Shown here: one piece after another, positions 1 to 64,000 of the stretch
How the letters are laid out: the number at the start of each line of letters is the position of its first letter
Position numbering within the stretch: position 1 is the first letter of the stretch
DNA from: Escherichia phage BF17
Strand: one strand, 5' to 3'
DNA: 64,000 bases
Sequence record: MW822008.1
The notes under the pieces: generated by a model
Told to the model about the DNA's origin: nothing
Databases searched by the model: none
Seen by the model: the letters and a program-made list of their open reading frames with translations, nothing else
Translations under genes and position numbers: made by a program

Positions 1-364
1 AGTAGGCAGAGGAAGTCTGCCGTACTTTTTAGTTTCCAAGCTCCTTTTCCATTTTTCAAATTACATCAAATGTAATCAAAAGTAATCACGCAATGATTAG
101 TACTGAATTATTACTTTCACCTTAATTTCAATTACCCTTTTACCCGTCGGGGTAAAATTCAATTACCCCTTGAGGCTCCAGAAAAAAGTTGGTTAGTACT
201 CCATCCTAAATCTCGATCCTAAAAATTTTGGAGTACCTATGAAATAAAAGTTGGATCTTCGAAAGTTGAAATTTACGTTGGGACGTTTATGATTTGTGGG
301 ATATAATGATGTTTGTAGACGGGTAGTTCTCAAGAATATCAGTACTGAATAATGAAAGAAAGTT

Positions 365-393
365 ATTGACATTATGATTCAGTACTGTATAAT
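365..393 (+). promoter_or_regulatory. sigma70-like promoter in leader region (TTGACA-17-TATAAT)
   Basis: TTGACA 365-370, TATAAT 388-393, AGTACTG immediately upstream of -10. Confidence 0.5.
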
Positions 394-584
394 GTTCTAC
401 ATAGCTTCAAGGGTGATGAGTTGCTGCGAACAATTCATTTACTCTACCTCCTGTCGTGAGACAGTACAGAAAAGATAGTTCCTCCTGTGGTGGTACATCT
501 TTTTGAACCTCATATGAAAATCGTAATAACAGTACTGATATTAACAGAATGGTGTCAGTACTGATTTTAATCTAAAGCATTATG

Positions 585-604
585 CCACCAGCACAAGCTG
601 GTGG
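585..604. other. Inverted Chi pair CCACCAGC-acaa-GCTGGTGG
   Basis: CCACCAGC 585-592 and GCTGGTGG 597-604 read directly. Confidence 0.6.
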
Positions 605-729
605 ATTCCCTCTAACAGTATTCAGTACTACATGATAGTCTTCATCCTCCTAGGGTAACATAGTGAGGGCTATGATGGCAGTACTGAATACTCCCTTTCA
701 AAAGATAGATCTATGGTATAGTACTGACG

Positions 730-920
730 GATTTTGGGCGTAGTTACCCTGGATGGATTTTGGACGTAGATATGTCTAGCCCTCCAGAAGTCTGGAAGTA
801 AAGATGGCTATCCATCTAGACGGCTAAACGGCTAGATTTCTGGATGGCTAGATGGCTAGACGTTTGGACGGCTAAACGGCTAGATGGTTACACGTCTGGA
901 AGTATAGACGGCTAAATCAA
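730..920. repeat. Iteron-like short direct repeats (GGCTA[GA]A[TC]GG x8; GTCTGGAAGTA x2; GGATTTTGGRCGTAG x2)
   Basis: direct repeats visible at 731-770 and 790-915; candidate origin or packaging region. Confidence 0.65.
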
Positions 921-1085
921 AATTTTATTTTGTTTTTCCAATAGTTCCCCTACCGCGTGGGGATAGTTTCCCCGCAGTATCTGGAGTTAGATTTTTCTGA
1001 ATCTGGAATCATTATCTTATAAACTGGGGGCAATGTCAACGACCTGGACGGATATTTTTAAAAATTTTTTCAGTACTGAATTTTG

Positions 1086-1330
1086 GGCGTAACTATGCAC
1101 CCGGTGGGCTTGAGTCTTTCTCGACTTGATGGAACTATTATACAGTACTGAAAAAATAAAGCAATACCCTGGAAGCAAAAAAGTTTTAATTAATTTGCTT
1201 GCTATCCTGGGCCGGACTATGGTACTATATTTCAGTACTGAGAAAGTGCGTTTACCTGCTAGGGTGCGGGAGTGTATCCTTTTTTTATATCTTGAATTTT
1301 GGGCGTAATTTCGCACCCTCTGGGGTTTCC
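1086..1330. promoter_or_regulatory. Promoter-like sites with conserved downstream CCCACCGGGTGCATA-type elements in both orientations
   Basis: minus-strand TATAAT-like with element at about 1093-1108; plus-strand AGGGTGCGGGAGTGTATCC 1261-1280 then T-run; minus element about 1300-1320. Confidence 0.45.
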
Positions 1331-1673
1331 GCTTTCTCGCGTCTATGTAGTAATTATACGCTTTTTCAGGATCAAGTCAATACCTAAAAACAAAATAATT
1401 GAAAATAATTTAACGCGTTTAAACGGCCCGTAAAGCCCTGGAATGATTGGAATGGTGCAAATGTATAGCTTATGTGTATTAATGCGTTAGAATGCGTCTG
1501 AGGCCGTTTTACGGGGTATGGGGATGATTTGGTGGATTGATTCAGTACTGAATAATAGTACTACTATATAGAAAGATAGTTCCCCTGGATGGTTGCAGTA
1601 CTGAATGATAGTACTGAATAATAGTTCCCCTATATAGAAAGAAAACTATTTTAAAAGTATTTGTAGAAAGTAC

Positions 1674-1701
1674 TTGCAAACTAAGTTTAACGGCGTATAA
1701 T
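1674..1701 (+). promoter_or_regulatory. sigma70 promoter (TTGCAA-16-TATAAT) with 5' stem-loop
   Basis: TTGCAA 1674-1679, TATAAT 1696-1701; hairpin AGCGGGAAcactTTCCCGCT about 1714-1733. Confidence 0.7.
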
Positions 1702-1756
1702 GTTTTACATCGAGAGCGGGAACACTTCCCGCTACATATTACGAGAGATTAAAACG

Positions 1757-2119
1757 ATGGCGACTCAAATCACTAAAATTATTGCTAACCTGGTTAACTT
1801 TCGCGACGAGATGAAAGATCTTCCGGCAGAAACGGTAAAAATTCACATTTCAGCTTATCGGGAACTTATTGCAATGTTACCGCTTAAGCGTGAACAATAC
1901 GCCGCGACCGTGATGCTTGATGCGATGATCCATAAGATGATCGCCAGTGATTTAACGATGGTTTATCAGTATATGGGCGAAAATTTCGCGGTGTATAGTA
2001 AACCAGTACCAGGAATGGAAAGTACAGAAGTATTACACGGTTTAAATTTAAAACAAGATGCATGGGATAATATGCCTCGTTTCCTGGTATGGGCTGACAG
2101 TGGCAAAATTTACGAATAA
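1757..2119 (+). CDS. hypothetical protein (120 aa)
   Basis: internal ATG 1757 of ORF 1700; track start lies in promoter -10; promoter + stem-loop upstream. Confidence 0.7.
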   Translation: MATQITKIIANLVNFRDEMKDLPAETVKIHISAYRELIAMLPLKREQYAATVMLDAMIHKMIASDLTMVYQYMGENFAVYSKPVPGMESTEVLHGLNLKQDAWDNMPRFLVWADSGKIYE

Positions 2120-2133
2120 GTTTAATAAAGTAC

Positions 2134-2161
2134 TTGCAAACTAAGTTTAAAAGCGTATAAT
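2134..2161 (+). promoter_or_regulatory. sigma70 promoter with 5' stem-loop
   Basis: TTGCAA 2134-2139, TATAAT 2156-2161, hairpin GTGGGGAAtagtTCCCCAC 2173-2191. Confidence 0.7.
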
Positions 2162-2213
2162 ACTTTACATCAGGTGGGGAATAGTTCCCCACTATAATTA
2201 AGAGATTAATTTT

Positions 2214-2447
2214 ATGAGTACTATTTTAACTGTTTCTCAATCCGTTGCACTGACTGACCTATTAAACGCTTTAAGCCGTTGCACTGAGGTTGGCTTGTTT
2301 GATGTGGTTGACGTTGCACCGGACGTTATTAATCATTTTTGTGATGCGATGGAAGAATGTAAGGAAGATGATAGCCGTATGATGGCGGTCGCCTTTGAGG
2401 AAGTACAGCCGGGTGAGATCAAAGGTTTACCAGTACTGAAAAAATAG
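2214..2447 (+). CDS. hypothetical protein (77 aa)
   Basis: ORF track; promoter + stem-loop upstream; weak AAGAG RBS. Confidence 0.7.
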   Translation: MSTILTVSQSVALTDLLNALSRCTEVGLFDVVDVAPDVINHFCDAMEECKEDDSRMMAVAFEEVQPGEIKGLPVLKK

Positions 2448-2450
2448 TAC

Positions 2451-2478
2451 TTGCAAACTAAGTTTAAAAGCGTATAAT
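2451..2478 (+). promoter_or_regulatory. sigma70 promoter with 5' stem-loop
   Basis: TTGCAA 2451-2456, TATAAT 2473-2478. Confidence 0.7.
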
Positions 2479-2529
2479 ACTTTCTATCAGGTGGTGAATA
2501 GTTCCCCACTATATAAGAGGATTAAAAAA

Positions 2530-2769
2530 ATGGCTAAATCAAAAATGTTCTTAGGTCACAAAAACAAAACTCATTGGAATGTAAGCCTTTGGATTAATAA
2601 CGATGAGTCATTGTACCGGTTGGCCCAGGACTTTATTAATGATAGCACTAATCGCAATGATGCGGCCCGTCATATGATGCTATTTTTAGAACAGACTGGA
2701 CAAGATAAAACACCGGACGGATTCAAATATAGCACTACTGCGATCCGTGCGGCGATGGTTGGAATGTAA
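2530..2769 (+). CDS. hypothetical protein (79 aa); paralog of 4570..4809
   Basis: ATG 2530 with RBS AAGAGGA; shares HKNKT(H/Q)WNVSLWINN...TPDGFKYSTTAIRAAMVGM with 4570 gene. Confidence 0.75.
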   Translation: MAKSKMFLGHKNKTHWNVSLWINNDESLYRLAQDFINDSTNRNDAARHMMLFLEQTGQDKTPDGFKYSTTAIRAAMVGM

Positions 2770-2782
2770 TAGAATTTATTTA

Positions 2783-2819
2783 AAGTACTATCATTTTTTT
2801 GCGATAGTACTTTATAATA
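2783..2819 (+). promoter_or_regulatory. Promoter with palindromic operator-like site AAGTACTATC...GATAGTACTT
   Basis: inverted repeat 2783-2792 / 2803-2812 followed by TATAAT 2814-2819. Confidence 0.55.
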
Positions 2820-2855
2820 GTGTTTTATTCATACACCAACGATAAGGGTAACAGC

Positions 2856-3122
2856 ATGAATATTAAGTATTTTGCGACGCGTGAACAAGCTCGGATCGCC
2901 GCACGCCAGGACGGGGCAACGTTTAAAGATATGGGAGCGGGATCGGCAAGTGGTGAACGTTGGGCCATTGTAAAGCGTAGTACCGCCAGATCATTACAGT
3001 ACTGGTTAGCGGCGTTAAAAAGTCCCGATAGTGTATCGCGTCGAGTGGTAGAAATAAAGCTCGACCGAAAGGGCAACCGCGTGACCGTGTACCGTACTAA
3101 AAAGATTGCAGTACTTGAATAA
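2856..3122 (+). CDS. hypothetical protein (88 aa); paralog of 15228..15623
   Basis: ATG 2856; shares FATREQARIAAR...FKDMG...RKGNRVTVY with 15228 gene. Confidence 0.75.
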   Translation: MNIKYFATREQARIAARQDGATFKDMGAGSASGERWAIVKRSTARSLQYWLAALKSPDSVSRRVVEIKLDRKGNRVTVYRTKKIAVLE

Positions 3123-3129
3123 AAAGTAC

Positions 3130-3157
3130 TTGCAAACTATGTTTAATGGCGTATAAT
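3130..3157 (+). promoter_or_regulatory. sigma70 promoter with 5' stem-loop
   Basis: TTGCAA 3130-3135, TATAAT 3152-3157, hairpin AGCGGGAAcactTCCCGCC. Confidence 0.7.
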
Positions 3158-3209
3158 GTTTTACATCGAGAGCGGGAACACTTCCCGCCTATAACCTGGA
3201 GTAATAAAA

Positions 3210-3440
3210 ATGACTAATATGTATATGACTGAAGTTAAAACCGTAAAAGATACTACCACGAATAAAACTACTTACTTACAGCGGATCTGCGGTGTATGGC
3301 AACGTATCAGCAAATCAAAGTACTTTAAATTAACATCATATGCAAACCGTTCGGATTCATTCAGTACTGAAATAAAAGGTAATAAAGTACACCAATACGG
3401 CACTTATTATTATTATAGCCTGGACGCGATTGCAGTATAA
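3210..3440 (+). CDS. hypothetical protein (76 aa)
   Basis: ORF track; RBS GGAG 3198-3201. Confidence 0.7.
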   Translation: MTNMYMTEVKTVKDTTTNKTTYLQRICGVWQRISKSKYFKLTSYANRSDSFSTEIKGNKVHQYGTYYYYSLDAIAV

Positions 3441-3470
3441 GCAGTTTACAAATCTTTACAATTGCCGGTA

Positions 3471-3550
3471 TTGACTTATTTTGTCAGTACTGGCATAATG
3501 TATTCATTGGCAGATAAGCCGTAGCCCATAGGGTGCGGGAGTGTATCTAT
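3471..3550 (+). promoter_or_regulatory. Promoter (TTGACT-17-CATAAT) plus conserved transcribed element GCCCATAGGGTGCGGGAGTGTATC
   Basis: TTGACT 3471-3476, CATAAT 3494-3499, element about 3524-3550; no ORF downstream. Confidence 0.55.
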
Positions 3551-3563
3551 AGAAAAAGTAGTT

Positions 3564-3643
3564 TATTACAGTTACAATTGTGCACCCGGTGGGTTAGCTG
3601 TTGTCATGGGGTATATTATGCCAGTACTTGATAATGCTGTCAA
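3564..3643 (-). promoter_or_regulatory. Convergent minus-strand promoter (TTGACA-17-CATAAT) plus conserved element ACCCACCGGGTGCACAA
   Basis: minus-strand -35 at 3638-3643, -10 at 3615-3620, element about 3575-3595; faces the 3471 promoter. Confidence 0.55.
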
Positions 3644-3688
3644 TACTTTTTTTACTATTCAGTACTGAAAACTATTTTTAAAAAGTAC

Positions 3689-3716
3689 TTGCAAACTATG
3701 TTTAAAGGCGTATAAT
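3689..3716 (+). promoter_or_regulatory. sigma70 promoter P1 upstream of structured leader
   Basis: TTGCAA 3689-3694, TATAAT 3711-3716. Confidence 0.65.
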
Positions 3717-3721
3717 GTTTT

Positions 3722-3806
3722 ACATCAGGACGGGGAACGAAATAAGTAACTCCCCGTTAAGTAGCCCAGGAGTAAGGCACACGAAAAACTCCCCTGATAA
3801 AATAGT
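3722..3806 (+). ncRNA. Conserved structured leader / candidate small RNA between tandem promoters (copy 1)
   Basis: about 85% identical to 14031-14114; hairpin CGGGGA...TCCCCG with compensatory change in copy 2. Confidence 0.4.
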
Positions 3807-3834
3807 TTGACAAATGTTTTTAAAAGCGTATAAT
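3807..3834 (+). promoter_or_regulatory. sigma70 promoter P2 (TTGACA-16-TATAAT)
   Basis: TTGACA 3807-3812, TATAAT 3829-3834. Confidence 0.65.
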
Positions 3835-3866
3835 ACTTACATCAACTACTGAATGAGGGTTACAAA

Positions 3867-4478
3867 ATGAAAACTATCACTACTACTACTTTCGTTATGG
3901 ATTTTTCTGAATTGAACGCAGAACAAAAAACGTCAGCTATCGAACTGGTTCGGGAACGTGAAAAAAACTTAAACGATGATTATTTTTCTGAAAGTGAAAT
4001 TGAATACTATAAAGAAACAGTACTACCGGAATATGGCATTAATGACGCTGATTTACGTTTCAGTGGCTTTTGGTCCCAGGGTGACGGTGCATCAATCAGT
4101 ACTGACCACGTTGACGCAGTGAAGTTTTTACGCAAGGTAAGAGCATTAACTAAGTATCGCTCAATCCGTCACTTGCTGAATGAAGATGATTTGGCGATGA
4201 GTGTAAAGCGTTCTCACTCCCACTACTCGCATGAAAACACTGTAAGCGGGTACATTGAATCGGCTTACACTGATTTAACCGCAAAACAAGAAACGTTAGT
4301 TAATGAGCTTGAGGAACTACTCACTGAAACTATTCGTGAATTATCCCGCAAGTTGTACCGTGATTTAGAGAATGCATATGAGGATCAATTCACTACTGAA
4401 AACATTACGGCACTGATTGAGGGTAACGAATATCAATTCAATGTTATTGATGGCGTAGTAGAATCAATCGAATATTAA
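3867..4478 (+). CDS. hypothetical acidic protein (203 aa)
   Basis: ORF track; RBS GAGGG; largest module-1 ORF after the kinase-like gene. Confidence 0.75.
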   Translation: MKTITTTTFVMDFSELNAEQKTSAIELVREREKNLNDDYFSESEIEYYKETVLPEYGINDADLRFSGFWSQGDGASISTDHVDAVKFLRKVRALTKYRSIRHLLNEDDLAMSVKRSHSHYSHENTVSGYIESAYTDLTAKQETLVNELEELLTETIRELSRKLYRDLENAYEDQFTTENITALIEGNEYQFNVIDGVVESIEY

Positions 4479-4491
4479 TTTAAAAAAGTAC

Positions 4492-4519
4492 TTGCAAACT
4501 AAGTTTAAAAGCGTATAAT
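4492..4519 (+). promoter_or_regulatory. sigma70 promoter with 5' stem-loop
   Basis: TTGCAA 4492-4497, TATAAT 4514-4519, hairpin GCGGGGAgtggTTCCCCGC. Confidence 0.7.
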
Positions 4520-4569
4520 ACTTTATATCGAGGCGGGGAGTGGTTCCCCGCTCAAACGAGGATTTAAAA

Positions 4570-4809
4570 ATGGCTAGTTCTAAAACTTACAACGGGCACA
4601 AAAACAAAACTCAATGGAATGTAAGCCTTTGGATTAATAACGGTGAGTCATTGTATCGGCTTGCACAAAGTTGTATCGCACAAAGTAGAACTAAAGATAT
4701 TGCAGCGGAATGTATGTACCGCAGATTAAAAGCCAACGGTACTACTACAACGCCGGACGGTTTTAAGTATAGCACTACTGCGATCCGTGCTGCAATGGTT
4801 GGAATGTAA
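4570..4809 (+). CDS. hypothetical protein (79 aa); paralog of 2530..2769
   Basis: ATG 4570, RBS GAGGA. Confidence 0.75.
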   Translation: MASSKTYNGHKNKTQWNVSLWINNGESLYRLAQSCIAQSRTKDIAAECMYRRLKANGTTTTPDGFKYSTTAIRAAMVGM

Positions 4810-4866
4810 TATTCAGTACTGAGATAATGGCGGGTAATAGTTCCCGCCTTTACTGAGGGTTATCTA

Positions 4867-5127
4867 ATGAGTAAAGTAATAAAGTACAATGTGTTAAGCA
4901 AATCATTGTCTATCAGTGAATGCACCGATGGTTTTTGGATGTACGATGAAACGCGTGGCATGAATTTAGCTATGCGTGCAAAAACTGCTGAGGCGGCGTA
5001 TATTCAAGCACTGGAATACTACCAGGAACGTTTAAAGGAAGTAGAAGAAGATTATAAAAGCCTCAAAGCGAAAGTAGATCATTTCGTCGGTCAATTCATC
5101 GAGGAAGACGACGACAAACAATATTGA
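4867..5127 (+). CDS. hypothetical protein (86 aa)
   Basis: ORF track; RBS GAGGG; upstream stem-loop GGCGGGtaatagttCCCGCC. Confidence 0.7.
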   Translation: MSKVIKYNVLSKSLSISECTDGFWMYDETRGMNLAMRAKTAEAAYIQALEYYQERLKEVEEDYKSLKAKVDHFVGQFIEEDDDKQY

Positions 5128-5135
5128 AAAAGTAC

Positions 5136-5163
5136 TTGCAATTAGTTTTCAGTACTGTATAAT
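5136..5163 (+). promoter_or_regulatory. sigma70 promoter with 5' stem-loop
   Basis: TTGCAA 5136-5141, TATAAT 5158-5163, hairpin GGGAGAAatggTTCTCCC. Confidence 0.7.
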
Positions 5164-5213
5164 GGTTTACATCAAAGGGAGAAATGGTTCTCCCTGGTAA
5201 TGAGGAAAATAAA

Positions 5214-5435
5214 ATGGCTAATATCACTACTCTTTCCCAACTGGAAGCACTGGTTAAATCTATGCGGGAACATGCCGACAAAATCGGCGTACAAGATCCA
5301 GCCGTTTGCTTCTGCGACGAATTGAATGATGATACCCTGGTAATAGCAGAAGTCCAGGACGTTTCTAACTATTCATCGCGTTACACTGGCGGCGTAGCAA
5401 ATAAAGGTGACTTCTGTTTATACCTTACAAAATAA
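5214..5435 (+). CDS. hypothetical protein (73 aa)
   Basis: ATG 5214, RBS GAGG 5202-5205. Confidence 0.75.
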   Translation: MANITTLSQLEALVKSMREHADKIGVQDPAVCFCDELNDDTLVIAEVQDVSNYSSRYTGGVANKGDFCLYLTK

Positions 5436-5438
5436 CAA

Positions 5439-5471
5439 CGCGGGGAGATAATAACTCCCCGTTACTTTTTC
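5439..5471 (+). terminator. Rho-independent terminator
   Basis: hairpin CGGGGAGataataaCTCCCCG followed by T-run. Confidence 0.7.
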
Positions 5472-5502
5472 AGTACTGAATCATTTAATAGACGGATCTA
5501 TG

Positions 5503-5573
5503 CACCCGGTGGGTTAGTGACTGTTTCGTCTTGATGTAGTAATTATGCCAGTACTGGATGCACTTGTCAACAA
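5503..5573 (-). promoter_or_regulatory. Minus-strand promoter (TTGACA-17-CATAAT) plus conserved ACCCACCGGGTGCATAG element
   Basis: -35 at 5568-5573, -10 at 5545-5550, element about 5503-5518; no minus-strand ORF. Confidence 0.5.
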
Positions 5574-5603
5574 CTATTTTTCAAATACTTTTTATTAAAA
5601 TAC

Positions 5604-5631
5604 TTGCAATTAGTTTTTAAACGCGTATAAT
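5604..5631 (+). promoter_or_regulatory. sigma70 promoter with 5' stem-loop
   Basis: TTGCAA 5604-5609, TATAAT 5626-5631. Confidence 0.7.
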
Positions 5632-5678
5632 GTTTTGCATAGGGGGAGCGGTTCCCCTGGTAACTAAGGAATAATAAA

Positions 5679-5915
5679 ATGCTTGAACAAATCAAATCAA
5701 CGTCTTCGAATGTAACGGGAACGGTAGCACACTTTACTAGTGATGAATCGCGGGGCGTTCCCTATTGTGCTGTACATGTAAACACTGAGGGTAACTACTG
5801 GTTTACGGTTTACGGATCATATTCATTTGGACGGCCAGGGCATCAAAAAATTCTGGATAAAGTACAACCAACGGGTAAAAATATCACTGCTGAAATGTTT
5901 TATAAAAAATCATAA
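5679..5915 (+). CDS. hypothetical protein (78 aa)
   Basis: ORF track; RBS AAGGA. Confidence 0.75.
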   Translation: MLEQIKSTSSNVTGTVAHFTSDESRGVPYCAVHVNTEGNYWFTVYGSYSFGRPGHQKILDKVQPTGKNITAEMFYKKS

Positions 5916-5920
5916 AGTAC

Positions 5921-5948
5921 TTGATAATAGTTTTTAGTACTGTATAAT
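5921..5948 (+). promoter_or_regulatory. sigma70 promoter with 5' stem-loop
   Basis: TTGATA 5921-5926, TATAAT 5943-5948, hairpin GGGGGAGCGGTTCCCCC. Confidence 0.65.
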
Positions 5949-5999
5949 ATTTTACATCGCAAGGGGGAGCGGTTCCCCCTGGTAACTAAGGATAATCAA

Positions 6000-6299
6000 A
6001 TGAAAATTGCAATCATCGCCCTGGCTTTATCTGTTTCCTCTTTCGCTGTTAATGCGTCATTAGATGTAAGTAGTGAAAAATTCATTCAGTGCACTGTTGC
6101 AATGACCGATGAAAGTACTGGCGAGATTGTTTTAAAGGATTTAGAGATCCAGCCGGAAGCATTTAAAAACGGGCCGTTCCATGAAGAAGACGAAAAAGGT
6201 AGCACGACAATTTATTACGATGCAAGTACTAAACGCGGTTCGGTCACTGTTATGGATACTGAGAAAGTAACTCATACTGGCGTTATTAATTGCCGTTGA
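6000..6299 (+). CDS. secreted/periplasmic hypothetical protein (99 aa) with N-terminal signal peptide
   Basis: MKIAIIALALSVSSFAVNA-S: hydrophobic core plus AxA-like cleavage site. Confidence 0.75.
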   Translation: MKIAIIALALSVSSFAVNASLDVSSEKFIQCTVAMTDESTGEIVLKDLEIQPEAFKNGPFHEEDEKGSTTIYYDASTKRGSVTVMDTEKVTHTGVINCR

Positions 6300-6320
6300 T
6301 ATATACTACGGGGTAACATC

Positions 6321-6551
6321 ATGACTAAGCGAATTGTTTTACTTAACGAAAGCAGTACTACACAACTACTTAACGCCGTGCATTATGATATTGAAACGAG
6401 CGTTAATCTTATCAGTACTGTAGTACTGTTGGACACTGGAAAGGTCGCCAATGATAAAGCGATTGCAGGTATACTAACGGATCTTGAGCCTGGTAGCAGT
6501 GCATCAATAACGTTAAATGGTAAAGTGTTTAACATTTTACTTACTGATTAA
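6321..6551 (+). CDS. hypothetical protein (76 aa)
   Basis: ORF track; RBS GGGG; same operon as 6000 gene. Confidence 0.65.
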   Translation: MTKRIVLLNESSTTQLLNAVHYDIETSVNLISTVVLLDTGKVANDKAIAGILTDLEPGSSASITLNGKVFNILLTD

Positions 6552-6555
6552 GTAC

Positions 6556-6586
6556 ATAGCCCACCTGGTGGGCTTTTTTGTTTTTG
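6556..6586 (+). terminator. Rho-independent terminator
   Basis: hairpin AGCCCACCtGGTGGGCT then TTTTTTG. Confidence 0.7.
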
Positions 6587-6633
6587 TAGTATCGTAGTAC
6601 TGAGATACTTTGAAAATAGTTTTAAAAAAGTAG

Positions 6634-6661
6634 TTGACATTACCGCAGAAAAGCGTAGAAT
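6634..6661 (+). promoter_or_regulatory. sigma70-like promoter (TTGACA-16-TAGAAT) with long diverged leader
   Basis: TTGACA 6634-6639, TAGAAT 6656-6661; leader 6668-6770 related to the 3722/14031 leaders. Confidence 0.6.
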
Positions 6662-6784
6662 GTATTACATCAAGACGGGGAGCACTAAGTAGACCGCCAG
6701 TAAGTCGAACGAAAAACTGGACACGTCGAGAAAACTTTGATACACTAATAAACGTAAACTAAACTTTAATTGAGGATTTATAAA

Positions 6785-7267
6785 ATGGCTAATGTAAAAT
6801 CATTCATCAAAGCACTGGTAGCAAATGAAACTAACGTCGCGGCTGAGATCCTGGCTGAACTGGATAACGATACCATGAAAGCGGTACGCAATAATTTTAA
6901 CATCGCGTACAGTACTGCGAAAGAACTACAAGCAAATAAAGCGGCAGAAATTGAAGCGGCAAAGGCGGCCCGTGAAGCAGAACTACAAGCAACAATCGAA
7001 AGTATTCAGGCGGCAGTAGTTGGATTGGATCTGGAAGTAGTTACAGAGATGGCACAAAAAGCCCTGGCGGTTAAGTATGGGGAAGACAAGCCAGAAGTAA
7101 AAGCCAAAAAATGGATTCAGGAACGCGTAGCGGTAGTACTGGACAACGGGGAAGAATATCTGATTCCGGTGCGTGGTAACTGCATTGCGGTAGTACTGGA
7201 CGCGATTAACTCCAGTGGTATGACTCGCGAGGAATGGATCGAAGCTCATCGCAAAGTTGAAGCATAA
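6785..7267 (+). CDS. hypothetical protein (160 aa), Ala/Glu-rich helical N-terminal part
   Basis: ATG 6785 with RBS GAGG 6772-6775. Confidence 0.75.
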   Translation: MANVKSFIKALVANETNVAAEILAELDNDTMKAVRNNFNIAYSTAKELQANKAAEIEAAKAAREAELQATIESIQAAVVGLDLEVVTEMAQKALAVKYGEDKPEVKAKKWIQERVAVVLDNGEEYLIPVRGNCIAVVLDAINSSGMTREEWIEAHRKVEA

Positions 7268-7286
7268 CAATTAAAGTACTGAATCA

Positions 7287-7318
7287 CTAGCCCACTTATA
7301 CAGTGGGCTTTTTTGTGT
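7287..7318 (+). terminator. Rho-independent terminator
   Basis: hairpin AGCCCACTtatacAGTGGGCT then TTTTTTG. Confidence 0.75.
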
Positions 7319-7324
7319 TTATCG

Positions 7325-7440
7325 TTTACCAGGCCACCAGCACCGCCTAGAAACGATTCTAACGCATTAAACTGATTATCTGATGCATCACCCTAGCTGG
7401 TGGCGTTAAGGTCGTTAGAATGCGATTGAGTGCGTTTAAA
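7325..7440. repeat. Large imperfect palindrome with Chi octamers on both arms and TTAGAATGCG motifs
   Basis: CCACCAGC 7334-7341 and GCTGGTGG 7396-7403; ATTCTAACGCATT / CGTTAGAATGCG inside. Confidence 0.5.
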
Positions 7441-7468
7441 GTATTTTACAAAAAGTAATAAAAAGTAC

Positions 7469-7496
7469 TTGCACGATTAAGAGATTAGCGTATAAT
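7469..7496 (+). promoter_or_regulatory. sigma70 promoter with 5' stem-loop
   Basis: TTGCAC 7469-7474, TATAAT 7491-7496, hairpin GGGGGAAacggTTCTCC. Confidence 0.7.
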
Positions 7497-7551
7497 GTTT
7501 TACATCGAGAGGGGGAAACGGTTCTCCTTCCAAATCAAAGGAATCAAAACA

Positions 7552-7779
7552 ATGGCTATTATCATTACTCGCGTATCTGGTACTACTGGCAACGAACAAG
7601 TAGTTGCAGTCATTACCAACAAGGAAGGTGCGGAATTGCAAAATGCAATGAATACCTGGGCCGTTAATGAGTTCGGTCAGTGGGCAAGTGTAGCATACAT
7701 TGAAACCTATCAAGTGCCGTCGATTAGTTTAACTGATTTGGGCGTTGAGCGTATCCTTTGCCTTGATGAATTAAATTAA
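7552..7779 (+). CDS. hypothetical protein (75 aa)
   Basis: ATG 7552, RBS AGGA 7538-7541. Confidence 0.75.
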   Translation: MAIIITRVSGTTGNEQVVAVITNKEGAELQNAMNTWAVNEFGQWASVAYIETYQVPSISLTDLGVERILCLDELN

Positions 7780-7787
7780 AAAAGTAC

Positions 7788-7815
7788 TTGCAAAGTAAAT
7801 CGAATAAAGTATAAT
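7788..7815 (+). promoter_or_regulatory. sigma70 promoter with 5' stem-loop
   Basis: TTGCAA 7788-7793, TATAAT 7810-7815, hairpin GGGGAGAAaatgGTTCTCCCC. Confidence 0.7.
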
Positions 7816-7865
7816 ACATTACATCAAGGGGAGAAAATGGTTCTCCCCACTACAAGGAAACTAAA

Positions 7866-8009
7866 ATGAAAACTTGTCAATGTGGTCAGAAATCTATTAC
7901 GGGTTTAAAGCGGGGCGTTGCTCTTTGCCAGTACCATTATAATTTACAAGTATGGGGTAAAGAATGGGCCGACCAGGTGGAAGCAGCAAAGAAAGCAAAA
8001 AGTAAGTAA
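7866..8009 (+). CDS. small Cys-containing protein (47 aa; CQCG...CQYHY), below ORF-track cutoff
   Basis: translated by hand: MKTCQCGQKSITGLKRGVALCQYHYNLQVWGKEWADQVEAAKKAKSK; RBS AAGGAA; promoter upstream. Confidence 0.6.
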   Translation: MKTCQCGQKSITGLKRGVALCQYHYNLQVWGKEWADQVEAAKKAKSK

Positions 8010-8022
8010 AAATATTATCACA

Positions 8023-8057
8023 GTACTATTGACATAGTTTGATAGTACTGGCATAAT
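8023..8057 (+). promoter_or_regulatory. Palindromic promoter cassette AGTACTAT-TGACATAGTTTG-ATAGTACT (copy 1)
   Basis: TTGACA 8029-8034, CATAAT 8052-8057; about 60 nt (8007-8070) exactly repeated at 8299-8362. Confidence 0.7.
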
Positions 8058-8088
8058 AGATTTTATCAAGACGACTAAGGAAAACAAA

Positions 8089-8301
8089 ATGGCTATCATT
8101 ACAAAAATCAAAGTAAACAAATCACTGGTTAAACTTGAACAAGTGAAAGCAGGTTATAAAGTATCGTGGTGCGGTATGTATCGGATGTTCGCAGATATTG
8201 ATGAAGCGATCAATTATTACAGCGACACGGTTAAAAACTTTGTTCGTGCTGATGTGGTTATGGCAGTGGCAGCACATAAAGCAGCGAAAGAAAGTAAGTA
8301 A
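8089..8301 (+). CDS. hypothetical protein (70 aa); paralog of 11203..11382
   Basis: ORF track; RBS AAGGAA; MAII(T/A)K start shared with 11203 gene. Confidence 0.75.
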   Translation: MAIITKIKVNKSLVKLEQVKAGYKVSWCGMYRMFADIDEAINYYSDTVKNFVRADVVMAVAAHKAAKESK

Positions 8302-8314
8302 AAATATTATCACA

Positions 8315-8349
8315 GTACTATTGACATAGTTTGATAGTACTGGCATAAT
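8315..8349 (+). promoter_or_regulatory. Palindromic promoter cassette (copy 2, exact repeat of copy 1)
   Basis: TTGACA 8321-8326, CATAAT 8344-8349. Confidence 0.7.
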
Positions 8350-8390
8350 AGATTTTATCAAGACAACATATTAATTTAAGGAATACAAAA

Positions 8391-8714
8391 ATGGCTAAAA
8401 CTATCATTAACACCGTTTCCCTGGCTGCAATCCGTGCAATCAATGTTGACGGTAAACGTTGGACTGATTCATATGGCAATACTTATCATTCTTGTCATGT
8501 AAGCGTTGAACTGGATAACGGTTTGAATGATCTGGCGGTTGAATCATTTACTTATGGCTATGAAGATGCATATCAACAAACGGCGTTAGATCTCTTAAAG
8601 GAATCAGTAGACGGGCTTAATACTGATGAAACCTCCCTTACTCGTTTGTGCAATGATCTTAATATCCCGTTGCATTGTACTGTACAGAATGTTAAACGCA
8701 AAAAAGATCTTTAA
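8391..8714 (+). CDS. hypothetical protein (107 aa); paralog of 14809..15132
   Basis: shares RWTDS(Y/H)GNTYHSC(H/Y)VS and C-terminal RKKD(L/M) with 14809 gene. Confidence 0.75.
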   Translation: MAKTIINTVSLAAIRAINVDGKRWTDSYGNTYHSCHVSVELDNGLNDLAVESFTYGYEDAYQQTALDLLKESVDGLNTDETSLTRLCNDLNIPLHCTVQNVKRKKDL

Positions 8715-8794
8715 TTAGCTTTACTTTATGCAGATACTTTGATATAGTGTCTGCATAGGGGAAAGAAATTAAATTAACTTAAGAGGATCGTATA

Positions 8795-9064
8795 ATGAAA
8801 AATATCAGTACTTTAATCGATGCAGGTACACATGTTCGGCGGTCTATGGTTGCAACCAGTACTACAAAACAAGTAGCGAGCGGTTATCTTGTATTTGTGC
8901 ACGATGGTAAACTCCTGGAACGTTCAATCAATTTTGATGTTAAAAACAATTGCCGTTTTATTATCTTTAAGCGTGAACAATATAAAATTGATTTACCAGC
9001 GAAGCCCATAAGCGGGGCGTACAACGTGCAATCATTGTTTGAGCGTCAACCTTACACCTATTAA
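8795..9064 (+). CDS. hypothetical protein (89 aa)
   Basis: ORF track; strong RBS AAGAGGA; upstream inverted repeat ATGCAGATACT...AGTGTCTGCAT. Confidence 0.7.
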   Translation: MKNISTLIDAGTHVRRSMVATSTTKQVASGYLVFVHDGKLLERSINFDVKNNCRFIIFKREQYKIDLPAKPISGAYNVQSLFERQPYTY

Positions 9065-9115
9065 TCAAAACATCGTTAGCGGTCGTTTAAGGCCGCTTAT
9101 ATTGGGGATTATACC

Positions 9116-9388
9116 ATGAACGTTAATCAAGTACTGAATGAGATCGAAAGCATCATTAAACCGATGAAGCGTACTGATGCTATGTTAACACCGGAAGAAA
9201 GCCGCCTATATGAGCGTTACAGCGTCGAACAAGTCCAGGCAATGGCTATGGCTACGCCAGCCGTTAAACCGCCTGAGAATGCGTTACAGGACGTTACAGG
9301 GGATTATATCATTAATCCAGTACTAGGGAAGATGCCGCCAATCACCGAAGAACAAAAAGACTATTTGAGTCAGTACTTAAAAGGTTAA
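9116..9388 (+). CDS. hypothetical protein (90 aa)
   Basis: ORF track; RBS GGGG. Confidence 0.65.
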   Translation: MNVNQVLNEIESIIKPMKRTDAMLTPEESRLYERYSVEQVQAMAMATPAVKPPENALQDVTGDYIINPVLGKMPPITEEQKDYLSQYLKG

Positions 9389-9393
9389 TTAAT

Positions 9394-9603
9394 ATGCTTA
9401 CTGTACAGGATAAGATCGACATCTTAAAGGTTAATATGTATGTGATTGATGCCGTACCTGGTAAAGTATTTGCATACGATGATTCTAATCGCAGTCCTTT
9501 CTATTGTAGTCATGTAGTTGGATACGTGCCGTTGGCGTATGTTATCGAAAGAGTGGTTGATGCAGCATACAATCATTTTTTAGAAAATAATACTTGCAAT
9601 TAG
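9394..9603 (+). CDS. hypothetical protein (69 aa)
   Basis: ORF track; 5 nt after previous stop. Confidence 0.6.
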   Translation: MLTVQDKIDILKVNMYVIDAVPGKVFAYDDSNRSPFYCSHVVGYVPLAYVIERVVDAAYNHFLENNTCN

Positions 9604-9621
9604 TTTTTAAACGCGTATAAT
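9594..9621 (+). promoter_or_regulatory. sigma70 promoter with 5' stem-loop
   Basis: TTGCAA 9594-9599, TATAAT 9616-9621, hairpin GGGGAGAAatgaTTCTCCCC. Confidence 0.7.
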
Positions 9622-9672
9622 GTTTTACATGAAGGGGAGAAATGATTCTCCCCACTAATTAAGGAATATGAA

Positions 9673-9819
9673 ATGAAAGCATCAAAAAAGAGTAATACCA
9701 AGAAAGCATGTTCACCTTTCGCTGGGGTATTCCCTTTACGTTTCGTTGATGAAGTGGTTTCCTACCCGCTGGGCCTTACTCCTGAGATGGTAGAAAGTTT
9801 GCGTAAATCTAAAAAATAA
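9673..9819 (+). CDS. small basic protein (48 aa), below ORF-track cutoff
   Basis: hand-translated MKASKKSNTKKACSPFAGVFPLRFVDEVVSYPLGLTPEMVESLRKSKK; RBS AAGGAA. Confidence 0.55.
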   Translation: MKASKKSNTKKACSPFAGVFPLRFVDEVVSYPLGLTPEMVESLRKSKK

Positions 9820-9823
9820 TACT

Positions 9824-9850
9824 TGCAATTAGTTTTCAGTACTGTATAAT
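9824..9850 (+). promoter_or_regulatory. sigma70 promoter with 5' stem-loop
   Basis: TTGCAA 9824-9829, TATAAT 9845-9850. Confidence 0.7.
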
Positions 9851-9900
9851 AGTTTACATGAAGGGGAGAAATGATTCTCCCCAATAACAGGAGAAACAAA

Positions 9901-10053
9901 ATGAAACAATACAACGCTCGGTTTGATGTTACTATCGGCAACGGCAAAGGTCAATTCTCTTTCAGTACTCGCCGCAGTTATACAGAAAACTTCCTGCGAA
10001 ATTGTGCACTGACCGCCGCACAAATTAAACATTACTTCCAGGCTAAAAAATGA
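9901..10053 (+). CDS. hypothetical protein (50 aa)
   Basis: ATG 9901 with RBS CAGGAG; track start 9871 lies in leader. Confidence 0.6.
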   Translation: MKQYNARFDVTIGNGKGQFSFSTRRSYTENFLRNCALTAAQIKHYFQAKK

Positions 10054-10139
10054 AATCATTAGCTTATTACAGTTCGGCGGTGATCGGTGCATTGATCGCG
10101 GCATTGTTAGTAACCTATCTATTCTTTATGGTGATTTAA
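10050..10139 (+). CDS. tiny hydrophobic single-TM peptide (29 aa)
   Basis: ATGA overlap with upstream stop; MKSLAYYSSAVIGALIAALLVTYLFFMVI. Confidence 0.35.
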   Translation: MKSLAYYSSAVIGALIAALLVTYLFFMVI

Positions 10140-10259
10140 ATGAATCCTAACGGTTTAATTTACAGTACTACTAAAACGAAAGCAGATAAAGCGAAAGTAA
10201 AGGAGTACATTAAGCAAGGCATGACGCGAAAGGCGGCAGTACTGAAAGCTAAAAAATAA
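10140..10259 (+). CDS. small basic protein (39 aa)
   Basis: ATG adjacent to previous TAA; MNPNGLIYSTTKTKADKAKVKEYIKQGMTRKAAVLKAKK. Confidence 0.35.
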   Translation: MNPNGLIYSTTKTKADKAKVKEYIKQGMTRKAAVLKAKK

Positions 10260-10267
10260 ATGAAAAA

Positions 10268-10350
10268 AGTGGTTGACTTCGGTCAGCCATTTTGCTATTA
10301 TATATTCATTGAGAGATAGCTCACTAGCCCACCGGGTGCATAAGTGTATC
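10268..10350 (+). promoter_or_regulatory. Composite module: terminator-like hairpin overlapping promoter (TTGACT-17-TATTAT) plus conserved element GCCCACCGGGTGCATAAGTGTATC
   Basis: hairpin 10271-10288 with T-run; TTGACT 10273-10278; TATTAT 10296-10301; element 10327-10350. Confidence 0.55.
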
Positions 10351-10394
10351 TATTATATAAGTATTGAGTACTGAGAACTATTTTTAAAAAGTAC

Positions 10395-10422
10395 TTGCAA
10401 ACTATCTCAATTGGCGTATAAT
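10395..10422 (+). promoter_or_regulatory. sigma70 promoter with 5' stem-loop
   Basis: TTGCAA 10395-10400, TATAAT 10417-10422. Confidence 0.7.
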
Positions 10423-10473
10423 GTTTTACATCGAGAGGGGGAACGGTTTCCCCTGGTAATAAGGAAACGAATC

Positions 10474-10815
10474 ATGACTATCTCAATTGCTCAATCTAAC
10501 TTTGAAAATGAAATCATCGCCCAGGCACTGCGTTTAAATGATGGTCGGGCCGAAATTAATTACGGTTTCAATTCAGGCGGTTGTGAAAACTATCAGTACT
10601 TTGTAACTGCTGATGGCGGTGTCCTGGGCATCAATACCGTTATTGTAAACATTCAGAAAATTAATTTCAATGATCCAGACGATAGCCAGTTTTACATTGT
10701 AGGCGTAGACGTGAACTATGAGGATGACTCACTAACTGATGATCACACTGGCGAGAAGTTAGAAAGTGCATACGGTGAAGATGATTATCAGTCCGGTCCA
10801 GAAGATTTTGAATAA
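10474..10815 (+). CDS. hypothetical protein (113 aa), acidic C-terminus
   Basis: ATG 10474 with RBS AAGGAA. Confidence 0.75.
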   Translation: MTISIAQSNFENEIIAQALRLNDGRAEINYGFNSGGCENYQYFVTADGGVLGINTVIVNIQKINFNDPDDSQFYIVGVDVNYEDDSLTDDHTGEKLESAYGEDDYQSGPEDFE

Positions 10816-10828
10816 TATTAAAAAATAG

Positions 10829-10857
10829 TTTGACAATAGATTATAGTACTGTATAAT
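10829..10857 (+). promoter_or_regulatory. sigma70 promoter (TTGACA-17-TATAAT) with 5' stem-loop
   Basis: TTGACA 10829-10834, TATAAT 10852-10857. Confidence 0.7.
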
Positions 10858-10906
10858 AAGTTACATCAAGGGGAGAATAGTTCTCCCCACTAACAGAGAA
10901 AACAAA

Positions 10907-11119
10907 ATGGCTAATATCTGCACTGTACTGAAAAATGCAAAACAAGTTTTATTTTCTGACCACGATTATTTTAATAAAGATATTACAGGCGTTCGGAATA
11001 TCAAAGATGTAAAAAGTGTTATGGGTATCTATTGCAATATGAAACGTGTTGGAACGTTCGGCGACAAAGTACTATACCAGGCAGGGGATTACAATTTTAC
11101 ACTGACTATCATTAACTAA
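10907..11119 (+). CDS. hypothetical protein (70 aa)
   Basis: ORF track; RBS GAGAAAA. Confidence 0.7.
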   Translation: MANICTVLKNAKQVLFSDHDYFNKDITGVRNIKDVKSVMGIYCNMKRVGTFGDKVLYQAGDYNFTLTIIN

Positions 11120-11132
11120 AAATATTATCACA

Positions 11133-11167
11133 GTACTATTGACATAGTTTGATAGTACTGACATAAT
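11133..11167 (+). promoter_or_regulatory. Palindromic promoter cassette (copy 3)
   Basis: TTGACA 11139-11144, CATAAT 11162-11167, flanked by AGTACTAT / ATAGTACT. Confidence 0.7.
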
Positions 11168-11202
11168 AACTTTTATCAACTACACTACTAAGGAATTAAA
11201 AA

Positions 11203-11382
11203 ATGGCTATCATCGCAAAAACTGAAATCGTTGGTCTGGATTCTATCATCATGACGTTTGAAGATCAAAAAGGTATGTATGTAGTTTCATATGGTGATTA
11301 TGTTCGGGAGTATGAAACGGTAGACGAAGCCTTTGAAAGTTATATTCGCCAGGTGAATAAAGCATACGACGACTACCGCTAA
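11203..11382 (+). CDS. hypothetical protein (59 aa); paralog of 8089..8301
   Basis: hand-translated; RBS AAGGAA. Confidence 0.6.
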   Translation: MAIIAKTEIVGLDSIIMTFEDQKGMYVVSYGDYVREYETVDEAFESYIRQVNKAYDDYR

Positions 11383-11403
11383 AATATATTACCAGTACTA
11401 TTA

Positions 11404-11437
11404 AAGTTATTGACATAGTTTGATAGTACTGTATAAT
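11404..11437 (+). promoter_or_regulatory. Palindromic promoter cassette (copy 4)
   Basis: TTGACA 11410-11415, TATAAT 11432-11437. Confidence 0.7.
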
Positions 11438-11481
11438 AAGTTTTATAAACAGTAGTTAACTTAACCTAAGAGAGAAATAAA

Positions 11482-11625
11482 ATGATCGCACTGGATTCAT
11501 TCATCGACGCAGTACTGGCAAAAACTGGCGAGGATCTGACCGCAGAACAATACGCGATGATCGAGCAATGTCAGCAAAACGGTAAATCGGTGAAAGATAC
11601 TGTTAAGATTATCCGCAAGATGTAA
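11482..11625 (+). CDS. small protein (47 aa), below ORF-track cutoff
   Basis: hand-translated MIALDSFIDAVLAKTGEDLTAEQYAMIEQCQQNGKSVKDTVKIIRKM; RBS AGAGAAA. Confidence 0.55.
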   Translation: MIALDSFIDAVLAKTGEDLTAEQYAMIEQCQQNGKSVKDTVKIIRKM

Positions 11626-11631
11626 GATTAT

Positions 11632-11665
11632 AGCCCACTGGTTAACGCTGGTGGGCTTTAATCCT
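11632..11665 (+). terminator. Terminator-like hairpin containing a Chi octamer
   Basis: AGCCCAC...GTGGGCT stem; GCTGGTGG 11647-11654; weak T-run. Confidence 0.45.
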
Positions 11666-11730
11666 TTACCCTATACAATGTCAGTACTAAACCGTTTATC
11701 TCATTAGAATGCGTTACAGGACGTTTGACA

Positions 11731-11928
11731 ATGATTAGCATGAAATCAGTACAAAAACAAATAGAAACATTATCAAAAATTAAACGTAAACAGTACTCGT
11801 TAGAATATACAATCAATGGTAACTATCATCTAATGAAAGAGAATAATTTTATCGTCATTGATGAATCATTGCAAGTTATTAGTATAGTACTGAAAGCATT
11901 AATTAATGATAGAAAAAAATTAAAATAA
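11731..11928 (+). CDS. hypothetical protein (65 aa), AT-rich codon usage
   Basis: ATG 11731 (track start is TTG 11725); weak RBS; no promoter seen. Confidence 0.4.
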   Translation: MISMKSVQKQIETLSKIKRKQYSLEYTINGNYHLMKENNFIVIDESLQVISIVLKALINDRKKLK

Positions 11929-11932
11929 TCTA

Positions 11933-12013
11933 TTGACAATATCCTCCAGTACTGGCATAATACTTACATCAAGACGAGAACGTCACTAACCCATAGGGTG
12001 CACAAATGTAACT
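11933..12013 (+). promoter_or_regulatory. Promoter (TTGACA-17-CATAAT) plus conserved element ACCCATAGGGTGCACAAATGTAAC
   Basis: TTGACA 11933-11938, CATAAT 11956-11961, element 11988-12013. Confidence 0.55.
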
Positions 12014-12020
12014 GTATAAT

Positions 12021-12057
12021 ATTGATCAAAAAATGATCTGATCAATACTTGATCAAT
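12021..12057. promoter_or_regulatory. GATC cluster: 4 GATC sites in 31 bp, three as TGATCAA
   Basis: GATC at 12024, 12035, 12040, 12051 within the leader upstream of the TraR-like gene. Confidence 0.6.
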
Positions 12058-12259
12058 TTGCGTAAAGTAGTATAATTCTATGCAGTTGGTTAGACGAAAG
12101 GTTATGATTAGTAGTGCAAGTGTATAAAAATTTTCATGGTGTATCGTTCCGCACATATGGCAATGAATATGTGGTATCATGTGGATTGGAAAAAGTAAGA
12201 ACAAGTAATATTATTGTCGCATTACAGTACTATAGTATTTTTATAATGAGGTTAAAATA

Positions 12260-12517
12260 ATGGCTGTAGGATTCGCGAAAGATGGGGCCGAACAAGACGA
12301 GATTAACGCAGTGATTCAGGCCGCCGTTAACCACGCTAGAAAGCAAATTAACGCACAAATAGAATCACTGATACATTGCCTCGACTGCGGCGATATAATC
12401 CCTGAGAAACGACGCCAGGCCGTTAAGGGATGTAAGTACTGCATAACTTGCCAGGAGGATCATGATAGTACTTTTAAACGTCCCCCGCGTAATTGTTGGC
12501 ATAGATCTATGAGATAA
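12260..12517 (+). CDS. TraR/DksA-family C4 zinc-finger protein (85 aa)
   Basis: CLDCGDIIPEKRRQAVKGCKYCITCQ = C-x2-C-x13-C-x2-C-x2-C arrangement with IPE..RR typical of TraR; RBS GAGG. Confidence 0.75.
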   Translation: MAVGFAKDGAEQDEINAVIQAAVNHARKQINAQIESLIHCLDCGDIIPEKRRQAVKGCKYCITCQEDHDSTFKRPPRNCWHRSMR

Positions 12518-12523
12518 AAAGTA

Positions 12524-12552
12524 TTGACAGTACTATCCAGTAGTGTTATAGT
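12524..12552 (+). promoter_or_regulatory. sigma70 promoter (TTGACA-17-TATAGT) with 5' stem-loop
   Basis: TTGACA 12524-12529, TATAGT 12547-12552, hairpin AGGGGAAacatcTTCCCCT. Confidence 0.65.
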
Positions 12553-12598
12553 ACTTACATCAAGGGGAAACATCTTCCCCTACTAAGAGGAAATGAAA

Positions 12599-12787
12599 AT
12601 GGAAAACTTATCAAGTATTTTAGTACAAGATGATTTCGGTAATCCTGGAAGTGCTATCATTGTTCGGGGTAATAAAGCAACATTTGTTATTGCTGGTGGA
12701 CCTGTACAGCGTAGCATTAAAAACAATGCCGTTACTATTAATAATGTACGCTATCGCTTAGATAAAGAATTGATTCATAAACTGTAA
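12599..12787 (+). CDS. hypothetical protein (62 aa)
   Basis: ATG 12599 with RBS AGAGG (track start 12593 too close to RBS). Confidence 0.65.
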   Translation: MENLSSILVQDDFGNPGSAIIVRGNKATFVIAGGPVQRSIKNNAVTINNVRYRLDKELIHKL

Positions 12788-12814
12788 TATTAATTTAATA
12801 GAGGATAACAATAA

Positions 12815-13138
12815 ATGTACATTCATACTACTATCACAAAGGAAGTCCGTTGCCAGTTCGAAAGTATTCCGGGCGTATGTTTCATCACTGGTACGTTTTC
12901 CCCTGGTGATCGTGATAATCCAGTACTGTTACAATTACGCCATCCATCATGGGATAAAGCATTTGATCTACCGTTGAATGAATTCGCAACTACTGCTGAA
13001 AAGTACATTAAAAATATTCGCGAGAATGATCGACTATTCATTAATGCTTTCAGTGATTCCGCGTTAAGCGAGATCCACAGCGTATTGGTTGCAATCATGG
13101 AATCAATGGAGAAAACTAAATTCAAACAAGGTGAATAA
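12815..13138 (+). CDS. hypothetical protein (107 aa)
   Basis: ORF track; RBS AGAGGA. Confidence 0.7.
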   Translation: MYIHTTITKEVRCQFESIPGVCFITGTFSPGDRDNPVLLQLRHPSWDKAFDLPLNEFATTAEKYIKNIRENDRLFINAFSDSALSEIHSVLVAIMESMEKTKFKQGE

Positions 13139-13144
13139 AAACTA

Positions 13145-13172
13145 TTGACAAGATAATCTAGTACTGTATAAT
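13145..13172 (+). promoter_or_regulatory. sigma70 promoter (TTGACA-16-TATAAT) with 5' stem-loop
   Basis: TTGACA 13145-13150, TATAAT 13167-13172. Confidence 0.7.
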
Positions 13173-13221
13173 AAGTTACATGAAGGGGAGAAATGATTCT
13201 CCCCACTGAGAGGAAAGAAAA

Positions 13222-13434
13222 ATGCAAGGTCAACTAATCGTTCGTAAATGGTCTGATACTAACGCTAAACCGTGGGATGTACAATACATCGGACCGGATG
13301 GGGTATCACGTTATCAGCCTGGCGTAACGCATAGTACTGAGCAATATGCCGCCGCTCACCGCGAACGCCTGTTAGAATCCATGAAACAGGGATACGGTGA
13401 AAAATTCATTCAAGATCATTGGCTGAAAGATTAA
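13222..13434 (+). CDS. hypothetical protein (70 aa)
   Basis: ORF track; RBS GAGAGGAAA. Confidence 0.75.
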   Translation: MQGQLIVRKWSDTNAKPWDVQYIGPDGVSRYQPGVTHSTEQYAAAHRERLLESMKQGYGEKFIQDHWLKD

Positions 13435-13451
13435 TATAAGGAGTACAGCTT

Positions 13452-13544
13452 ATGCAAATGAATCCGATGATTATTGTGTTAGCTGTACTTATGATCATTC
13501 ATGCAATAGTAAAAGTATTAACGCAATCAGGAGTAATAAAATGA
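13452..13544 (+). CDS. tiny hydrophobic single-TM peptide (30 aa)
   Basis: RBS AAGGAG 13436-13441; MQMNPMIIVLAVLMIIHAIVKVLTQSGVIK. Confidence 0.4.
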   Translation: MQMNPMIIVLAVLMIIHAIVKVLTQSGVIK

Positions 13545-13714
13545 TTCAAGTAGAATTATCAGTACTGAAAGATCTGTTTTATCGGTTAGGTACTACTGGC
13601 GAGTATCCTAAAAGTGATACCGCAAAACTTTTTGTATCACTCGACTTATGGCAACGCGAACAATTAGTAATGTCCTGGCGTAAAGGTAAAGCAGATAGCG
13701 AGGTGAAAGCATGA
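13541..13714 (+). CDS. small protein (57 aa)
   Basis: ATGA overlap with upstream stop; RBS CAGGAG. Confidence 0.45.
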   Translation: MIQVELSVLKDLFYRLGTTGEYPKSDTAKLFVSLDLWQREQLVMSWRKGKADSEVKA

Positions 13715-13860
13715 AAGAATTCTTATTCGAAGTAGTGTTTCAAGGTGTCGGTAGTAACCAACTGATTCGCTCAAGTGGTTATAATGTTAACCAGGCATGG
13801 AATAACATTAAACAAATGTACCCGAACGCTATCACCTATCGCAACCCGAAAGAAGTTTAA
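13711..13860 (+). CDS. small protein (49 aa)
   Basis: ATGA overlap with upstream stop; RBS GAGG. Confidence 0.45.
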   Translation: MKEFLFEVVFQGVGSNQLIRSSGYNVNQAWNNIKQMYPNAITYRNPKEV

Positions 13861-13873
13861 AAATATTTGAAAA

Positions 13874-13952
13874 AGGGATTGACTCCGGTCAGTCCCTTTG
13901 CTATTATATACGCATAGAAACAAATCAGCCCACAGGGTGCATAAATGTATCT
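13874..13952 (+). promoter_or_regulatory. Composite module: bidirectional terminator-like hairpin overlapping promoter plus conserved element AGCCCACAGGGTGCATAAATGTATC
   Basis: hairpin GGGATTGACtccgGTCAGTCCC 13875-13896, TTGACT 13878-13883, element 13927-13952; Chi GCTGGTGG 13960-13967 just downstream. Confidence 0.55.
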
Positions 13953-13998
13953 ATTGTTTGCTGGTGGCTAGTACTGAAAACTATTTTTAAAAAAGTAC

Positions 13999-14026
13999 TT
14001 GCATTGTACTTAGAATCAAGTATAAT
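13999..14026 (+). promoter_or_regulatory. sigma70 promoter P1 (TTGCAT-16-TATAAT)
   Basis: TTGCAT 13999-14004, TATAAT 14021-14026. Confidence 0.65.
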
Positions 14027-14030
14027 GTTT

Positions 14031-14114
14031 TACATCAGGACGGGGAACGAAACAAGTAACCCCGTTAAGTAGTCCAGGAGTAAGACATAAGAAAACCTCC
14101 CCTGATAAAATAGT
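14031..14114 (+). ncRNA. Conserved structured leader / candidate small RNA (copy 2)
   Basis: about 85% identical to 3722-3806; stem CGGGG...CCCCG one base pair shorter on both arms. Confidence 0.4.
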
Positions 14115-14142
14115 TTGACAATAGAAAGTAAACGAGTATAAT
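14115..14142 (+). promoter_or_regulatory. sigma70 promoter P2 (TTGACA-16-TATAAT)
   Basis: TTGACA 14115-14120, TATAAT 14137-14142. Confidence 0.65.
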
Positions 14143-14175
14143 ACTTACATCAACCACTGATAAGGAAACATTAAA

Positions 14176-14451
14176 ATGCGGATTCTACTGACAGCTAACG
14201 AAATCGAACAAGTACTGACTACTAACCTGGAAGACTGGAAACGTGAAGCAGATATCCAGGCGGTTCAACTGCTTAACGATAAGTTAACGCCGGATGACTT
14301 AAGCAAGATTGTAGATCCTCAATTCTACGAAGATATCCACGACACCGCGTTAAGCGTCGAGGATGTACTAGATAAGCACTACATTGATATTGATTTGCAG
14401 GTTTACGGTCGTAAAAACTTTATCACTATTCACGACATTTATAATAATTAA
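14176..14451 (+). CDS. hypothetical acidic protein (91 aa)
   Basis: ORF track; RBS AAGGAAA. Confidence 0.75.
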   Translation: MRILLTANEIEQVLTTNLEDWKREADIQAVQLLNDKLTPDDLSKIVDPQFYEDIHDTALSVEDVLDKHYIDIDLQVYGRKNFITIHDIYNN

Positions 14452-14454
14452 GTA

Positions 14455-14482
14455 TTGACAAAGTATCTTAGTACTGTATAAT
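14455..14482 (+). promoter_or_regulatory. sigma70 promoter with 5' stem-loop
   Basis: TTGACA 14455-14460, TATAAT 14477-14482, hairpin GGGGGAAtggTTCCCCTCC. Confidence 0.7.
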
Positions 14483-14537
14483 AGTTTACATCGAGAGGGG
14501 GAATGGTTCCCCTCCTAACAAAGAGAGAGAAATAAAA

Positions 14538-14720
14538 ATGGCTAAATGCACTATCTGCAAGAAAGAAATAGTATTAGTTCCAAGTGCCCGTGAACGTGCC
14601 GCTCGGTTCGGTGGCAAAGCGTCAGACTATACAAAAATGTTTACTACCCATGCAGCTTGCCAGGTAGCAAAACGTTCACAAGAAAGCGTAGAATTAATGC
14701 GTAAACTTTCCAAAAAATAA
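14538..14720 (+). CDS. small Cys-containing basic protein (60 aa; CTIC...ACQ)
   Basis: ORF track; RBS AGAGAGAGAAA. Confidence 0.7.
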   Translation: MAKCTICKKEIVLVPSARERAARFGGKASDYTKMFTTHAACQVAKRSQESVELMRKLSKK

Positions 14721-14723
14721 GTA

Positions 14724-14751
14724 TTGACAAAGTATCTTAGTACTGTATAAT
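14724..14751 (+). promoter_or_regulatory. sigma70 promoter with 5' stem-loop
   Basis: TTGACA 14724-14729, TATAAT 14746-14751. Confidence 0.7.
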
Positions 14752-14808
14752 AGTTTACATCAAGTGAGGGGAAACGGTTCCCCTCCTAACAAAGAGAGAG
14801 AAATAAAA

Positions 14809-15132
14809 ATGGCTATGATCCTTGCCCAGAAAGTAGAACTGAAAATTGTAACCTCCTTTGACATTAAAGTTAATCGGTGGACTGATTCACACGGCAATAC
14901 TTACCACTCTTGCTACGTGTCCGCGTTAATTGGCGACCGCTGGGAAGACTTGGGACATGAAACCTTTACTTACGGTTACGGTACACAAGGAGAATACACG
15001 GGCTTGGAGATCATTAAAGAAACCGTTATAGGTTTCAACCCGAAAGAAAAAGTTATTCACCGCATCGAAAAAGAGATTAACAAAGAAATAACAGTTCGCT
15101 ACTACGATGTAAAACGTAAGAAAGACATGTAA
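14809..15132 (+). CDS. hypothetical protein (107 aa); paralog of 8391..8714
   Basis: ATG 14809; track start 14764 lies in leader. Confidence 0.75.
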   Translation: MAMILAQKVELKIVTSFDIKVNRWTDSHGNTYHSCYVSALIGDRWEDLGHETFTYGYGTQGEYTGLEIIKETVIGFNPKEKVIHRIEKEINKEITVRYYDVKRKKDM

Positions 15133-15146
15133 TAGAATCCATTTAA

Positions 15147-15183
15147 AGTACTATTTGACATTGCCCAGATAGTACTTTATAAT
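15147..15183 (+). promoter_or_regulatory. Promoter TTGACA-17-TATAAT enclosed by palindrome AAGTACTAT...ATAGTACTT
   Basis: TTGACA 15155-15160, TATAAT 15178-15183; same architecture as 2783-2819. Confidence 0.65.
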
Positions 15184-15227
15184 AGACTCTAACTTGTAGT
15201 ACTAACTCAACTAATAGGATGTATACC

Positions 15228-15623
15228 ATGATTACTAAATTCTACGCTACCCGTGAAGCTGCCCGTATTGTTGCACGCGAGGAAGGAGCAGCATTTAAAG
15301 ACATGGGCAAAGATGCACCGAAAGGTCAACGCTGGGCCGTACAGTTCAAAGAAATCTCTGATATTGTGAATTCACCTGAGCCAGTACTAACAGCAGCAGA
15401 ACTAAAACGAGCGGATTTACTGGCGGCAGTACTTAACGCACAAGATGAATTTATCGCTGATTCTGATATCAAAGTACAGACAAACCATACCGCTTGGACT
15501 CACGCGGATCACCTGGCAAACCTTAAGCGTCCAAGTGAACTGGTTCGCAACCAGAAAGAGATCCGACACGACCGTAAGGGTAATCGTGTAACAGTATACA
15601 GTAAACGCCGCCAGGTTATCTAA
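15228..15623 (+). CDS. hypothetical protein (131 aa); paralog of 2856..3122
   Basis: ATG 15228 with RBS AGGA 15215-15218. Confidence 0.75.
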   Translation: MITKFYATREAARIVAREEGAAFKDMGKDAPKGQRWAVQFKEISDIVNSPEPVLTAAELKRADLLAAVLNAQDEFIADSDIKVQTNHTAWTHADHLANLKRPSELVRNQKEIRHDRKGNRVTVYSKRRQVI

Positions 15624-15643
15624 TAACTTGCAGTACTAACAAC

Positions 15644-15671
15644 ACGGCGGGATCAGTTCCCGCCTTTTTTA
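15644..15671 (+). terminator. Rho-independent terminator
   Basis: hairpin GGCGGGatcagttCCCGCC then TTTTTT. Confidence 0.75.
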
Positions 15672-15685
15672 TAGGATAAACTAAA

Positions 15686-15940
15686 ATGATTAAGGTACAA
15701 CTATCTAAAGATAATATCTTGCGGGTACACTATAAAGCACCACAGAGAATCATCACAAAGGCCGTACAGCTTGCTAATGAGTTTATTAATGGTAACCTAT
15801 TACCAAGGAAGTTAAGCAACGGAAAACTGCGTGTAATCGATGTAGACACTAACAACAGAATAGTAATTGAGAACACAGGAAAGATAAACCTATATGAACA
15901 CCAACAATATAATAAGAAAATAAAACTAATATCACGTTGA
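15686..15940 (+). CDS. hypothetical basic protein (84 aa)
   Basis: ORF track; RBS AGGA. Confidence 0.65.
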   Translation: MIKVQLSKDNILRVHYKAPQRIITKAVQLANEFINGNLLPRKLSNGKLRVIDVDTNNRIVIENTGKINLYEHQQYNKKIKLISR

Positions 15941-15965
15941 CAGTACTCAATTGTTTTAGTATTAT
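15937..15965 (+). promoter_or_regulatory. sigma70 promoter (TTGACA-17-TATTAT); duplicated cassette with 16213-16241
   Basis: TTGACA 15937-15942, TATTAT 15960-15965; leader TACACATACCAACACGGG shared. Confidence 0.6.
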
Positions 15966-15993
15966 GTACACATACCAACACGGGAGAAACAAA

Positions 15994-16212
15994 ATGAAAT
16001 TATCTAAAATCGAAAAGAAAACTATTGATGAAGCAGTTAAGCACGGTTATACCTTTCGTAATGATTCACATTTTACCAATTTTCAACAAGGCCAAAGGAC
16101 TATTAAAAAACTAATTGACAAAGGTTTATTAGTTAAAGTAGATAACGGTAACGGCATTGAGTATCAGCCAACCCAAGACGCATTATCTTTAAAGAAATAT
16201 GCAATTATCTAA
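15994..16212 (+). CDS. hypothetical protein (72 aa)
   Basis: ATG 15994; track start 15937 is the TTG of the -35. Confidence 0.7.
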   Translation: MKLSKIEKKTIDEAVKHGYTFRNDSHFTNFQQGQRTIKKLIDKGLLVKVDNGNGIEYQPTQDALSLKKYAII

Positions 16213-16241
16213 TTGACAGTACTCAAATGTTTTAGTACTAT
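16213..16241 (+). promoter_or_regulatory. sigma70 promoter (TTGACA-17-TACTAT)
   Basis: TTGACA 16213-16218, TACTAT 16236-16241. Confidence 0.6.
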
Positions 16242-16269
16242 ATGTACATACCAACACGGGGAAAACAAA

Positions 16270-16512
16270 ATGATTACTTTAGAAAAACGTATCAAAGAAA
16301 CTACATCGCTGGTGGAACTGTTAACAGTACTGAAATGCCGTACTACTCGGTTTAGTACACCGGACTTTATTAATATGGTTGATGTTAACGGTCGTTATCG
16401 CATTGCAGTAGAACATGGAACAGCGAAAGTATTCAGTACTAAAAACACTAAGGAAGTGATTCACGCGGTTAGTGTGAAAAAAGTGGTTGCCATTGATAGT
16501 AAAGTACTGTAA
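16270..16512 (+). CDS. hypothetical protein (80 aa)
   Basis: ATG 16270, RBS GGGGAAAA. Confidence 0.7.
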   Translation: MITLEKRIKETTSLVELLTVLKCRTTRFSTPDFINMVDVNGRYRIAVEHGTAKVFSTKNTKEVIHAVSVKKVVAIDSKVL

Positions 16513-16543
16513 GATAGTTTCATTAACTCAAGGAGAACATGCA

Positions 16544-17128
16544 ATGCGTAATTATACTAAATTCATCCGTACCCTGTCAGAAATGGAAACCAACAAAGAG
16601 ATCCTTTCAGCTTGTCGGTTAGCTGGTCTGGAGATCATCGGTGCGGGTTCTTCCCGTATTGTATTCGCTTTAAATGATCGGTTAGTGATTAAGGTCGCCA
16701 ATTGTGATGCGGGTGTAGAACAAAATGAAACTGAATGTAAGGTATGGAATTTTTTAGACTATGACCGCCCTCAATTGAAACAGTACTTTGCAAAGGTGCA
16801 TATGCATTTATGCGATCCTGATAATATGTTTATCGTTATGGATCGGTTGAGTACTGCAAGCAAAGGCAGTGTAAAGCACGTTAACGCGTGCAACGAATTA
16901 AAGTACAATATTAAACGTAATGCCATTGAACGCCAGCACCGCTTTGCTGATGCACTACAACACGTCGATGATACATTATCAACACTAACGATAAGAGATA
17001 TCAGAAAACAGAATATCGGCCAGGATCGTAATGGACTTATTAAAGTACTTGATTACGGTTTAACCCGCAATATCTGGAATCAGTACTATAAAAAGCGTGA
17101 TGTGGCAGCAAGTAAAGTAACACGATAA
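16544..17128 (+). CDS. putative small atypical protein kinase (194 aa) with Hanks-like catalytic motifs
   Basis: IIGAGSSRIVF (Gly-rich loop), VIKV (Lys), IRDIRKQNIG (cf. HRDxKxxN), VLDYGL (cf. DFG); ATG 16544 with RBS AAGGAG. Confidence 0.55.
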   Translation: MRNYTKFIRTLSEMETNKEILSACRLAGLEIIGAGSSRIVFALNDRLVIKVANCDAGVEQNETECKVWNFLDYDRPQLKQYFAKVHMHLCDPDNMFIVMDRLSTASKGSVKHVNACNELKYNIKRNAIERQHRFADALQHVDDTLSTLTIRDIRKQNIGQDRNGLIKVLDYGLTRNIWNQYYKKRDVAASKVTR

Positions 17129-17141
17129 AAAAGATTAAAAA

Positions 17142-17225
17142 AGGGATTGATTTCGGTCAGTCCCTTTGCTATTATATATTCATTGAGAGATAGCTCACTG
17201 ACCCACAGGGTGCATAAATGTATCT
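17142..17225 (+). promoter_or_regulatory. Composite module: terminator-like hairpin overlapping promoter plus conserved element ACCCACAGGGTGCATAAATGTATC
   Basis: hairpin GGGATTGAtttcgGTCAGTCCC 17143-17165; element 17201-17225. Confidence 0.55.
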
Positions 17226-17268
17226 ATTATATAAGTATTCAGTACTGAAAACTATTTTTAAAAAGTAC

Positions 17269-17296
17269 TTGCATTGTACTTAGAATCAAGTATAAT
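17269..17296 (+). promoter_or_regulatory. sigma70 promoter with 5' stem-loop
   Basis: TTGCAT 17269-17274, TATAAT 17291-17296. Confidence 0.7.
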
Positions 17297-17351
17297 GTTT
17301 TATATCGAGAGGGGGGGAACGGTTCTCCCTCAAAGAATAAGGAATAAAATC

Positions 17352-17573
17352 ATGACTACAATGACTTGCATTTACGCTTCCAATCTTCTGAATGATGCGG
17401 CCTTTAATGTTGATTCAGAATATCAATGTTATCGGGATGAAAATAAAAAAGTTTTTGTAGTTGATAATAATGGTTTCCATATTGAAATACAATCCGGCTT
17501 CACTGGTGTTGATGGTAAATCAGTATGGGGCGTACAGGATGATAACGGTACATATCATTTTAAACGTAATTAA
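17352..17573 (+). CDS. hypothetical protein (73 aa)
   Basis: ATG 17352, RBS AAGGAA. Confidence 0.75.
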   Translation: MTTMTCIYASNLLNDAAFNVDSEYQCYRDENKKVFVVDNNGFHIEIQSGFTGVDGKSVWGVQDDNGTYHFKRN

Positions 17574-17576
17574 GTA

Positions 17577-17604
17577 TTGACAAAGTATCTTAGTACTGTA
17601 TAAT
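17577..17604 (+). promoter_or_regulatory. sigma70 promoter with 5' stem-loop
   Basis: TTGACA 17577-17582, TATAAT 17599-17604. Confidence 0.7.
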
Positions 17605-17657
17605 AGTTTACATCAAGGGGAGAATAGTTCTCCCCGATACTAAAAGGAAACAAAATT

Positions 17658-17930
17658 ATGTCCAGCTACTCCGCTACTATGATCATTAAAGATATGAACG
17701 GTAATCCTACTTCCGCTGGTGGATCATTTGGAAACATTAATTTAGATGGTCGGTTATCCATGCAATCAGCCATCGATGCAGCGAAAGAAGTTTTTAAGAA
17801 TGAATGCACTGTAAGCAAGCTGGATTATATGGGATTCGCTATCGAGAAAACTAATCGTTTTGTGAACTACAAAAATCCACTGATGATTGATACTAACCTG
17901 AAAGCTAACGAAGTGGAATACTTATTATGA
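17658..17930 (+). CDS. hypothetical protein (90 aa)
   Basis: ORF track; RBS AAGGAAA. Confidence 0.75.
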   Translation: MSSYSATMIIKDMNGNPTSAGGSFGNINLDGRLSMQSAIDAAKEVFKNECTVSKLDYMGFAIEKTNRFVNYKNPLMIDTNLKANEVEYLL

Positions 17931-18118
17931 CAGTTGAAGAAGTTAAAAAAGTACTGGCAGTACTACGCTATCATAATCATTGCAAGGTGAAGAATGATCC
18001 TGATTATGTTGATTCATCCCTGGAGGAAGACACATTAAACGCAATAAGCCATATGCAAACATTAGCAAAGCGTATGACCGAAAAGAATAGACCGGACTAT
18101 ATCGGAAATAAAATTTAA
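17927..18118 (+). CDS. hypothetical protein (63 aa)
   Basis: ATGA start/stop overlap with 17658 gene. Confidence 0.6.
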   Translation: MTVEEVKKVLAVLRYHNHCKVKNDPDYVDSSLEEDTLNAISHMQTLAKRMTEKNRPDYIGNKI

Positions 18119-18125
18119 AAAGTAC

Positions 18126-18153
18126 TTGCATTGTAGTTAGATTAACGTATAAT
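18126..18153 (+). promoter_or_regulatory. sigma70 promoter with 5' stem-loop
   Basis: TTGCAT 18126-18131, TATAAT 18148-18153, hairpin GCGGGGGAAtagtTCTCCCGCC. Confidence 0.7.
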
Positions 18154-18204
18154 GTTTTACATAGAGCGGGGGAATAGTTCTCCCGCCAGTCCAGGAGATA
18201 CACC

Positions 18205-18468
18205 ATGAACACTATCGAAATCACTATCAATGCACACGTATACGACAACGTAGTACTGCAAACTACTATGACCGCTAACGATACCAGTACTTTGCGGAAT
18301 ACTGTTATTAGTGCCGTATGTGCCGCTATCGGTGATGTCGCCCTGGAAAATGCAAAACACGTAAACGATGGTTTCACTATGTGCAAACGTGATAACGCAA
18401 AACATATCATCGTGGAAGGTTACGGCGGTGTAGAATTTAATGTTTATATGAAAAAAGTACTTGCATAA
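18205..18468 (+). CDS. hypothetical protein (87 aa)
   Basis: ORF track; RBS CAGGAG; 3' end overlaps next promoter -35. Confidence 0.7.
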   Translation: MNTIEITINAHVYDNVVLQTTMTANDTSTLRNTVISAVCAAIGDVALENAKHVNDGFTMCKRDNAKHIIVEGYGGVEFNVYMKKVLA

Positions 18469-18488
18469 TAACTAAAACAAAGTATAAT
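18461..18488 (+). promoter_or_regulatory. sigma70 promoter with 5' stem-loop
   Basis: TTGCAT 18461-18466, TATAAT 18483-18488. Confidence 0.7.
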
Positions 18489-18535
18489 GTTTTGCATAGG
18501 GGGAGATGTCCTCCCCCACTAAAAGGAGTAATAAA

Positions 18536-18760
18536 ATGGCTAACTTTGATGAACTGATGCGGGAAGTAGCTAACCTGGCAGAAGAGAAAAAATCATTCGA
18601 TTCTATCTATAACACCTCTTACCGTGATTCAGTACTGGCATGTAACCAGGATCAAAAAGATGAACTAATCGCCACCTATCATGAAGCATGGAAGTACTAC
18701 CGACAATGGGAGAAAGAAGAAAGAGAGTCTACCATTGACGGCCTCAATAATCTAATCTAA
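18536..18760 (+). CDS. hypothetical protein (75 aa)
   Basis: ATG 18536, RBS AAAGGAG. Confidence 0.75.
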   Translation: MANFDELMREVANLAEEKKSFDSIYNTSYRDSVLACNQDQKDELIATYHEAWKYYRQWEKEERESTIDGLNNLI

Positions 18761-18773
18761 AAGTTTTATTTCA

Positions 18774-18808
18774 GTACTATTGACATAGCTTGATAGTACT
18801 GATGTAAT
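18774..18808 (+). promoter_or_regulatory. Palindromic promoter cassette (copy 5, diverged -10)
   Basis: AGTACTAT-TGACATAGCTTG-ATAGTACT; TTGACA 18780-18785. Confidence 0.6.
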
Positions 18809-18836
18809 AACTTTACTAACTACAAGGGGAAACATC

Positions 18837-19094
18837 ATGGAACAATTCACACAATATCGGGTAAATCCTCAAGCTATGGCCTACGTAGAAGACCATAAAA
18901 CGTTACCAGTACTGCAACCAGTTAAAGGCCATATCTATCGTGCAATGTCGTGGAGTACGGCCCAGGATGGCTATAAAACCGTAGCCGTTGGTATGTACTG
19001 CGGTAATGGTGAATGGTTTGATCCAAATAATCCGGTAGCCATTGACAGTACTGAAAAAATGAAATGGGCCGACTACATCGAAGATATTTCATAA
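18837..19094 (+). CDS. hypothetical protein (85 aa)
   Basis: ORF track; RBS AAGGGGAAA. Confidence 0.7.
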   Translation: MEQFTQYRVNPQAMAYVEDHKTLPVLQPVKGHIYRAMSWSTAQDGYKTVAVGMYCGNGEWFDPNNPVAIDSTEKMKWADYIEDIS

Positions 19095-19107
19095 AAAGAA
19101 TAAAAAA

Positions 19108-19187
19108 AAGGAGTTGACTTCGGTCCGCTCCTTTAGTACTATATACGCATAGAAACAAATCAGCCCACAGGGTGCATAAGTGTATCC
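19108..19187 (+). promoter_or_regulatory. Composite module: terminator-like hairpin overlapping promoter plus conserved element AGCCCACAGGGTGCATAAGTGTATC
   Basis: hairpin about 19109-19133; element 19162-19187; Chi GCTGGTGG 19222-19229 downstream. Confidence 0.55.
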
Positions 19188-19254
19188 AAAATATATAGTT
19201 AATAACGGTGAGTAACTATCTGCTGGTGGAACTAAAACTATTAATAAAAAAGTA

Positions 19255-19283
19255 TTGACAAAGTATATCAGTACTGCAATAAT
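19255..19283 (+). promoter_or_regulatory. sigma70-like promoter (TTGACA-17-AATAAT)
   Basis: TTGACA 19255-19260; GC-rich leader hairpin. Confidence 0.55.
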
Positions 19284-19336
19284 GTATCTCGTAGGGCGGC
19301 AATGGTGCGACGGCCCACAAAGTTAGGAGATTCAAA

Positions 19337-19669
19337 ATGAGTACTTCAATCGCTATCGTTAAAGCTTTCATCCGTACCAATGTTTCATCTGTATTCATCG
19401 ACGGTCTGGATCGGGAAGTAGAATACTCAATCATTATCGCACAGACTGCAAACGGTGCTCGGTATATCCTTAATGATAGTGAAGCAAATCACTACTACTT
19501 CACTAAAGCTACTGGCTTTAAACGCATCGATGCTGATGTAGTATACGCTAAGATGAATAAGCTGGTAGACAAGATTAACGCTAAAGGTACTATAGATTTA
19601 CAGTACTGGACCGAAACCGATCCAGAATATGGATCTCACCGCTACCTGAATCCAGGTATTAAAATGTAA
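19337..19669 (+). CDS. hypothetical protein (110 aa)
   Basis: ORF track; RBS AGGAG. Confidence 0.75.
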   Translation: MSTSIAIVKAFIRTNVSSVFIDGLDREVEYSIIIAQTANGARYILNDSEANHYYFTKATGFKRIDADVVYAKMNKLVDKINAKGTIDLQYWTETDPEYGSHRYLNPGIKM

Positions 19670-19676
19670 AAAGTAC

Positions 19677-19704
19677 TTGCATAGTACTTAGAATCAAGTA
19701 TAAT
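19677..19704 (+). promoter_or_regulatory. sigma70 promoter with 5' stem-loop
   Basis: TTGCAT 19677-19682, TATAAT 19699-19704, hairpin GGGGGAAatggTTCTCCCTCC. Confidence 0.7.
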
Positions 19705-19758
19705 GTTTTACATAGAGAGGGGGAAATGGTTCTCCCTCCTAAATTAAGGAGTTTTATC

Positions 19759-20160
19759 ATGACCTTCTCAATCAATTCCTTCGCTGACGTTTTAGTACTG
19801 GCTCGGACTTTCGGTAAAGATGCACTGGAGTACGCTGTAAGTAATGGCACTATCCAACCGGAACAGTGCCGCATCATTGGAAACTGCAAACGTTGGGCGG
19901 TATCCAATACTATTGCACTGGAAAACTTCCACGATGGCAACAATGAATATTCTGTTGATGTAGTATTCGAAGCCGTTGATCTCGGCGGTATCTATAATAC
20001 TAACCTGAATGATGTGCGTATCGTTCGCACGGGGTTCGGTGCTTATGATGTATCTATCCGTGAAGCTATGGACAACGGATACATTAGCAAGGACTTACTT
20101 GCTCACATCATGCAGCTGTGTACGGAACGTAACGAAGCACGCACTATCTTAGGACTGTAA
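19759..20160 (+). CDS. hypothetical protein (133 aa)
   Basis: ATG 19759, RBS AAGGAG. Confidence 0.75.
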   Translation: MTFSINSFADVLVLARTFGKDALEYAVSNGTIQPEQCRIIGNCKRWAVSNTIALENFHDGNNEYSVDVVFEAVDLGGIYNTNLNDVRIVRTGFGAYDVSIREAMDNGYISKDLLAHIMQLCTERNEARTILGL

Positions 20161-20228
20161 GCGTTACACATCACCAAACATCATAGGCCGCCTTGTAGCG
20201 GCCTTAACTATATCAGGAGTACATACAT

Positions 20229-20438
20229 ATGTTCTATACAGTATACAGCGTTCTAGGTACTATTGCAGGCGTACATGATAACGTCAATGATGCTATGCGT
20301 ACAGTACTGCAACAGGTTCCACTAAAGCCTAAGACCATTAAGCAGATGACAGCACGACTAACCAGGGCGACCGATGGCGTGGAAGTATGGCAGGACTACG
20401 GGGATACACAGATAATCGTTAGCGTAACGAAGGATTAA
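20229..20438 (+). CDS. hypothetical protein (69 aa)
   Basis: ORF track; RBS CAGGAG; GC-rich hairpin upstream. Confidence 0.65.
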   Translation: MFYTVYSVLGTIAGVHDNVNDAMRTVLQQVPLKPKTIKQMTARLTRATDGVEVWQDYGDTQIIVSVTKD

Positions 20439-20439
20439 T

Positions 20440-20720
20440 GCGTAAAGGGATCTAGTACTGATTCAGAAAAAAGTCAAGGCGTTTTTAAAATTATGCGTTA
20501 AAAAAATGCATAGGTAATCCCTTGACTTTTTTGAAATAAAAGGGATTGGACTATGGCAAAATGCGTAGGGGGCTAAAGGGCGGGTAACCTTTAGCGACTT
20601 CGAAAAAAGGAGTGATAGGGGCTTGACTTTTTATATAATTCTGATAATATATAGTCTATATTATATTTCATTCATATTTTATATGTTAGTTACATTAACT
20701 CAACTTTAGAGGTCACCGAA
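20440..20720. other. Intergenic boundary between moderate-GC early module and AT-rich paralog-array module
   Basis: three YTTGACTTTTT copies in alternating orientation; GC-rich GGGGGCTAAAGGGCGGG; promoter/RBS style changes after this point. Confidence 0.5.
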
Positions 20721-20722
20721 CT

Positions 20723-21088
20723 ATGAATCCATCATCTAATAAATGTGGTACTTCCTTTAATGTAGAATGGTTGTTTTTTAAACCTACATCTACTATAAAA
20801 TCATTCATTGCTGATATCACTGAAGCACCTGACACCCTTGTATCAGTTGTTAGCAACAATAACGAAATGGTATTTTCTATTGATGAAAATCAATATGCAG
20901 ATATCTATTCATTGATTCGTATAAAAAACTTAGTTGTACTGTCCGAGAAAGCGTTCGCAAAAGAAGCGAAGAAATGGGATTTTAAACTTCCTATTGAATT
21001 GGTACGTGAAATACAAAAATTGGGATGTACTACTATTGAGAATTGTAAAGACTCACGTGCTACTGGGAATATTTCATTTGAAGTATAA
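20723..21088 (+). CDS. hypothetical protein (121 aa), first gene of AT-rich module
   Basis: ORF track; RBS AGAGG. Confidence 0.65.
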   Translation: MNPSSNKCGTSFNVEWLFFKPTSTIKSFIADITEAPDTLVSVVSNNNEMVFSIDENQYADIYSLIRIKNLVVLSEKAFAKEAKKWDFKLPIELVREIQKLGCTTIENCKDSRATGNISFEV

Positions 21089-21111
21089 TGCATTTATATG
21101 AACAAAACATC

Positions 21112-21140
21112 TTGACATCATGCCTCACATGGGGTATGAT
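21112..21140 (+). promoter_or_regulatory. sigma70-like promoter (TTGACA-17-TATGAT) at head of family A array
   Basis: TTGACA 21112-21117, TATGAT 21135-21140. Confidence 0.6.
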
Positions 21141-21174
21141 GTTTTTTCACATATGAACCTATGGATTTTATCCT

Positions 21175-21372
21175 ATGCGTATTTTAACTAAAGAACAGCA
21201 CCACGAAAGACTTATCAATAACATGGCTATGATAATGTATAAGTCCCATGACCGTGGTATTGCCTATAAGCGTGAATTAATTATGGCACTATTCATTGGA
21301 ACTAACTTTCAGGAAAGGTATGTCAACGATTGGATTTGGTATTTAATTGAAGATATAACGAGTAAACTATGA
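21175..21372 (+). CDS. family A paralog (motif FIGTNFQE)
   Basis: ORF track; about 65 aa; conserved LGTNYQE-type core. Confidence 0.65.
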   Translation: MRILTKEQHHERLINNMAMIMYKSHDRGIAYKRELIMALFIGTNFQERYVNDWIWYLIEDITSKL

Positions 21373-21569
21373 AAATGCGTATTTTAAATAAAGAAGAATA
21401 TCAATCACTGTTACGTAAAAACTTCACAAAGATTTATAATACAGACACACACGTAGAACGAATGGAGTTATACCTTTTGATTACTTTGGGAACTAACTAT
21501 CAGGAAAGATGGGTGATTCAATATATGGATACATTGAAAAATAAAATATTGTCCACGAGGAAACAATGA
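21369..21569 (+). CDS. family A paralog (TLGTNYQE)
   Basis: ATGA overlap with upstream gene. Confidence 0.65.
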   Translation: MKMRILNKEEYQSLLRKNFTKIYNTDTHVERMELYLLITLGTNYQERWVIQYMDTLKNKILSTRKQ

Positions 21570-21775
21570 AAACTATAACACGAACCCAATCATACGGTCT
21601 TATCTTGAAATACATGGACTTAATGGTGGATATCAGCAAAGACCTTCCTAAAACTGAAATTGAAGTTGCAAGAGCAGAGATCCGCATGTTGGCTGTACTG
21701 AACACAAACCATCAGGAAGATTATGTTGAAGAATGGATTCGATTTTTAATAGAAGATATAAAGAGTAAATTATGA
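21566..21775 (+). CDS. family A paralog (VLNTNHQE)
   Basis: ATGA overlap. Confidence 0.65.
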   Translation: MKTITRTQSYGLILKYMDLMVDISKDLPKTEIEVARAEIRMLAVLNTNHQEDYVEEWIRFLIEDIKSKL

Positions 21776-21987
21776 TTATTATAGAAAACTCATATCAATA
21801 TACTGAACGCATCGCTGCCAGACAACTTGAAATCCTCATAATATACGAAGAGACTTCTGATTTAAACTTAGCCGAGGTATTGGAAAATGATATACTATTG
21901 GGTGCATTCTTAGGAACAGACTATCAGAAGTATTATGAGGAAAAGTATTTGTCATCTCTTGAGAAATATATCAGGAGCAAATTATGA
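21772..21987 (+). CDS. family A paralog (FLGTDYQK)
   Basis: ATGA overlap. Confidence 0.65.
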   Translation: MIIIENSYQYTERIAARQLEILIIYEETSDLNLAEVLENDILLGAFLGTDYQKYYEEKYLSSLEKYIRSKL

Positions 21988-22196
21988 TTTTTTTAACACC
22001 AGAAGAATATAAGAAACGTTTCAATTCCGCACAGGGTGAAATCTTACTTATATACCTTTCAAATGCAGACCTTAACTTATCAAGGGTATTAGAAAAAGAT
22101 TTACTTATGGGTGCATTCCTTGATACAGACTTTCAGGTGTATTATGTAGGGGAATACTTAATTGCACTCCAGAAATACATTAAGAGCAAACTATGA
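21984..22196 (+). CDS. family A paralog (FLDTDFQV)
   Basis: ATGA overlap. Confidence 0.65.
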   Translation: MIFLTPEEYKKRFNSAQGEILLIYLSNADLNLSRVLEKDLLMGAFLDTDFQVYYVGEYLIALQKYIKSKL

Positions 22197-22411
22197 AACA
22201 TTTAAGTAATTACGAGAAGAATAAAATTATCGTTGCTGCAATAAACAAATATTTTACACTTCCTCACACAGAAGGTTTATGTGTAAGGGAACACAGGATA
22301 AACACCACCGATATACGCATGATGGCTGTACTGGGGACGAACTTTCAGGAAGAGTATGTTGTTGCACACATAGTTGCCCTCACTGATTTAATAAGGGACA
22401 AATGCAAATGA
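22193..22411 (+). CDS. family A paralog (VLGTNFQE)
   Basis: ATGA overlap. Confidence 0.65.
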   Translation: MKHLSNYEKNKIIVAAINKYFTLPHTEGLCVREHRINTTDIRMMAVLGTNFQEEYVVAHIVALTDLIRDKCK

Positions 22412-22716
22412 AACACTTAACTGATGATGAATTTGAAACTATAATTCGTAAACTAACCCCCATCACAAGGATAGTCTACGGTGACCCCAGCCTTACATGG
22501 AACCAAATGCGAGCTAAAGTTAATGAGCTATGGTTGCTGTACTTTATGGGGACTCAATATCAAGATAAGTTTTGCACAGAATATATCGAACAATTAACGA
22601 ATGTTATACAGGATAAACTAGATGATTATTTGCTCACAAAACATGAAGATTTTATCAGGAGTGGAGTATCAGACTGCCCTCTTCTCTCTTCTAAACACCC
22701 TCCGCACGAACAATAA
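22402..22716 (+). CDS. family A paralog (FMGTQYQD) with C-terminal extension
   Basis: 104 aa; 3' end overlaps next paralog by about 74 nt. Confidence 0.55.
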   Translation: MQMKHLTDDEFETIIRKLTPITRIVYGDPSLTWNQMRAKVNELWLLYFMGTQYQDKFCTEYIEQLTNVIQDKLDDYLLTKHEDFIRSGVSDCPLLSSKHPPHEQ

Positions 22717-22894
22717 ACTTTATAATTCCCGTGAAGCTGATATCGTCAACGCTGATGTATATCTTAATAAATTCATAGGGACTAACTATCAAGAACTGTT
22801 CACTCTACGATATATCGCTGCATTGAGAAACGAAATATCAGATAAAACCCGTCAAGCCAGAAGAGAATGGAATAAACAATGCGACACAGACTAA
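22643..22894 (+). CDS. family A paralog (FIGTNYQE)
   Basis: internal ATG 22643 of ORF 22622. Confidence 0.55.
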   Translation: MKILSGVEYQTALFSLLNTLRTNNKLYNSREADIVNADVYLNKFIGTNYQELFTLRYIAALRNEISDKTRQARREWNKQCDTD

Positions 22895-23130
22895 ATCACA
22901 AAATGTATTGTAAACTATTACAGACACTGGCACAGAAACACTATGACACTGTATCTGAAATATTACCCTATGATATCATGCGTTTAATTCATAGTGAGGC
23001 AGAGATGCTTGTACTGATGACAGGCACTGATAAAAAAGCAATTGCCAAATCAATAGATATGTTCATCGAAGCACAATGTCAACACATTAGAACCGAGATA
23101 TGGAGACGAGAGAATGATAACACTAAATGA
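22879..23130 (+). CDS. family A paralog, divergent (LMTGTDKK)
   Basis: ORF track; position in array. Confidence 0.55.
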   Translation: MRHRLNHKMYCKLLQTLAQKHYDTVSEILPYDIMRLIHSEAEMLVLMTGTDKKAIAKSIDMFIEAQCQHIRTEIWRRENDNTK

Positions 23131-23329
23131 GTTTCAGTATCATTGGAGGTTACAAACTATCAAATCAAAAGTGTATAGTATTGTGTTAAACAAATCTATT
23201 GCACAAGAGGACAAATGTGTTATAATAGCTGAAATGAAGTTGGGTGCTTTCGTAGGGACAAACTATCAAAACATCTACACTGACGTATTGTTAAGTGCCT
23301 TACGTAACAAGGTGGTATCCAAAATATGA
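23114..23329 (+). CDS. family A paralog (FVGTNYQN)
   Basis: ORF track. Confidence 0.65.
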   Translation: MITLNEFQYHWRLQTIKSKVYSIVLNKSIAQEDKCVIIAEMKLGAFVGTNYQNIYTDVLLSALRNKVVSKI

Positions 23330-23544
23330 GAAATTTACAAGGCTTTGAATACATCAGACTCCTGAAAACATGCACCAGCAGAAGGAAAATCTTATCAAGC
23401 GATAAGAGCATCCAAGCTAACCTTAAGCACGCACTAGTAACTGAACTCTATGTAGGTGCACTCTTAGGCACAAACTATCAACAAATGTATGTAGATCTAT
23501 GGATTGACGCTCTACAGAAAGAGGTTAAAAGTAAATGCAAATGA
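23326..23544 (+). CDS. family A paralog (LLGTNYQQ)
   Basis: ATGA overlap. Confidence 0.65.
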   Translation: MRNLQGFEYIRLLKTCTSRRKILSSDKSIQANLKHALVTELYVGALLGTNYQQMYVDLWIDALQKEVKSKCK

Positions 23545-23753
23545 TTAATTTAAGTAAAGACGAATTTTATGTTATACTGGCGAAAACTTATCCAGCACGT
23601 AAGGCCGTTTATGATAGTCACATTATTGAACCCTCAAAGAAGTTGATTTTAGTAAATGAGATAAAGATGCTTTCAGTCTTAGGAACAAACTATCAAGAGA
23701 ATGCTGTACTGATGTTAATTGATGCCCTCCAGCGAGAGGTTAAACGTAAATGA
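23535..23753 (+). CDS. family A paralog (VLGTNYQE)
   Basis: ORF track. Confidence 0.65.
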   Translation: MQMINLSKDEFYVILAKTYPARKAVYDSHIIEPSKKLILVNEIKMLSVLGTNYQENAVLMLIDALQREVKRK

Positions 23754-23980
23754 AAATGATTAATTTAACTTACCATGAATATCAAAAACGTTTAAATGCA
23801 TCCAGAGATATAAGGATTCAAATATTCAATAACAAAAGATTGAAGCCTGATATCAGGAAAATCAAAATCATAGAAGCCGTGTTGTGCAACTTCCTAGGGA
23901 CTAACTATCAGGAAGGTAAGGTAGAAAACTATCTTATAGAACTCATGAATAGTATTGAAAATAAATGTAAGGGTAATTAA
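23750..23980 (+). CDS. family A paralog (FLGTNYQE)
   Basis: ATGA overlap. Confidence 0.65.
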   Translation: MKMINLTYHEYQKRLNASRDIRIQIFNNKRLKPDIRKIKIIEAVLCNFLGTNYQEGKVENYLIELMNSIENKCKGN

Positions 23981-23981
23981 C

Positions 23982-24221
23982 ATGAAAATGATTAAATTAT
24001 CTCAAGCAAAATATAAAGAACGCCTGGTAAAAATTGCACCTGGACTTAATGAAATCCATCACGGAGAAGTCATTAAACACGGAAATAAGATGATTATGAA
24101 ACTTGAGTTAAAGGTGGGTGCATTCATAGGAACAAACTATCAGGAGTATTATGTAGATGAATACATAATCGCACTTAAGAGATACATTGGAAGAAAACTA
24201 TATCTACAAACTAAAGAATAG
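23982..24221 (+). CDS. family A paralog (FIGTNYQE)
   Basis: internal ATG of ORF 23955; junction AAATGTAAGGGTAATTAACATG repeated at next gene. Confidence 0.6.
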   Translation: MKMIKLSQAKYKERLVKIAPGLNEIHHGEVIKHGNKMIMKLELKVGAFIGTNYQEYYVDEYIIALKRYIGRKLYLQTKE

Positions 24222-24250
24222 TATTGAAAATAAATGTAAGGGTAATTAAC

Positions 24251-24514
24251 ATGCAAATGATCAATTTAAGTAAAGATGAATATACCGAGCGTATGACAAA
24301 AATTACGCACAAACGTAATACAATCTATCACAACCCAGAAATTCAACACAGTAAGAAAATGATTATGATGCGTGAGTTAAAGATGGGTGTATTCTTAGGA
24401 ACAAACTATCAAGATACAGAAGTAAATCGCTTAATCGCGGAGTTGCTACTGGAAATCAGAGGTAAGCTGTACTTTCATCAAATGACCCAACCACTGAGGT
24501 GTACTAAGAAATGA
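24251..24514 (+). CDS. family A paralog (FLGTNYQD)
   Basis: internal ATG of ORF 24224; duplicated junction. Confidence 0.6.
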   Translation: MQMINLSKDEYTERMTKITHKRNTIYHNPEIQHSKKMIMMRELKMGVFLGTNYQDTEVNRLIAELLLEIRGKLYFHQMTQPLRCTKK

Positions 24515-24726
24515 TCAACATCACATTGCAAGAAAGATTCATCCGAATCAACTATGCAATTACCAAATTAGATGCTACTATAGGATTCCAAAGTCTACCA
24601 TACAAAACCAGATTGTTATTAGAGTGTGAAGCTAAGTTGGGTGTACTATTAGGGACGCAACACCAACAACGATATGTGGAAATCTGGATTGATCTTTTAA
24701 CCCAGGATGTACATGAGAGAATGTAA
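24511..24726 (+). CDS. family A paralog (LLGTQHQQ)
   Basis: ATGA overlap. Confidence 0.65.
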   Translation: MINITLQERFIRINYAITKLDATIGFQSLPYKTRLLLECEAKLGVLLGTQHQQRYVEIWIDLLTQDVHERM

Positions 24727-24981
24727 ATGCAAAATGAAATGATATACTTAACCTATAATGAATACGTCGAGAGATTAGTTCGTGCCAAGAGATATACCAA
24801 TAAACGTCCAATTGACCTAAACCAAACCCCTGCCGAAAGGAGTGCAGAAGTTTTATTCCAATCACTACCATACCTTCTTGGAACTGATAGACAAGAGGAA
24901 TATGTTGCACGTATGATTAGATATCTTAAAATCACTATTAAGGAAAAAGTAAATGCAAATGAAATACTTAACAGACGATGA
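24727..24981 (+). CDS. family A paralog (LLGTDRQE)
   Basis: ORF track. Confidence 0.65.
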   Translation: MQNEMIYLTYNEYVERLVRAKRYTNKRPIDLNQTPAERSAEVLFQSLPYLLGTDRQEEYVARMIRYLKITIKEKVNANEILNRR

Positions 24982-25204
24982 GTTAAAAGAACGACTAATT
25001 AAATCCAGAAAACTTACAAATCAACTTCCAAACGACACAAACAAGTCACATGCCGAAAGGAGTGCAGAAGTTTTATACATTCAACTCATGTACTTTCTTG
25101 GCACTGACAGACAAGAGTATTACATTGAAAGTATGCTTCGATATCTTAAATTCTCTATAAAGGAAAAGATACATGCTCAAGAATTTAAAAATCCTAACAG
25201 TTAA
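24953..25204 (+). CDS. family A paralog (FLGTDRQE)
   Basis: ORF track; close paralog of 24727 gene (HAERSAEVL shared). Confidence 0.65.
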   Translation: MQMKYLTDDELKERLIKSRKLTNQLPNDTNKSHAERSAEVLYIQLMYFLGTDRQEYYIESMLRYLKFSIKEKIHAQEFKNPNS

Positions 25205-25415
25205 TGAATATCATACGATTGTAATGAAAACTAATAGTGCAATTTCTAAAAAATCAAACCCCAAGTACATACTGGAACACACATTCGAAGAACGTCAATT
25301 AGCTTTAGTTGAAGCAAAACTTCTTGCACTCCTAGGAACAAACTATCAGGAAGAATACATCAGAAAACTAATATACCTTTTAACTAAACATATAAGAAAA
25401 AGAAAAAATGCATGA
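25173..25415 (+). CDS. family A paralog (LLGTNYQE)
   Basis: ORF track. Confidence 0.65.
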   Translation: MLKNLKILTVNEYHTIVMKTNSAISKKSNPKYILEHTFEERQLALVEAKLLALLGTNYQEEYIRKLIYLLTKHIRKRKNA

Positions 25416-25642
25416 AACACTTGACAGATGATGAACATGGACTTATAGTAATGGATGTAATCAACATCGAATACAAAAAGTTGATACGCTACCGTTGTTA
25501 TGAAGATAAGCAACTCGTTCTAGCAGAACAGAAGTTGTTTCGACTCTTAAACACAAACTTCCAAGCACAATACGAAGAATCGTATATGTACCTTTTGGCG
25601 AGGAAAGCAAAAAGAGATTATGAAAATTTTAAGCAAAGGTGA
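25412..25642 (+). CDS. family A paralog (LLNTNFQA)
   Basis: ATGA overlap. Confidence 0.65.
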   Translation: MKHLTDDEHGLIVMDVINIEYKKLIRYRCYEDKQLVLAEQKLFRLLNTNFQAQYEESYMYLLARKAKRDYENFKQR

Positions 25643-25841
25643 TTCAGTAATATTACTTATAGAGAGTTCAAGTAAATTCTTAAACATAACACTGTCTGAT
25701 ATAGATGAAGATGACAAAGAAGTACTGAGAGCAGATTTAAGAGTACTGTTACATATCGGAACAAACCTACAAGAAGAATATGTAGAGTGCTACATTAATG
25801 AACTTAAAGAATCAGTACTGAGAAAATGCAAATGCAAATGA
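25620..25841 (+). CDS. family A paralog (HIGTNLQE)
   Basis: ORF track. Confidence 0.65.
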   Translation: MKILSKGDSVILLIESSSKFLNITLSDIDEDDKEVLRADLRVLLHIGTNLQEEYVECYINELKESVLRKCKCK

Positions 25842-26065
25842 AAATCATTTCACCCACAGAATACAACCAACTATTAAGTAGTTTAATTCTAAAGCTGTTT
25901 ATAACAAAAAGCATGAAATTACCAGATGATGAAATAAGTATTCTAGTAAGTGAAATCTATGTTCAAGCTACACTAGGGACTAACTATCAAGAATGCAATA
26001 TTAATGATTACATCAATGAACTAAAAAGGTTTATCCAATGCAAATGCGAATCATTACCGAAGTAG
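25826..26065 (+). CDS. family A paralog (TLGTNYQE)
   Basis: ORF track. Confidence 0.65.
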   Translation: MQMQMKIISPTEYNQLLSSLILKLFITKSMKLPDDEISILVSEIYVQATLGTNYQECNINDYINELKRFIQCKCESLPK

Positions 26066-26280
26066 AATACCTAACAATCATAAATGGACTGTTTTCGAAG
26101 TTATTTGCCATTAACACATCAAAACTTCCAGATTCTGATAAAATTATTAAGTTAAATGAAATCTACGTTCAAGCTACTCTAGGAACAAACTATCAAGAAG
26201 CCAATGTGTATAATTACATTAATACACTCAAAAGGGTAATACAATTAAAATGCACAGACAGCACACACACAAACCCCTAG
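26038..26280 (+). CDS. family A paralog (TLGTNYQE)
   Basis: close paralog of 25826 gene. Confidence 0.65.
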   Translation: MQMRIITEVEYLTIINGLFSKLFAINTSKLPDSDKIIKLNEIYVQATLGTNYQEANVYNYINTLKRVIQLKCTDSTHTNP

Positions 26281-26480
26281 GAACAGCAGAATACATTGAA
26301 CTAATGGCTGCAAACTTCTCATCCTTTAAGAAACTGATGCAAGAATCAAAGAATGATTTAGAATATCACATCAAAAGTTCAGATTTAAGATTGCTACTCA
26401 CTCTAGGAACAGATTCCCAAGAGCGATTTGTCAATGAGCATATTAGAGCACTTTTAAATGGCATCAGGAATAAACTATGA
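26250..26480 (+). CDS. family A paralog (TLGTDSQE)
   Basis: ORF track. Confidence 0.6.
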   Translation: MHRQHTHKPLGTAEYIELMAANFSSFKKLMQESKNDLEYHIKSSDLRLLLTLGTDSQERFVNEHIRALLNGIRNKL

Positions 26481-26693
26481 AGGAAATATCAAATCAAGAG
26501 TACTTGGCACTATTCAGGAAGAATAATCACAAATATATGGCACTTGATTCAAGAACTGATATAAGTGAACTTGAAAAAAAATCTTTTGCGTTCAGAGATG
26601 ATAGTACTGACACTCTTAGGAACACAGCATCAAGAGAGAACTGTTAATTCACACATAGGGATTCTTATGCAGATAGTTCAGGAAAAGATATGA
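26477..26693 (+). pseudogene. family A paralog disrupted by +1 frameshift at an A8 homopolymer
   Basis: N-terminal frame MKEISNQEYLALF... stops at 26645-26647; the C-terminal ...MIVLTLLGTQHQERTVNSHIGILMQIVQEKI is in the +1 frame; A-run 26574-26581. Confidence 0.6.
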
Positions 26694-26911
26694 GAATCAT
26701 AACACAACAAGATATTCTTAAGTTCACAAGGGTTCATGCATCTGAATTTGATGCTATATTATCAAAAAGTTACAACAACCCTTATACACAAGATGTACAT
26801 TACAGTGAATTATGGATGTATATACTTTTAGGTACAAATAAGCAAGAGCAAGCCGTACAGAAGTATTTGACAGCTTTACGTGATGCTACTGCTAATGGAG
26901 TATGTGTTTAA
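26690..26911 (+). CDS. family A paralog (LLGTNKQE)
   Basis: ORF track. Confidence 0.65.
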   Translation: MRIITQQDILKFTRVHASEFDAILSKSYNNPYTQDVHYSELWMYILLGTNKQEQAVQKYLTALRDATANGVCV

Positions 26912-26912
26912 T

Positions 26913-27155
26913 ATGAAAGTACTGACAGAAATAGAAATGTATCATAGATTTAATAAGTACTATCATTTACTTAAGCCTATACAGAGGATTAAATGTCCAT
27001 TTGAAGAGAAACAGGTTTTAATCTATGAGCACAAGTTCTTTGTATCATTAGGTACAGATCAACAAGAGTACTATTTGACGTTGTACTTGATTACATTAAT
27101 AGATTTAATTCACTATAAAACCAAACAAGCTAATAAAGAGAAATATGAAAACTAA
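26913..27155 (+). CDS. family A paralog (SLGTDQQE)
   Basis: internal ATG of ORF 26880. Confidence 0.6.
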   Translation: MKVLTEIEMYHRFNKYYHLLKPIQRIKCPFEEKQVLIYEHKFFVSLGTDQQEYYLTLYLITLIDLIHYKTKQANKEKYEN

Positions 27156-27489
27156 TATACAACTCAAGGTATATAAATCATTTGAACATACATATATCAA
27201 AAGTAGTCTATGTAGAGATGTAATGGATTACAAGGGTAAGCCATTCACAATTACCTATGATTCTTATGTTAGTGATTTATATATATCATTTGTTAATTAC
27301 GAAAATAAAATATACAAGCACGTTGATATTAAAGATTTAAGTACTTTATCACCAGAGGAATACTTTCAGGAATCATTAGTATGGGATTTAGAGTTTCCTA
27401 TGCCATTAGTACATAAGATGATAGTACTAATGAAAGAATCTAAACAGGAGCCTAATGGTGATTATGAAGAACACACAGTTGAGTACTGA
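27145..27489 (+). CDS. family B paralog (PEEYFQESLVWD)
   Basis: ORF track; conserved acidic-aromatic FQ motif in C-terminal third. Confidence 0.65.
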   Translation: MKTNIQLKVYKSFEHTYIKSSLCRDVMDYKGKPFTITYDSYVSDLYISFVNYENKIYKHVDIKDLSTLSPEEYFQESLVWDLEFPMPLVHKMIVLMKESKQEPNGDYEEHTVEY

Positions 27490-27850
27490 TAATATTAAGA
27501 GTTATACAAGCTCAAGTACTGTGACAATCGAAGTGAATTCTATTAATGCTGGTAATGCAGTAGATAAGTTCTTTATTGCTCAAGGGTACAGGAAAGATAT
27601 TCATCAATATTGTTCAGTATATGGGGAGTACAATAGTACTGAAGATATAATTTATTGGTCAACACATCAAGATTATCTAACTAAAATTGGCGTTCCAGAT
27701 GTTAGTACTTTATCTGAAGAAGAATACTTTCAGTACAGCTTAGTACATGATGTACCTATACCTTTAGGGTTAATCAAGGGTATACAGGAAGAGGTTCATA
27801 AGCTTAAATCCATGAGTAAAGGTACTTTCATTAGAACAGTGCAATACTAG
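27455..27850 (+). CDS. family B paralog (EEEYFQYSLVHD)
   Basis: ORF track; RBS AGGAG. Confidence 0.65.
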   Translation: MVIMKNTQLSTDNIKSYTSSSTVTIEVNSINAGNAVDKFFIAQGYRKDIHQYCSVYGEYNSTEDIIYWSTHQDYLTKIGVPDVSTLSEEEYFQYSLVHDVPIPLGLIKGIQEEVHKLKSMSKGTFIRTVQY

Positions 27851-27851
27851 C

Positions 27852-27880
27852 TTGACAGTACTTTTCATTACTGATATAGT
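27852..27880 (+). promoter_or_regulatory. sigma70-like promoter (TTGACA-17-TATAGT)
   Basis: TTGACA 27852-27857, TATAGT 27875-27880. Confidence 0.55.
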
Positions 27881-27911
27881 ACCTGTACGTTAATCATTAG
27901 GGTAGAAAATT

Positions 27912-28157
27912 ATGTTAAATTTTTTAAATTTCCTTATCGTCTTGTGTATTGTTCTTGGGATTGCACCATTTGTATTGTATTTCATGGATTCAGATGAAAT
28001 GCAGAAGATGAATTGCACAAGGACAGGACAGAGTAGAGTAGAGACGATTCTTATGCCTGTTACGGTTATTGTTAACAACATGCCCATTACGAACATGGTC
28101 CCTACCCTAACGACAACGTACCAGTACTCTTGTGCTGACGGAGAGAGGTGGAGATGA
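27912..28157 (+). CDS. small membrane protein (81 aa) with N-terminal TM helix
   Basis: MLNFLNFLIVLCIVLGIAPFVLYF hydrophobic segment. Confidence 0.6.
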   Translation: MLNFLNFLIVLCIVLGIAPFVLYFMDSDEMQKMNCTRTGQSRVETILMPVTVIVNNMPITNMVPTLTTTYQYSCADGERWR

Positions 28158-28465
28158 AATTTAATATAGCAAAAACATCTAATATATGTATATTTGGTTA
28201 TGCCGAAGAGTTGGGTGATATTGACATTCTTTTGTACAAAAAGGATGGTGTTATGCATTTCAAGTACCAGGATGAAGAGGCAGACAATTATCTTTTACCT
28301 AATTTAGTACAAATGCAGGAAGATGAATTATTCCAGTACAGCTTAGTATACGACATTGATATTTGCACGATGCCAGTACTAATTAGTATTCAAAAAGTGA
28401 TGCTCGATATGTATGATAAGCTAATACAAGGTATGTCAGGGAGGATCATTGAAATTGACATATAA
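28148..28465 (+). CDS. family B paralog (EDELFQYSLVYD)
   Basis: ORF track. Confidence 0.65.
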   Translation: MEMKFNIAKTSNICIFGYAEELGDIDILLYKKDGVMHFKYQDEEADNYLLPNLVQMQEDELFQYSLVYDIDICTMPVLISIQKVMLDMYDKLIQGMSGRIIEIDI

Positions 28466-28661
28466 GAATATACCTAATGCATATGAAATGAAGTACAGGG
28501 AGTTTATTAAAAATGTACACACCGATCCTTTTAATATCAAAATATCAGATTTTGATGTATTATTTTATCTAGGGACAATAGCACAGGATCAATGCGTTGA
28601 TAAGCTCATATGGTCCTTGAAAATGGAGATACAATGCAGACCCAAATATATAAAAAGGTAG
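28449..28661 (+). CDS. family A-like paralog (YLGTIAQD)
   Basis: ORF track. Confidence 0.55.
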   Translation: MKLTYKNIPNAYEMKYREFIKNVHTDPFNIKISDFDVLFYLGTIAQDQCVDKLIWSLKMEIQCRPKYIKR

Positions 28662-28897
28662 ATTCTTTATTGTACGCTTCAAAGTACAGGGATTTTTGTT
28701 TACGAGGGGGAGAGGAAGATTTCTCTCTGAGATTATCTGAATTTAATATGTTATTTTATCTTGGTACAAAAGATCAAGAAGATACAGTACAGAAATTTAT
28801 CAAGCACCTTGAACAAAAAATTCATATGCAAATTTTTATGCTTAAGGTACATAATGAGATAAACAAATATGAACCCAACAATAGTACAGGATCTTAA
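28634..28897 (+). CDS. family A-like paralog (YLGTKDQE)
   Basis: internal ATG of ORF 28610. Confidence 0.55.
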   Translation: MQTQIYKKVDSLLYASKYRDFCLRGGEEDFSLRLSEFNMLFYLGTKDQEDTVQKFIKHLEQKIHMQIFMLKVHNEINKYEPNNSTGS

Positions 28898-29255
28898 ACA
28901 AGTAATATTCCTTTTGAATACCAGAAGTGAATTGTATACAGAGTTAAAAGAGATTAATGCATTTTATCAGAATTTTGTAATCCAAGAGTTCAGTGATTTA
29001 ATTACAGATGCATTATTTGAATTCTCGGAGAAATACAAAGGAACAGAGTTCAGTGTTAAGAATGTTATTCGTCCAAGTACAAGGAAAATTATATTATCAC
29101 ATTTTACATTTGACAATAAAGATTTATTCAGTCATAATCCAAGTACAGCTTTATATTTTATTCCTGATTCAGATAAAAATCATCCTATTCATTACGGATG
29201 GATTTTGTCATATATAGTACAAGGAAAGGAGTATCCTATTAAATGGAAAGATTAG
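28869..29255 (+). CDS. hypothetical protein (128 aa)
   Basis: ORF track. Confidence 0.55.
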   Translation: MNPTIVQDLKQVIFLLNTRSELYTELKEINAFYQNFVIQEFSDLITDALFEFSEKYKGTEFSVKNVIRPSTRKIILSHFTFDNKDLFSHNPSTALYFIPDSDKNHPIHYGWILSYIVQGKEYPIKWKD

Positions 29256-29403
29256 GGCGATTAGATTATTACACAATTAATACAAATTATTTGTTGCGTA
29301 ATATAAAATCCGATTACAAAATATGGATAAAGAACAGAGATAGCATGTGTTATGAATTTTATTTAGATTATGCTATCAAACGATTTTTAAGAGAAGAACA
29401 TTA

Positions 29404-29607
29404 ATGCAAAAGATTAATACGATAACATTAAATGCATTACAGGATTCATTATTAGATAGTATTAAGATGTATTACAATATACATTTGAAGGGTGGTATTG
29501 ATGATTACGATTATTATTTGAGTTTAATTACATTTGAGCACCTTTCAGTACAGGACAGGATTTTACATCCTACAAATCCTAGGTATCCATCGATAGGTAA
29601 ATTATGA
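29404..29607 (+). CDS. hypothetical protein (67 aa)
   Basis: ORF track. Confidence 0.5.
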   Translation: MQKINTITLNALQDSLLDSIKMYYNIHLKGGIDDYDYYLSLITFEHLSVQDRILHPTNPRYPSIGKL

Positions 29608-30158
29608 ATGAGATAGAGTTATTAGCACACAAGATAAGTACAATAATGCTTATCCTCAATAACAACCATCCTATATCGCAGATAGATGGAATCCTGAGTC
29701 AGAGGACAGGTGGTAGTTTATATTTGTCCATAAACGCAGATATCGCAAGGAAATACATTGATATTGACATTGATGTTGAAATCGAATATGATACAACGGG
29801 GATTGTTGGTGTAGGTGCATTAATCAGTTCAAATCCAGTATCAGCATCCCCATTGACCAAAGATGTTAGTACAGGATTCGAAGGGTATTTGTGGTACAAT
29901 ACCAATGATGATTATTTTATATATCAGCATTCCAATACAAATTATGATGAAGACAAATTTCAGTTCATAGACCCTTATGATGAAGCTGAAGTATTTCAAA
30001 AATCATTAATCACAAAACCGCATGAGATGATGTATCTAATTTTATTCAGTACAATGCATTTGAATCCATTAATTAAAGGTTTAAAATTTTATATTCAATT
30101 AAATTTAGTCCATGTAGTTTATGATTTATTAATGCAAGGATATAGTTATGAAGTATAA
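29604..30158 (+). CDS. family B-like paralog (EAEVFQKSLIT; C-terminal LIKGLKFYIQ)
   Basis: ATGA overlap; copy 1 of a tandem segmental duplication. Confidence 0.65.
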   Translation: MNEIELLAHKISTIMLILNNNHPISQIDGILSQRTGGSLYLSINADIARKYIDIDIDVEIEYDTTGIVGVGALISSNPVSASPLTKDVSTGFEGYLWYNTNDDYFIYQHSNTNYDEDKFQFIDPYDEAEVFQKSLITKPHEMMYLILFSTMHLNPLIKGLKFYIQLNLVHVVYDLLMQGYSYEV

Positions 30159-30230
30159 AATGAAGTATAAAATGATGTATACCCCAAGATATGATTTATG
30201 TTGAATTAGAAGATGATGCATCCATCAATA
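30148..30230 (+). pseudogene. truncated remnant of the 5' end of gene 30738 created by segmental duplication
   Basis: GGATATAGTTATGAAGTATAAAATGA...CCCCAAGATATGATTTATGTTGAATTAGAAGATGATG nearly identical to 30728-30800 with 1-nt insertion. Confidence 0.6.
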
Positions 30231-30241
30231 GGTAATAATAT

Positions 30242-30748
30242 ATGAATGAGATAGAATTATTAGCACACAAGATTAGTACAGTAATGCTTATGCTCAAGAA
30301 TAATCATTCTATGCATAAGTACATTTATATAGGTGATTTACGCATAGAAGATAGATATGATAAATTATCGTTTTTGTTTAAAGATGAAAGTAATGCAAAA
30401 GTTTGTTTTGCAGCATTTGCCCAAGGCAATCCAGAACAAGCATCTCCTGTTATATACGAAAATAGTGAAGGGTATTTGTGGGTCAACACAAACGATTATT
30501 TCTTTTATGATTTGAAACAAAATGATGAAGTAGAAGCACGAATTGATTTAATTGATATTAGTTCAGATTGTAGTTCTGAATTATTTCAGAAATCGTTATT
30601 ATACAGTCCTCGTCAAATACATTATCTAAAGTTATTCAGTTCATTGTACGCGAATCCTTTAATTAAGGGTTTTAAATTTTATATCAAAATTCCGTACCTT
30701 TCAAACGTTTATGATATTTTGATGCAAGGATATAGTTATGAAGTATAA
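30242..30748 (+). CDS. family B-like paralog (SSELFQKSLLY); copy 2 of duplication
   Basis: N-terminus MNEIELLAHKIST shared with 29604 gene. Confidence 0.65.
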   Translation: MNEIELLAHKISTVMLMLKNNHSMHKYIYIGDLRIEDRYDKLSFLFKDESNAKVCFAAFAQGNPEQASPVIYENSEGYLWVNTNDYFFYDLKQNDEVEARIDLIDISSDCSSELFQKSLLYSPRQIHYLKLFSSLYANPLIKGFKFYIKIPYLSNVYDILMQGYSYEV

Positions 30749-31049
30749 AATGATGTATACCCCAGATATGATTTATGTTGAATTAGAAGATGATGACGAT
30801 GGGTGGAATTTGATTTATTCAAGAAGTTCAGGTTGGTACATGGCACATTTAAATGATTCGATAGTTACAGATTATTTTGTAGATTTCAATACATTATCCG
30901 ATGAAGAATTGTTCCAACAGCAATTAGTGATTGACACGGGTGGTTATGATGTCTTATTATTAAAAAAGATACAGAAAGCTGTTATTGATTTTAAGCCCAT
31001 GATATGGCAAAGGAAATATTATGACCTCGAAGTACCGTACCAGCAATGA
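30738..31049 (+). CDS. family B paralog (DEELFQQQLVID)
   Basis: ORF track. Confidence 0.65.
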   Translation: MKYKMMYTPDMIYVELEDDDDGWNLIYSRSSGWYMAHLNDSIVTDYFVDFNTLSDEELFQQQLVIDTGGYDVLLLKKIQKAVIDFKPMIWQRKYYDLEVPYQQ

Positions 31050-31587
31050 TATTCAGTACACCTACGCTAATGCAATCCTTATGGGACAAAAGTTAGCTTG
31101 TATTGTTGCAGCCTTATATAATGCACAGAAAGATTACAAGCGTCACATCCACAAATGTATTGGTATTATTCCATCGAAGTACAATACATATATTACGTGC
31201 ACGAGTCATTTTGATAAACGATTCAATACACCTGATAACCCAAATGCCCGTAGTGTTATTGGTCTTTTGGATTTTGCCCCTGGGGCTGTTATTGGAAAGA
31301 ATGATTTAGAGTACGCATGGTATAATAAAAATTCCCCATTAGTAATGGTAACATATAATAAAGAAACGAACAAAACAATAGAGTACAATACATATAAATC
31401 AGAGGAAGAATTTTTCCAAGGTTCAATGCTTGTACCAGTGCGTTTGTTATTTTATAATGTCATAATGAGTACAGTACACAATAGTCCATTACACAAGAAT
31501 CACAAAATTAATTTCAATTTTTGTGCTTATGCGATTGATGGTGTTTATGAGTGCTTAATGGAGATATTGAGTTATGAAGCTGAATAA
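31021..31587 (+). CDS. family B paralog (EEEFFQGSMLV)
   Basis: ORF track. Confidence 0.6.
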   Translation: MTSKYRTSNDIQYTYANAILMGQKLACIVAALYNAQKDYKRHIHKCIGIIPSKYNTYITCTSHFDKRFNTPDNPNARSVIGLLDFAPGAVIGKNDLEYAWYNKNSPLVMVTYNKETNKTIEYNTYKSEEEFFQGSMLVPVRLLFYNVIMSTVHNSPLHKNHKINFNFCAYAIDGVYECLMEILSYEAE

Positions 31588-31915
31588 TACATTTGATATT
31601 AATAAGTTAAGAGAATGGTTTTATAGTATTGAAATTGAAGCCATCCCGTATCATAGATATGAACAATATAATTTAACCAGTATTGATATCAGTGAGTTGT
31701 ACGCGTATTATCAAAGTGCATTAGAGATGCATAAGTTATTTTTGAGTACAGATTTTGTTCTAAATTACAATTTTGAGGAATTTAAAAATTATAATTTAGT
31801 ACAGAAATATGTAGTAGCAAAGTACATGTACAATCAAGGAATCAAAGGTTGCATCGAATTCAATACCGTTCTTGTTTTAGTTGAGGTAATTTTATGCACC
31901 GCATGTCTGATTTAG
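31574..31915 (+). CDS. hypothetical protein (113 aa)
   Basis: ORF track. Confidence 0.5.
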   Translation: MKLNNTFDINKLREWFYSIEIEAIPYHRYEQYNLTSIDISELYAYYQSALEMHKLFLSTDFVLNYNFEEFKNYNLVQKYVVAKYMYNQGIKGCIEFNTVLVLVEVILCTACLI

Positions 31916-32400
31916 AGTTCAGTTTAGATGCAGCATTTAAATTTGTTCACAAAATAGAAACAATATACAGTACATTATGTGCAATAACATCAGTATCAAA
32001 AGAGCTTGATGTTGGTGAAAGGTATCAGGTGTGGAATAATTCATTTTTTAATAAAGAACATTCTTCGACGGCATTTTATATTTTAGCATTTAATCCCACC
32101 AATTGTTACCCAGAGAAGCATGAACGTTATCCGAATGACGACATGTGGTTTGAGTACAAAGAAGATTCTTATATGTCGTCAATTGTAGTTCCTGATGATT
32201 TTAATGCACAAGATTTAACAGAAGAGTGGTGGTTCCAGCAGAATTTAGTACATGATGATATTGATTTATTTTTCTATATTGCATTTAAAATGCTTTATCA
32301 CAACAATATAGTTAAAGAAAGTGTATCGTTTTCATGTCTATATATTGATGATTTGTACAATGAAATTCAAATAAACATGCCCAGAACGCCTGTATCGTAA
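31894..32400 (+). CDS. family B paralog (EEWWFQQNLVHD)
   Basis: ORF track. Confidence 0.65.
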   Translation: MHRMSDLEFSLDAAFKFVHKIETIYSTLCAITSVSKELDVGERYQVWNNSFFNKEHSSTAFYILAFNPTNCYPEKHERYPNDDMWFEYKEDSYMSSIVVPDDFNAQDLTEEWWFQQNLVHDDIDLFFYIAFKMLYHNNIVKESVSFSCLYIDDLYNEIQINMPRTPVS

Positions 32401-32425
32401 GATATGGGCTTTTTTCGTTTTGGTA

Positions 32426-32454
32426 TTGACATAGAAGACCAAAGCTGTTATCAT
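32426..32454 (+). promoter_or_regulatory. sigma70-like promoter (TTGACA-17-TATCAT)
   Basis: TTGACA 32426-32431, TATCAT 32449-32454. Confidence 0.55.
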
Positions 32455-32482
32455 GTGTAATCATTTTAAAGGAGAACATATA

Positions 32483-32995
32483 GTGAGTTTCATAATCCCA
32501 AGTACATACGAAGATGCATCAAGTGCAGTTCATAAGATTCATTATATTTTTAATTTAATTATTAGATCTGCAAAAATTAAAATGTATGCACCTCTTGTGA
32601 CAAATAATCGAAATGAAGAAATTTTTATTAGCACAGACAAAATTATTTTTCCATCTTTCCATGAAGATAGATTGTGGTTCATGCATTTAGCTGCATTACA
32701 AAAATATAAAATGTCAATTCGTAATAATTTGGATATACCGTTATATCATCCTGATATTGGAGAGGATGAATATTTTCAGTACAGTACAGTACACCGCCAT
32801 GAAGATATCTTTGTTGCTATGCTTATTGCTAAATTGAATACCGTTGATTTGGAGCAGCACAAATATAATAATACATCATGTAAGATCATAATCCCTGCAT
32901 TCATAGCTCTTTATGATTATGTGGTGCATAACATAAAAGATGATACATATGCTTTCAATGAAGAGTATTTGGATTTTTTTAAGGAGAACATATGA
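32483..32995 (+). CDS. family B paralog (EDEYFQYSTVH)
   Basis: GTG 32483 with RBS AAAGGAG; track start 32453 lies in promoter. Confidence 0.6.
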   Translation: MSFIIPSTYEDASSAVHKIHYIFNLIIRSAKIKMYAPLVTNNRNEEIFISTDKIIFPSFHEDRLWFMHLAALQKYKMSIRNNLDIPLYHPDIGEDEYFQYSTVHRHEDIFVAMLIAKLNTVDLEQHKYNNTSCKIIIPAFIALYDYVVHNIKDDTYAFNEEYLDFFKENI

Positions 32996-33522
32996 GCAGT
33001 ACAACAGTACAGAAAGCAATGTCATTCAATGAAATTGGTACATTTAAAGATAAGATCATTGATTGCCTTGAATACATGATTTGTAGTAATATCGAAAGTA
33101 TCGAGATATTTAACAAGACAAATCGCTCTTACCATATGATGTACATTGCAAACAATAATGGTATCATTCCATTTATTTCGGATAGTACAATATGGTACGC
33201 ATGTGATACGAAAAAAACCACAATAGGTTTACATTTATTTGAGACACATTATGATCTAATTATTCCTGAACATTGTATGCAAGAAGAAGAATATTTTCAA
33301 ATGCAATGTATACATTCACCATTAGTGTTGTTTAGTTTATATATTATACCTTATATCACCAAATGTGTTCATGAGAATAAAGCTCCGTGGAATCATGAAT
33401 TTGTATCGTTGAAGTTATTGTATAATGTATTAGTAGAATATTATGATTACAGGCACAATGGTACAATCAGTGATGTATGGGATTTTGAATCGCTAAGGGT
33501 GAAAACATACACAGGTGAATGA
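32992..33522 (+). CDS. family B paralog (EEEYFQMQCIH)
   Basis: RBS AAGGAG; ATGA overlap. Confidence 0.65.
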   Translation: MSSTTVQKAMSFNEIGTFKDKIIDCLEYMICSNIESIEIFNKTNRSYHMMYIANNNGIIPFISDSTIWYACDTKKTTIGLHLFETHYDLIIPEHCMQEEEYFQMQCIHSPLVLFSLYIIPYITKCVHENKAPWNHEFVSLKLLYNVLVEYYDYRHNGTISDVWDFESLRVKTYTGE

Positions 33523-34138
33523 TATGACCAGAATTAAAATGTATGATTTGATGCAGTACAGTAAAATTGCCATTCCAGTGCTTAATAAAGTGCTGGATGC
33601 ATTCATTGCCAAATACCCTGAGAATTCAGTGTTATGTATTCCATTTAGCGTTCCAGATAAAGATGATATATTCCAAGTGAATGTCAGTACACGTGGTATT
33701 ACATTACAGCAGAAATACATGGATACGGAATATTATGGAATAAAGTTGGATTCAGTACAGGGTTCAAAATCAGCCTATGATTTTTTTGTTCCTAATAATA
33801 TAGAGTCATGGGAAACAAACATTTCAAAGAAAGATGAAAATGATGTTCCTATTAGTGGTGTGTTCAACAATAAAGTTTTTTATTATTACGAAACCGACAA
33901 ATTCCCTGAAGAGTTATATTACAATTCAGAAATGAATGAAGATGTAGATGCATTCATGTTTCAATTATCTTTAGTACATGATATCATTGATGTTCAAGAG
34001 TTAAGAGCAGAAATCAATTTAGCTAAAGAGTTATCGGACATGCTGCCACCGTTTAGTATGCTTTTTTGTGAAGGTGGTTATTTTTCAAAAGAAGTGTTTG
34101 AACATTTCGTAGATGTTGTAAAAGGGTTGGATATATAG
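33515..34138 (+). CDS. family B paralog (DAFMFQLSLVHD)
   Basis: ORF track. Confidence 0.65.
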   Translation: MNDMTRIKMYDLMQYSKIAIPVLNKVLDAFIAKYPENSVLCIPFSVPDKDDIFQVNVSTRGITLQQKYMDTEYYGIKLDSVQGSKSAYDFFVPNNIESWETNISKKDENDVPISGVFNNKVFYYYETDKFPEELYYNSEMNEDVDAFMFQLSLVHDIIDVQELRAEINLAKELSDMLPPFSMLFCEGGYFSKEVFEHFVDVVKGLDI

Positions 34139-34139
34139 T

Positions 34140-34334
34140 ATGCTTACAGTTGATGTTAAACAAAAATACCGTAAGTTTGATTGGTTCACCGATAGTTTCC
34201 AGCTTGAATTATTACATATGAATATCAGTGAAACATTATGTGCAGAAACACAAGATGAATTTGATGATAGAGTGATGAACATAGTAATGCTTTCTTGCTT
34301 TAAACATTTTGGTTATTTTTTCGGACAGAATTGA
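34140..34334 (+). CDS. hypothetical protein (64 aa)
   Basis: ORF track. Confidence 0.45.
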   Translation: MLTVDVKQKYRKFDWFTDSFQLELLHMNISETLCAETQDEFDDRVMNIVMLSCFKHFGYFFGQN

Positions 34335-34342
34335 GGTAAAAA

Positions 34343-34858
34343 ATGCATCAACACAAGCATCATTCATATGATTTTGCAATTAACATTATGAAGTTCATTC
34401 GAGCGTTGGAGGATGGGAAGCTTAGTCATAAGTACAGGAAAGAGGGTAACAATTGGTTCAGAAATGATTCCGAGTTCAGTTGTCATAAAATCGTGTATAG
34501 TAATCAGTACAGTGCCAATTACCTACAAGATGTAGTGATGTGTTTTGAATACGTGTTGCAGTTCAGGGGTTCAATCCAAGATGAGTTGATGGAGAACATG
34601 TACATCCGATACCTTCCAATGCTCAAAGATGAAAATGTATTATTAAATTCAATATACCAACGAGTTCGTGAAATTGAGTGCAGGGATATATTAGATACAG
34701 AAGAATCGTATTTCCAGCAATCCCTGATTTATTCACCTGATTTATTACAGGTACATAATTTGTTTAATACATTACGTCAGAACATCAGTACAGACATATT
34801 TTTGTCATTATCGGATTATGATACATTTGTCAAAGATTTAGAGGAAATAGGATTATGA
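34343..34858 (+). CDS. family B paralog (EESYFQQSLIY)
   Basis: ORF track; RBS GAGG. Confidence 0.65.
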   Translation: MHQHKHHSYDFAINIMKFIRALEDGKLSHKYRKEGNNWFRNDSEFSCHKIVYSNQYSANYLQDVVMCFEYVLQFRGSIQDELMENMYIRYLPMLKDENVLLNSIYQRVREIECRDILDTEESYFQQSLIYSPDLLQVHNLFNTLRQNISTDIFLSLSDYDTFVKDLEEIGL

Positions 34859-35196
34859 GTAGATTTTCGGTTTGTGTGGTAAACATAAAAAGTGATGGTA
34901 GTTTAATTGAATTAGATGTATATGATGATGATAATGCATATGGTATTAAAGTACAGGACAATGATGTGCAGTTCAGTTCAAGAACAAATTTTGAAAATCC
35001 AGTCCAAGTTCCTAATTTCATAGAAGATGAAGCAGCACGTTTCCAATACGAAACGGCATATGACAATGTACATATGCATATTATTATGCAACAAAGTTTA
35101 GTTCAATTAGTTCCTTTGTTCAGACAAAATATATATGTACATGAATTGTCGATCAATGACGTTCGCAGTTCCGTATTGTTCGATACAAATATGTAA
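34855..35196 (+). CDS. family B-like paralog (EAARFQYETAYD)
   Basis: ATGA overlap. Confidence 0.6.
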   Translation: MSRFSVCVVNIKSDGSLIELDVYDDDNAYGIKVQDNDVQFSSRTNFENPVQVPNFIEDEAARFQYETAYDNVHMHIIMQQSLVQLVPLFRQNIYVHELSINDVRSSVLFDTNM

Positions 35197-35206
35197 GGAA
35201 AGTACA

Positions 35207-35749
35207 ATGAGTTTATTAGATACATTAGAAAAAGACAGAAGTGCAATTAAGCGTTTAAAAGAGCAAGTACAAAAGATTGTATACAACGTTGATAAGTTTG
35301 AGGTTCCCGGAAGATTTGGTGATATTTCCCATACGGAGATCAAATCCCTTAAGTCAGATTTGTTGATTAAAAATAAAAATGGGTTGATTTTAGTTTTGAG
35401 TTCAGATATGATGGGGGCAACACATAGTTATAATGCAGTATCGGTGCGTTCAGAGTGTGAAGGTATATATCTATCACAGGGTTTCAATAGCGAGACACAG
35501 GTTTGTTTTTGTGATGCAGTACATGACCCTATGAAGTTCACGAGAAGTGAAGCCCAAGCGTTATTAGAGCTATCAGACGAGAGTTTGTTTCAGTACAGTA
35601 CAATGTATGACAATGATAAGCTTCGTTGTATGTACGCTGTAAAGCATTATACACAGGAGTTCTCTGGATTTGCATACCTTTTAGTTAGAACCAATACCAG
35701 ATATATTGATATGTTAGAAGATTACATCGATAAAGTTGTTAATGTATGA
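35207..35749 (+). CDS. family B paralog (DESLFQYSTMYD)
   Basis: ATG 35207 with RBS AAGGAAA; track start 35135 overlaps upstream gene. Confidence 0.6.
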   Translation: MSLLDTLEKDRSAIKRLKEQVQKIVYNVDKFEVPGRFGDISHTEIKSLKSDLLIKNKNGLILVLSSDMMGATHSYNAVSVRSECEGIYLSQGFNSETQVCFCDAVHDPMKFTRSEAQALLELSDESLFQYSTMYDNDKLRCMYAVKHYTQEFSGFAYLLVRTNTRYIDMLEDYIDKVVNV

Positions 35750-35770
35750 TTTTGTGATGGGATGATGCTA

Positions 35771-35941
35771 ATGAAAGAGTTATTTGAAGATCAGTTCAAT
35801 ACATATGTGGATAATATTCTTTATTCCAGTCGTGCCAGTCAACGAGGAAATCGTGCTTACAATATTGATTACCTATTGGTGGTGCTGAGTTCACAGTACA
35901 CCAATGCGGTACAAAGGGTTTATTATGAAAAGTGCAAGTAA
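35771..35941 (+). CDS. small hypothetical protein (56 aa), below ORF-track cutoff
   Basis: hand-translated MKELFEDQFNTYVDNILYSS...; fills gap in array. Confidence 0.35.
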   Translation: MKELFEDQFNTYVDNILYSSRASQRGNRAYNIDYLLVVLSSQYTNAVQRVYYEKCK

Positions 35942-36134
35942 TAGTGATATTGCAAAGGAGAAGTTTAAGTGCAGTTTAGATTACGGTTTAAATGATTTTC
36001 TTACATGCACAATGTACAGGGATGATGATTATGAACAATCCGTAATTTCGTTGCACAGATATTTAGAAATAATTTACGCAAGATATCTTAGAAGGTTAGA
36101 GGGAATAGGGGATTGGTATAATGATTACGTTTGA
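35925..36134 (+). CDS. hypothetical protein (about 69 aa)
   Basis: internal ATG of ORF 35904. Confidence 0.4.
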   Translation: MKSASNSDIAKEKFKCSLDYGLNDFLTCTMYRDDDYEQSVISLHRYLEIIYARYLRRLEGIGDWYNDYV

Positions 36135-36357
36135 AGAACCAGAAACAATGAGTCCATATACGATGAAAGGTTTTGAATTCATGATGGATTCGATTTTGAA
36201 GAGTTCGTGTTTAGTACACAATCCTGAGCGTGCAACAGTGAGGGAATATCAGGACAATGCATTACAGCGTGTAATGAATATGTACAGGAATACGAGTCGC
36301 AAGCTTTGTGCGTTGAAAAGGATTGAAGAAATCAAGGTTTCTAGGCTGAATAAATAG
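36121..36357 (+). CDS. hypothetical protein (78 aa)
   Basis: ORF track. Confidence 0.5.
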   Translation: MITFEEPETMSPYTMKGFEFMMDSILKSSCLVHNPERATVREYQDNALQRVMNMYRNTSRKLCALKRIEEIKVSRLNK

Positions 36358-36369
36358 AGACGTTTCATT

Positions 36370-36400
36370 TTGACAGGCCGCTGGAGGGGGTCAAAAAAAT
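36370..36400. repeat. GC-rich palindromic island TTGACAGGCCGCTGGAGGGGGTCAA in AT-rich array
   Basis: TTGAC / GTCAA arms flanking a 15-nt GC-rich core, followed by A-run. Confidence 0.45.
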
Positions 36401-36556
36401 TTCCGCTGAAAAACATGCTAAGGTATATGTTTAATATAAAGTTTTATATTGTGTTTTTTCAGAGTACAGTTCATGTTTCTTGAAACAAAAAATACCCCGC
36501 CGCCGAACGTTCTCCTTATATTGGAGTTTACCTTATTAATTATAGTAGAGATTAAG

Positions 36557-36934
36557 ATGGAAATAAAATATAATGAATTTTGTGCAAGGACATGGATGTA
36601 CACTGGTGAGTTAGTTACGCACTCTAACTTATACAAGGGTGATTTAAACTACGCTAGGGACAAGATTTTAAAGTACTGGAATGCTGACTTTTATTTGATG
36701 GATTTTAGTACTGGGTTTAGGGGTAAAGCAACCGAGATGTTGGACTATACAGTACTTGATGATTCTGCACTGTTTCAGGCGGCATTAGTATTTGATAAGA
36801 AGTACATCTGTACATTAGAAGAGATGATTGAATTACAGCGTAGAATTAAATGTATTCACAGGGAATGTATAGATATCTGGTGCAGTACTGGTGAAGATGA
36901 TTTTTGTAATCATTTCAATCTAGGGGAAGTGTGA
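36557..36934 (+). CDS. family B paralog (DSALFQAALVFD)
   Basis: internal ATG 36557 of ORF 36449; start uncertain. Confidence 0.55.
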   Translation: MEIKYNEFCARTWMYTGELVTHSNLYKGDLNYARDKILKYWNADFYLMDFSTGFRGKATEMLDYTVLDDSALFQAALVFDKKYICTLEEMIELQRRIKCIHRECIDIWCSTGEDDFCNHFNLGEV

Positions 36935-36936
36935 TG

Positions 36937-37095
36937 GAATTTGATTTTTTAATATCAGTACATTCTTTTAAGCACAGTTATCAGTACTTTTGTAATTTAA
37001 ACAAAGGTGATTTGATTATGGATACAGATACAGAGGCTGTATACAGTTCTAATATTCTGTACAAATTCAGTACTAATCTGAAGGAGATTTTATGA
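36937..37095 (+). pseudogene. duplicated 5' fragment of gene 37463 (truncated copy, 52 aa ORF)
   Basis: 36937-37030 nearly identical to 37463-37550 (ATGGAATTTGATTTTTTAATATCAGTACAT...). Confidence 0.55.
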
Positions 37096-37463
37096 AAAAA
37101 GAAATTAGAATTCAATTCGGTATGAGGAAAAGAGAGGTCATCTGTACACTGAATCATGCGGTCGTGGAAAGCCTTGGTGGTGCATTACAAAAATTCTCCC
37201 ATTTTGTTCTTGTACTATATGAAAATGGGTCTTTTAAAATCTTCACATATGATGATTCAAAAAATTACCGTAATGATTTTGTAAATCTGACAGTACTGTC
37301 AGAAGAGGAATTCTTTCAGGAAAGTACTGTCTGGAATTTACCAGGAGCACCAATTGAATACGTCCGTGCTACACAGGCAGAAATGATCAAAGTAATGCAG
37401 AACTATCCAGAAGATTATATGACTAAGTTTCCTGAATCTATTTATGTAGAGGTTGAGTACTGA
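37092..37463 (+). CDS. family B paralog (EEEFFQESTVWN)
   Basis: RBS AAGGAG. Confidence 0.65.
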   Translation: MKKEIRIQFGMRKREVICTLNHAVVESLGGALQKFSHFVLVLYENGSFKIFTYDDSKNYRNDFVNLTVLSEEEFFQESTVWNLPGAPIEYVRATQAEMIKVMQNYPEDYMTKFPESIYVEVEY

Positions 37464-37819
37464 TGGAATTTGATTTTTTAATATCAGTACATACTTTCAA
37501 GCACAGTTATCAGTACTTTTGTAATTTAAACAAAGGTGATTTAATGCACAGTGCAAATGAGTATATTCATTACACTCAGGGTAAATTTACATTCATTGAT
37601 TACAGTTCATTACAGTATCCACACCAAGATATGCCGGACTATACATTAATGGATACCGCAGAACTATTCCAAGAATCATTAGTATTTGATAAGAAGTACT
37701 TGTGTACATTTGAAGAAGTTATTGCAATACAAAATGAAATGAAAGAGTATGCTGCTTTGCATAAACCCAATGCAAGTATTAATCAAGAATACAAATTCAA
37801 TTTAGGAATTCAAGAATGA
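37463..37819 (+). CDS. family B paralog (TAELFQESLVFD)
   Basis: ORF track. Confidence 0.65.
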   Translation: MEFDFLISVHTFKHSYQYFCNLNKGDLMHSANEYIHYTQGKFTFIDYSSLQYPHQDMPDYTLMDTAELFQESLVFDKKYLCTFEEVIAIQNEMKEYAALHKPNASINQEYKFNLGIQE

Positions 37820-38175
37820 CATATGATTATTCTATGTACTATTATAAGTTACCTAAAGGATGGGACTTGTGCTGTAATCTTATTAAGGGCGACTCGGAAC
37901 ATGAGTTGAGTTTATATATGCATTACAAAGATTCTTGTTTTAAATTTATTCATGTATCACATGACGACTATGACTATGAATCTGAGAGTCTTATAGATTA
38001 TACAGTACTGGACGATGGTGAACTATTTCAGGCTGCATTAGTGTTTGATAAGAATAAGTACTCCTGTACATTTGAAGAAATGGTTTCTTTGCAAAATGAA
38101 ATGAAGAGATTTGAAAAAGAAAACGTATTTAATCCATCCCCATCAAGAACGAATAATTATTATTTCAATATATGA
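37816..38175 (+). CDS. family B paralog (DGELFQAALVFD)
   Basis: ATGA overlap. Confidence 0.65.
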   Translation: MTYDYSMYYYKLPKGWDLCCNLIKGDSEHELSLYMHYKDSCFKFIHVSHDDYDYESESLIDYTVLDDGELFQAALVFDKNKYSCTFEEMVSLQNEMKRFEKENVFNPSPSRTNNYYFNI

Positions 38176-38184
38176 GATTATAAA

Positions 38185-38676
38185 ATGACATTACAGAGTT
38201 CATTGGAAAAAGCAAAGAAGATTCATGAGTACATGAATATGGCAAAAGAAGGTTCAGTTTACGGTGTTTTCAAAGACACAAGTACTCAATATTATGTACC
38301 GGATAACCTCCTTTATAATGACTGCTCAGATACAGAAACGTGCGTACTGGATACAGAAACGTGCATACTAGATACCGACCCTAATGATTATGAATGCTTC
38401 ATTAATATGCATAATGAGTACATGGTCTATATTAATGATACAGATACCATCAACAGTACTGACAGCGATTCCAATGACATTATAATTCCGAGTGAAGTAC
38501 TGGAAGGTCCGTGGGATAGTGAAGAGTATTACTTCCAACAAAGTACTGTATATGATAATGAAGTACTTGATGTTATTATAATTATGTGGTACTTTAAAAG
38601 TATTGGTTCTGGGAACTTCTATTTCGATTACAAATACGTAAAGAAAACTGTAGATAACGGTATTAACAGGGGTTGA
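38185..38676 (+). CDS. family B2 paralog (SEEYYFQQSTVYD); contains 21-bp internal tandem repeat
   Basis: GATACAGAAACGTGC(G/A)TACT(G/A) x2 at about 38322-38363. Confidence 0.65.
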   Translation: MTLQSSLEKAKKIHEYMNMAKEGSVYGVFKDTSTQYYVPDNLLYNDCSDTETCVLDTETCILDTDPNDYECFINMHNEYMVYINDTDTINSTDSDSNDIIIPSEVLEGPWDSEEYYFQQSTVYDNEVLDVIIIMWYFKSIGSGNFYFDYKYVKKTVDNGINRG

Positions 38677-38677
38677 A

Positions 38678-39148
38678 ATGAGTTTAGAAAGAGCATTAGA
38701 GATTGCGAAGTTAATTGATTTATGCAGCAAAGAAATTGTAGCAAATTGTCTTAATGGATATCTATTCAAGGAAGGTAAATCATATTGTCGAATGAGATAC
38801 GATGACAGTAGTGAGTACATTCACATGTATGAAGAAAACTTAGATTCTTCTGAAACAACACTCAATGGGTGTGATGTTAATTTGGAAGATAATTACATGT
38901 ACTTCTGTCGTGATGCTGATATTTTAATACAAGATTCTGACATTATATCTGGTGCAGCAGAGAAACATCTTCCGTATTCAGTACTGGATAATGACTGGGG
39001 AAGTGAAGAGTACTACTTCCAGCAGAATACTATCTACGAGGAAGATGTACTTGACAAGCTTGTCATTCTGTGGTACTTTAATAATACAGATTGTCCTAGC
39101 TTCTATTTGGACTTGGATCTACTACGAGTTATTAAAGAGGATATATGA
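38678..39148 (+). CDS. family B2 paralog (SEEYYFQQNTIYE)
   Basis: N-terminus MSLERALEIAK. Confidence 0.65.
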   Translation: MSLERALEIAKLIDLCSKEIVANCLNGYLFKEGKSYCRMRYDDSSEYIHMYEENLDSSETTLNGCDVNLEDNYMYFCRDADILIQDSDIISGAAEKHLPYSVLDNDWGSEEYYFQQNTIYEEDVLDKLVILWYFNNTDCPSFYLDLDLLRVIKEDI

Positions 39149-39588
39149 GTTTAGCAAGTGCACTTGAACTAGCACACAGAATACATCACTTCCACGATAA
39201 CATAAAAAGTGGGTTCTATGGTGATAAAGTAAGTGCATTTGGTGATGAGTATTATCTATCAGGTATAAAGACATACTCTGATGATATTTTACTTATGGGA
39301 CAGGATAAAGACAATACTATACAGTACTCTTCATGTAGTCAATATACTAATTTTTTTGTATATATTCCAGGTACTAAGATTACTTTTGACACAACAAATA
39401 CACCTGTTGACTTCGGGGTACTTGATGGCCAGTGGGGTACTGAAGAGTATTACTTCCAACAGAGTCTCATTTTTAACCAAGAAATTCTTGATTCCTTGGT
39501 TGTGTTGTGGTACTTTAAGGAATTGAATTTTGAACCATTCTTTCTTGACTGGGGAGCATGTGAATATTTAAGTACAGGGGATTTGTAA
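39145..39588 (+). CDS. family B2 paralog (TEEYYFQQSLIFN)
   Basis: ATGA overlap. Confidence 0.65.
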   Translation: MSLASALELAHRIHHFHDNIKSGFYGDKVSAFGDEYYLSGIKTYSDDILLMGQDKDNTIQYSSCSQYTNFFVYIPGTKITFDTTNTPVDFGVLDGQWGTEEYYFQQSLIFNQEILDSLVVLWYFKELNFEPFFLDWGACEYLSTGDL

Positions 39589-40076
39589 TGTCATTACAAA
39601 GTGCATTGAAAGAAGCAAAGAAGATTCATGAGTACATGATTATGGTACAGGAAGGTTCAGTACCAGGTGTATATAAAACATCTGATACTGAATTTTTTGT
39701 AAAAGACCGTGACGATTATGACGAGTCCGAGATATGTGCAGAAACATTAGTACTGCACACTGATACTGGTGACAGTGATAACTGTGAATATCATATGTAC
39801 AATCAGTACATTAGTTATTGTCGTAATGAAGATATTACCATCTACAACACAGATAGTGATGCTGATGACACTATCATTCCTTATTCAGTACTGGAAGGAC
39901 CGTGGGATAGTGAAGAATATTACTTCCAGAATAGTACGTTGTACAATGAAGAAGAATTAGATGTTATTGTAATTATGTGGTATTTCAAAAGTATTGACTC
40001 CAGTAGTTTCTATTTTGATTATGAATATGTAGAGAATACTGTAGGAGAAGGTAATGTCATTACAAAGTGCTCTTGA
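39588..40076 (+). CDS. family B2 paralog (SEEYYFQNSTLYN)
   Basis: close paralog of 38185 gene. Confidence 0.65.
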   Translation: MSLQSALKEAKKIHEYMIMVQEGSVPGVYKTSDTEFFVKDRDDYDESEICAETLVLHTDTGDSDNCEYHMYNQYISYCRNEDITIYNTDSDADDTIIPYSVLEGPWDSEEYYFQNSTLYNEEELDVIVIMWYFKSIDSSSFYFDYEYVENTVGEGNVITKCS

Positions 40077-40506
40077 AAAAGCAAAAGAACTACATGGATA
40101 CTTTGACGATATAAAGGCAGGAAAGTTCAAAGAAGTGTACAAAGCCGAGAACGGCAACTACTACAAGGATGAAATGTATAATAACTCCGTTGGTGTAAGG
40201 GTTATTCTTGGGTTGAATTCCAATAGTCCTATATCGTTTTCTGAATACAATAGAGATGCAGAATTTATTAGTTATGTTGAAAATGGTAGCATTCGTTTTA
40301 TTAATCGCAAAAAACCATTAATTTTGAATTATGAAGTACTGGAAGGTCCGTGGGATAGTGAAGAGTATTACTTCCAAAACAGTACTGTTTACGATGATGA
40401 AGTACTTGAAGCATTAGTTATTATGTGGTACTTAAAGAGTGTTAACTGTCCTCGATTTTATTTGGATTTCGAAGAACTTCGTAAAGATCCAGAAGGTATA
40501 GAATGA
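40054..40506 (+). CDS. family B2 paralog (SEEYYFQNSTVYD)
   Basis: ORF track. Confidence 0.65.
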   Translation: MSLQSALEKAKELHGYFDDIKAGKFKEVYKAENGNYYKDEMYNNSVGVRVILGLNSNSPISFSEYNRDAEFISYVENGSIRFINRKKPLILNYEVLEGPWDSEEYYFQNSTVYDDEVLEALVIMWYLKSVNCPRFYLDFEELRKDPEGIE

Positions 40507-40817
40507 AAAACTTATTCAGTGTTCAGTACGTCCCTGGTGAAATTAGTTTATTGTATCTGTTTGATCATGATAATTCATTATTACTAGTAGTAAAGAAATG
40601 CCAAGCTAGTTCATTTGTTGAATACATTCACGATAGTGAATATATACCTGATTTTTTAGAGTGTGATTATTACGATGAACATGAATCATTTATTTTCCAG
40701 GAATCGCTCGTGTGGGATAAATCGATCAACTTCTTTACGTTAATTGAATTACAAAAGCAGGTGAAGTATCATTGGAATTACTTAATCACACAGGATTACA
40801 TTGAGATAGAAATATAA
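40503..40817 (+). CDS. family B paralog (ESFIFQESLVWD)
   Basis: ATGA overlap. Confidence 0.65.
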   Translation: MKNLFSVQYVPGEISLLYLFDHDNSLLLVVKKCQASSFVEYIHDSEYIPDFLECDYYDEHESFIFQESLVWDKSINFFTLIELQKQVKYHWNYLITQDYIEIEI

Positions 40818-41125
40818 TGACTAAAAATGAATTTGATTCACTTTGTACGGTTTATAATTCATTAACAGAAATACCTGACTTTATTAATTACATTTCAGCT
40901 TTAAATCAAATTATGCATAGTTTTGAACAATCGTTTGAAGAGAAATATGCTGGTAGAAAAGTTCTATGTCATATGTCAATGTACTTAGGAGATGGTGAGC
41001 CTTACACTACAAGTACTACATGTGAAATAAAAAAATATAATATATTATTGGGGACAATAGAATTCACAGTATCCAATGGTGGTAGTTATATGTACTTTAG
41101 AGATGGAGTGGTTGAATTATTATGA
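40817..41125 (+). CDS. hypothetical protein (102 aa)
   Basis: ORF track. Confidence 0.5.
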   Translation: MTKNEFDSLCTVYNSLTEIPDFINYISALNQIMHSFEQSFEEKYAGRKVLCHMSMYLGDGEPYTTSTTCEIKKYNILLGTIEFTVSNGGSYMYFRDGVVELL

Positions 41126-41571
41126 GTTACGAAAGTGCAATCAAGAAAGCAAATGATATTCTACGCGTCGTTAAATTCTTCAAAGAAAATCCTGAATACT
41201 TAGCTGATGAAAACCATGATCACGATGAGAGATTGAGACGAAAAATTGTCGCTTTATTTGACACTAATGCGGATAATTATAGTCTAATTGAGTTAGCATA
41301 CGATTATATTTCATTGAACCGAAACGGCAATATAGTTAATATAGAAAGACATGCAACTGAAGAATCTTTTAAAATTTCAGATATTTTATCCCTGAGTACT
41401 GAAGAAGGGTACTTCCAGGGTAGTACTGTTTATGAACAAGGGACACTTGACAATCTATGCACATTCAGTGTAATATATCAGAAATCTGTACTAGATGTAT
41501 TTTATCTTGACACTGCTGAACTGGATACACTAACCAATTTTGTTACTACTGAAGAGGCTACATTCGAGTGA
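41122..41571 (+). CDS. family B2-like paralog (TEEGYFQGSTVYE)
   Basis: ATGA overlap. Confidence 0.65.
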   Translation: MSYESAIKKANDILRVVKFFKENPEYLADENHDHDERLRRKIVALFDTNADNYSLIELAYDYISLNRNGNIVNIERHATEESFKISDILSLSTEEGYFQGSTVYEQGTLDNLCTFSVIYQKSVLDVFYLDTAELDTLTNFVTTEEATFE

Positions 41572-42104
41572 TGAAAGTTAACATCAATGACTTTGATGCA
41601 TTACAAGATTTATCAAAAAAGATTCGCACCATTGTACCAGTACTCAAAAAATGCAGTACTGGTTTAATCGATCCTAGTACTGTTGTTAATGAGAAGTACA
41701 ATTTTCATTATGTATTACAGGGTACTGGGGCATTCCAGAAGTGTGAGGTGCGTGAGACACACGTAATTGATACATCATTGTTTTCTATTGGTGCACCTGT
41801 GTCGAATAATACTATTTTCCTAGACAACGCTGGAAATATTCAACAATTAACATTTAAGAAAAGGAAAAAGAACAATAACATTGGTGTGTATGCGATGAAG
41901 TGGGGGCAACCTGATTTGAAGCGTGAAATTCACATCCCTAAGTACAATTACAATGCATTTGACGAACAGTGTTTTCAACTATCGTGTACTGACCCTGACT
42001 ATGCTATCATTCAGTTCTATATGGAATTGCAGATTGCATTTAACAGTAATTTGTATATTAACTTATTGGCGATGAACATCGATGAAGTATTCAAAAACAT
42101 TTAA
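41568..42104 (+). CDS. family B-like paralog (DEQCFQLSCTD)
   Basis: ATGA overlap. Confidence 0.55.
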   Translation: MMKVNINDFDALQDLSKKIRTIVPVLKKCSTGLIDPSTVVNEKYNFHYVLQGTGAFQKCEVRETHVIDTSLFSIGAPVSNNTIFLDNAGNIQQLTFKKRKKNNNIGVYAMKWGQPDLKREIHIPKYNYNAFDEQCFQLSCTDPDYAIIQFYMELQIAFNSNLYINLLAMNIDEVFKNI

Positions 42105-42300
42105 TCGAATTGAATACATGAGAACTGTGAGTGCAGTGTGGGACATATGGTTCACTACTAAACCAAAAATGGATTACCATGACTTTAAGCTCTTGTTCTT
42201 CGTTGGCTCTAACAAACAGGATGTTGCAATGAAGGGTTATATTCAGCACTTACAGGAACTAATCCAGAAGAGAATATATGAAAATAATAGACCAAAATGA
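42082..42300 (+). CDS. family A-like paralog (FVGSNKQD)
   Basis: ORF track. Confidence 0.55.
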   Translation: MKYSKTFNRIEYMRTVSAVWDIWFTTKPKMDYHDFKLLFFVGSNKQDVAMKGYIQHLQELIQKRIYENNRPK

Positions 42301-42469
42301 CATTGCTAAACTATTCAATATATATTCTACTAGAATGATGCAAACAGACTCATATAGTACTGAATTCAAAGAGTTGAAAGTACTGATGTACTTAGGAACC
42401 CAATACCAAGAACAAGTTATTTTAGAATATATTAATTCGTTGAAGAAGGATATCCGTTATGTACGATGA
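42278..42469 (+). CDS. family A-like paralog (YLGTQYQE)
   Basis: ORF track. Confidence 0.6.
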   Translation: MKIIDQNDIAKLFNIYSTRMMQTDSYSTEFKELKVLMYLGTQYQEQVILEYINSLKKDIRYVR

Positions 42470-43019
42470 TTTAGATCTTGCGTTTGAACGTATGGTAATT
42501 TTAATGCAATGTGCAGAAATGCATGAAACAATCCGTCGCACCAAAGGGATTGAATATACAAGTAAACTATTCTCATACGAAAGTCGTCGAGGGATGGATC
42601 ATTTTTACTGCACTGATTGTTCAAAGTTTTCAGTACTGAAATATTATCATCCTACTGTTTCCAATAATAGTTTAATATCCACATATGACGGTGTTCTGTT
42701 TAGTGTAATGTATGACACATTACATCCATCAATTTCAATCTATAAAGATTGCGATAGTAGTTTATCGTATATAATTGAAGATTACTTATCTCCTAATACT
42801 GAAGAGAATATTTTTCAGAACAGTGTGTTGCATGATGAATTAAGCATAAAATGCATCTATATGTTCAATAAGTTAAAAGAGTACGCCGATAATAATTACT
42901 TAATTGATAAGTTAGCAGTATTGTCTGTTTCCGTTTTTAATACAAATGACATTGATATGAAATACTATAATGAGATTTGTAAAGTACATCATATGTATAA
43001 GGAACTATTATGTCAATAA
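42459..43019 (+). CDS. family B paralog (EENIFQNSVLHD)
   Basis: ORF track. Confidence 0.6.
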   Translation: MYDDLDLAFERMVILMQCAEMHETIRRTKGIEYTSKLFSYESRRGMDHFYCTDCSKFSVLKYYHPTVSNNSLISTYDGVLFSVMYDTLHPSISIYKDCDSSLSYIIEDYLSPNTEENIFQNSVLHDELSIKCIYMFNKLKEYADNNYLIDKLAVLSVSVFNTNDIDMKYYNEICKVHHMYKELLCQ

Positions 43020-43612
43020 ATGCAAATAAATGTTGTAGTGCAGATGTGCATTTGTTTTTTAAGAAATTAGCAAATGATATTATATATATGCAGGAAATGA
43101 TTTATCACAAACGAGCGGATTTAGAAAAAGCATTAGTACAGTTCTCATTTATGCTTGATGGTGATATATTTCTAGAGAGTGATGCATTGCGAATAGTATT
43201 AGACAAAAATGCTAAAAGATTTTTATTTCATATAGATAATAAATTATGTTCCTCCGTATGTCGTACTTTTTATAATCGTGATTCGGACTTATATCAATTC
43301 CTTTATTCTAAAGGTGCAGTAGAAGCATCATATGGTGATGGTTATGCCCTAGGAAAGAGTATTCCATTTATGAAATCATTTAAAATAGAACACATCAGTA
43401 CTGATGAAGATGCAATGTTCACAAATGATATAACTATGGGACGTGAAGATGCAATGCGATATATTACAAATTCTATGCATACATTCTTTCAACGAACAGA
43501 ATTTGATAATGTATATATATCAAATGTAAATATTTTCAATGACCTGTGTCAGTACTTGAGAAGTGTTTGTGATTTTGATGAAAGCTATTGTAAGCTTTAT
43601 ACTGAGGTATAA
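43010..43612 (+). CDS. hypothetical protein (200 aa), weak family B resemblance
   Basis: ORF track. Confidence 0.55.
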   Translation: MSINANKCCSADVHLFFKKLANDIIYMQEMIYHKRADLEKALVQFSFMLDGDIFLESDALRIVLDKNAKRFLFHIDNKLCSSVCRTFYNRDSDLYQFLYSKGAVEASYGDGYALGKSIPFMKSFKIEHISTDEDAMFTNDITMGREDAMRYITNSMHTFFQRTEFDNVYISNVNIFNDLCQYLRSVCDFDESYCKLYTEV

Positions 43613-43617
43613 AACAA

Positions 43618-43980
43618 ATGAACACATTAAGTATTACATACTATACAACTAAAAAATTAGTTACTTGTTTAATATCATTGAAGACAAATCATGATGATAT
43701 GTTTGATATGGCTGCATATGAATTAGAATTATCAGAAGATGGCTTCAAGAGCTATGAAGTATATAGCTATGTTCGTGAAGATGTAATTGACACTACACTA
43801 ATGCAAGAGGATGAGTTATTCCAAGAAAGTTTAGTATGGGATAATAAGTACGATTGTAACTTTGATTTCTTATGTTTAATCCAGAAAGAAATGAAAAGAA
43901 TCTTTGATAATTATCCAGTGAAGAGATTGAGTACTGGACCGGAGCAGTACAGGAGAATTTTATTCCGTTATGAAGACTGA
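43618..43980 (+). CDS. family B paralog (EDELFQESLVWD)
   Basis: ORF track. Confidence 0.65.
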   Translation: MNTLSITYYTTKKLVTCLISLKTNHDDMFDMAAYELELSEDGFKSYEVYSYVREDVIDTTLMQEDELFQESLVWDNKYDCNFDFLCLIQKEMKRIFDNYPVKRLSTGPEQYRRILFRYED

Positions 43981-44305
43981 ATTAGTGAAAGTAATGTACG
44001 CTACTCATATTAAACTACTACTTGTGAAATTTGATTATAATAAAAAACATAATGATTTCTATACTTTAATTCGTGATGAAAATACATTCTCCTTGCGATG
44101 CAACAATATACCGTTGAAGATAAATGATTTTACTTCACTTGACGAGGGTGAATTATTTCAAGAATCATTAGTTTTTAATAGTAATATAAAAATTGATATA
44201 GAAGTTATTAAAAAATACCAGATTTTATTGAACAAAATTATGAATTGTTATCCATGTGAAATAGGTGGTCATATGCAGTTCAAATCAAAAATGTATGAAT
44301 TATGA
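43970..44305 (+). CDS. family B paralog (EGELFQESLVFN)
   Basis: ORF track. Confidence 0.65.
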   Translation: MKTELVKVMYATHIKLLLVKFDYNKKHNDFYTLIRDENTFSLRCNNIPLKINDFTSLDEGELFQESLVFNSNIKIDIEVIKKYQILLNKIMNCYPCEIGGHMQFKSKMYEL

Positions 44306-44312
44306 GGTTTAT

Positions 44313-44849
44313 ATGTTAGATGAAAAAATGAACAATGGAACACAATATAATCATCTTAAGTTAGATACATTCGAATCAGCTATCAGTACTGCACAAGATA
44401 TAATTGATATTATCAAGTTCATTAAAGAAAATAAGTTCAAATGTTTGAAAATACTAAATCGTTCAATGTACCGTGATAACAATATTCATGTATCAGTACG
44501 TAGACCGAAAGATAAAGAAAGTGGGAGAGATTTCTATAACAACAGTGAGCAGTTCGAATGTGAATATGATCCAGAATTCAGAGGCGGTTTCATGTGTTAC
44601 TGTATAAAGGATACCTCACACATTGAGATACGTTCATCGAAAGGTGGCATACGTACATTAGAGTTCATTGATATAGTTTTAAATCAGGAATACTACTTTC
44701 AACTATCATTGTTGTTTCCTGCATACGATTTAGGAGTTCTATTCATGTATAAGTACTTTTATGAGCACTGGAATGAAGACTTCTATCTGGACTTAGAAGA
44801 TTACCAATTAGTTTGGAAAGAAATGGTAGAACTTCGCAACCCATCTTGA
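44313..44849 (+). CDS. family B2-like paralog (NQEYYFQLSLLF)
   Basis: ATG 44313 with RBS GAGG 44304-44307; track start 44265 overlaps upstream gene. Confidence 0.6.
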   Translation: MLDEKMNNGTQYNHLKLDTFESAISTAQDIIDIIKFIKENKFKCLKILNRSMYRDNNIHVSVRRPKDKESGRDFYNNSEQFECEYDPEFRGGFMCYCIKDTSHIEIRSSKGGIRTLEFIDIVLNQEYYFQLSLLFPAYDLGVLFMYKYFYEHWNEDFYLDLEDYQLVWKEMVELRNPS

Positions 44850-44855
44850 CACCCT

Positions 44856-44909
44856 CCGATTCTTTGTGATATAATCTCTTTATATTAATTGTAAAGGGTT
44901 ATATCACAA
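44856..44909 (+). promoter_or_regulatory. Promoter with extended -10 (TGaTATAAT) inside inverted repeat TTGTGATATAA...TTATATCACAA
   Basis: TTGACA 44856-44861, TATAAT 44880-44885; 11-bp arms; GATTCTT(T)GTGATATAAT motif recurs at 57905. Confidence 0.55.
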
Positions 44910-45385
44910 TGTCCAAAGACCTATCATTTAGCAATGCACAAAAAATAGCAAAAGACATTATCAGGGTTTATAAATTCCTTGCGAATGTTACTGAAGATTT
45001 TTTCGTGGGGGAACATAAAGTTATTAAACGAAATGGATACCTTTCCTTTATGGATGGGTTACTCTATAGTTCAGATGAATCAACTTGTAGCATTAGAGTA
45101 CTTGATGAAGTACCAAGTGGTGATTTTATTTCATACCATTTTCCAAGTTCAGATAATTTCAAATACTACAATCATCTTCTTATAAATGAAGCATTTGATA
45201 CGATTGTAATTAACACTGAAGAAGAGTTCTTCCAGTACAGTACTGTGTATCCAGAGAGGATTGTTTTCAGTTCAGTGATTTACACTGCCCTTAAAAATGA
45301 ACTAAATTCCGATAGTGATCATTACTACTTGGACCTGAACAATGTCGATTGTATTATTGAGTACATGGAGAAAAATGGTTTATGA
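44909..45385 (+). CDS. family B2-like paralog (EEEFFQYSTVYP)
   Basis: ORF track. Confidence 0.65.
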   Translation: MSKDLSFSNAQKIAKDIIRVYKFLANVTEDFFVGEHKVIKRNGYLSFMDGLLYSSDESTCSIRVLDEVPSGDFISYHFPSSDNFKYYNHLLINEAFDTIVINTEEEFFQYSTVYPERIVFSSVIYTALKNELNSDSDHYYLDLNNVDCIIEYMEKNGL

Positions 45386-45876
45386 TTACTACAGAATATG
45401 ATTACTATGGTGTTTTAGAATTTACAGAAAATATCTATCGCATTGCAAAGGAGTTCAGAAGTCCTAAGCCTTTTGGTGGTATGTTTCAATACGATGAGTT
45501 CAGTTCATCTAAAGGAAGACTAGCATTTACTAATGTTAGAGGTAATCAAATCTACGCGGAGTACTTTGATGATAATGACTTTCATTACAAAGCCGAATAC
45601 ATTTCATATTGCCCTGGGTCTGATTTGAAGATTAATATTGATACCTTTAGAGATTCAGTGCTTGTCCCTTATAGTGAGTTAGTTTTCATGACAGAAGAAA
45701 TGTACTTTCAAGAGTCTTGTATTCATGATGTAAAAGTACTTAATGCTATGTTATTTTATGGTGCACTACTTCATCATTACAAATACAAACAACGATTCTT
45801 TTTAGATTTAGTAGTATACTATAAATGCGTGGATTATTTGAATGCAAAATACGACAACAATTCAGTACATGACTGA
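45382..45876 (+). CDS. family B paralog (EEMYFQESCIHD)
   Basis: ATGA overlap. Confidence 0.65.
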   Translation: MITTEYDYYGVLEFTENIYRIAKEFRSPKPFGGMFQYDEFSSSKGRLAFTNVRGNQIYAEYFDDNDFHYKAEYISYCPGSDLKINIDTFRDSVLVPYSELVFMTEEMYFQESCIHDVKVLNAMLFYGALLHHYKYKQRFFLDLVVYYKCVDYLNAKYDNNSVHD

Positions 45877-46204
45877 TGGTACTGAATACTTTGTTTCAAG
45901 ATATGTAATCAACCACAACCATTATGTAACCTATATTCCAGAGTACAATCAATTTTATATCCAGATTTATCAAAATAATGGAAAGATAAATGATATATAT
46001 TCAGAAATAAAAATCCCTGATTATAGTACTTTATCAGAAGAGGAATTATTTCAGGAGAGCACTATCAGTACTGAAGATGTGTACGAAATAATGGAATACC
46101 AGAAGGTACTTAAACATTTTCATGAAGCAAATGATATACAAATCGATATTGTTAAACCGTGGTGTTACAATACATATGAGGTAAATTATGTTAGAAATGA
46201 TTAA
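45842..46204 (+). CDS. family B paralog (EEELFQESTIS)
   Basis: ORF track; true start may be ATG 45869. Confidence 0.6.
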   Translation: MQNTTTIQYMTDGTEYFVSRYVINHNHYVTYIPEYNQFYIQIYQNNGKINDIYSEIKIPDYSTLSEEELFQESTISTEDVYEIMEYQKVLKHFHEANDIQIDIVKPWCYNTYEVNYVRND

Positions 46205-46601
46205 AATTATGCAACGCTGTCTTGTTGATCAACACGGGGTATATGGATATCGTTTAAGTGCTCCTATTGACAAAAATAAAACAACCTATGTAAGCTATAA
46301 TGCTGTACAAGGATTTGATATATTCATTAGTACTAATTATCAAATCAAACAAGCGAAAGATGTGTCTATAATGACCCCTGATGAGTTATTTCAGTACAGC
46401 TTAGTCTTTCCTACATGTATCGATTTACAACGTCTAGGAGCGATACAGAAGGTTTTACGCGAACATAAAGTACAACCCAATAAAGTCACACACATTCCAG
46501 AAACAATCTTCAAAACCATAGAAGTAGAAACTCCTGATTATATGTTAAGTGATGATGAGTACTACGAGAAACACTTCCCTGGTAAAGTTTGGAGAGACTA
46601 A
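46188..46601 (+). CDS. family B paralog (PDELFQYSLVFP)
   Basis: ORF track. Confidence 0.65.
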   Translation: MLEMIKIMQRCLVDQHGVYGYRLSAPIDKNKTTYVSYNAVQGFDIFISTNYQIKQAKDVSIMTPDELFQYSLVFPTCIDLQRLGAIQKVLREHKVQPNKVTHIPETIFKTIEVETPDYMLSDDEYYEKHFPGKVWRD

Positions 46602-47083
46602 TGAACCGAAAGTACAGAGAAACTATGAAGTTCGCTAAGGAGTGTTTAGAGACAGTTGATTTCATTTTCGATAACAAAGACTCACTGGGTCATCACTTCG
46701 TAATTACAAAGAAAGAAGATAAGAGATACAAGTGTGAAAGATTAGGATACAGTATTGAGTTCTCCTTAATGATTGATGGAATGATAAACTCCTTATATGA
46801 ATGTGGTAAGACTGATTACCTTTCATTTAGATCATGGAGTGAAGGTATCATGTTCTTGAGAACAAATGGAGTTTTATATCCGTTTCTTGATGATTTATCA
46901 GAAGAAAGTTACTTTCAAAATAGTTTAATTTACACAGAAAAAGAACTCAAAATGCTATTCATTATGTCGTACTTTAAAAAGTACTGCAAATTTAATACAT
47001 TATCTTTTGAGATTTCTGCAATGAAAGTATTCATTAAAAATGTAAAAGAATTAAAGAGGGCTTTTAATGTACATAGAAAATGA
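46589..47083 (+). CDS. family B2 paralog (EESYFQNSLIYT)
   Basis: ORF track. Confidence 0.65.
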   Translation: MERLMNRKYRETMKFAKECLETVDFIFDNKDSLGHHFVITKKEDKRYKCERLGYSIEFSLMIDGMINSLYECGKTDYLSFRSWSEGIMFLRTNGVLYPFLDDLSEESYFQNSLIYTEKELKMLFIMSYFKKYCKFNTLSFEISAMKVFIKNVKELKRAFNVHRK

Positions 47084-47609
47084 GAATGTAAAATGCATTA
47101 CTGACATTTGTATAAAATTAATGAAAATTTTCATTAACCCAAAATACAAGACTCGTTCTTTACGTCATAATATTGATGAGCATTGTACCATTAATATACT
47201 AGGTAGTATTCTTGATGTAAAATATGATGGTAAAATGTTATTCGGTATAAGAGAAGAGAAGATAGATGATGCATTCTTTTCTTCTAAAGATAAATTTGAA
47301 CCTTCTGATTATAAAGTGATTATTCGTGATGATAGCATCTATATTAGTAGTGATTATTCAAATTACTTCGATAAAATATACACTGAAAACGTTGACTACC
47401 ATTATGAAATGATAGATTTACCAGTAACAGACATTGATATGGAGAGAATCAAATTTTCATTATCAGATAATGAGTACTTAGGTATACAAACATATTATTC
47501 ACTACAAGGAAAGATTCCACCTGCTATGTATATAAGGATTGAGATTGGTAATGTATTCAATGATAAGGTTATATCAATTGCTGATAAAATATTGGGGGTT
47601 GAATTATGA
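47067..47609 (+). CDS. hypothetical protein (180 aa)
   Basis: ORF track. Confidence 0.55.
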   Translation: MYIENENVKCITDICIKLMKIFINPKYKTRSLRHNIDEHCTINILGSILDVKYDGKMLFGIREEKIDDAFFSSKDKFEPSDYKVIIRDDSIYISSDYSNYFDKIYTENVDYHYEMIDLPVTDIDMERIKFSLSDNEYLGIQTYYSLQGKIPPAMYIRIEIGNVFNDKVISIADKILGVEL

Positions 47610-48169
47610 ATATCAATGATTACCAATTTCATAGGCTTGAATTTCGTCATTGTGTTGCATTTGCAAAAACATTGATGTGCATCATTGACACTCTTTCATC
47701 CAAACAATTTCGTAAGGATAATGATTTATTTCTGAAAAAAGGTCGTGTAACATCAACCGATATCGGTATTGAACTATTTGTTGATATCAGTGTTGATACC
47801 GGAGACAGTACAAGGGTTGGTTGTATAGGTCATATTGGTACACATTGCTTCACATGGAATCCAAATACAAGTCAAGTACGAATTGATTATAGAAATTCAC
47901 GTTGGGTTGATCTTAGTACTGAATCAGATTTAGAATCAGCTATGTTCCAGCTAAGTTTAATTCACAATCCTAATGAACTTCTTTACATTATTACTTTCAG
48001 TTATCTGTTACAAAACTACAATAAACCATCAGGTTTTTTTATAGAATCAGATATAGATGAAATTATGGAAGAGATTCCCAGTTTAAAGGATATTCTGGAA
48101 GAAAAAGATTTCTATGAAGACTTAAGAGATTTATACGACATGCACTTGGAGTTATTTAAGAATGGATAA
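47606..48169 (+). CDS. family B paralog (ESAMFQLSLIHN)
   Basis: ATGA overlap. Confidence 0.65.
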   Translation: MNINDYQFHRLEFRHCVAFAKTLMCIIDTLSSKQFRKDNDLFLKKGRVTSTDIGIELFVDISVDTGDSTRVGCIGHIGTHCFTWNPNTSQVRIDYRNSRWVDLSTESDLESAMFQLSLIHNPNELLYIITFSYLLQNYNKPSGFFIESDIDEIMEEIPSLKDILEEKDFYEDLRDLYDMHLELFKNG

Positions 48170-48680
48170 AGATGATATTCTAATTAGACTAATTAATAGT
48201 TTAATAAAGTTCTCAAATAATGATGTCGATACATACAAAGTAGGGGATATTGAATACAAATCATTTGGTATGTACGGTGAGGATAAAACATATTATGCGT
48301 CAATGAAATTTCAAGATTTTCACGAGATGTTAATATCGTTATCATATGAAGATGTTGATCCAAGATGGAGTTCCAGTATTTCACTATCGAGAATGGTAAT
48401 TCGTAGTAAGCATCGTTATATTTCGTCAAAGAATACTCCTAACTTGATTAATATTGTGTTGAATGAAAATACAAATCCCCTATCTAAACATGATATCGTA
48501 CCGTTAACCGATGAAGTTCTTTTTCAATTGAGTACCATTTGTGATGAAGATGTGATATCATGTATGAAAATTTATGAGAAGGTTGGGAGTGATATTCCTA
48601 TGAACTATTACCTAACTATAGATGGAACGTACCTTCGAGATGATGTTTTAGCGTACATTGACAGTGTTTTACCAAAATAA
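48162..48680 (+). CDS. family B paralog (DEVLFQLSTICD)
   Basis: ORF track. Confidence 0.65.
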   Translation: MDKDDILIRLINSLIKFSNNDVDTYKVGDIEYKSFGMYGEDKTYYASMKFQDFHEMLISLSYEDVDPRWSSSISLSRMVIRSKHRYISSKNTPNLINIVLNENTNPLSKHDIVPLTDEVLFQLSTICDEDVISCMKIYEKVGSDIPMNYYLTIDGTYLRDDVLAYIDSVLPK

Positions 48681-48703
48681 AGACCCGTATGGGTCTTTTT
48701 GTG
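48680..48703 (+). terminator. Rho-independent terminator
   Basis: hairpin AGACCCgtatGGGTCT then TTTTTG. Confidence 0.7.
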
Positions 48704-48755
48704 TTTATGGCTTTACAAGAGCATTCAGGTGTGTTATACTTGATTTTAACTAGAG

Positions 48756-49334
48756 TTGGAGGAATCTATGAGTACTGAATTAATTAAAGAAGTCACATTA
48801 CTTCTGAAGCATTGTTTTAAGTTCATTCCTGATACTGGCTCACGCCAGTACATTAAAGTTAATGAGAAATATAACATCAATATCCTTGTATCTGAAACTG
48901 CGAGCAGTTATGCAAACATTGAGTTGGATTCTGAAGAAAAATATACAGTATTACAAATCATAGCAGATGTACAACGTAAACAAGATTATCGTTCTTCATT
49001 TTACAACGATCATCTGTGTGTTTGCTCAAACTTCAGTGAGAATAAAATTGTGTATAAGAATTTATACACACATGAAGTGATTGATACATATAATTATAAA
49101 ATTTCATCTGATGAATACAATGTTCTAATGTTCAACGCAAACCTTTTGTATGATGCCAGTACTGTACGCTGTTTAGAGTTAGCATATAAAATTCCAAAGA
49201 TCATGGAAAGAAAAGATTTGATTCACTTTAAAACTATTTTAAAATACAGTACAAAAGAATTAGAGGATTTAGTACAGGCTCTTAAGAATTTCATTAATGA
49301 ACATGTACCTGTTAAATTCGAGGATGCACAATGA
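48756..49334 (+). CDS. hypothetical protein (192 aa), family B-like
   Basis: RBS GGAGG. Confidence 0.65.
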   Translation: MEESMSTELIKEVTLLLKHCFKFIPDTGSRQYIKVNEKYNINILVSETASSYANIELDSEEKYTVLQIIADVQRKQDYRSSFYNDHLCVCSNFSENKIVYKNLYTHEVIDTYNYKISSDEYNVLMFNANLLYDASTVRCLELAYKIPKIMERKDLIHFKTILKYSTKELEDLVQALKNFINEHVPVKFEDAQ

Positions 49335-49915
49335 ACCATATCAGAACTAAAATTTTGAGACTCATGCATGACATTGCAGAACTTTCAGAGATTCATGACA
49401 TTACAGAAATTGTTGAATTTGATAATTATCGACTGAAAATTGAAAACAAATCCAAACATCGTTTTGGTTCAGTTCAGTTGGATGTATATAAAACTTATGA
49501 ATTTTCTAAAAAAATTAAAAGTTCATGGGATACGATTACTATGTACATTCGCACATCCAGAAATCGTGAACGTATTGGTTCTATTTCTTCTAATATGGTA
49601 TTTGCGAATGCATTACATGAAAAAATGAATAAAATTGTAGAATCTGATTTCAGTGAAGATGATGGTTTTATTGGGTTGGATGTTCCACCAGAATTAGACC
49701 AAAGTGAAGATATTCGAGATGCATTCATTTTCCAGAAATCATTGTTGGACAATTACAAAGAATTCGAGTACTTAATGCTTTGTTACGATACTGCAAAAGT
49801 TCTTGATTGTGGTGAACTAGTTATGTACAATGATTTTATCAATTACAAGACTGATGTTCTGAATACACTACTTCAAAATATAGAATCGGTTAAGGAAAAA
49901 TATGAACGCTTATAG
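49331..49915 (+). CDS. family B paralog (DAFIFQKSLLDN)
   Basis: ATGA overlap. Confidence 0.65.
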   Translation: MNHIRTKILRLMHDIAELSEIHDITEIVEFDNYRLKIENKSKHRFGSVQLDVYKTYEFSKKIKSSWDTITMYIRTSRNRERIGSISSNMVFANALHEKMNKIVESDFSEDDGFIGLDVPPELDQSEDIRDAFIFQKSLLDNYKEFEYLMLCYDTAKVLDCGELVMYNDFINYKTDVLNTLLQNIESVKEKYERL

Positions 49916-50483
49916 TTATATGACAGAACGCCATCAGTTATTATATGATATCAGTAAAAAAATGCTATCAATTGTTGGTAGTGCGAAAGAAATTGAAAAA
50001 CAATATCTCATCCGTGATGTATCAATTTCATCCAAATGTTGGTCAAATGAATATTACGACCACGGTATTCTTACTATTTCTGGGGCCAGAAATATTTGTA
50101 TTGTAAAAAATAAAAGTAAAAGTAATGAAGAGTGTGAGATTAGAACCGATATACAAATTAAGGATGATGGAAGTTTTTCACATCACCCATTCCATATTAG
50201 TACTATTGGTGTTTTATATAATATTAAAGTACTATTCGGTGATGAAGAGTATGTGTTAAAAGCTATCAATCCAGATTCAAGTACAGTTGAAGAAGAACTG
50301 TTCCAGATGAGCACTGTTATACCTGAAGAGGTTCTTAGTACTGTTGTTTTTTGTAGTTTAATTTATCATACATACAAAAAGAACCAATTCGATTTCCACA
50401 TTTTAGGAACGTACATCTTCAATACTTTGAATGTTGATCGTTTAAAAGCATTAAATGCAGCAATGGATAAGGTGCTACAATGA
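49902..50483 (+). CDS. family B paralog (EEELFQMSTVIP)
   Basis: ORF track. Confidence 0.65.
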   Translation: MNAYSYMTERHQLLYDISKKMLSIVGSAKEIEKQYLIRDVSISSKCWSNEYYDHGILTISGARNICIVKNKSKSNEECEIRTDIQIKDDGSFSHHPFHISTIGVLYNIKVLFGDEEYVLKAINPDSSTVEEELFQMSTVIPEEVLSTVVFCSLIYHTYKKNQFDFHILGTYIFNTLNVDRLKALNAAMDKVLQ

Positions 50484-50908
50484 CAAGAGATGATTGTTTG
50501 TACATATGGGATATAATTGAAACTACACTTTCAAATCCAGAAAATTATAAAACAAAAAAAAGACAACGACACAAAATATGGATAGATTTGTTCGTTGAGG
50601 GCATACACGCAGTGACTATTTGGGATTCACCGAGGGCATCAGCATCTACTCTATTGGACAATGAATGCATTGATTGCATTAATTCCACTTTTCATCTCTA
50701 CGGTACTACATTTTTCGGTACATTTCTGGATATTGAAAGTAAAGATGATATTGATTCACTTGCGTTACAATACCAAGTACTGTATAATACTAAATTAATT
50801 TACGATTTAGTACTAGCTTCTTATGTGTATAAATTAATGATGAAATATAATCATATTTCTGTTTCAGTTTATACTAAGGATATTCTTTCATTAAGAGACA
50901 AAACATGA
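50480..50908 (+). CDS. family B-like paralog (SLALQYQVLYN)
   Basis: ATGA overlap. Confidence 0.55.
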   Translation: MTRDDCLYIWDIIETTLSNPENYKTKKRQRHKIWIDLFVEGIHAVTIWDSPRASASTLLDNECIDCINSTFHLYGTTFFGTFLDIESKDDIDSLALQYQVLYNTKLIYDLVLASYVYKLMMKYNHISVSVYTKDILSLRDKT

Positions 50909-51414
50909 GTTTATTAAATGCACGCGAATTAGTTGAGATGTATGAGATTTTGTCTTCATATAAAAATTCTCATGGAGATGTGATTCTCGACAAAAAGTTC
51001 CATGTCAGTGTTGAACATATATCAAATATAGATATGATTTCTTTGGTGGAAAGTGATAAGTCAGGTCTTGAACGCGATATCATGCGTTTGATTTATATTC
51101 CCAAACCATCATATACTAATGATAGTTCAATTAGTAATGAGACATTCATGTATAGTCCTGGTACGGATTCTACTATAGTATCGCTGTCCAATAAATCAAT
51201 GGGTACTTTCCAATTCATCTATACCAGTACTGATAACATTGAAGAAATTGAATTTCAAAACAATACATTAAGTCCATGTAGTAGTGTTATAACCTTTATG
51301 TCATATCTATGGTCAACTAAAACAAGTGCTGTTGTATATAGTTCAAATTATACACAAGATAGTATTGTTGAATCATATAAAGTTCTAAAGGAATACTATG
51401 AAAATAACAAATGA
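50905..51414 (+). CDS. family B-like paralog (EEIEFQNNTLSP)
   Basis: ATGA overlap. Confidence 0.55.
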   Translation: MSLLNARELVEMYEILSSYKNSHGDVILDKKFHVSVEHISNIDMISLVESDKSGLERDIMRLIYIPKPSYTNDSSISNETFMYSPGTDSTIVSLSNKSMGTFQFIYTSTDNIEEIEFQNNTLSPCSSVITFMSYLWSTKTSAVVYSSNYTQDSIVESYKVLKEYYENNK

Positions 51415-51979
51415 TTTTATTAAAAGTGTAGTACACCCTATGCTTAGTATTATGAAAAAAATACAGAATCTACCGGAAGATAACGATTACAAGTTTAATC
51501 GTTTTGATTCAGATGTGTTTTGTATTGAAATTGAAATTAATAACAATCGCAATTTACATTTAAAATTCAAAGAATCGTCAAGTCCGTACTACAACTTTGA
51601 TATGAATTTTAAAATAGATACTGACATTGAAGAAAACGTAATATCAAATCATACTAGCAAAAATGGTTTTATGCATAGAACTACTATGTACAATAATAAA
51701 AATAGTATTATATCTAAATGGAATCATCAATTCACTAAAATTTGTGAAATTGAATATAGTGATTTTGGTGAAGAGAATTACTTTCAGTTAAGTACAATTC
51801 ATGAACTTCCACCGTATGATTATGTTAAAACATGGTTTGATATTCATAATATAATTGATGATGCAATCAAACTTCCATTTGGTGTGTCAATATCATATAC
51901 TGCTCCTAAAACATTTGTTTTTACTGAAGATATGATTATGAAAAAGATATGGGCAATTATCCCACTTATGATGGATTAA
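51398..51979 (+). CDS. family B paralog (EENYFQLSTIHE)
   Basis: ORF track. Confidence 0.65.
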   Translation: MKITNDFIKSVVHPMLSIMKKIQNLPEDNDYKFNRFDSDVFCIEIEINNNRNLHLKFKESSSPYYNFDMNFKIDTDIEENVISNHTSKNGFMHRTTMYNNKNSIISKWNHQFTKICEIEYSDFGEENYFQLSTIHELPPYDYVKTWFDIHNIIDDAIKLPFGVSISYTAPKTFVFTEDMIMKKIWAIIPLMMD

Positions 51980-51983
51980 ATTC

Positions 51984-52011
51984 GTACCAGGGGTTGACTC
52001 TGGTATTTTTG
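51984..52011 (+). terminator. Terminator hairpin overlapping a TTGACT -35 box
   Basis: ACCAGgggttgactCTGGT then T-run; RBS AAAGGAG downstream. Confidence 0.55.
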
Positions 52012-52040
52012 TATGATACATTGTCCTAAAGGAGAATTTT

Positions 52041-52592
52041 ATGAACTACAATCATGATCTTTTTACATTATGTGCATCCAAATGTGTTGATGGATGGACA
52101 GATAAAATCAATACCATAATTCATCGATATCTGGTCTTTAGTTCTCGTGCACGAAGTGAGGGGGCTATGGATTTCAAATATACACTATCTATTGATGGTG
52201 TAACTATCCATGCAGACGAAGAACGTCTGAGCATTAATTTGTATGATTCCTGTGTATTTGCTATTCACCAAAAGATGGGGAAAGGATGGGGTTGTAATAA
52301 CATTAACTCAAAAGCTATCTTTTGGGTTGGTCACCACCAGACAGTACTTGATCCTTCAATCAAATCTAATCTTTTATCCGATAATATGGTTTATGATTTA
52401 TTGTACTCCGAAGAACAACATTTTCAGTTAAGTACATTACATGATCTGGCACAGTACGAGGATTGTTACAAAACATTAGAACTATGCCATTCCCTTGAAC
52501 TTAAAGATAAATTGATACAAGTTTACCCTTCATTCTTTCATGAAGAAGTACAAAGTACACTAGATCATATTTTATATGGATACGATAAATGA
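52041..52592 (+). CDS. family B paralog (EEQHFQLSTLHD)
   Basis: RBS AAAGGAG. Confidence 0.65.
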   Translation: MNYNHDLFTLCASKCVDGWTDKINTIIHRYLVFSSRARSEGAMDFKYTLSIDGVTIHADEERLSINLYDSCVFAIHQKMGKGWGCNNINSKAIFWVGHHQTVLDPSIKSNLLSDNMVYDLLYSEEQHFQLSTLHDLAQYEDCYKTLELCHSLELKDKLIQVYPSFFHEEVQSTLDHILYGYDK

Positions 52593-53191
52593 GAAAAAGT
52601 TATCAAGAAGCTATTGACTTAATTCGTGAAGTTATCAAGGTGGCTCCTGCTGCTATTGAGTTCAAGAAGTCCATATACAAGAAGTATGGTTCAATGTCGA
52701 GTATGTGCTTTCAAAAGAAACGTAGAGCATTCACTACCCAGTACTGGAATGATTCTATCATCCTGAGCAATGAGACTCAGCGTATTTTAACACTAGAATC
52801 TGAACCTAATGAGTACGGGGAAGGGAACATTTGTGTACCTGATTATGATGAAATTAACTTCAACTGCGGTGATTTTGAAACAACATTATTACTTCATGAG
52901 GGTTATCCAGAAGGTGATGTATTAGCTGAGTACAATCCAAAAACTAAAATTCTCAAAAGAGGAATCCAGTTCACTATTAATAACAAAGATGATGTTCAAG
53001 CAGCACTGATGCAACTGAGTACAAGTGAACCTATCACTATTAGTGTAGAAGAGTTATGGGGAATTATTTCAGTACTCAATGAGTGCTACAAAGTAAAATC
53101 ATTGCGTAAACACAGCATTATATTACATACCAATATGGCAAATATAAAATGTAAGCACATTCAAGAAATGGTGGTTCCAGATGGACTTTAA
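52589..53191 (+). CDS. family B-like paralog (QAALMQLSTSEP)
   Basis: ATGA overlap. Confidence 0.55.
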   Translation: MRKSYQEAIDLIREVIKVAPAAIEFKKSIYKKYGSMSSMCFQKKRRAFTTQYWNDSIILSNETQRILTLESEPNEYGEGNICVPDYDEINFNCGDFETTLLLHEGYPEGDVLAEYNPKTKILKRGIQFTINNKDDVQAALMQLSTSEPITISVEELWGIISVLNECYKVKSLRKHSIILHTNMANIKCKHIQEMVVPDGL

Positions 53192-53765
53192 AGAAATTGA
53201 AAGTAAATTAAAGTACTTCAAAGATATCAAACTTCTTTGGAAAAAGTATAAAGTTGATTACAATTTCAGTGATGATGAGACAATAAAATACATTGAGATT
53301 AATATCAAAATCAAGTTCAAGAATAATAATTATGGTGAAGTAACCTTAAATCATACTGGTATATCACTCAAGGACTATGATGGTACAACACTCGCATATT
53401 TTGACTTCACACCAGAACCAGGTGAAACACTACTTAGTGAGATAAATTCCTATGACATGGAAGTGTTCGGCGGGAATCCGTTACTGTTCCGACTTTCTGA
53501 AGAGTGGAGTGAAGAGTACTACACTTACAAAGATGGTGTAGTACTTGATATTCATGGAGAAGTTGTGAATGACTTGGAAGAACGTTTGTTCCAAGAATTG
53601 TGTGTTTCAAATACTTCATATGCATACAATCATATCCTTGACATGTTTGATTTATATAGTAAAATAGATGCTGAAATGAAGGCACATGGTATTCATTACC
53701 TTACAATTAACGACTATGCTCAACTCGAAACCGCTGTGAAAGCATTGACTAAAGTACTGAAATAG
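53181..53765 (+). CDS. family B-like paralog (EERLFQELCVSN)
   Basis: ORF track. Confidence 0.55.
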   Translation: MDFKEIESKLKYFKDIKLLWKKYKVDYNFSDDETIKYIEINIKIKFKNNNYGEVTLNHTGISLKDYDGTTLAYFDFTPEPGETLLSEINSYDMEVFGGNPLLFRLSEEWSEEYYTYKDGVVLDIHGEVVNDLEERLFQELCVSNTSYAYNHILDMFDLYSKIDAEMKAHGIHYLTINDYAQLETAVKALTKVLK

Positions 53766-53774
53766 GAATGAAAT

Positions 53775-54188
53775 ATGAAACTGTATCATGCGAGTACTGT
53801 AAAAATTGATAACTTTTATATCCCGTATGGTGGTCTTCATATGGGAGGTAAACACAGTGCTTTGGAAGCTGCATTACGCAAGCTGAGAAGCCCACTGAAC
53901 GTAGTAGACGCATGTACAGTATACTTGCATACCTTAGAAGTTGATGTTGATAACGTGCTTCTGTGTGAAGATTTAGGCAGTGATGATGAGTGGCGTTCAC
54001 TTATTGAGAATTGCACTGCTCAAGGTTATGATGCTGTTCAGTACAAAAATGATTACGAGCCAGACAATGTTCCTAGCTTTATGATTTGGGATGCATCTAA
54101 AGTTCGCATCATTGAAGTTGATGCTATGCATATGGATGAAGCTGAAATGATTATCGAAGATTTTCTTGATGAATATGAAGGTGTATAA
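53775..54188 (+). CDS. hypothetical protein (137 aa), not a family A/B member
   Basis: ORF track; RBS AGGAA. Confidence 0.6.
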   Translation: MKLYHASTVKIDNFYIPYGGLHMGGKHSALEAALRKLRSPLNVVDACTVYLHTLEVDVDNVLLCEDLGSDDEWRSLIENCTAQGYDAVQYKNDYEPDNVPSFMIWDASKVRIIEVDAMHMDEAEMIIEDFLDEYEGV

Positions 54189-54724
54189 TGTCTGAACCGA
54201 TGGTAGCACTGGCACGTACAAAATTACTATTAAAGATTGGTGAGATTTTTACGGTTCTTCTGTCCAATAATATTGATATCACTGAGCTAGATATTAAGCA
54301 ACCGTGGGAAGTGACTATGTTCTCGGCGTTCCACCGATTGTCATATAAAGGTGAAAGTGTTCTTGATTTTAACCCTAAAGCAAAATTCATAGATTATGCT
54401 GCGTTGTACAGAGAGTTGCACAGAAATATTTATTCCGGTTGTATAACCAATAACTTCAAAGAAATTAAAGTTCAAACTGCATCACATGAGTTCAATGATT
54501 TACTTTATCCAGAATTTAATCTAACGGAAGAATTACTCTTTCAGTACTCGTTAATTCTCACAAATCTCGAAACACTAGAGTTCTACAAAGAGTTAGTAGA
54601 TATTTTTATGAATACACGACTTTCAAAAGATATTGTGATATTCTGGTATACAGAGCATGTTACGGAGGAATTGCTTACTGAATTTCTTCTAAATATGACA
54701 GCTATAAAGGAGAAGTTATGTTAG
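54188..54724 (+). CDS. family B paralog (EELLFQYSLILT)
   Basis: ORF track. Confidence 0.65.
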   Translation: MSEPMVALARTKLLLKIGEIFTVLLSNNIDITELDIKQPWEVTMFSAFHRLSYKGESVLDFNPKAKFIDYAALYRELHRNIYSGCITNNFKEIKVQTASHEFNDLLYPEFNLTEELLFQYSLILTNLETLEFYKELVDIFMNTRLSKDIVIFWYTEHVTEELLTEFLLNMTAIKEKLC

Positions 54725-55191
54725 ATATTTTAGGAAACATCGATACTGCAAATTATTTTATCCAGGACGCACTGTTCAATACAGTTCAACAAGGATTAGA
54801 AGTTCGTCATAACGTTTACCAAGGTGATGGTTATTTCGTTGATATTGTTGAGGCACGAAAGAATACGTTTAATGTTAACATTACAACACTGGGTAGACAG
54901 AACATTGCACGAATTTTAGTAAGTAAAGATGAAATTGTATTGAGATACAGTGCTAAGTTTATGTTGACTTATAAGAAAAAAACTGATATGTTCAGTACTA
55001 ATTTATTTGATGAGCCATTTGACCTTGAAGATATTGAAGCTACTTTCTTTACTCAAAGTACTATGGTAAAATACACTGATGTTCAATTTTCTGCTGATGT
55101 AATGTCAGAAACATTACAAATGATCAAGGTATTATTTTATGCATTTGAGCAATTTAGAGAAGAAAGAAACAAGGTTAACAACCACAGATGA
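54718..55191 (+). CDS. family B-like paralog (EATFFTQSTMV)
   Basis: ORF track. Confidence 0.55.
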   Translation: MLDILGNIDTANYFIQDALFNTVQQGLEVRHNVYQGDGYFVDIVEARKNTFNVNITTLGRQNIARILVSKDEIVLRYSAKFMLTYKKKTDMFSTNLFDEPFDLEDIEATFFTQSTMVKYTDVQFSADVMSETLQMIKVLFYAFEQFREERNKVNNHR

Positions 55192-55552
55192 ACTAATAGA
55201 GGCGATGACTAAGGAGTCAAAATACCACAAAGGGATTCGTCTATATTTTATAGATATTGGTTCAATGGAAGGCATATACATTTATGGTTCACAATCTTTA
55301 TCTTATGATGTAATGCCAAAAAAACATGTAAAAATCTTTTTAGGTTCAAATAAAAAAACTTTCTTGACAATTAATGATAAAAACGTTATTATGAATTCGT
55401 TGGGTCATGATAAGGTGGAAATTGATCTAAACACACTGGAGGATATTGATTTTTTTCAATACGAGTGTTTAGGTGTTGACTTACATGGCATTAGTAGCGA
55501 TATGATAAAATCATTAATCAAATATTTCGAAGGTGTTCATAAATGTATCTAA
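55139..55552 (+). CDS. family B-like paralog (IDFFQYECLGVD)
   Basis: ORF track; true start may be ATG 55205. Confidence 0.5.
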   Translation: MHLSNLEKKETRLTTTDELIEAMTKESKYHKGIRLYFIDIGSMEGIYIYGSQSLSYDVMPKKHVKIFLGSNKKTFLTINDKNVIMNSLGHDKVEIDLNTLEDIDFFQYECLGVDLHGISSDMIKSLIKYFEGVHKCI

Positions 55553-56040
55553 CTAAATCAATGAAAAATTCATTTGATAAAATCAAGAGTTGTCTTGATG
55601 GGGAAAATATTACAAGTGTTACACAAACTGCTGACCAAATTCAAAGCAGTTCAAGTGATTGTACTGTTATTTTAGGTTTACATAGTCTACGTTTATCAAT
55701 AGTAAATAATATTGACAACACTGCTATTGTAATCACACCATGCCATATTCAAAATGAGAATGGTGTATATCTTCATCACATGGGAACAGTATTTCATATT
55801 TTCAATACAAACGAAAACATTGTTAAGGAATACAATACTCTTAATATTGATTCAGGTGAATTATTTCAAATGAGTACTTTGTACTCATGTAATTTTACAG
55901 ATACTTCATGTATTTTGCCATTTTTCTTGGAAATTATTAAGAAAATGGAAAATTTAAAACGTGAATACAATAAAGAAATGGTTCCTGAAGCTATATTAAA
56001 TATTACTAATGCTATAGAGAAGTATAATGCAGTGACTTAA
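55543..56040 (+). CDS. family B paralog (SGELFQMSTLYS)
   Basis: ORF track. Confidence 0.65.
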   Translation: MYLTKSMKNSFDKIKSCLDGENITSVTQTADQIQSSSSDCTVILGLHSLRLSIVNNIDNTAIVITPCHIQNENGVYLHHMGTVFHIFNTNENIVKEYNTLNIDSGELFQMSTLYSCNFTDTSCILPFFLEIIKKMENLKREYNKEMVPEAILNITNAIEKYNAVT

Positions 56041-56082
56041 TAAAAACGCACATGGAGTGCATTAGAAGATCAAGGATAGATC

Positions 56083-56556
56083 ATGGAGATTAAAACTGTT
56101 GAAAATGGGAAAATTGATGACATTTTAGAGTTGGACGCATTCAAAGTTCATGATATAATGTTTAATGTGAAGGACATTATTCAATGTCTATTTTTGTGTA
56201 GCAAGACAATGCATGATTTTTTTCACAACCCAAATACTAACGTTTTTATACTAACAATCAGTACTGAAAACTCGTTTATCATGGGTATGCCTATGAGTAC
56301 AAATGAACAATATATTGATTGTGTTATTCGTAATAACGATAGTATTACGCCACAATCTGAAGTACGTAAAAAGAAAAACACCTACACAATCAAAGATGAT
56401 AAAATTATGATGTGCTGTAGTAAAGGGTTTATATTAGATAATTTTATCGTAAAAGACAGTTATCACGACTTTAAAGTATCTGAAAATCAATCCAATGTAG
56501 TTCTTTATGCGAGTGACATAGAAAGTCTAACAGTTAAAGATCCTAGTTTGGAGTAA
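56083..56556 (+). CDS. hypothetical protein (157 aa)
   Basis: ORF track. Confidence 0.6.
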   Translation: MEIKTVENGKIDDILELDAFKVHDIMFNVKDIIQCLFLCSKTMHDFFHNPNTNVFILTISTENSFIMGMPMSTNEQYIDCVIRNNDSITPQSEVRKKKNTYTIKDDKIMMCCSKGFILDNFIVKDSYHDFKVSENQSNVVLYASDIESLTVKDPSLE

Positions 56557-56558
56557 TT

Positions 56559-56690
56559 ATGTCGAAGAAAGTTAACAATTTCGTACAGAAACACATGAAT
56601 GAGTTTAATAAACCTCAGACACATGTGGATCGTAAAAAAGAAATGAAAAATGGTAAAGTAAAACACAAGTCGAGATTTATTCTCGACTAA
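56559..56690 (+). CDS. small basic protein (43 aa), below ORF-track cutoff
   Basis: hand-translated MSKKVNNFVQKHMNEFNKPQTHVDRKKEMKNGKVKHKSRFILD; RBS GGAG; terminator overlaps 3' end. Confidence 0.4.
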   Translation: MSKKVNNFVQKHMNEFNKPQTHVDRKKEMKNGKVKHKSRFILD

Positions 56691-56697
56691 TTTTTTG
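56668..56697 (+). terminator. Rho-independent terminator
   Basis: hairpin GTCGAGAtttatTCTCGAC then TTTTTTG. Confidence 0.7.
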
Positions 56698-56719
56698 TCT
56701 AAATTTATGAGGATTGTAT

Positions 56720-57568
56720 ATGTTAGACATTTCAGATTTTCTTAATTTTAAAAAGTATTCAGTACTTGAACATATCAACGAATTTCTGAATTCTACTACA
56801 CCATTTGGTATCAGTACATCAGATGCATACGATGGATATACAATCTTCCCATACAATGACTTTCAAATTTCCGTCAAAAAAGGTATTACAAAAGAAGTTG
56901 CAATTCGTGATGTAGTAATGTATAGCGATTCTTCTATTTCTTACTGTCATGATGTGAACAAGTTTGAATCTCTTGCAACACCTAATTGTTCATACTACAA
57001 ATCCCATGACACGATGATGTATAAAGAACAACATATCAATGGTGTTTCGTTCTATAAAACTAGCAGTGATAAATCATATACATCTAGAGATGATTTTGGA
57101 AAATACACATGTACTATGCACACGGATAATGAAAAAACAAATTACACTCATTCATTCGAGTCCAAATTCCAAGAGAGTGAAGTTTCAAATATCACTATAC
57201 AAGAACAGGTTTCAGAAGGCATTGTATATCGTAGCACTGCATTCTTTCGCATGAAAGATATTGCCACAGGCAGACCAATGATGTACAATATTGATATATA
57301 CATGAAAGGTGATATATCCGAAGTAGTGATTAGTACTGGTTATCGTGAAAAATATACAGTTACAATGGAATCACCAGATGCATCATTAGTTCACCTCTTT
57401 AACAATTTATATACATTCCAATTCGAACTTAGTTTCGATCCAAATGAATATCAAATATTTGATATATTAAAAAGTAATATTATTAATAAGTTAGAATATT
57501 ACTACAAGTTAGGTGGTAAGATGTGCATAGTTAATACTATGTTACATAACATAAAAGAAACATTATAA
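56720..57568 (+). CDS. hypothetical protein (282 aa)
   Basis: ATG 56720 with RBS GAGGA; track start 56714 is TTG. Confidence 0.7.
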   Translation: MLDISDFLNFKKYSVLEHINEFLNSTTPFGISTSDAYDGYTIFPYNDFQISVKKGITKEVAIRDVVMYSDSSISYCHDVNKFESLATPNCSYYKSHDTMMYKEQHINGVSFYKTSSDKSYTSRDDFGKYTCTMHTDNEKTNYTHSFESKFQESEVSNITIQEQVSEGIVYRSTAFFRMKDIATGRPMMYNIDIYMKGDISEVVISTGYREKYTVTMESPDASLVHLFNNLYTFQFELSFDPNEYQIFDILKSNIINKLEYYYKLGGKMCIVNTMLHNIKETL

Positions 57569-57584
57569 ATCTGGAGGATTTGGT

Positions 57585-57878
57585 ATGGATACTAAATTCA
57601 AAATTATTTTTAAAACTAAGCCGTATATTCCACATACAGCAGAACGTTTTATACCACATGGTGCTGAGGAAATTATTCACCAAGATGGTACTAAGTTATA
57701 CCTTGTTCCTTGTTCTTATGAACGTGCAGTAGAAATGTTACTAATGAATGCTAGACTATGCAAAAACAAGTACATTAGTTACCTATACAATGAACATATT
57801 TTAGATTTCAATGATGAAAATATGTTCATTCTAGCAATCGAGGATTTTGATAACTGGTACAATATTATTAAAATCTAA
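57585..57878 (+). CDS. hypothetical protein (97 aa)
   Basis: RBS GGAGGA. Confidence 0.7.
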   Translation: MDTKFKIIFKTKPYIPHTAERFIPHGAEEIIHQDGTKLYLVPCSYERAVEMLLMNARLCKNKYISYLYNEHILDFNDENMFILAIEDFDNWYNIIKI

Positions 57879-57888
57879 TGAAAATAAT

Positions 57889-57935
57889 GTGAACATATTA
57901 GATTCTTGTGATATAATGTTCACATCTTTTTTTGA
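57889..57935 (+). promoter_or_regulatory. Inverted repeat GTGAACAT...ATGTTCAC with T-run, enclosing extended -10 promoter motif GATTCTTGTGATATAAT
   Basis: TATAAT 57913-57918; same motif as 44868-44885. Confidence 0.55.
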
Positions 57936-57949
57936 TAACGGAGATATAG

Positions 57950-58336
57950 ATGAATACAAGTTCAATCCTAAAAGCAATTGGTGGTGTTTTACTCATTGAA
58001 GTAAAAGGTGAGCCAAAGCTATGCTGTTTAGAAGATATGAAGAATACAAAACACTTCAGTACTGGTCAGATTTTCAATGCCATTCGTATTCTAAATGACA
58101 AATCCATTGCTGATTATGGAAAAGTTTGGCCTGTATATCAAAATGCTGATGGTGATATCAGTACTGATTGGAAAACAATTGAGGCGGTACGACAAAGTTG
58201 TGAGAGTGATTGGGACTTCATTGTTGAAGTTTGTGATCAACTACAAGAAGATGTTCCAGAAATTGTCGAACGAAAAGAAGTCCTAGCACGACTTGAAAAA
58301 TTCCGTCACGGAACACTACAGTATAACACAATCTAA
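57950..58336 (+). CDS. hypothetical protein (128 aa)
   Basis: ORF track; RBS GGAG. Confidence 0.7.
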   Translation: MNTSSILKAIGGVLLIEVKGEPKLCCLEDMKNTKHFSTGQIFNAIRILNDKSIADYGKVWPVYQNADGDISTDWKTIEAVRQSCESDWDFIVEVCDQLQEDVPEIVERKEVLARLEKFRHGTLQYNTI

Positions 58337-58385
58337 TCTGCTTATTAAAAATATCTAATTAACATTATATAAAAGGAATTTAAAA

Positions 58386-58691
58386 ATGGAAGACAATGGA
58401 ATGAAATTTGATATGTTTGAAGGTGTACCAGAGTTCGATTTCAACAAACTTGAAGAAGGTGAGGAATCAGAACTAGTCAGTGTTACACTTAAAGCAGATT
58501 CTAAGAAGAAATATTCATCAGCAGTACGTTCACGTTCACAAGAAGAATACGAAACATTTATTGAAAGTATTCATTATGAAACATTCCATCATGCAGATGG
58601 AACTCCATATGAAGTACGTGTAACAGTACTGAAGCCTGAAGTAAATCCAATGGAAAATCTACGTCCTGTTTACTGCTGGGCAAGTCACTAA
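58386..58691 (+). CDS. hypothetical acidic protein (101 aa)
   Basis: RBS AAAGGAA. Confidence 0.7.
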   Translation: MEDNGMKFDMFEGVPEFDFNKLEEGEESELVSVTLKADSKKKYSSAVRSRSQEEYETFIESIHYETFHHADGTPYEVRVTVLKPEVNPMENLRPVYCWASH

Positions 58692-58696
58692 TAAAC

Positions 58697-58733
58697 CAAA
58701 GGACGGGATTTGTTATCTCGTCCTTTTTTTGTC
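58697..58733 (+). terminator. Rho-independent terminator
   Basis: hairpin AAAGGACGggatttgttatctCGTCCTTT then TTTTTT. Confidence 0.7.
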
Positions 58734-58742
58734 TGGAGATGT

Positions 58743-59597
58743 ATGAAACTTTATCTAATCGTTGACTACAATAAGGATTATGCTGGTAACTTCACCGAAG
58801 ATTCGGATGGATATTGCACATCGACTAATGTCAATGTACGTAGCAGTAGTGCTCATGAACATGAATCTTGTAAAAATCTAAAAGATTTTATCGCATACCG
58901 AGCATTTGAAAAGAACTTCTGCCGCAGTAGATATTCGAAGTTTGAGTACCCGTTAATTGATGTTCCTGATGATTTAATGTTCCAGTTAATGCTAACTGGA
59001 GTTCAAGATTATGATTACATAGCATATAATCATATTACTAAGAAAATTTATATTGGTACATCATCACATGACACTTCTATGTATGCATCATGCCCAGATG
59101 ATCGAATGAATGATAGAAAATCATACTATAGTGGATCAGTTGGTTTAAATGATTCATTAAATGAAAATTTATTCTTTGAGTATGTTTATGATTACCATCA
59201 TGAGAAAAAAGAACGTGAAGATTACTGTATAGCAATTGATAGTACTAATGGGTATGAAGACGTGAAAGAAGCACTTATGCCGTACATTATTGAAAAGTAC
59301 TACAAAGATTTTCAGTACTGTAGTAATTTTCTAATCAGAAATTCTATTATAATCGGTCGCCAATCTAGTGCATACTCTCAGTACTATAATGATTCACCAG
59401 TAGCATCGGCAAATGAAATGTGTGATATTTTACAAATTCCACGTGAAGATATGGCATTCATTTTTACATCTTTTATTGAAGATGATGAGTTGTATATTAA
59501 AAATAAACACCGTTTCATGCCAAGCAAGATTGAGGTTATTCGAAGTTTTAGTGTTGATATACTAACAAATTTCACAGAAAAAACCGAATATAACTGA
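58743..59597 (+). CDS. hypothetical protein (284 aa)
   Basis: ATG 58743 with RBS GGAG; track start 58710 lies in terminator. Confidence 0.7.
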   Translation: MKLYLIVDYNKDYAGNFTEDSDGYCTSTNVNVRSSSAHEHESCKNLKDFIAYRAFEKNFCRSRYSKFEYPLIDVPDDLMFQLMLTGVQDYDYIAYNHITKKIYIGTSSHDTSMYASCPDDRMNDRKSYYSGSVGLNDSLNENLFFEYVYDYHHEKKEREDYCIAIDSTNGYEDVKEALMPYIIEKYYKDFQYCSNFLIRNSIIIGRQSSAYSQYYNDSPVASANEMCDILQIPREDMAFIFTSFIEDDELYIKNKHRFMPSKIEVIRSFSVDILTNFTEKTEYN

Positions 59598-59625
59598 GAC
59601 AAATGATAAGTTAATGATATAATAT

Positions 59626-59661
59626 AAGGTGACAACATAATATGTTAGTCACCTTTTTTTA
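59626..59661 (+). terminator. Rho-independent terminator
   Basis: hairpin AGGTGACaacataatatgttAGTCACCT then TTTTTTT. Confidence 0.75.
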
Positions 59662-60200
59662 ATCCTGAAAGGTTCCCATAAGGAAATGATTAAAAGCCTA
59701 ATCCACTCGAAAATGTAGAGGGTAGATGAGTAGTCCTTTCAGTACGAACAGCAGATGAAACCCGTTAGATGATGGCATAGTTTGAACCACTCACGGCAAT
59801 GCGGCTGTATAAAGAACTCCAATAGGATAAAGAGAGTTCCTCGATAGACATATAAGGATCGCACCTTACCAATTATCTAAGGGAGATTTCATAAGAAATA
59901 TGCGGTCGGAATTATACAATATAGTTGCGTCCAAATTTTGTGAAATCAAATACAAGTACTGGTCATATGGTATTTGTATTATGTGTCGGGATGTTTAAGA
60001 CCGACGACCGTTGCTACAAGAACCGCGATAGAGAGAAACAGAGCAACCCGCTTTCGTCTCGTAAGAGAATTCGTGATATGAACTATGTGAAGGCCACCAG
60101 CGTCAAACTTTTTTGTTCTTTCCCCTGCGGGGGGGATGAAATATGCTCAAGCAAACCCCGTCAATATTAATTAAAAGAAAATAGTACTTGTAGAATTAGA
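59662..60200. other. ORF-poor, relatively GC-rich intergenic region; candidate structured RNA or replication/recombination site
   Basis: no ORF with RBS; long-range complementary segments (GACGACCGTTGC / GCAACCCGCTTTCGTC); CCACCAGC 60094-60101; CCCCTGCGGGGGGG hairpin. Confidence 0.35.
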
Positions 60201-60279
60201 CATGCGTAGCATGGTAATTCTACTGATGTTGATGAAATCAACGTCACGTATATTCATTGATGTTTCCATAGGAATAATG

Positions 60280-60822
60280 ATGGCATTTATTAGAAAAGAA
60301 AAAACTGTTACTTATAAAACTTTGAATTTTGATGATTGCATTAATCAATCACAAGACGAAGATATCTTTACTGGATATGTGGTTATTAAAGAAAAAGGAT
60401 GCATTTCTTATATAAAGGAATTGCAAAATGGAATTGAAGTGACTTCAGTTAAATTACTTCCTACTCAAAAACCAACAATATCAAAAGCCCAGTATGGTAA
60501 TTATTTTGAAGAAAGATATAGTAATAATTCAATAAGTGTTAAGGCTCATATTATTAAAGGAGAACTAGAAGGAGAATATAGAAAATACAACCCACAAGGA
60601 AAATGTGTTTGGGTTAAATACTTCAATTCAGGATATGATGTAACATCTGAAATTATAGAGTTCTTAGGTTTAAAATGTACCCCTGAGACTATTCACGATT
60701 ATAAGTTCAATACTGAAGAAGAGTTTAATCTGATGATGCGTTACGGTTCACATTTTAAATTTTTATATGAATATAACATTGACAGTAGTACTTTTGATAA
60801 GATAGTACACAACTGTCTCTAA
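60280..60822 (+). CDS. hypothetical protein (about 180 aa)
   Basis: ATG 60280 (or 60277) with RBS AGGA; track start 60202 lacks RBS. Confidence 0.6.
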   Translation: MAFIRKEKTVTYKTLNFDDCINQSQDEDIFTGYVVIKEKGCISYIKELQNGIEVTSVKLLPTQKPTISKAQYGNYFEERYSNNSISVKAHIIKGELEGEYRKYNPQGKCVWVKYFNSGYDVTSEIIEFLGLKCTPETIHDYKFNTEEEFNLMMRYGSHFKFLYEYNIDSSTFDKIVHNCL

Positions 60823-60838
60823 CAAAAGGAATTATATA

Positions 60839-61360
60839 ATGTCGAAGAAGGATGCTTCGAAAAAACATTCAGTACATTTTAGTACTGGAAAAGATAACTG
60901 GACAACTCCAAAGGATTTCTTTGAAGATTTGGATGAACTCTGGGAATTTACACTAGATGCAGCATGTGTCAAAGAAACTGCATTGTGTGATAATTTTTTC
61001 ACTCCAGAAGATGATTCACTGTCACAGGATTGGGGAAATAATATAGTTTGGTTGAATCCACCATATAGTGACTTGAAAACTTGGTTATCTAAAGCAGTAG
61101 ATGCATATAATAACGGGGCAACTGTAGTTATTCTTGTACCCTCAAGAACCGATACAATTGCTTTTCAGGATTATGCTGCTAAAATATGTGATTGTATTTG
61201 TTTTATTAAGGGAAGATTGAGATTTGGTATACCAGAAGAACCCGATAAGAAAACAGATTCAGCACCATTTCCTTCGTGTCTGATAGTACTGGATAAGTAC
61301 TTAACCACTGCTAAAATCAATTATCTTAAATCTCTTGGGTTGGTGATGAAGAATTTATGA
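60839..61360 (+). CDS. phage Dam-family DNA N6-adenine methyltransferase (173 aa)
   Basis: WTTPKDFF...LDAAC...WLNPPYS: NPPY catalytic motif plus overall pattern of the small phage Dam family; RBS AAAGGAA. Confidence 0.75.
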   Translation: MSKKDASKKHSVHFSTGKDNWTTPKDFFEDLDELWEFTLDAACVKETALCDNFFTPEDDSLSQDWGNNIVWLNPPYSDLKTWLSKAVDAYNNGATVVILVPSRTDTIAFQDYAAKICDCICFIKGRLRFGIPEEPDKKTDSAPFPSCLIVLDKYLTTAKINYLKSLGLVMKNL

Positions 61361-61890
61361 AAGAAACATGCGTATTAACTTTTGGACGTGTTAATCCCGT
61401 ACATCGTGGACATGGTTTAGTTTTTGAAAAGGCCAAAACATTACAAGAACAGTACAATGCTGATTTAAAAATATATCTAAGCACCAGTACTGACAATATA
61501 AAAAACCCACTCCCACCTGAACTAAAAATGTATTATACAGAGGGATTCTATCCTTCAGTGCAAGAGAACATCTACACAGAAGACAATCTATTTGATATAA
61601 TGAGAGAACTGGATGGAAAGTACTTAGATGTTCTTTTCATATGTGGTTCTGACCGTATTGATTCTTTTCAAAAAACTCTTGACATGTACAATGGTAAGTT
61701 GTATAATTTTTGTAGTATAAAAGCAATTCAAGCAGGTATTGACCGTAATGTAAGTCAATATAGCTCAACACAAATGCGTAACTTCGCAAAAAATGAAGAT
61801 TTTGATAGTTTTCGTGAGTTTTTACCTGGAAATGACGAGGACTTAAAAATACAATTATTTGAAGACGTTATAAAATACATGAGGAAATAA
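61357..61890 (+). CDS. nucleotidyltransferase with HxGH motif, NMN adenylyltransferase-like (177 aa)
   Basis: N-terminal TFGRVNPVHRGH matches the G(R/K)FxPxHxGH signature of NadM/NadR-type adenylyltransferases; ATGA overlap with methyltransferase gene. Confidence 0.55.
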   Translation: MKETCVLTFGRVNPVHRGHGLVFEKAKTLQEQYNADLKIYLSTSTDNIKNPLPPELKMYYTEGFYPSVQENIYTEDNLFDIMRELDGKYLDVLFICGSDRIDSFQKTLDMYNGKLYNFCSIKAIQAGIDRNVSQYSSTQMRNFAKNEDFDSFREFLPGNDEDLKIQLFEDVIKYMRK

Positions 61891-61892
61891 TT

Positions 61893-62186
61893 ATGTCAGT
61901 ACTGTTCAAAACCAATCCAGTACTTTGGGATCAAAATGAGCAATCAGGATTTCGTTCCATCCATGTTGAATACAAAGGTAATACTGTAGTTGCAATTATT
62001 GCTAACAAAACTCTAGGAAACTGGACTGCACAGGTTGTTCCTATGGGATATTCTTACACATCTGATGAGGTTCAATTCCTGGCTGAACTATATCGTCAAG
62101 TGCCGTTTATCATTAATGTACTAGAAGGTAATGATACATTATCACATGCAGATGTGATTAATTTTCTTGGAAACTTGCATGTGTGA
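61893..62186 (+). CDS. hypothetical protein (97 aa)
   Basis: RBS GAGGAAA. Confidence 0.7.
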   Translation: MSVLFKTNPVLWDQNEQSGFRSIHVEYKGNTVVAIIANKTLGNWTAQVVPMGYSYTSDEVQFLAELYRQVPFIINVLEGNDTLSHADVINFLGNLHV

Positions 62187-62466
62187 TGAAATAAATCTTA
62201 CAGGATATTTTTTACAAGAATCAATGATTAAATTTAGTGATAAATTTTCAGTACTGGATGGTATCGAAATGTGGCATGTCAAACCACTGTTCCACACTTT
62301 CAGTAAAGAGCACAAAATGTTATTGACTGAAGCCAGTAAATCAAATAACATATGTGAAATCAAAATTGGTGTAAATGTCTATAAAGGGATGGTTATCTTT
62401 TTTGACAATAACAGCAACTACTTTTATATTGTTAAGGAGCATTACGTTGACAAATACAAATACTAA
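62179..62466 (+). CDS. hypothetical protein (95 aa)
   Basis: ATG 62179; track start 62167 is TTG. Confidence 0.6.
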   Translation: MCDEINLTGYFLQESMIKFSDKFSVLDGIEMWHVKPLFHTFSKEHKMLLTEASKSNNICEIKIGVNVYKGMVIFFDNNSNYFYIVKEHYVDKYKY

Positions 62467-63067
62467 TACATATTTCCGTTATCTTCGATTAGGTCTTTCC
62501 CTACGTCCGATCCGTGGAAAGTGCGATTCACTCGCTGACCTTGACTATGCATATGCATTACATCATGAAGGTGTACAGTATGTATTGGGTGATTATGGTG
62601 AATTTGAAGAAACAAATGACAGTACTGGAATTAATGCTGGTGTAGAAAATCTTAACAACATTGCTAACAGTTCTCGCCATGACATTGTGTTACAGATTCA
62701 AAACTTTATTGAGCAACACACAGGCAAACGTGTTTGGTGCTATGTCGGTACTGATGCACAAATGTCAATTTCATTCGGTAACGATGAAGGATATGTTGCA
62801 CAGCTTATTATGGATTTTGAATCTGAAGAGAAGTTTTTAGAATTCAAAGAAAAGATTATTCAGTCACTTGTTGATATGGGTATCCCCGAAGATAAAATGC
62901 CAGAAGTTCAAAACATTGATGAATTTGTTTTGATTCCATCTGATGAGAAATATGATGCAATGTTTACTGCTCTTAATATTCCAGGAGTTATTGTGGAGTA
63001 CTTTGATGATGGTGATGATAGTATCTATATCGATCTAGATGACGATGACGATGACGACGATGAATAA
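62447..63067 (+). CDS. hypothetical acidic protein with poly-Asp C-terminal tail
   Basis: TTG 62447 preceded by RBS AAGGAG 62434-62439 (start uncertain; track gives 62375); C-terminus DLDDDDDDDDE. Confidence 0.5.
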   Translation: MTNTNTNTYFRYLRLGLSLRPIRGKCDSLADLDYAYALHHEGVQYVLGDYGEFEETNDSTGINAGVENLNNIANSSRHDIVLQIQNFIEQHTGKRVWCYVGTDAQMSISFGNDEGYVAQLIMDFESEEKFLEFKEKIIQSLVDMGIPEDKMPEVQNIDEFVLIPSDEKYDAMFTALNIPGVIVEYFDDGDDSIYIDLDDDDDDDDE

Positions 63068-63073
63068 TGTACA

Positions 63074-63102
63074 TAGCCCGACATAAGTTCGGGCTATTTT
63101 TG
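63074..63102 (+). terminator. Rho-independent terminator
   Basis: hairpin AGCCCGAcataagtTCGGGCT then ATTTTTG. Confidence 0.75.
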
Positions 63103-63113
63103 TAAGGGGATAT

Positions 63114-63389
63114 ATGAATTATAAAGTTCTACAATATACATACAGTGTTTTGTTTGATTTACATCACAATGGAAGATATCTCAATACAATACGAGAAAAC
63201 ACATTCACTCATACTATCTGGATTAATCACTTAATAATGATACGTGAATATTTTGTTAATAGTGAGATAATCATTCGTGGTAAAAAACAGAAGATAGAAC
63301 AAGTTAATAGTTTTGGTGGTAAATTAGTACTATCATTTATAGATAGTAATACTAATGAAAGATATAGTATAGATTTGGTGGACATATGA
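63114..63389 (+). CDS. family C paralog (MNYKVLQYTYSVLFDL...)
   Basis: RBS AAGGGGA; N-terminal motif shared with following genes. Confidence 0.65.
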   Translation: MNYKVLQYTYSVLFDLHHNGRYLNTIRENTFTHTIWINHLIMIREYFVNSEIIIRGKKQKIEQVNSFGGKLVLSFIDSNTNERYSIDLVDI

Positions 63390-63652
63390 ATTATAAAGAT
63401 TTCCTACTAACATACAAGATTATTCGAGATTTAGCACACGACAATGATAGCCCTAGTCTAGAAGACACATGCACTGAAATGATTCATACGATTCGTGGTA
63501 AGATTAAAAAAAAATTCAGTACTGTTATTATTGGTGATGACCATGCAGAATTTTCTGATATAATCATTAGACGTGATGGTAAAGTTGAGGTTCAGTACTA
63601 CACTGATTTTGGATTTACCAGTATTCCGTTGGAGATATTCCCTTGGGATTAA
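63386..63652 (+). CDS. family C paralog (MNYKDFLLTYKIIRDL...)
   Basis: ATGA overlap. Confidence 0.65.
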   Translation: MNYKDFLLTYKIIRDLAHDNDSPSLEDTCTEMIHTIRGKIKKKFSTVIIGDDHAEFSDIIIRRDGKVEVQYYTDFGFTSIPLEIFPWD

Positions 63653-63954
63653 ATTTAAATGATATACAATTCACTTATAAGATCCTATATGATTTGTATG
63701 ATGTATACCTTGTTAGTAACAACATAGGTTCACATAACCGATCCAAAGAACAACCATTTATTGATTTATATATTGAGTACTTAGATTCAGTAGGTGAATA
63801 TATAAAAAAGAATTACAGTACTTTTATCGATGGAAATGATAAATTCGATTTCTATGGTGTACAATCATATAATGGTATAATCCATGTTCAATTTCAGGAA
63901 ATAACCGATAGGGGATTTATCGAGATTAAAGTTGTGAAGTTGGTGAATTTATAA
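63643..63954 (+). CDS. family C paralog (LNDIQFTYKILYDL...)
   Basis: ORF track. Confidence 0.6.
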   Translation: MGLNLNDIQFTYKILYDLYDVYLVSNNIGSHNRSKEQPFIDLYIEYLDSVGEYIKKNYSTFIDGNDKFDFYGVQSYNGIIHVQFQEITDRGFIEIKVVKLVNL

Positions 63955-63964
63955 GAGGTTACAT

Positions 63965-64000
63965 ATGTTATTAAATGATATACAATTCACATACAAATTT
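63965..64000 (+). CDS. family C paralog, 5' partial (MLLNDIQFTYKF...), runs off window
   Basis: ATG 63965 with RBS AGAGG; same N-terminal motif. Confidence 0.5.
   Translation, partial: MLLNDIQFTYKF

Follow-up and report, generated by a model that had tools for sequence, protein, structure and literature searches.

An eight-A tract divides one PHROG 4148 paralog between two reading frames in an Asteriusvirus genome

One member of a large group of tandem paralogs belonging to PHROG 4148 is divided between two reading frames at a run of eight As in the window, as the whole stretch of 64,000 nucleotides analyzed here is called. The split is a deterministic fact of the sequence and not a statistical one. 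The extra A is absent from every sampled relative and, therefore, the gene is either a young pseudogene or the result of a sequencing error, not a case of programmed recoding. The explanation placed first, which has about an even chance of being right, is a non-programmed expansion of the tract from A7 to A8, private to this genome and produced by very recent replication slippage, that would have turned this copy into a young pseudogene. A feature of this kind is already known. It amounts either to a commonplace homopolymer frameshift that hits a single, apparently dispensable paralog or to an error in the consensus, and on its own it matters little. In the annotation of the genome, the gene calls for a pseudogene or frameshift label, or for a new check against the reads.

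The split gene and its ortholog in related phages

Megablast against 50,697 phage records places the window in Asteriusvirus, a group of Escherichia coli jumbo phages of about 350 kb, in relation to PBECO4, 121Q, and slurp01. The best relatives are 95-98% identical over 25 kb, and the relationship is mosaic.

The homopolymer, AAAAAAAA, lies on the plus strand at 26574-26581, in the codon context CTT GAA AAA AAA TCT. Upstream of it, residues 1-34 of the frame-0 ORF correspond to the N-terminal half of the family and are identical to the ortholog in slurp01, JP4, and PBECO4. The frame switches after codon 34, by way of a one-nucleotide insertion in an A7 tract, and what follows is a 22-aa out-of-frame tail ending at a premature TAA (26645-26647). 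The conserved C-terminal half is found instead in the +1 frame, which encodes ...MIVLTLLGTQHQERTVNSHIGILMQIVQEKI (peptide SEMIVLTLLGTQHQER) and ends at a TGA (26691-26693); the nucleotides of this half are also identical in slurp01, JP4, and PBECO4. The first-pass annotation had given these same positions for the tract and for both stop codons, all of them correctly, and had proposed that the removal of one A restores a full-length paralog. This proposal holds as well, because the relatives with A7 encode an uninterrupted protein of 71 aa; the window minus one A yields a 71-aa protein identical to that of phages slurp01, JP4, and PBECO4.

The two pieces belong together also by homology. In a profile search within the window, frame 0 aligns with family positions 1-35, the +1 frame with 32-70, and in the paralog alignment the two pieces cover complementary halves. 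The gene is a member of PHROG 4148 by its full-length profile match and its LGTxxQ core: the restored 71-aa protein fits the PHROG 4148 profile end to end (E=1e-18, positions 1-71 of 74), and the motif is present in the +1-frame half as LLGTQHQ. An alignment of 30 family sequences shows conservation of at least 90% at T49, Q52, and L63. It differs from the rest of the family in that the copy in the window is divided between two frames. The coordinates of the split gene and its surroundings are collected in Table 1.

Table 1. Coordinates of the split gene, its tract, its neighbors, and the array that contains them
Feature	Coordinates	Strand	Remarks
Tandem array of 26 PHROG 4148 paralogs, including the split gene	21157-27155	+	Jackhmmer on the window's ORFs, alignment, and PHROG scan
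Upstream paralog, 76 aa	26250-26480	+	Stop overlaps the start of the split gene (ATGA, 26477-26480)
Frame-0 ORF of the split gene, 56 aa	26477-26647	+	ATG start; TAA stop
A8 homopolymer, site of the one-base expansion	26574-26581	+	Relatives carry A7 (GAA AAA AAT, read as E K N) or CAGAAAAA
C-terminal half in the +1 frame, NLLRSEMIVLTLLGTQHQERTVNSHIGILMQIVQEKI	26580-26693	+	TGA stop; near-invariant LGTxxQ motif of the family
Downstream paralog, 73 aa	26690-26911	+	PHROG 4148, E=3e-22; its ATG and the stop of the restored gene overlap (ATGA, 26690-26693)

The same ortholog is intact nearly everywhere else. Among about 41 related genomes and contigs, drawn from phage records, metagenome contigs, and NCBI assemblies, none carries A8; about 39 of them have an intact ORF with either A7 or CAGAAAAA, while one low-quality record has A6 and another an in-frame stop. 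Aligned relatives numbered 14, of which ten hold A7 within an intact ORF of 216 nt (71 aa) and three hold CAGAAAAA, where Q replaces E and the tract is interrupted with the ORF remaining intact. The A6 tract, accompanied by a second 1-nt deletion in the same ortholog, is that of CMSTMSU (MH494197.1, locus L006, 967-1180), a record flagged UNVERIFIED_ORG. The in-frame stop, a TAA in place of GAG, is found in the ortholog of TH47 (MT446416.1, locus L012, 740-955), also flagged UNVERIFIED. When the intact protein was searched with tblastn in 33 phage records, it was recovered as a single in-frame piece in 32 of them, CMSTMSU alone being split.

Pattern scans tolerating any tract length, run over viral, metagenome, and genome collections, added three metagenome contigs, all with A7 and an intact ORF, and the same state is found in seven further NCBI assemblies that contain the phage. 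No independent assembly with A8 was recovered by these scans or by megablast against E. coli genomes and plasmids, which returned only relatives with A7, and a look-up of the exact 56-aa and 42-aa products of the window gave no record. The median pairwise dN/dS of the ortholog is 0.38 (39 pairs), that is, it evolves under purifying selection, which points to the intact gene as the ancestral and functional state and to A8 as either an artefact or a very recent change found in this genome alone.

Mutation or consensus error

The immediate surroundings of the tract bear on both of these possibilities. Over 1401 bp (25800-27200) the window is identical to slurp01 except for one base; the relatives are one base shorter, and the alignment puts the extra base of the window in the A tract. 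A flank identical but for this single base suggests that the A8 event, if it took place, is recent. A consensus error would look the same, namely an identical flank with one homopolymer indel, and the consensus sequence alone does not separate a real mutation from a homopolymer error. An over-call of the homopolymer in the consensus, with the real phage carrying A7 and an intact 71-aa gene, is a serious contender, whose probability falls somewhat short of even. In its favor count the fact that one base is the sole difference from slurp01 over that stretch, the absence of A8 from the relatives, and the nature of the other homopolymer differences private to the window: G7 at 60129 and T6 at 36454 are, like A8, +1 expansions where the sequence does not differ in any other way. 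The A6 that the UNVERIFIED-flagged CMSTMSU record shows at the same tract, whether miscounted or mutated, suggests that the tract is error-prone in sequencing too.

The rest of the window speaks against a generally poor consensus. It holds no ambiguous bases, and the two other long A tracts in coding sequence, A8 at 50554 and A9 at 63506, lie within intact ORFs and do not differ in length from those of the relatives. A tblastn scan for frame splits with 326 ORFs of slurp01 and JP4 found the split gene to be the only coding homopolymer frameshift in the 64 kb. Two further frame splits, at 7446-7776 and 1083-1305, were considered as coding frameshifts and not counted, because they fall in unannotated or repeat-rich DNA that is probably non-coding. 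In a leave-one-out comparison of 374 tracts in five genomes, private homopolymer differences numbered two in the window, none in slurp01, one in JP4, two in PBECO4, and two in UB. The two of the window are A8 at 26574 and G7 at 60129, both of them +1 changes at long tracts. Thus, no excess of private homopolymer errors or of coding frameshifts was detected across the 64 kb and the 374 tracts. A signature of over-calling had been considered when a comparison of three genomes gave four window-specific +1 expansions, but it was discarded since the window is not an outlier in the five-genome test.

Apart from the split gene, the variable tracts are all intergenic, and comprise spacers between a Shine-Dalgarno sequence and the ATG, a promoter motif, and a hairpin. 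The G7 tract occupies 60129-60135 inside CCCCTGCGGGGGGG, in intergenic DNA, and is G6 in at least 16 otherwise identical relatives; the T6 tract, at 36454-36459, is likewise intergenic and is T5 in the best relatives.

The reading as a young pseudogene takes the eighth A to be a real base rather than a base-calling error. Its most likely cause would be replication slippage on a slippage-prone A7 tract. Ribosomes starting at 26477 would then read E-K-K, continue through the 22 out-of-frame residues, and stop at 26645, so that the product would be a 56-aa protein lacking the conserved LGTxxQ half, with little or no full-length protein expected. This truncated product is probably inactive. The consequences may extend to the next gene. 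In the A8 version translation would end 43 nt upstream of the next ATG, which would remove the ATGA overlap between the neighboring members. Any coupling of termination and reinitiation to the gene at 26690-26911 would presumably be lost with it, and the translation of that gene may be modestly reduced.

The loss of one copy would presumably be tolerated, since the array is highly redundant and its copy number varies. Cues for the dispensability of single copies are the presence of about 30 paralogs in the window, the variation of their number between genomes, and the in-frame stop of TH47 in the same ortholog. A gene of this kind resembles the homopolymer frameshift pseudogenes and 'savior indel' sites of bacterial and phage genomes, products of non-programmed replication slippage at A/T runs (Baranov et al., 2005, PMC1088944). 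In both, an A run that has changed in length by a single base divides an ORF which close relatives have in one piece, the flanks are unchanged, and runs of this type are known to be prone to replication slippage as well as to sequencing error. Nothing sets the split gene apart from them except its location in a tandem array of about 30 paralogs in a jumbo phage.

Slippage, recoding, and phase variation

Of the three options raised for this gene in the first-pass annotation (pseudogene, sequencing error, or slippage-dependent expression), the pseudogene and the sequencing error both stand, while slippage-dependent expression is not supported. The description of the break given there, a one-nucleotide insertion at the A tract, is right. 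In the latter, the gene would be functional at a reduced or regulated level, its frame being restored at the A8 by slippage of the RNA polymerase (-1 nt or +2 nt) or of the ribosome (+1 or -2 on AAA AAA). The probability of this is very small. Two points speak for it: a +1 shift would take the tRNA-Lys from AAA at 26576-26578 to an equally well paired AAA at 26577-26579, giving the wild-type ...ELEKNLL..., and a run of eight As has been proposed to allow productive slippage in some bacteria (PMC1088944). Such a re-pairing appears sterically possible on this sequence, although nothing suggests that it would occur above background level.

Against it stands, in the first place, the lack of conservation. 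The split arrangement is conserved in none of the approximately 41 relatives, and in the three relatives with CAGAAAAA the tract is broken with no effect on the ORF. The surroundings of the tract also lack signals of recoding: the RNA downstream of and around it folds no better than shuffled sequence (z of 0.15 and 0.27), an Rfam scan gave no match, an upstream Shine-Dalgarno-like element is absent, and the tract is followed by a sense codon, UCU, instead of a stop. The A8 run is also shorter than the nine or more A/T that efficient slippage typically takes in bacteria, and 9 nt is likewise the length at which selection against A/T runs is typically evident (PMC1088944).

The direction of the shift is a further obstacle. 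Since the downstream frame is +1, the event needed is a 1-nt deletion, which in this case would have to be made on poly(A) by the host RNA polymerase; Asteriusviruses are thought to transcribe with the host enzyme together with a phage sigma factor (PMC11895373). Reporter assays of the E. coli RNA polymerase showed no activity on runs shorter than eight As, and rescue through a deletion was undetectable on every poly(A) run tested (PMC6260861). Programmed or slippage-dependent expression is, therefore, unsupported, as there is no structure, no Rfam match, no conserved split, and no published deletion rescue, and rescue by slippage of either the polymerase or the ribosome should be negligible.

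The comparison with known systems leads in the same direction. In programmed transcriptional slippage, as in the A9 of Thermus thermophilus dnaX or the A9/T9 fusions of ORFs in IS elements (PMC1088944), an A run also joins two overlapping frames that encode one homologous protein. However, the run in the split gene is A8 instead of at least nine, its split is conserved in no homolog, it needs a deletion on poly(A) of the kind undetected with the E. coli RNA polymerase (PMC6260861), and it has no evident alternative functional product. Programmed ribosomal frameshifting in E. coli, either +1 in prfB or -1 in dnaX (A AAA AAG), shares with it a slippery stretch of lysine codons on which the tRNA-Lys can re-pair. 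Contrary to these cases, the split gene would need a +1 or -2 shift rather than -1, has no stop codon in the A site, and lacks an upstream Shine-Dalgarno-like stimulator, a downstream hairpin (z close to 0), and conservation.

The tract could also be imagined as a contingency switch, where flips between A6, A7, and A8 in phage populations turn this paralog on and off. More broadly, it might be a hypermutable switch, or a 'savior indel' rescued by slippage, that varies the dosage or the on-off state of individual PHROG 4148 members, the A6, A7, and A8 alleles being its states. Three tract lengths do exist among the sampled genomes, most of which have A7, whereas CMSTMSU has A6 and the window A8. 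Yet, A6 and A8 were each seen in a single case among about 42 genomes, respectively the low-quality record and the window itself, so that the off state is limited to two genomes, one of them flagged UNVERIFIED and with a second indel in the gene. Moreover, seven As make a short tract for a contingency locus, the ORF is still intact in three lineages where the tract is gone, and no other member of the array has a comparable tract-dependent split. A switch of either form is the most improbable of the readings considered here, and even jointly functional slippage and phase variation have only a slim chance of being correct.

The PHROG 4148 array and other features of the window

The young pseudogene, if it is one, shows that single members of the large PHROG 4148 array of Asteriusvirus can be lost. 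The array itself, with about 30 copies and a confidently predicted four-helix fold, is a more interesting object than the frameshift. A Jackhmmer search of the window's ORFs recovered about 30 PHROG 4148 paralogs, of which the split gene is the only divided one; every other array member is full length in a single frame. These paralogs, of approximately 70-90 aa, are located at 21157-27155, 28425-28897, and 42076-42469, and 26 of them are arranged head-to-tail, the stop codon of one overlapping the start codon of the next. For the member at 26690-26893, AlphaFold predicts four helices with a pLDDT of 97.4, and the comparison of this model with the PDB gave no informative match. Genomes differ in their number of copies: in E9.1, SHEFM2K, and 121Q, a single gene takes the place of the two found in the window at 25826-26065 and 26038-26280.

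Directly after the array lies a second small family of paralogs (27145-28465), consisting of three genes of 114, 131, and 105 aa that hold a common EEYFQxSLVxD-like motif and correspond to PHROG 13866 according to the annotation of SHEFM2K. Near-consensus sigma-70-like sites are found just upstream of the first array member (21112-21140, TTGACA-17-TATGAT) and just after this second family (27852-27880, TTGACA-17-TATAGT, with an extended -10 TG). These two sites may be the bounds of one transcription unit. A promoter and terminator scan of the array as a whole gave nothing above shuffled sequence.

A scan of the whole window found no tRNA genes. Its first part, from approximately 1 to 2400 (for example, 1083-1305), is rich in repeats, with recurring CAGTACTGA...TTTTGGGCGTAA units, and is probably non-coding; small CDSs are annotated there in JP4 and none in slurp01, and, compared with these two phages, the window contains one more C, at 1176.

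Asteriusvirus contigs of 275-353 kb, with WGS-style accessions, are also present in NCBI assemblies outside the phage collection: GCA_014816185.1, GCA_029944565.1, GCA_029580395.1, GCA_014686905.1, GCA_029942545.1, GCA_958305445.1, and GCA_008273105.1 (loci L024 and L027-L032). These may have been co-assembled with bacterial isolates, as in a carrier state, or may be unlabelled phage genomes.

Finally, the motif AAAAAGTACTTG occurs at 21 sites with at most one mismatch, where 0.74 would be expected, and is a candidate early-promoter element of the phage. The sites extend from 1665 to 19679, 20 of the 21 on the plus strand, and most of them fall in the gaps that separate small genes over the first 20 kb (for example, at 3121, 3680, 4483, 7460, 10386, 13990, and 18117). 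The length of the A run inside the motif differs between genomes.

Follow-up and report, generated by a model that had tools for sequence, protein, structure and literature searches.

A lineage-specific tandem family of diverged small-protein genes in an Asteriusvirus jumbo coliphage

The array of small genes in coliphage 121Q was mentioned in a single sentence by Hua et al. (2017), who read it as tandem duplication aiding genome expansion; the array analysed here is thus not wholly new. The paper on phage CBB describes a 22.5-kb terminal repeat and regards genes CBB_390-546, which have RpoD-like promoters, as early genes; judging by the shared layout, these would correspond to the present region. 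In the record of another relative, vB_Ec-M-J, Direct Terminal Repeats are annotated at 1-21525, and the arrays of two gene families, A and B, begin at 21624.

We analysed 64,000 nucleotides of Escherichia phage BF17 (MW822008.1; the window). The window is 95-99% identical in nucleotide sequence to Asteriusvirus jumbo coliphages of the 121Q/PBECO4/phAPEC6/CRJP21 group, bearing out a first-pass annotation that had called the genome phage-like. Its family B array directly follows the region annotated in vB_Ec-M-J as a 21.5-kb direct terminal repeat. The motif recurs in arrays of Klebsiella RaK2 (33 members), Salmonella 7t3 (19), Xanthomonas XaC1 (6 detected) and JNE01 (38), and in each of these phages the same Dam/cytidylyltransferase block lies downstream of the array.

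Membership, divergence and layout of the array

All ORFs in 27145-56040 that reach 100 aa lie on the + strand and are densely packed, as expected from the co-directional array that the first-pass annotation had described. Pairwise phmmer linked 33 ORFs, an iterated HMM built from the window only linked 41, and a cross-genome iterated HMM linked 44, one of which lies upstream (20723-21088). Three more ORFs received weak support from hhalign, those at 47067 (68%), 55139 (71%) and 53181 (31%). The HMM count in the interval is 43, and the copy number is therefore ~43-46; the array proposed earlier is real, but smaller than the ~55 paralogs attributed to it. The 43 members (103-207 aa) account for 20.4 kb of the 28.9-kb interval. 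Profile searches left about a third of its ORFs outside the family, namely four family A genes and ~20 ORFs without detectable relationship, and the view that almost every gene at 27.1-56.0 kb is a member was overstated. The short and B2 subgroups are both real, the latter (38185-40506 and 41122-41571) having the N-terminus MSLQSALEKAKK..., then WYFK...FYLD.

Diversification of the family, as had been claimed, is extensive. BLAST clustering splits the 44 members into 33 groups, few of them common to different genera; that of the 55543 member is the only one common to Asteriusvirus, RaK2 and 7t3. Amino-acid identity to JNE01 is 33% for family B, against 97% for terminal-repeat genes and 65-71% for downstream genes, a contrast that recent recombination in the JNE01 terminal-repeat flank may exaggerate. 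No block of the region diverges faster than the array, and the pattern resembles that of an arms race. Copy number also varies among relatives: the 30242 copy is extra here compared with phAPEC6 and 121Q, these two phages have one gene more at 43983 (the junction at the 43970 member), and the B2 cluster has six copies here and four in JNE01. The interval is a lineage-specific multigene family of tandem, anciently diverged paralogs, best read as evolving by birth-and-death, with duplication, fast divergence and loss.

Table 1. Features of the family B array and its surroundings (window positions; all on the + strand)
Position	Feature	Length (aa)	Sequence	Evidence
27145..56040	family B array overall: 43 HMM-supported members, 4 family A genes, ~20 unrelated small ORFs
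20723..21088	outlying divergent member, terminal-repeat boundary, without FQ	121		phmmer cluster
27145..27489	member	114	SPEEYFQESLVWD	phmmer
27455..27850	member	131	SEEEYFQYSLVHD	phmmer
27852..27880	sigma-70-like promoter, TTGACA-17-TATAGT, TG-extended, in 61-bp gap			consensus match
28148..28465	member	105	QEDELFQYSLVYD	phmmer
28449..28897	two family A genes (28449, 28610)	~70-95		phmmer
29604..30158	member, half of recently duplicated pair	184	DEAEVFQKSLITK	phmmer
30242..30748	member, extra copy, not in phAPEC6/121Q	168	CSSELFQKSLLYS	phmmer
30738..31049	member	103	SDEELFQQQLVID	phmmer
31021..31587	member	188	SEEEFFQGSMLVP	phmmer
31894..32400	member	168	TEEWWFQQNLVHD	window HMM
32388..32409	terminator-like hairpin then T-run, operon end
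32426..32454	sigma-70-like promoter, TTGACA-17-TATCAT, TG-extended			consensus match
32453..32995	member	180	GEDEYFQYSTVHR	window HMM
32992..33522	member	176	QEEEYFQMQCIHS	window HMM
33515..34138	member	207	VDAFMFQLSLVHD	window HMM
34140..34334	ORF with motif remnant	64	DSFQLELLH	regex scan only
34343..34858	member	171	TEESYFQQSLIYS	phmmer
34855..35196	member	113	DEAARFQYETAYD	cross-genome HMM
35135..35749	member	204	SDESLFQYSTMYD	window HMM
36557..36934	member, from ATG 36557	125	DDSALFQAALVFD	phmmer
36931..37095	truncated duplicate, N-terminal fragment of 37463 gene	54		nt identity and alignment
37092..37463	member	123	SEEEFFQESTVWN	phmmer
37463..37819	member	118	DTAELFQESLVFD	phmmer
37816..38175	member	119	DDGELFQAALVFD	phmmer
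38185..38676	B2 member	163	SEEYYFQQSTVYD	phmmer
38678..39148	B2 member	156	SEEYYFQQNTIYE	phmmer
39145..39588	B2 member	147	TEEYYFQQSLIFN	phmmer
39588..40076	B2 member, main AF2 model	162	SEEYYFQNSTLYN	phmmer
40054..40506	B2 member	150	SEEYYFQNSTVYD	phmmer
40503..40817	member	104	HESFIFQESLVWD	phmmer
41122..41571	B2-related member	149	TEEGYFQGSTVYE	phmmer
42082..42469	two family A genes (42082, 42278)			phmmer
42459..43019	member	186	TEENIFQNSVLHD	phmmer
43618..43980	short member, second AF2 model	120	QEDELFQESLVWD	phmmer
43970..44305	member	111	DEGELFQESLVFN	phmmer
44265..44849	member	194	NQEYYFQLSLLFP	phmmer
44846..44875	sigma-70 promoter, 12/12 consensus, TTGACA-18-TATAAT, TG-extended, 59-bp gap			consensus match
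44909..45385	member	158	TEEEFFQYSTVYP	phmmer
45382..45876	member, cluster common to RaK2	164	TEEMYFQESCIHD	phmmer
45842..46204	member	120	SEEELFQESTIST	phmmer
46188..46601	member	137	TPDELFQYSLVFP	phmmer
46589..47083	member	164	SEESYFQNSLIYT	phmmer
47067..47609	borderline candidate member	180		hhalign 68% probability over 15 columns
47606..48169	member, cluster common to RaK2	187	LESAMFQLSLIHN	phmmer
48162..48680	member	172	TDEVLFQLSTICD	window HMM
48679..48698	terminator-like hairpin
48712..48740	promoter-like site, TTTACA-17-TATACT, TG-extended			consensus match
49331..49915	member	194	RDAFIFQKSLLDN	cross-genome HMM
49902..50483	member	193	VEEELFQMSTVIP	phmmer
50905..51414	member	169	IEEIEFQNNTLSP	cross-genome HMM
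51398..51979	member	193	GEENYFQLSTIHE	phmmer
51984..52006	terminator-like hairpin in 61-bp gap
52041..52592	member	183	SEEQHFQLSTLHD	window HMM E=0.002; in cross-genome HMM
53181..53765	weak candidate member	194	LEERLFQELCVSN	hhalign 31%; window HMM E=0.12
54188..54724	member	178	TEELLFQYSLILT	window HMM
55139..55552	borderline candidate member	137	EDIDFFQYECLGV	hhalign 71% probability over 41 columns
55543..56040	last member	165	DSGELFQMSTLYS	window HMM
56668..56688	terminator-like hairpin 3' of array

The tight packing with ATGA overlaps noted earlier was confirmed; 79 of 101 gene junctions at 20-58 kb overlap, 26 of these by 4 bp (ATGA). Sigma-70-like promoters and terminators in the array occur only in a few intergenic gaps, in keeping with the few long operons first suggested, and the array is predicted to divide into roughly 7-8 operons behind such promoters. 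The promoters were called by consensus matching in AT-rich DNA, and their total count within the array is not above that in shuffles. The 20 kb upstream contain 10 perfect TTGACA-16/17-TATAAT promoters and 109 promoter-like sites, against 67±8 in shuffles. Judging by these sites and the position of the array, it is probably transcribed early by host sigma-70 RNA polymerase.

Selection and conservation of the proteins

Compared with 121Q, pooled dN/dS of the array is 0.30 (370 synonymous and 506 non-synonymous differences), and no gene exceeds 1; the array is under purifying selection. A Shine-Dalgarno core precedes 25 of the 44 starts but only 4.6% of control ATGs, a 12-fold enrichment. Together with the common stop/start overlaps, these values argue for real genes. 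Flanking genes have dN/dS of 0.15-0.16, and since the array value is twice that, its faster divergence may also mean relaxed constraint.

The family motif, [ST]-E-E-x-φ-F-Q-x-S-[TL]-φ-[YH]-D, lies about two thirds along the protein. Its strict form, FQxS[LT], is found in 32 of the interval's 68 ORFs and in none of 92 outside (residue shuffles: mean 0.19, maximum 2), at a median of 0.67 of protein length, while FQ is present in all 43 members of the interval. The motif had been taken for the sole common feature; its position was as described, but the members also share two strands, one of Y-[IL]-x-[YF] and one aromatic, as well as a conserved D and, at the C-terminus, an F-Y-[IL]-D strand. Among 140 sequences from five phages of at least four lineages, F is kept in 138, Q in 132, S in 112 and E/D in 120-122, against a mean column identity of ~12% outside the motif. 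Synonymous codons differ at the invariant sites (F, TTT 24 and TTC 19; Q, CAG 25 and CAA 18; S, AGY 22 and TCN 12), and conservation therefore acts at the protein level. Between orthologs, no part of the protein evolves more slowly than the motif region. The proteins are mostly acidic and soluble, with a median pI of 4.96; the net charge reaches -20 to -26 in several members, and transmembrane segments are absent from all.

As the first-pass annotation had implied, the family is unfamiliar: we detected no sequence match in Pfam, NCBIfam, PADLOC or PDB. The AF2 model of the 39588 protein, with window paralogs only as the input alignment, has pLDDT 89.2 and pTM 0.82 (71.8 pLDDT for the short 43618 member). 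It gave no fold match in PDB, its sole structural neighbours being uncharacterised proteins of 121Q, RaK2, GAP32, Yersinia fHe-Yen9 and Serratia BF. The motif is modelled in a helix and tight loop, in residue blocks of mean pLDDT 97, flanked by core aromatics and apparent helix N-caps (S/T108, D120). The best explanation is a predicted alpha/beta scaffold common to all members, with an N-terminal helix, a ~7-stranded sheet and a motif-bearing helix-loop-helix.

Possible roles of the family

That the array is a genuine multigene family, maintained by selection and not part of the virion, is very probable. As to its function, we infer early timing, cytosolic binding and the targets as follows. 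The array, which borders the left direct terminal repeat on its inner side and belongs to the leading part of the genome, would be transcribed early by host sigma-70 RNA polymerase as ~7-8 polycistronic units with translational coupling, and its products would remain in the cytoplasm, unpackaged. The conserved helix-loop-helix and aromatic strands would keep the fold together, and the indel-rich N-terminal half would give each paralog a distinct surface for binding a different target, a host or rival-phage protein that it would neutralise or redirect. The whole array would then be a redundant panel for host takeover and counter-defence, much as the first-pass annotation had suggested. Such a role would fit the acidity and extreme divergence of the proteins, as well as the early-type promoters and a position next to the terminal repeat. 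No homolog or structural neighbour pointing to a host target or defence system was found in the searches. For family and mechanism together we put the probability at roughly 0.45.

The near-invariant polar Q and S exceed the usual needs of a purely structural core and hint at a common site, which suits two other proposals better than 43 independent binders. In one, the invariant E-E...F-Q-x-S surface would dock all paralogs to a common partner (a host protease, RNA polymerase, the sliding clamp or a phage hub protein) and the variable half would bring different cargos, making the family a phage counterpart of substrate-adaptor expansions in large eukaryotic viruses. The contrast between the motif and the other columns, and its slow evolution, favour such adaptors, and Q-x-S-L-x-[FY] resembles the clamp-binding consensus, QL[SD]LF, a lead only. 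However, the motif may just be a folding nucleus, given its high-pLDDT helix and loop, the N-caps and the core aromatics, and we consider adaptors unlikely. In the other, E-E, Q, S and D would form an active or metal-binding site of small enzymes acting on a different host substrate each. N80, D91, D98, E109, E110, Q114, S116 and D120 are indeed conserved, but no His, Cys, Lys or Arg is conserved across the family alignment, the searches gave no match to an enzyme family in fold or sequence, and the acidic residues occupy positions typical of helix N-caps; enzymes are improbable.

The array could also be neutral filler, left by tandem duplications that expanded the genome after capsid enlargement, as in the ratchet idea of Hua et al. 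(2017), with copies lacking individual function. Their interpretation of the 121Q array, fragments, copy-number changes and the doubled dN/dS agree with it. Yet dN/dS is not ~1, the 43 intact ORFs retain start/stop coupling and Shine-Dalgarno sites, the motif is kept despite synonymous codon turnover, and arrays of 19-38 intact members persist in different genera with copies only ~30% identical, so that filler is distinctly unlikely. Jumbo phages package paralog families, and the first-pass annotation had raised injected effectors, which, like inner-body components, would be comparable to T4 internal proteins and the phiKZ inner-body paralogs. phAPEC6 is described as having an inner body. The orthologs (gp404c-466c in phAPEC6; ORF321 and 362-440 in RaK2) are, however, absent from the 62 virion proteins of phAPEC6 and the 54 of RaK2, contradicting that option, and the genes lie in a probable early region with sigma-70-type promoters, outside the structural modules; packaging is very improbable. 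The preferred, tentative reading is a panel of early cytosolic proteins that would interact with the host.

Several smaller features were noted in the array. Family A is a neighbouring 70-aa family, with four genes interspersed among the B members. The ORF at 34140, without support from the cross-genome HMM, may be a decayed member. The truncated duplicate shows in an 85-bp stretch, where 36932-37016 and 37461-37545 are 96.5% identical in nucleotide sequence. For the adjacent 36557 member, the mechanical ORF begins at TTG 36449, and the ATG start at 36557 agrees with phAPEC6 gp447c.

Membership and coding status of the array

A megablast search with positions 36000-44000 of the window matched 35 phage records; the Asteriusvirus jumbo coliphages CRJP21, G17, phAPEC6, PBECO4 and 121Q (~350 kb) were 95-99% identical to the window, and all genes under the match are annotated as 'hypothetical protein'. 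Transcription runs in the + direction across the entire window. One family member shows 100% identity to a protein of Escherichia phage BF17. The array of family B, the small acidic paralogs with an FQ motif, has a GC content of 30-35% and takes up about 29 kb (about 8%) of the roughly 350-kb genome.

The first-pass annotation had described about 55 co-directional paralogs, packed with ATGA-type overlaps and including almost every gene of the interval. Indeed, each ORF of 100 aa or more between 27145 and 56040 lies on the + strand, and of 101 gene junctions in the 20-58 kb stretch, 79 overlap, 26 of them as ATGA. The array is real, but HMMs and profile-profile comparison reduced the count to ~43-46. 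Membership extends to about two thirds of the ORFs, the remaining third or so comprising 4 genes of the neighbouring family A and ~20 others. Two subgroups, a short form and B2 (with a WYFK...FYLD end), were recovered as BLAST clusters, as proposed.

An iterated HMM built from the window alone found 41 members, and iteration across the window and six related phage genomes found 44, of which 43 lie in the interval and one outside it; among the remaining ORFs, only those starting at 47067, 55139 and 53181 gave weak profile-profile signals. All-against-all phmmer joined 33 ORFs in one component. The strict motif FQxS[LT] occurred in 32 of 68 ORFs within the interval, as compared with 0 of 92 outside it and a mean of 0.19 matches in residue shuffles of the same proteins. 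FQ was present in 43/43 in-region members, and the median relative position of the motif in the protein was 0.67.

Features of the window discussed in the text
Feature	Coordinates	Strand	Basis
Family B array	27145-56040	+	HMM
Outlying family B member	20723-21088		HMM
B2 subgroup	38185-40506, plus 41122		BLAST cluster
Short-form subgroup	36557-38175, 43618		BLAST cluster
Family A	21175-27155, plus 28449-28897 and 42082-42469	+	
Promoter match	21112	+	pattern match, gap >35 bp
Promoter match	27852	+	pattern match, gap >35 bp
Promoter match	32426	+	pattern match, gap >35 bp
Promoter match	44846 (12/12)	+	pattern match, gap >35 bp
Promoter match	48712	+	pattern match, gap >35 bp
Hairpin + T-run terminator	32388		pattern match, gap
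Hairpin + T-run terminator	48679		pattern match, gap
Hairpin + T-run terminator	51984		pattern match, gap
Hairpin + T-run terminator	56668		pattern match, gap
284-aa ORF following the array	56714-57568		
28-nt repeated hairpin	10266-10293		
28-nt repeated hairpin	13872-13899		
28-nt repeated hairpin	17140-17167		
28-nt repeated hairpin	about 19107-19134		

Family A, whose 29 ORFs of roughly 70 aa (~56-104 aa) formed a separate phmmer component, is mostly basic (median pI 8.6), carries a [GD]-T-[ND]-F-Q motif and is also found in RaK2 (LGTNFQ). A relationship of the two families through their common 'FQ' was rejected, as hhalign gave a probability below 1%.

Family B behaves as a set of protein-coding genes under selection. 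Its pooled dN/dS against the 121Q orthologs was 0.30 (370 synonymous and 506 non-synonymous differences), with no gene above 0.6; that of flanking genes was 0.15-0.16. Ortholog substitutions were rarest near the motif (0.037 per site, as compared with 0.06 overall) and most frequent in the N-terminal half. The invariant residues of the motif are encoded by varying synonymous codons (F, TTT 24 and TTC 19; Q, CAG 25 and CAA 18; S, AGY 22 and TCN 12), which places the conservation at the protein level, not the DNA level. This synonymous turnover, which includes both serine codon families, rules out the motif as a DNA-level regulatory or recombination site. In addition, of 44 starts, 25 have a Shine-Dalgarno core at a distance of 4-18 nt upstream, as compared with 4.6% of the remaining ATGs in this stretch.

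Two gene calls deserve comment. The phAPEC6 annotation agrees with the ATG at 36557, and the mechanical call of a TTG at 36449 as the start is probably an error. The phAPEC6 ortholog of the gene at 36557-36934, gp447c (20540-20917 of the phAPEC6 locus), is annotated as 'amidohydrolase 3', a label for which we found no Pfam or NCBIfam support among the window members and which is probably spurious.

Motif, predicted fold and database searches

The family B motif reads [ST]EE-x-phi-FQ-x-S-[TL]-phi-[YH]-D and lies about two thirds along the protein. Among 140 non-redundant members from five phages, 138 retained its F, 132 its Q and 112 its S, and the two acidic positions preceding the F were E or D in 122 and 120. 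Conservation further extends to three strands (Y-[IL]-x-[YF], an aromatic one and F-Y-[IL]-D), to a D lying ~15 residues ahead of the motif and to a hydrophobic helix behind it. Residues 31-58 of the reference protein are rich in indels (occupancy below 0.35).

The AF2 model of the B2 member starting at 39588, computed from an alignment of 41 window paralogs only, reached a pLDDT of 89.2 and a pTM of 0.82. It consists of a helix (3-21), seven strands, two short helices (99-103 and 109-115, the EEYYFQ segment), a helix (121-135), a strand (141-144) and a last helix (145-153). In this model, the S/T ahead of E-E and the D behind the motif would occupy helix N-cap positions. A short-form model was less confident overall (pLDDT 71.8), with the motif confident again; fold searching was done without it.

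We take the motif to resemble two short recognition sequences, the TEV/3C-like protease site (E-x-x-Y-x-Q|S) and the sliding-clamp-binding peptide QL[SD]LF. Both identities were rejected, because in the AF2 model the motif belongs to the confidently folded core; it forms a helix and a tight loop in residue blocks of mean pLDDT 97, not the flexible terminus or loop expected of clamp-binding motifs.

Family B proteins are acidic (median pI 4.96), B2 members more so (pI 4.05-4.25, net charge -14 to -26), and three members are neutral or basic. Aromatic residues make up 14% and Cys 1.8%, and no transmembrane segments were predicted in the members. DNA-mimic anti-restriction proteins of the Ocr/ArdA type have a very acidic surface and a pI of about 4; we found no structural similarity of family B to known mimics.

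The family had been put forward as unrecognised, and the profile and structure searches bear this out. Scans of 10, 41 and 44 members against Pfam, NCBIfam and PADLOC gave no recurrent match, and a sequence-profile search of the PDB gave zero matches even at E up to 10; no significant sequence or fold match to any family of these four collections was obtained. The viral structure library offered as neighbours only uncharacterised proteins of 121Q, RaK2, GAP32, Yersinia fHe-Yen9-03/04 and Serratia BF. PHROGs does hold family B proteins, split over 29 groups of 'unknown function' (9317, 12674, 13866, 15629, 34017, 19795 and 23 others), and has no record of the unifying superfamily and motif. A 10-member profile run against a collection of 5.8 billion proteins returned 25 clusters, none with a Pfam domain and all the named ones 'hypothetical'; contigs of ~350-380 kb, or E. 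coli or Salmonella-phage records, are the source of several. A metagenomic contig carries the same array, with no precomputed Pfam match for any of its 46 genes. A related-locus search of IMG/VR with a single protein returned only 121Q itself. The window contains no tRNAs or Rfam families.

Distribution and turnover

Family B arrays are found in phages of several host genera. The window-trained HMM found 39 members in phAPEC6, 38 in 121Q, 34 in JNE01 and 29 in Klebsiella phage RaK2, rising to 43, 42, 38 and 33 after cross-genome iteration; RaK2 members have the same EE..FQxS[TL] motif. Salmonella phage 7t3 has 19 members and Xanthomonas phage XaC1 has 6 by HMM. In all six phages, the co-directional array lies upstream of a conserved block of a ~284-aa ORF, a Dam methyltransferase and a cytidylyltransferase. 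A region of Pseudomonas phage Paride picked by cytidylyltransferase synteny had no array, and tblastn with the HMM consensus did not reach other genera. The 284-aa ORF directly follows the array and keeps this position in Asteriusvirus, RaK2 and related phages, with very divergent sequence (35% identity to JNE01 and 27% to RaK2). One RaK2 member, ORF321 (1419-2021 of the RaK2 locus; LTEEEIFQLSTVLD), lies far from the array, three genes past ORF318, the 'head maturation protease'. In 7t3, six to seven genes of ~1.1-1.2 kb on the opposite strand (1-7514 of the 7t3 locus, minus) precede the early region; they look like another paralog set and may be compared with the 40-kDa 'DNA condensation proteins' gp003-010 of the phAPEC6 virion.

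BLAST (E <1e-8) divides the 44 members of the window into 33 clusters, and mean column identity is about 12%; only four clusters are common with RaK2 and one with 7t3. The 38-kb array region compared with itself gave just 21 nucleotide-level matches, which means that most duplications are old or that divergence is fast. Comparison of related phages, suggested with the original description, did reveal differences in copy number. The second copy of the recent pair 29604/30242 (30242-30748) is absent from phAPEC6 and 121Q, these two phages carry one extra gene at window position 43983, and the B2 cluster has 6 copies in the window and 4 in JNE01. A truncated duplicate at 36931-37095 is 96.5% identical over 85 bp to 37461-37545. 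Two B2 genes share a 113-bp patch of 88.5% identity, which may come from gene conversion.

Amino acid identity to JNE01 was 97% for terminal-repeat genes (92-97% at the nucleotide level), 40% for family A, 33% for family B and 65-71% downstream, which makes the arrays the fastest-diverging block; the high conservation of the repeat flank may be due in part to recent recombination. For family B, only 39 of 68 ORFs had a reciprocal best hit in JNE01; the best hits were roughly collinear. The copy-number differences between close strains and the omega of 0.30, as against 0.15 in the flanks, fit birth-and-death evolution.

Four Salmonella 'Asteriusvirus' records (310-326 kb) show dozens of clean gaps of 30-1400 bp relative to positions 9-63 kb of the window. 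These gaps are spread through the compared ~49-kb locus, outside the arrays too, and one of the records, SD-1_S14 (OR699183), has 677 annotated features in 311 kb, many of them below 150 nt. The gaps probably arose in assembly and not by natural reduction of the genome, and we set these phages aside as a case for dispensability of the array.

Genome position, expression signals and possible role

The array lies near the leading genome end. In phage vB_Ec-M-J, which matches the 3-9 kb part of the window at 96% identity, 'Direct Terminal Repeats' are annotated at 1-21525 and the family A array begins at 21624; by this relative's annotation, the arrays adjoin the repeat and lie outside it. In the corresponding part of the window, 1-21100, small genes (about 47) stand apart from one another, and every one has a predicted promoter in front of it. 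Perfect matches to the sigma-70 consensus, TTGACA-16/17-TATAAT, number 10 in the first 20 kb, and the variant TTGCAA-16-TATAAT recurs at least 12 times; all of these are + strand sites. Promoter-like sites total 109, as compared with 67±8 in shuffles. Within the arrays promoter-like sites were not enriched overall; strong matches and candidate terminators in the gaps are listed in the table. From this layout we read the array as 7-8 putative polycistronic units with coupled translation. The host polymerase would transcribe it, presumably soon after the leading genome end enters. For phage CBB, a 22.5-kb terminal repeat is supported by read depth and PFGE, and its authors considered CBB_390-546, with RpoD-like promoters, early genes (CBB paper); we infer that these correspond to the array region.

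Taken together, these results support well a real, expressed-looking and selectively maintained family of soluble, acidic, non-virion proteins with a new fold, which sits at the leading genome end and evolves by birth and death. The full statement adds that family B would work as a panel of diversified binders for host interaction, all built on one scaffold and acting in takeover or counter-defence; here the function itself is what we infer, and we give the whole a probability of about 0.45.

Delivery with the virion, raised earlier as injected effectors, runs against two proteomes: the phAPEC6 orthologs gp404c-gp466c are missing from all 62 virion proteins and the RaK2 members (ORF321 and ORFs 362-440) from all 54 in the respective mass-spectrometry tables, and we regard packaged effectors as highly implausible. 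An enzyme family would have to function with the typical catalytic residues missing and with no fold match, and seems very unlikely. Somewhat less remote, though still improbable, is neutral filler, which is disfavoured by the selection on the genes and by their maintenance across genera. The near-invariant polar residues lend some appeal to a different reading, in which they form a common docking site and the family serves as adaptors for one hub; we consider this unlikely, yet the foremost of the alternatives. In its specific form, slightly more doubtful again, the invariant E-E...F-Q-x-S face would dock one hub of host or phage origin, for example a protease, the sliding clamp or RNA polymerase, with the 43 paralogs as interchangeable adaptors for substrates or targets. 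Only within this low-probability reading do we retain the protease-site and clamp-peptide resemblances.

The array can be set beside known systems. The T5 pre-early region and SPO1 genes gp37-60 are terminal-repeat host-takeover modules of small, co-directional, non-structural genes with host-type promoters at the leading genome end; their genes are unrelated, not 40 paralogs of one fold. Like them, family B comprises many small co-directional non-structural genes at the leading end, with candidate host-type promoters in its gaps; unlike them, it lies next to the repeat, on its inner side, and not within it. No homology to known takeover proteins (annotated Pfam, PHROG, NCBIfam) was found. Poxvirus genomic accordions and the ASFV MGF360/505 families are tandem paralogs near a genome terminus that change in copy number between strains and form the fastest-diverging part of the genome. 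Family B shares near-terminal tandem paralogs, copy-number change and fastest divergence with them; these viruses, however, belong to a different realm and host and have no common domain with it. Such multigene families of eukaryotic DNA viruses are cited in PMC13359090. In phage G, about 35 zinc-ribbon proteins arose by lineage-specific expansion (Iyer et al. 2021, PMC7824862). They are similar to family B in being a set of ~35-45 small jumbo-phage paralogs of unassigned role; they have, however, a recognisable Zn-ribbon fold suggesting nucleic-acid binding, whereas family B is acidic, Cys-poor and without a known fold.

Hua et al. (2017, mBio, PMC5646251) gave one sentence to an array in the same phage group and region, read as tandem duplication, and a 2026 review (PMC13282480) repeats it. 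The sentence does not specify array A or B and comes without family definition, motif, structure, distribution or function. Contrary to its wording, family B copies are not 'very similar', and the '>30 very similar genes' may be family A. The RaK2 paper counts about 10% of RaK2 products as paralogues, and the CBB paper lists 22 paralogous ORFs. The definition, motif, fold, cross-genus spread and function of family B are absent from all four. We file it as an uncharacterised case of lineage-specific multigene families in early regions of large viruses.

The family definition merges 29 'unknown' PHROGs into one unit, for which it gives the motif, the scaffold, the members and the operons. Arrays of 19-43 copies recur in E. 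coli, Klebsiella and Salmonella jumbo phages, with at least 6 detectable copies in a Xanthomonas phage, and offer a handle on the role of 'dark' early jumbo-phage genes and on whether gene-family expansion drives phage gigantism, as in giant eukaryotic viruses. The adaptor reading, if true, would describe a massively expanded phage adaptor system with a new fold, by which a single host machine would be turned, within minutes of infection, against dozens of targets, defence proteins among them. Some of the phages, several in number, are under development as therapy against E. coli and Klebsiella, and a large, hypervariable host-interaction panel, if true, would matter directly for host range and for how well the phages withstand bacterial defence systems.

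The terminal-repeat region has features of its own. A 28-nt hairpin, AAAG..TTGAYTYCGGTCAG..CTTT, recurs there (6 pattern matches, 0.86 expected); a -35-like TTGAC lies in its stem, after which comes GCTATTATAT, resembling a -10 element. We take it to resemble the 'promoter early stem-loop' cassettes of T4-type phages. Pieces of 3000-9000 match 153 phage records at 76-95% nucleotide identity, including unrelated smaller phages (the ~141-145-kb coliphages A7_1, A5-4 and LTH01; records named Phapecoctavirus, Justusliebigvirus and Campylobacter), which suggests that small early gene cassettes are exchanged horizontally.

Follow-up and report, generated by a model that had tools for sequence, protein, structure and literature searches.

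Two similar genes lying head to tail, with a fragment of the gene that follows them caught in between, raise the question of whether one has recently been copied from the other or whether the pair arose in a different way. Such a pair is found in Escherichia phage BF17 (MW822008.1), of which a stretch of 64,000 nucleotides, hereafter the window, was analyzed. The window derives from an Asteriusvirus, a jumbo coliphage of the PBECO4/121Q type, and the region is 94-99% identical to PBECO4, JP4, slurp01, ECO103 4-12-1, phAPEC6, and G17, and 89% identical to 121Q. The original prediction, made from the letters of the sequence, described a tandem duplication of one long gene and the first about 75 nt of its downstream neighbor, and attributed it to recent unequal recombination that had generated new paralogues. 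The features needed to judge this prediction are the following, with positions counted from the start of the window.

29404..29607, + strand: upstream gene of 67 aa (ORF list).
29604..30158, + strand: L1, 184 aa, "type 1" allele of the long gene (ORF; PHROG 19795).
30117..30218, + strand: left direct repeat, consisting of the L1 3' end and the S remnant; its partner is 30707-30795.
30148..30218, + strand: S', remnant of the S 5' end, matching the PBECO4-type S 5' end at 58/58 positions apart from indels.
30219..30241, + strand: right piece of the junction, duplicating the 3' end of a 67-aa-gene allele, CATCCATCAATAGGTAATAATAT.
30242..30748, + strand: L2, 168 aa, "type 2" allele of the long gene and cargo of the cassette (ORF; PHROG 19795).
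30707..30795, + strand: right direct repeat, consisting of the L2 3' end and the intact S 5' end.
30738..31049, + strand: S, 103 aa, short member of the superfamily, "Sa" allele (ORF).
27145..56040, + strand: paralogous array of 39 ORFs, the L and S genes included (in-window iterative HMM).

The tandem arrangement was borne out by the open reading frames and by the repeats. L1 and L2 are on the same strand, head to tail and collinear (BLASTP E 6e-43), and S has its start codon inside the final 11 nt of L2 (ATGAAGTATAA). The spacer between the two long genes measures 83 nt. It starts with approximately 60 nt of the S 5' end, containing a 12-nt tandem repeat and one extra base, and continues with a copy of about 20 nt from the 3' end of the upstream gene. 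The left boundary of the duplicated unit is marked by the final 20 nt of the 67-aa gene (29584-29603, TATCCATCGATAGGTAAATT), and the other by the last 23 nt of the spacer (30219-30241), which copy the 3' end of that gene. This right piece is identical to the end of the 67-aa gene of UE-S1 at 23/23 aligned positions and includes an AGG ahead of the L2 start codon. Because the S remnant adjoins a copy of the 67-aa-gene 3' end, the spacer is a true duplication-type junction, which joins the start of S to the end of the upstream gene. At the breakpoint a single nucleotide (G) is shared when a PBECO4-type partner is assumed and three (ATG) with a UE-S1-type partner, both partners being stand-ins for the parental sequences.

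Pairwise alignment of the two copies, one of the checks that the original prediction had proposed, and a repeat search revealed three near-identical blocks: a 77-nt pair with 87% identity (29598-29674 and 30236-30312), a 53-nt pair with 92% identity (30117-30169 and 30707-30759), and a 36-nt pair with 97% identity (30183-30218 and 30760-30795). When 30117-30218 and 30707-30795 were treated as a single block, 86/89 positions were identical, far beyond chance, with 13 additional bases in the left copy. Twelve of these represent the tandem repeat, in which the unit ATGAAGTATAAA is doubled at 30148-30159 and 30160-30171 (TRF: 2.8 copies, 95%), and the thirteenth is an extra A at 30186/30187, where the remnant reads ACCCCAAGATATG and S reads ACCCCAGATATG. 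The truncated copy of the downstream gene, its internal 12-nt duplication, and its 1-nt insertion were thus found by alignment and TRF as described; the remnant holds 58-64 nt of S instead of the predicted 75 or so. It reads as a frameshifted ORF of 18 codons (30148-30204).

We also considered the spacer as a functional RNA or regulatory element. Its predicted fold was no better than that of shuffled sequences (z 0.12), comparison with Rfam gave sub-threshold chance hits only, and scans for regulatory signals returned 0 terminator-like sites and 18 promoter-like sites versus the 22.4 expected from shuffles. These results rule such an element out.

The predicted duplication of the unit is correct for its ends, which are 87-97% identical, whereas the middles of the two genes have diverged. 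At the protein level L1 and L2 share 43% identity with 20% gaps, including an indel of 24 residues, and over the middle of approximately 400 nt the nucleotide identity in semi-global alignment was 65%, which equals background similarity. Synonymous divergence (dS, Nei-Gojobori) was 0.85 overall, with a dN/dS of 0.44; by part, the first 24 codons gave 0.42, the middle 1.10, and the last 36 codons 0.65. For comparison, two neighboring orthologues differ by dS values of 0.50 and 0.85 between the window and phage vB_Ec-M-J, and dS between L1 or L2 and the next paralogue is saturated (>2). Measured in this way, the split between L1 and L2 equals or exceeds in depth the largest divergence of neighboring orthologues within the genus (dS 0.5-0.85). 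The value for the N-terminal 24 codons rests on only ~12 synonymous sites and is not significantly below that of the middle, and constraint at the protein level can by itself explain why the coding ends are alike. Separately, we observed that the lower dS at both coding ends is of the kind that gene conversion would leave, at sites too few for significance.

Another proposed check was a comparison with related isolates. The locus was compared in 21-22 related GenBank phage genomes and three further assemblies, the latter comprising one NCBI assembly and two metagenome contigs. The cassette formed by the S remnant and L2 was present in some of these and absent from others. The long gene at the locus falls into three deep types: type 1 (PBECO4, 121Q, UE-S1), type 3 (ph0011, Ecwhy_1), sharing 55% identity with type 1, and type 2 (A4), sharing 43-51% identity with types 1 and 3. 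The short gene occurs as four types, Sa to Sd. The architectures are as follows.

L1-Sa, junctions read directly: PBECO4, phAPEC6, G17, CRJP21, SD-15, UE-S1.
Type 1 only, by BLAST only and with the S type left unread: SP27, Sharanji, E9.1, SHEFM2K, UB.
L1-Sc: 121Q.
L3-Sd: ph0011.
L3-Sb-Sc: Ecwhy_1.
L2-Sa: A4.
L1-[S'-L2]-Sa, group B: the window, ECO103 4-12-1, EC22.5-2, TH47, JP4, BAU ELP-22, slurp01, one NCBI assembly, two metagenome contigs.
L3-[S'-L2]-Sb-Sc, group C: vB_Ec-M-J, CMSTMSU, WPEC3, EC.P1, Turkey3, fEgEco12, and, by BLAST pattern only, WPEC5.

Variants of the long gene are therefore alternatives to each other in some genomes and tandem stacks in others. About 35 genomes carry one or two copies, and where there are two, the copies are diverged. 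In phage A4, L2 is the sole long gene at the locus, in a version with 81% amino acid identity to L2 of the window, and the prediction that new paralogues were made here by copying the resident gene did not hold up.

One cassette-free relative is very close to the window. PBECO4 differs from it at 1/984 nt upstream, at 4 nt in L1, and at 2/813 nt further downstream, and in PBECO4 the cassette is absent exactly between the repeats. Comparison by segment revealed that presence of the cassette is at odds with the relationships of the flanks. In slurp01, for instance, all but 2 positions equal those of 121Q in the downstream segment 31588-32400, and upstream all but 1 equal those of JP4. The flanks of the window are 72-83% identical to those of group C upstream and 72-75% identical in S, whereas L2 is 98-100% identical in 14 genomes on the two backbones, including its middle across both groups. 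Expressed as dS between the window and vB_Ec-M-J, L2 has a value of 0.02 and its neighbors have values of 0.50-0.85. Groups B and C also have in common the right piece of the junction, (T/C)ATCCATCAATAGGTAATAATAT, plus L2 itself, and the sequence upstream of the first long-gene copy in group C is quite different from this piece. From these comparisons we conclude that the junction most probably had a single origin and is now present in two backbones. Neither the 12-nt repeat nor the junction was found when IMG/VR was scanned for the exact patterns, and complete E. coli genomes contained no match.

The remnant differs in state between the two groups. In group C it is an open frame of 26 codons, MKYKMLYTKDMIYVELE(V/D)NDDVSINR, ending in a TAA 8 nt before the L2 start, and among the genomes read it varies by three synonymous differences and one non-synonymous difference. 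It is of the Sa type, being identical to the live S gene of A4 at 59-60/64 positions and to the Sb gene that follows L2 in the same genomes at only 51-52/63. As the resident S gene there is of the Sb type, no donor in the same genome could have kept this remnant Sa-like. In every group B remnant the left part follows the PBECO4-type Sa sequence (58/58), the frame is broken by one extra base, and 6 nt are missing at the breakpoint. The 12-nt repeat occurs in the window only and is absent from the 9 other group B sequences. The genomes thus display these states in an order. The remnant is first the intact 26-codon frame in the Ecwhy_1-like backbone; in the PBECO4-like backbone it has then undergone a +1 frameshift, a 6-nt loss, and conversion to PBECO4-type sequence; and in the window genome alone a 12-nt duplication has followed, which looks like a product of slippage between ATGA...ATGA repeats. 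Two things at this locus are recent: whether the cassette is carried, which differs between near-identical backbones, and the window-specific 12-nt repeat. The duplication itself, which the original prediction had called recent, is contradicted by the dS values of the copies, by their amino acid identity, and by a junction common to backbones that are 72-83% identical.

In our judgment the likely history is one illegitimate junction, after which the cassette of remnant and L2 was spread or lost by homologous recombination, the two long genes being old alleles that became stacked. A single illegitimate event at the level of microhomology would have joined nucleotide ~64 of S to a point ~20 nt upstream of L, giving the arrangement L - S' remnant - L - S. 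The partners in this event may have been two different genomes in a co-infection; alternatively, allelic exchange may later have replaced the first copy. Since the scar is well preserved compared with a dS of ~1 between the copies, the junction would be much younger than the split between L1 and L2; the two would thus already have differed when they were placed side by side, and the pair would consist of pre-existing alleles that were stacked rather than of a resident copy that diverged later. On the strength of these sequence comparisons, we conclude that L1 and L2 probably represent a stack of deeply diverged allelic versions, one of type 1 and one of type 2.

Once formed, the ~0.6-kb segment of S' remnant, junction, and L2 has acted as a cassette between direct repeats of ~90 nt, which consist of the conserved L 3' end overlapping the conserved S 5' end. 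Inside one genome, or when relatives infect the same cell, homologous recombination between the repeats would insert, transfer, or delete the cassette. The longest exact run within them is 32 nt in the window and 43 nt in ECO103 4-12-1, and exact runs of 32-43 nt are enough for recombination-proficient phages. A relative, Sharanji, has been reported to encode a RecA-like recombinase (PMC11895373). Gain by exchange in a mixed infection and precise loss mediated by the repeats leave the same sequence, and either may account for the distribution across genomes. The recombination mechanisms are inferred, and both L genes are presumably expressed.

Four other explanations were weighed against this history of stacking and exchange. 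An ancient duplication within the genome could have been inherited vertically, with the ends and the remnant kept alike by conversion or selection and with the cassette-less genomes representing deletions. The N-terminal helix and the C-terminal motif are constrained in all types of L, the group C remnant is an open frame, and precise deletion between the 90-nt repeats would be easy. However, the group C remnant lacks a conversion donor, given an Sa-type remnant beside a resident Sb gene, and L2 is 98-99% identical between backbones whose flanks differ by a dS of 0.5-0.85. We consider this explanation unlikely. Selection could nevertheless have kept the remnant S-like, with the group C frame coupling L2 translation, in which case the scar could be older than proposed here.

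It is quite improbable that the remnant is a deletion scar, left after a larger repeat (e.g. the 67-aa gene, L, and S) had been duplicated whole and had then lost a segment running from nucleotide ~64 of S into the second 67-aa gene, as far as ~20 nt short of its end. The sub-array in the window does alternate long and short genes (L1-S'-L2-S-L3-S2-L4), and a junction shows only which points were joined and not the number of steps. This account needs two events where one suffices, though, and none of the 22 relatives and three assemblies retains an intermediate form, in which a complete S or another 67-aa gene would separate the L genes.

A recent tandem duplication within the genome by unequal recombination, making L2 a newly born paralogue of the resident gene, would explain the head-to-tail layout with its junction remnant and the high identity of the unit ends. 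We regard it as very improbable in view of a middle that is 65% identical at a dS of 1.10, protein identity of 43% with the 24-residue indel, the same junction in a backbone only 72-83% identical, and the position of L2 as the only long gene at the A4 locus. An assembly artefact, that is a mis-assembled expansion of a single-copy locus, might be suspected from the repeat structure itself and from a 12-nt repeat confined to the window sequence, and is almost certainly wrong, as the two-copy structure recurs in the 9 other independent group B sequences from different laboratories (two metagenome contigs included) and, with the junction in its older form, in 7 group C genomes, giving about 16 independent assemblies overall, and the copies are too different to confuse an assembler.

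Returning to the stacking of old alleles, a bolder extension of it is that the termini of the family are themselves selected recombination linkers, by which co-infecting Asteriusviruses stack, swap, and shed alleles of fast-evolving host-interaction (possibly anti-defence) genes, the 26-codon ORF of group C being kept to couple translation of the cassette. We offer this as a tentative idea that is more doubtful than not. Equally tentatively, two termini would serve as the linkers: the 77-nt segment encoding the N-terminal helix and the ~90-nt overlap of L stop and S start.

The genes belong to a family of considerable size within the window. The in-window iterative HMM search retrieved 39 ORFs at E <= 1e-3, against none in five shuffled controls, and the motif [E/D][E/D]x[Y/F/L]FQxS (EExYFQxS) was present in 39/39 array ORFs, with FQ invariant. 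Full-length matches to PHROG 19795, a family of unknown function, were obtained for L1 (E 1.1e-93), L2 (E 1.7e-32), and the next long gene (31021-31587, E 1.7e-82), and S matched PHROG 33987. L1 is 96-99% identical to the single-copy gene in PBECO4, phAPEC6, G17, and others; its orthologues include PBI_121Q_349 and ACQ29_gp208, and that of S is PBI_121Q_350. The family of L1, L2, and S had no match in Pfam or NCBIfam and matched unknown-function families only among the PHROGs, and a profile search of the PDB gave nothing below E 0.1. An AlphaFold2 model of L2, built with 26 in-window paralogues, was of moderate confidence (mean pLDDT 66): the N- and C-terminal helices were predicted confidently, and the middle was not (residues 24-75 below 50). 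In sequence and profile searches of 5.8 billion proteins, relatives were found only in Asteriusvirus-like E. coli and Salmonella phage contigs. These findings support the view that the locus sits in a lineage-specific tandem array of the genus, which grew by tandem duplication.

The existence of a 121Q-type paralogue array is on record in Hua et al. (2017, mBio, PMC5646251), and the same statement is given again for phAPEC6 by Wagemans et al. (2020, PMC7247149). The array of Hua et al. comes from the same genus and consists of contiguous same-strand paralogues, as in the window. We infer that the two are the same array, the available text of the paper being without coordinates. As far as that text and the account of Wagemans et al. 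go, the array is presented without the junction, the allele types, or the presence/absence polymorphism, which are described here, and our literature search found no paper describing the L1-L2 locus. The pair in the window would also differ from a simple duplicate, being two old stacked alleles of which the second has been exchanged between backbones.

Among better-known systems, the poxvirus "gene accordions" reportedly described by Elde and colleagues in 2012, in which K3L is said to be amplified in tandem under selection, resemble the window in that the copy number of a host-interaction-type gene changes by recombination with a downstream-to-upstream junction. Accordion copies are identical and vary in number within a population; at the present locus there are one or two copies, which are 43% identical.

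A closer likeness is to the PeSL-mediated modular shuffling by which hyperplastic regions change in T4-type phages (Arbiol et al. 2010, PMC2839356; Comeau et al. 2014, PMC4122927). PeSL cassettes are also reported to form excised mini-circles. In those phages and in the window alike, small accessory genes of unknown function are gained, lost, or replaced between close relatives by way of short flanking repeats. An indel bounded exactly by repeats between near-identical relatives, which characterizes PeSL shuffling, is what PBECO4 and the window display. The PeSL repeats consist of a promoter and a stem-loop, whereas the repeats in the window are themselves coding, made up of the end of one gene and the overlapping start of its neighbor. 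The sigma-70-like promoter and stem-loop terminator expected in PeSL flanking repeats do not appear here, with terminator-like sites absent and promoter-like sites below expectation. If the idea of selected linkers is true, it would represent the coding-sequence counterpart of PeSL shuffling.

Taken as a whole, the locus is a real and well-documented but ordinary case of phage mosaic evolution. It reveals no new mechanism, and the role of the FQ-motif proteins is the more interesting question for these phages. Its value is as a dated, stepwise example of how a paralogue array changes in a jumbo phage, from a probable illegitimate junction through homologous exchange or loss to decay of the scar, and it corrects an easy mistake, in that a remnant at the junction of a tandem pair does not by itself mark the pair as freshly duplicated. 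Phage genomes are mosaic, as stated in the modular theory of their evolution, with exchange points at gene boundaries and, in lambdoid phages, "linker" sequences. The nearest relative of the window likewise changes from segment to segment, with breakpoints at gene borders. Unlike general mosaicism, the case described here lies within one paralogous family, and it is the conserved termini of this family that supply the homology.

A tandem pair of short S genes, Sb followed by Sc, is present in the group C phages (order L3, S' remnant, L2, Sb, Sc) and in Ecwhy_1, which has L3-Sb-Sc. Directly 5' of Sc lies AGTT, 4 nt from a long-gene 3' end, followed by ATGAAGTATAAAATG. Judged from this sequence, the Sb-Sc boundary is another illegitimate junction, the second at the L/S locus. 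An additional gene of about 110-116 aa was found immediately 5' of the long gene only in A4 and Turkey3, and in A4 its product has a signal-peptide-like N-terminus, MFNKIMFILTFVFLSFINTAHTAQA... (positions below count within each locus excerpt).

3751-4088, vB_Ec-M-J (L004): Sb-Sc tandem
3384-3730, Ecwhy_1 (L017): Sb-Sc tandem
2586-2936, A4 (L005): additional gene
1475-1804, Turkey3 (L015): additional gene

When window 28000-33000 was compared with the relatives, the closest relative differed segment by segment, and the breakpoints fell at gene borders. Phage slurp01 equals JP4 upstream and 121Q downstream, and TH47 has a foreign upstream part together with the same L1, cassette (S' remnant plus L2) and S as the window.

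Other repeats were also detected. A second tandem duplication lies 5' of the array of 39 paralogous genes (window 23923-24411; 269-nt unit, 1.8 copies, 77% identity). Short tandem repeats, which may be regulatory motifs, occur in the first 27 kb, a stretch poor in long ORFs; some are built on CTAGACGG, with unit lengths of 8, 24 and 32 nt, while several others contain AGTACT. Two sites matched the sigma-70 consensus at 11/12 positions, and these were given no weight because the regional total of sigma-70-like sites was lower than the shuffle expectation.

806-914: short tandem repeat
1597-1625: short tandem repeat
3661-3706: short tandem repeat
5916-5953: short tandem repeat
29764-29792: sigma-70 match inside L1, TTGACA-17-TATGAT
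30931-30960: sigma-70 match inside S, TTGACA-18-TATTAT

All 39 array members (window 27145-56040, + strand) share the motif [E/D][E/D]x[Y/F/L]FQxS[L/T][V/I]x[D/N], in which FQ is invariant (39/39). The TEV/NIa protease site is ExxYxQ|G/S, and a few members carry versions that resemble it, such as TEEGYFQGS in 41122-41571 and SEEEFFQGS in 31021-31587. Since the motif starts a confident helix in the AlphaFold2 model of L2, its resemblance to the TEV/NIa site is probably coincidental.
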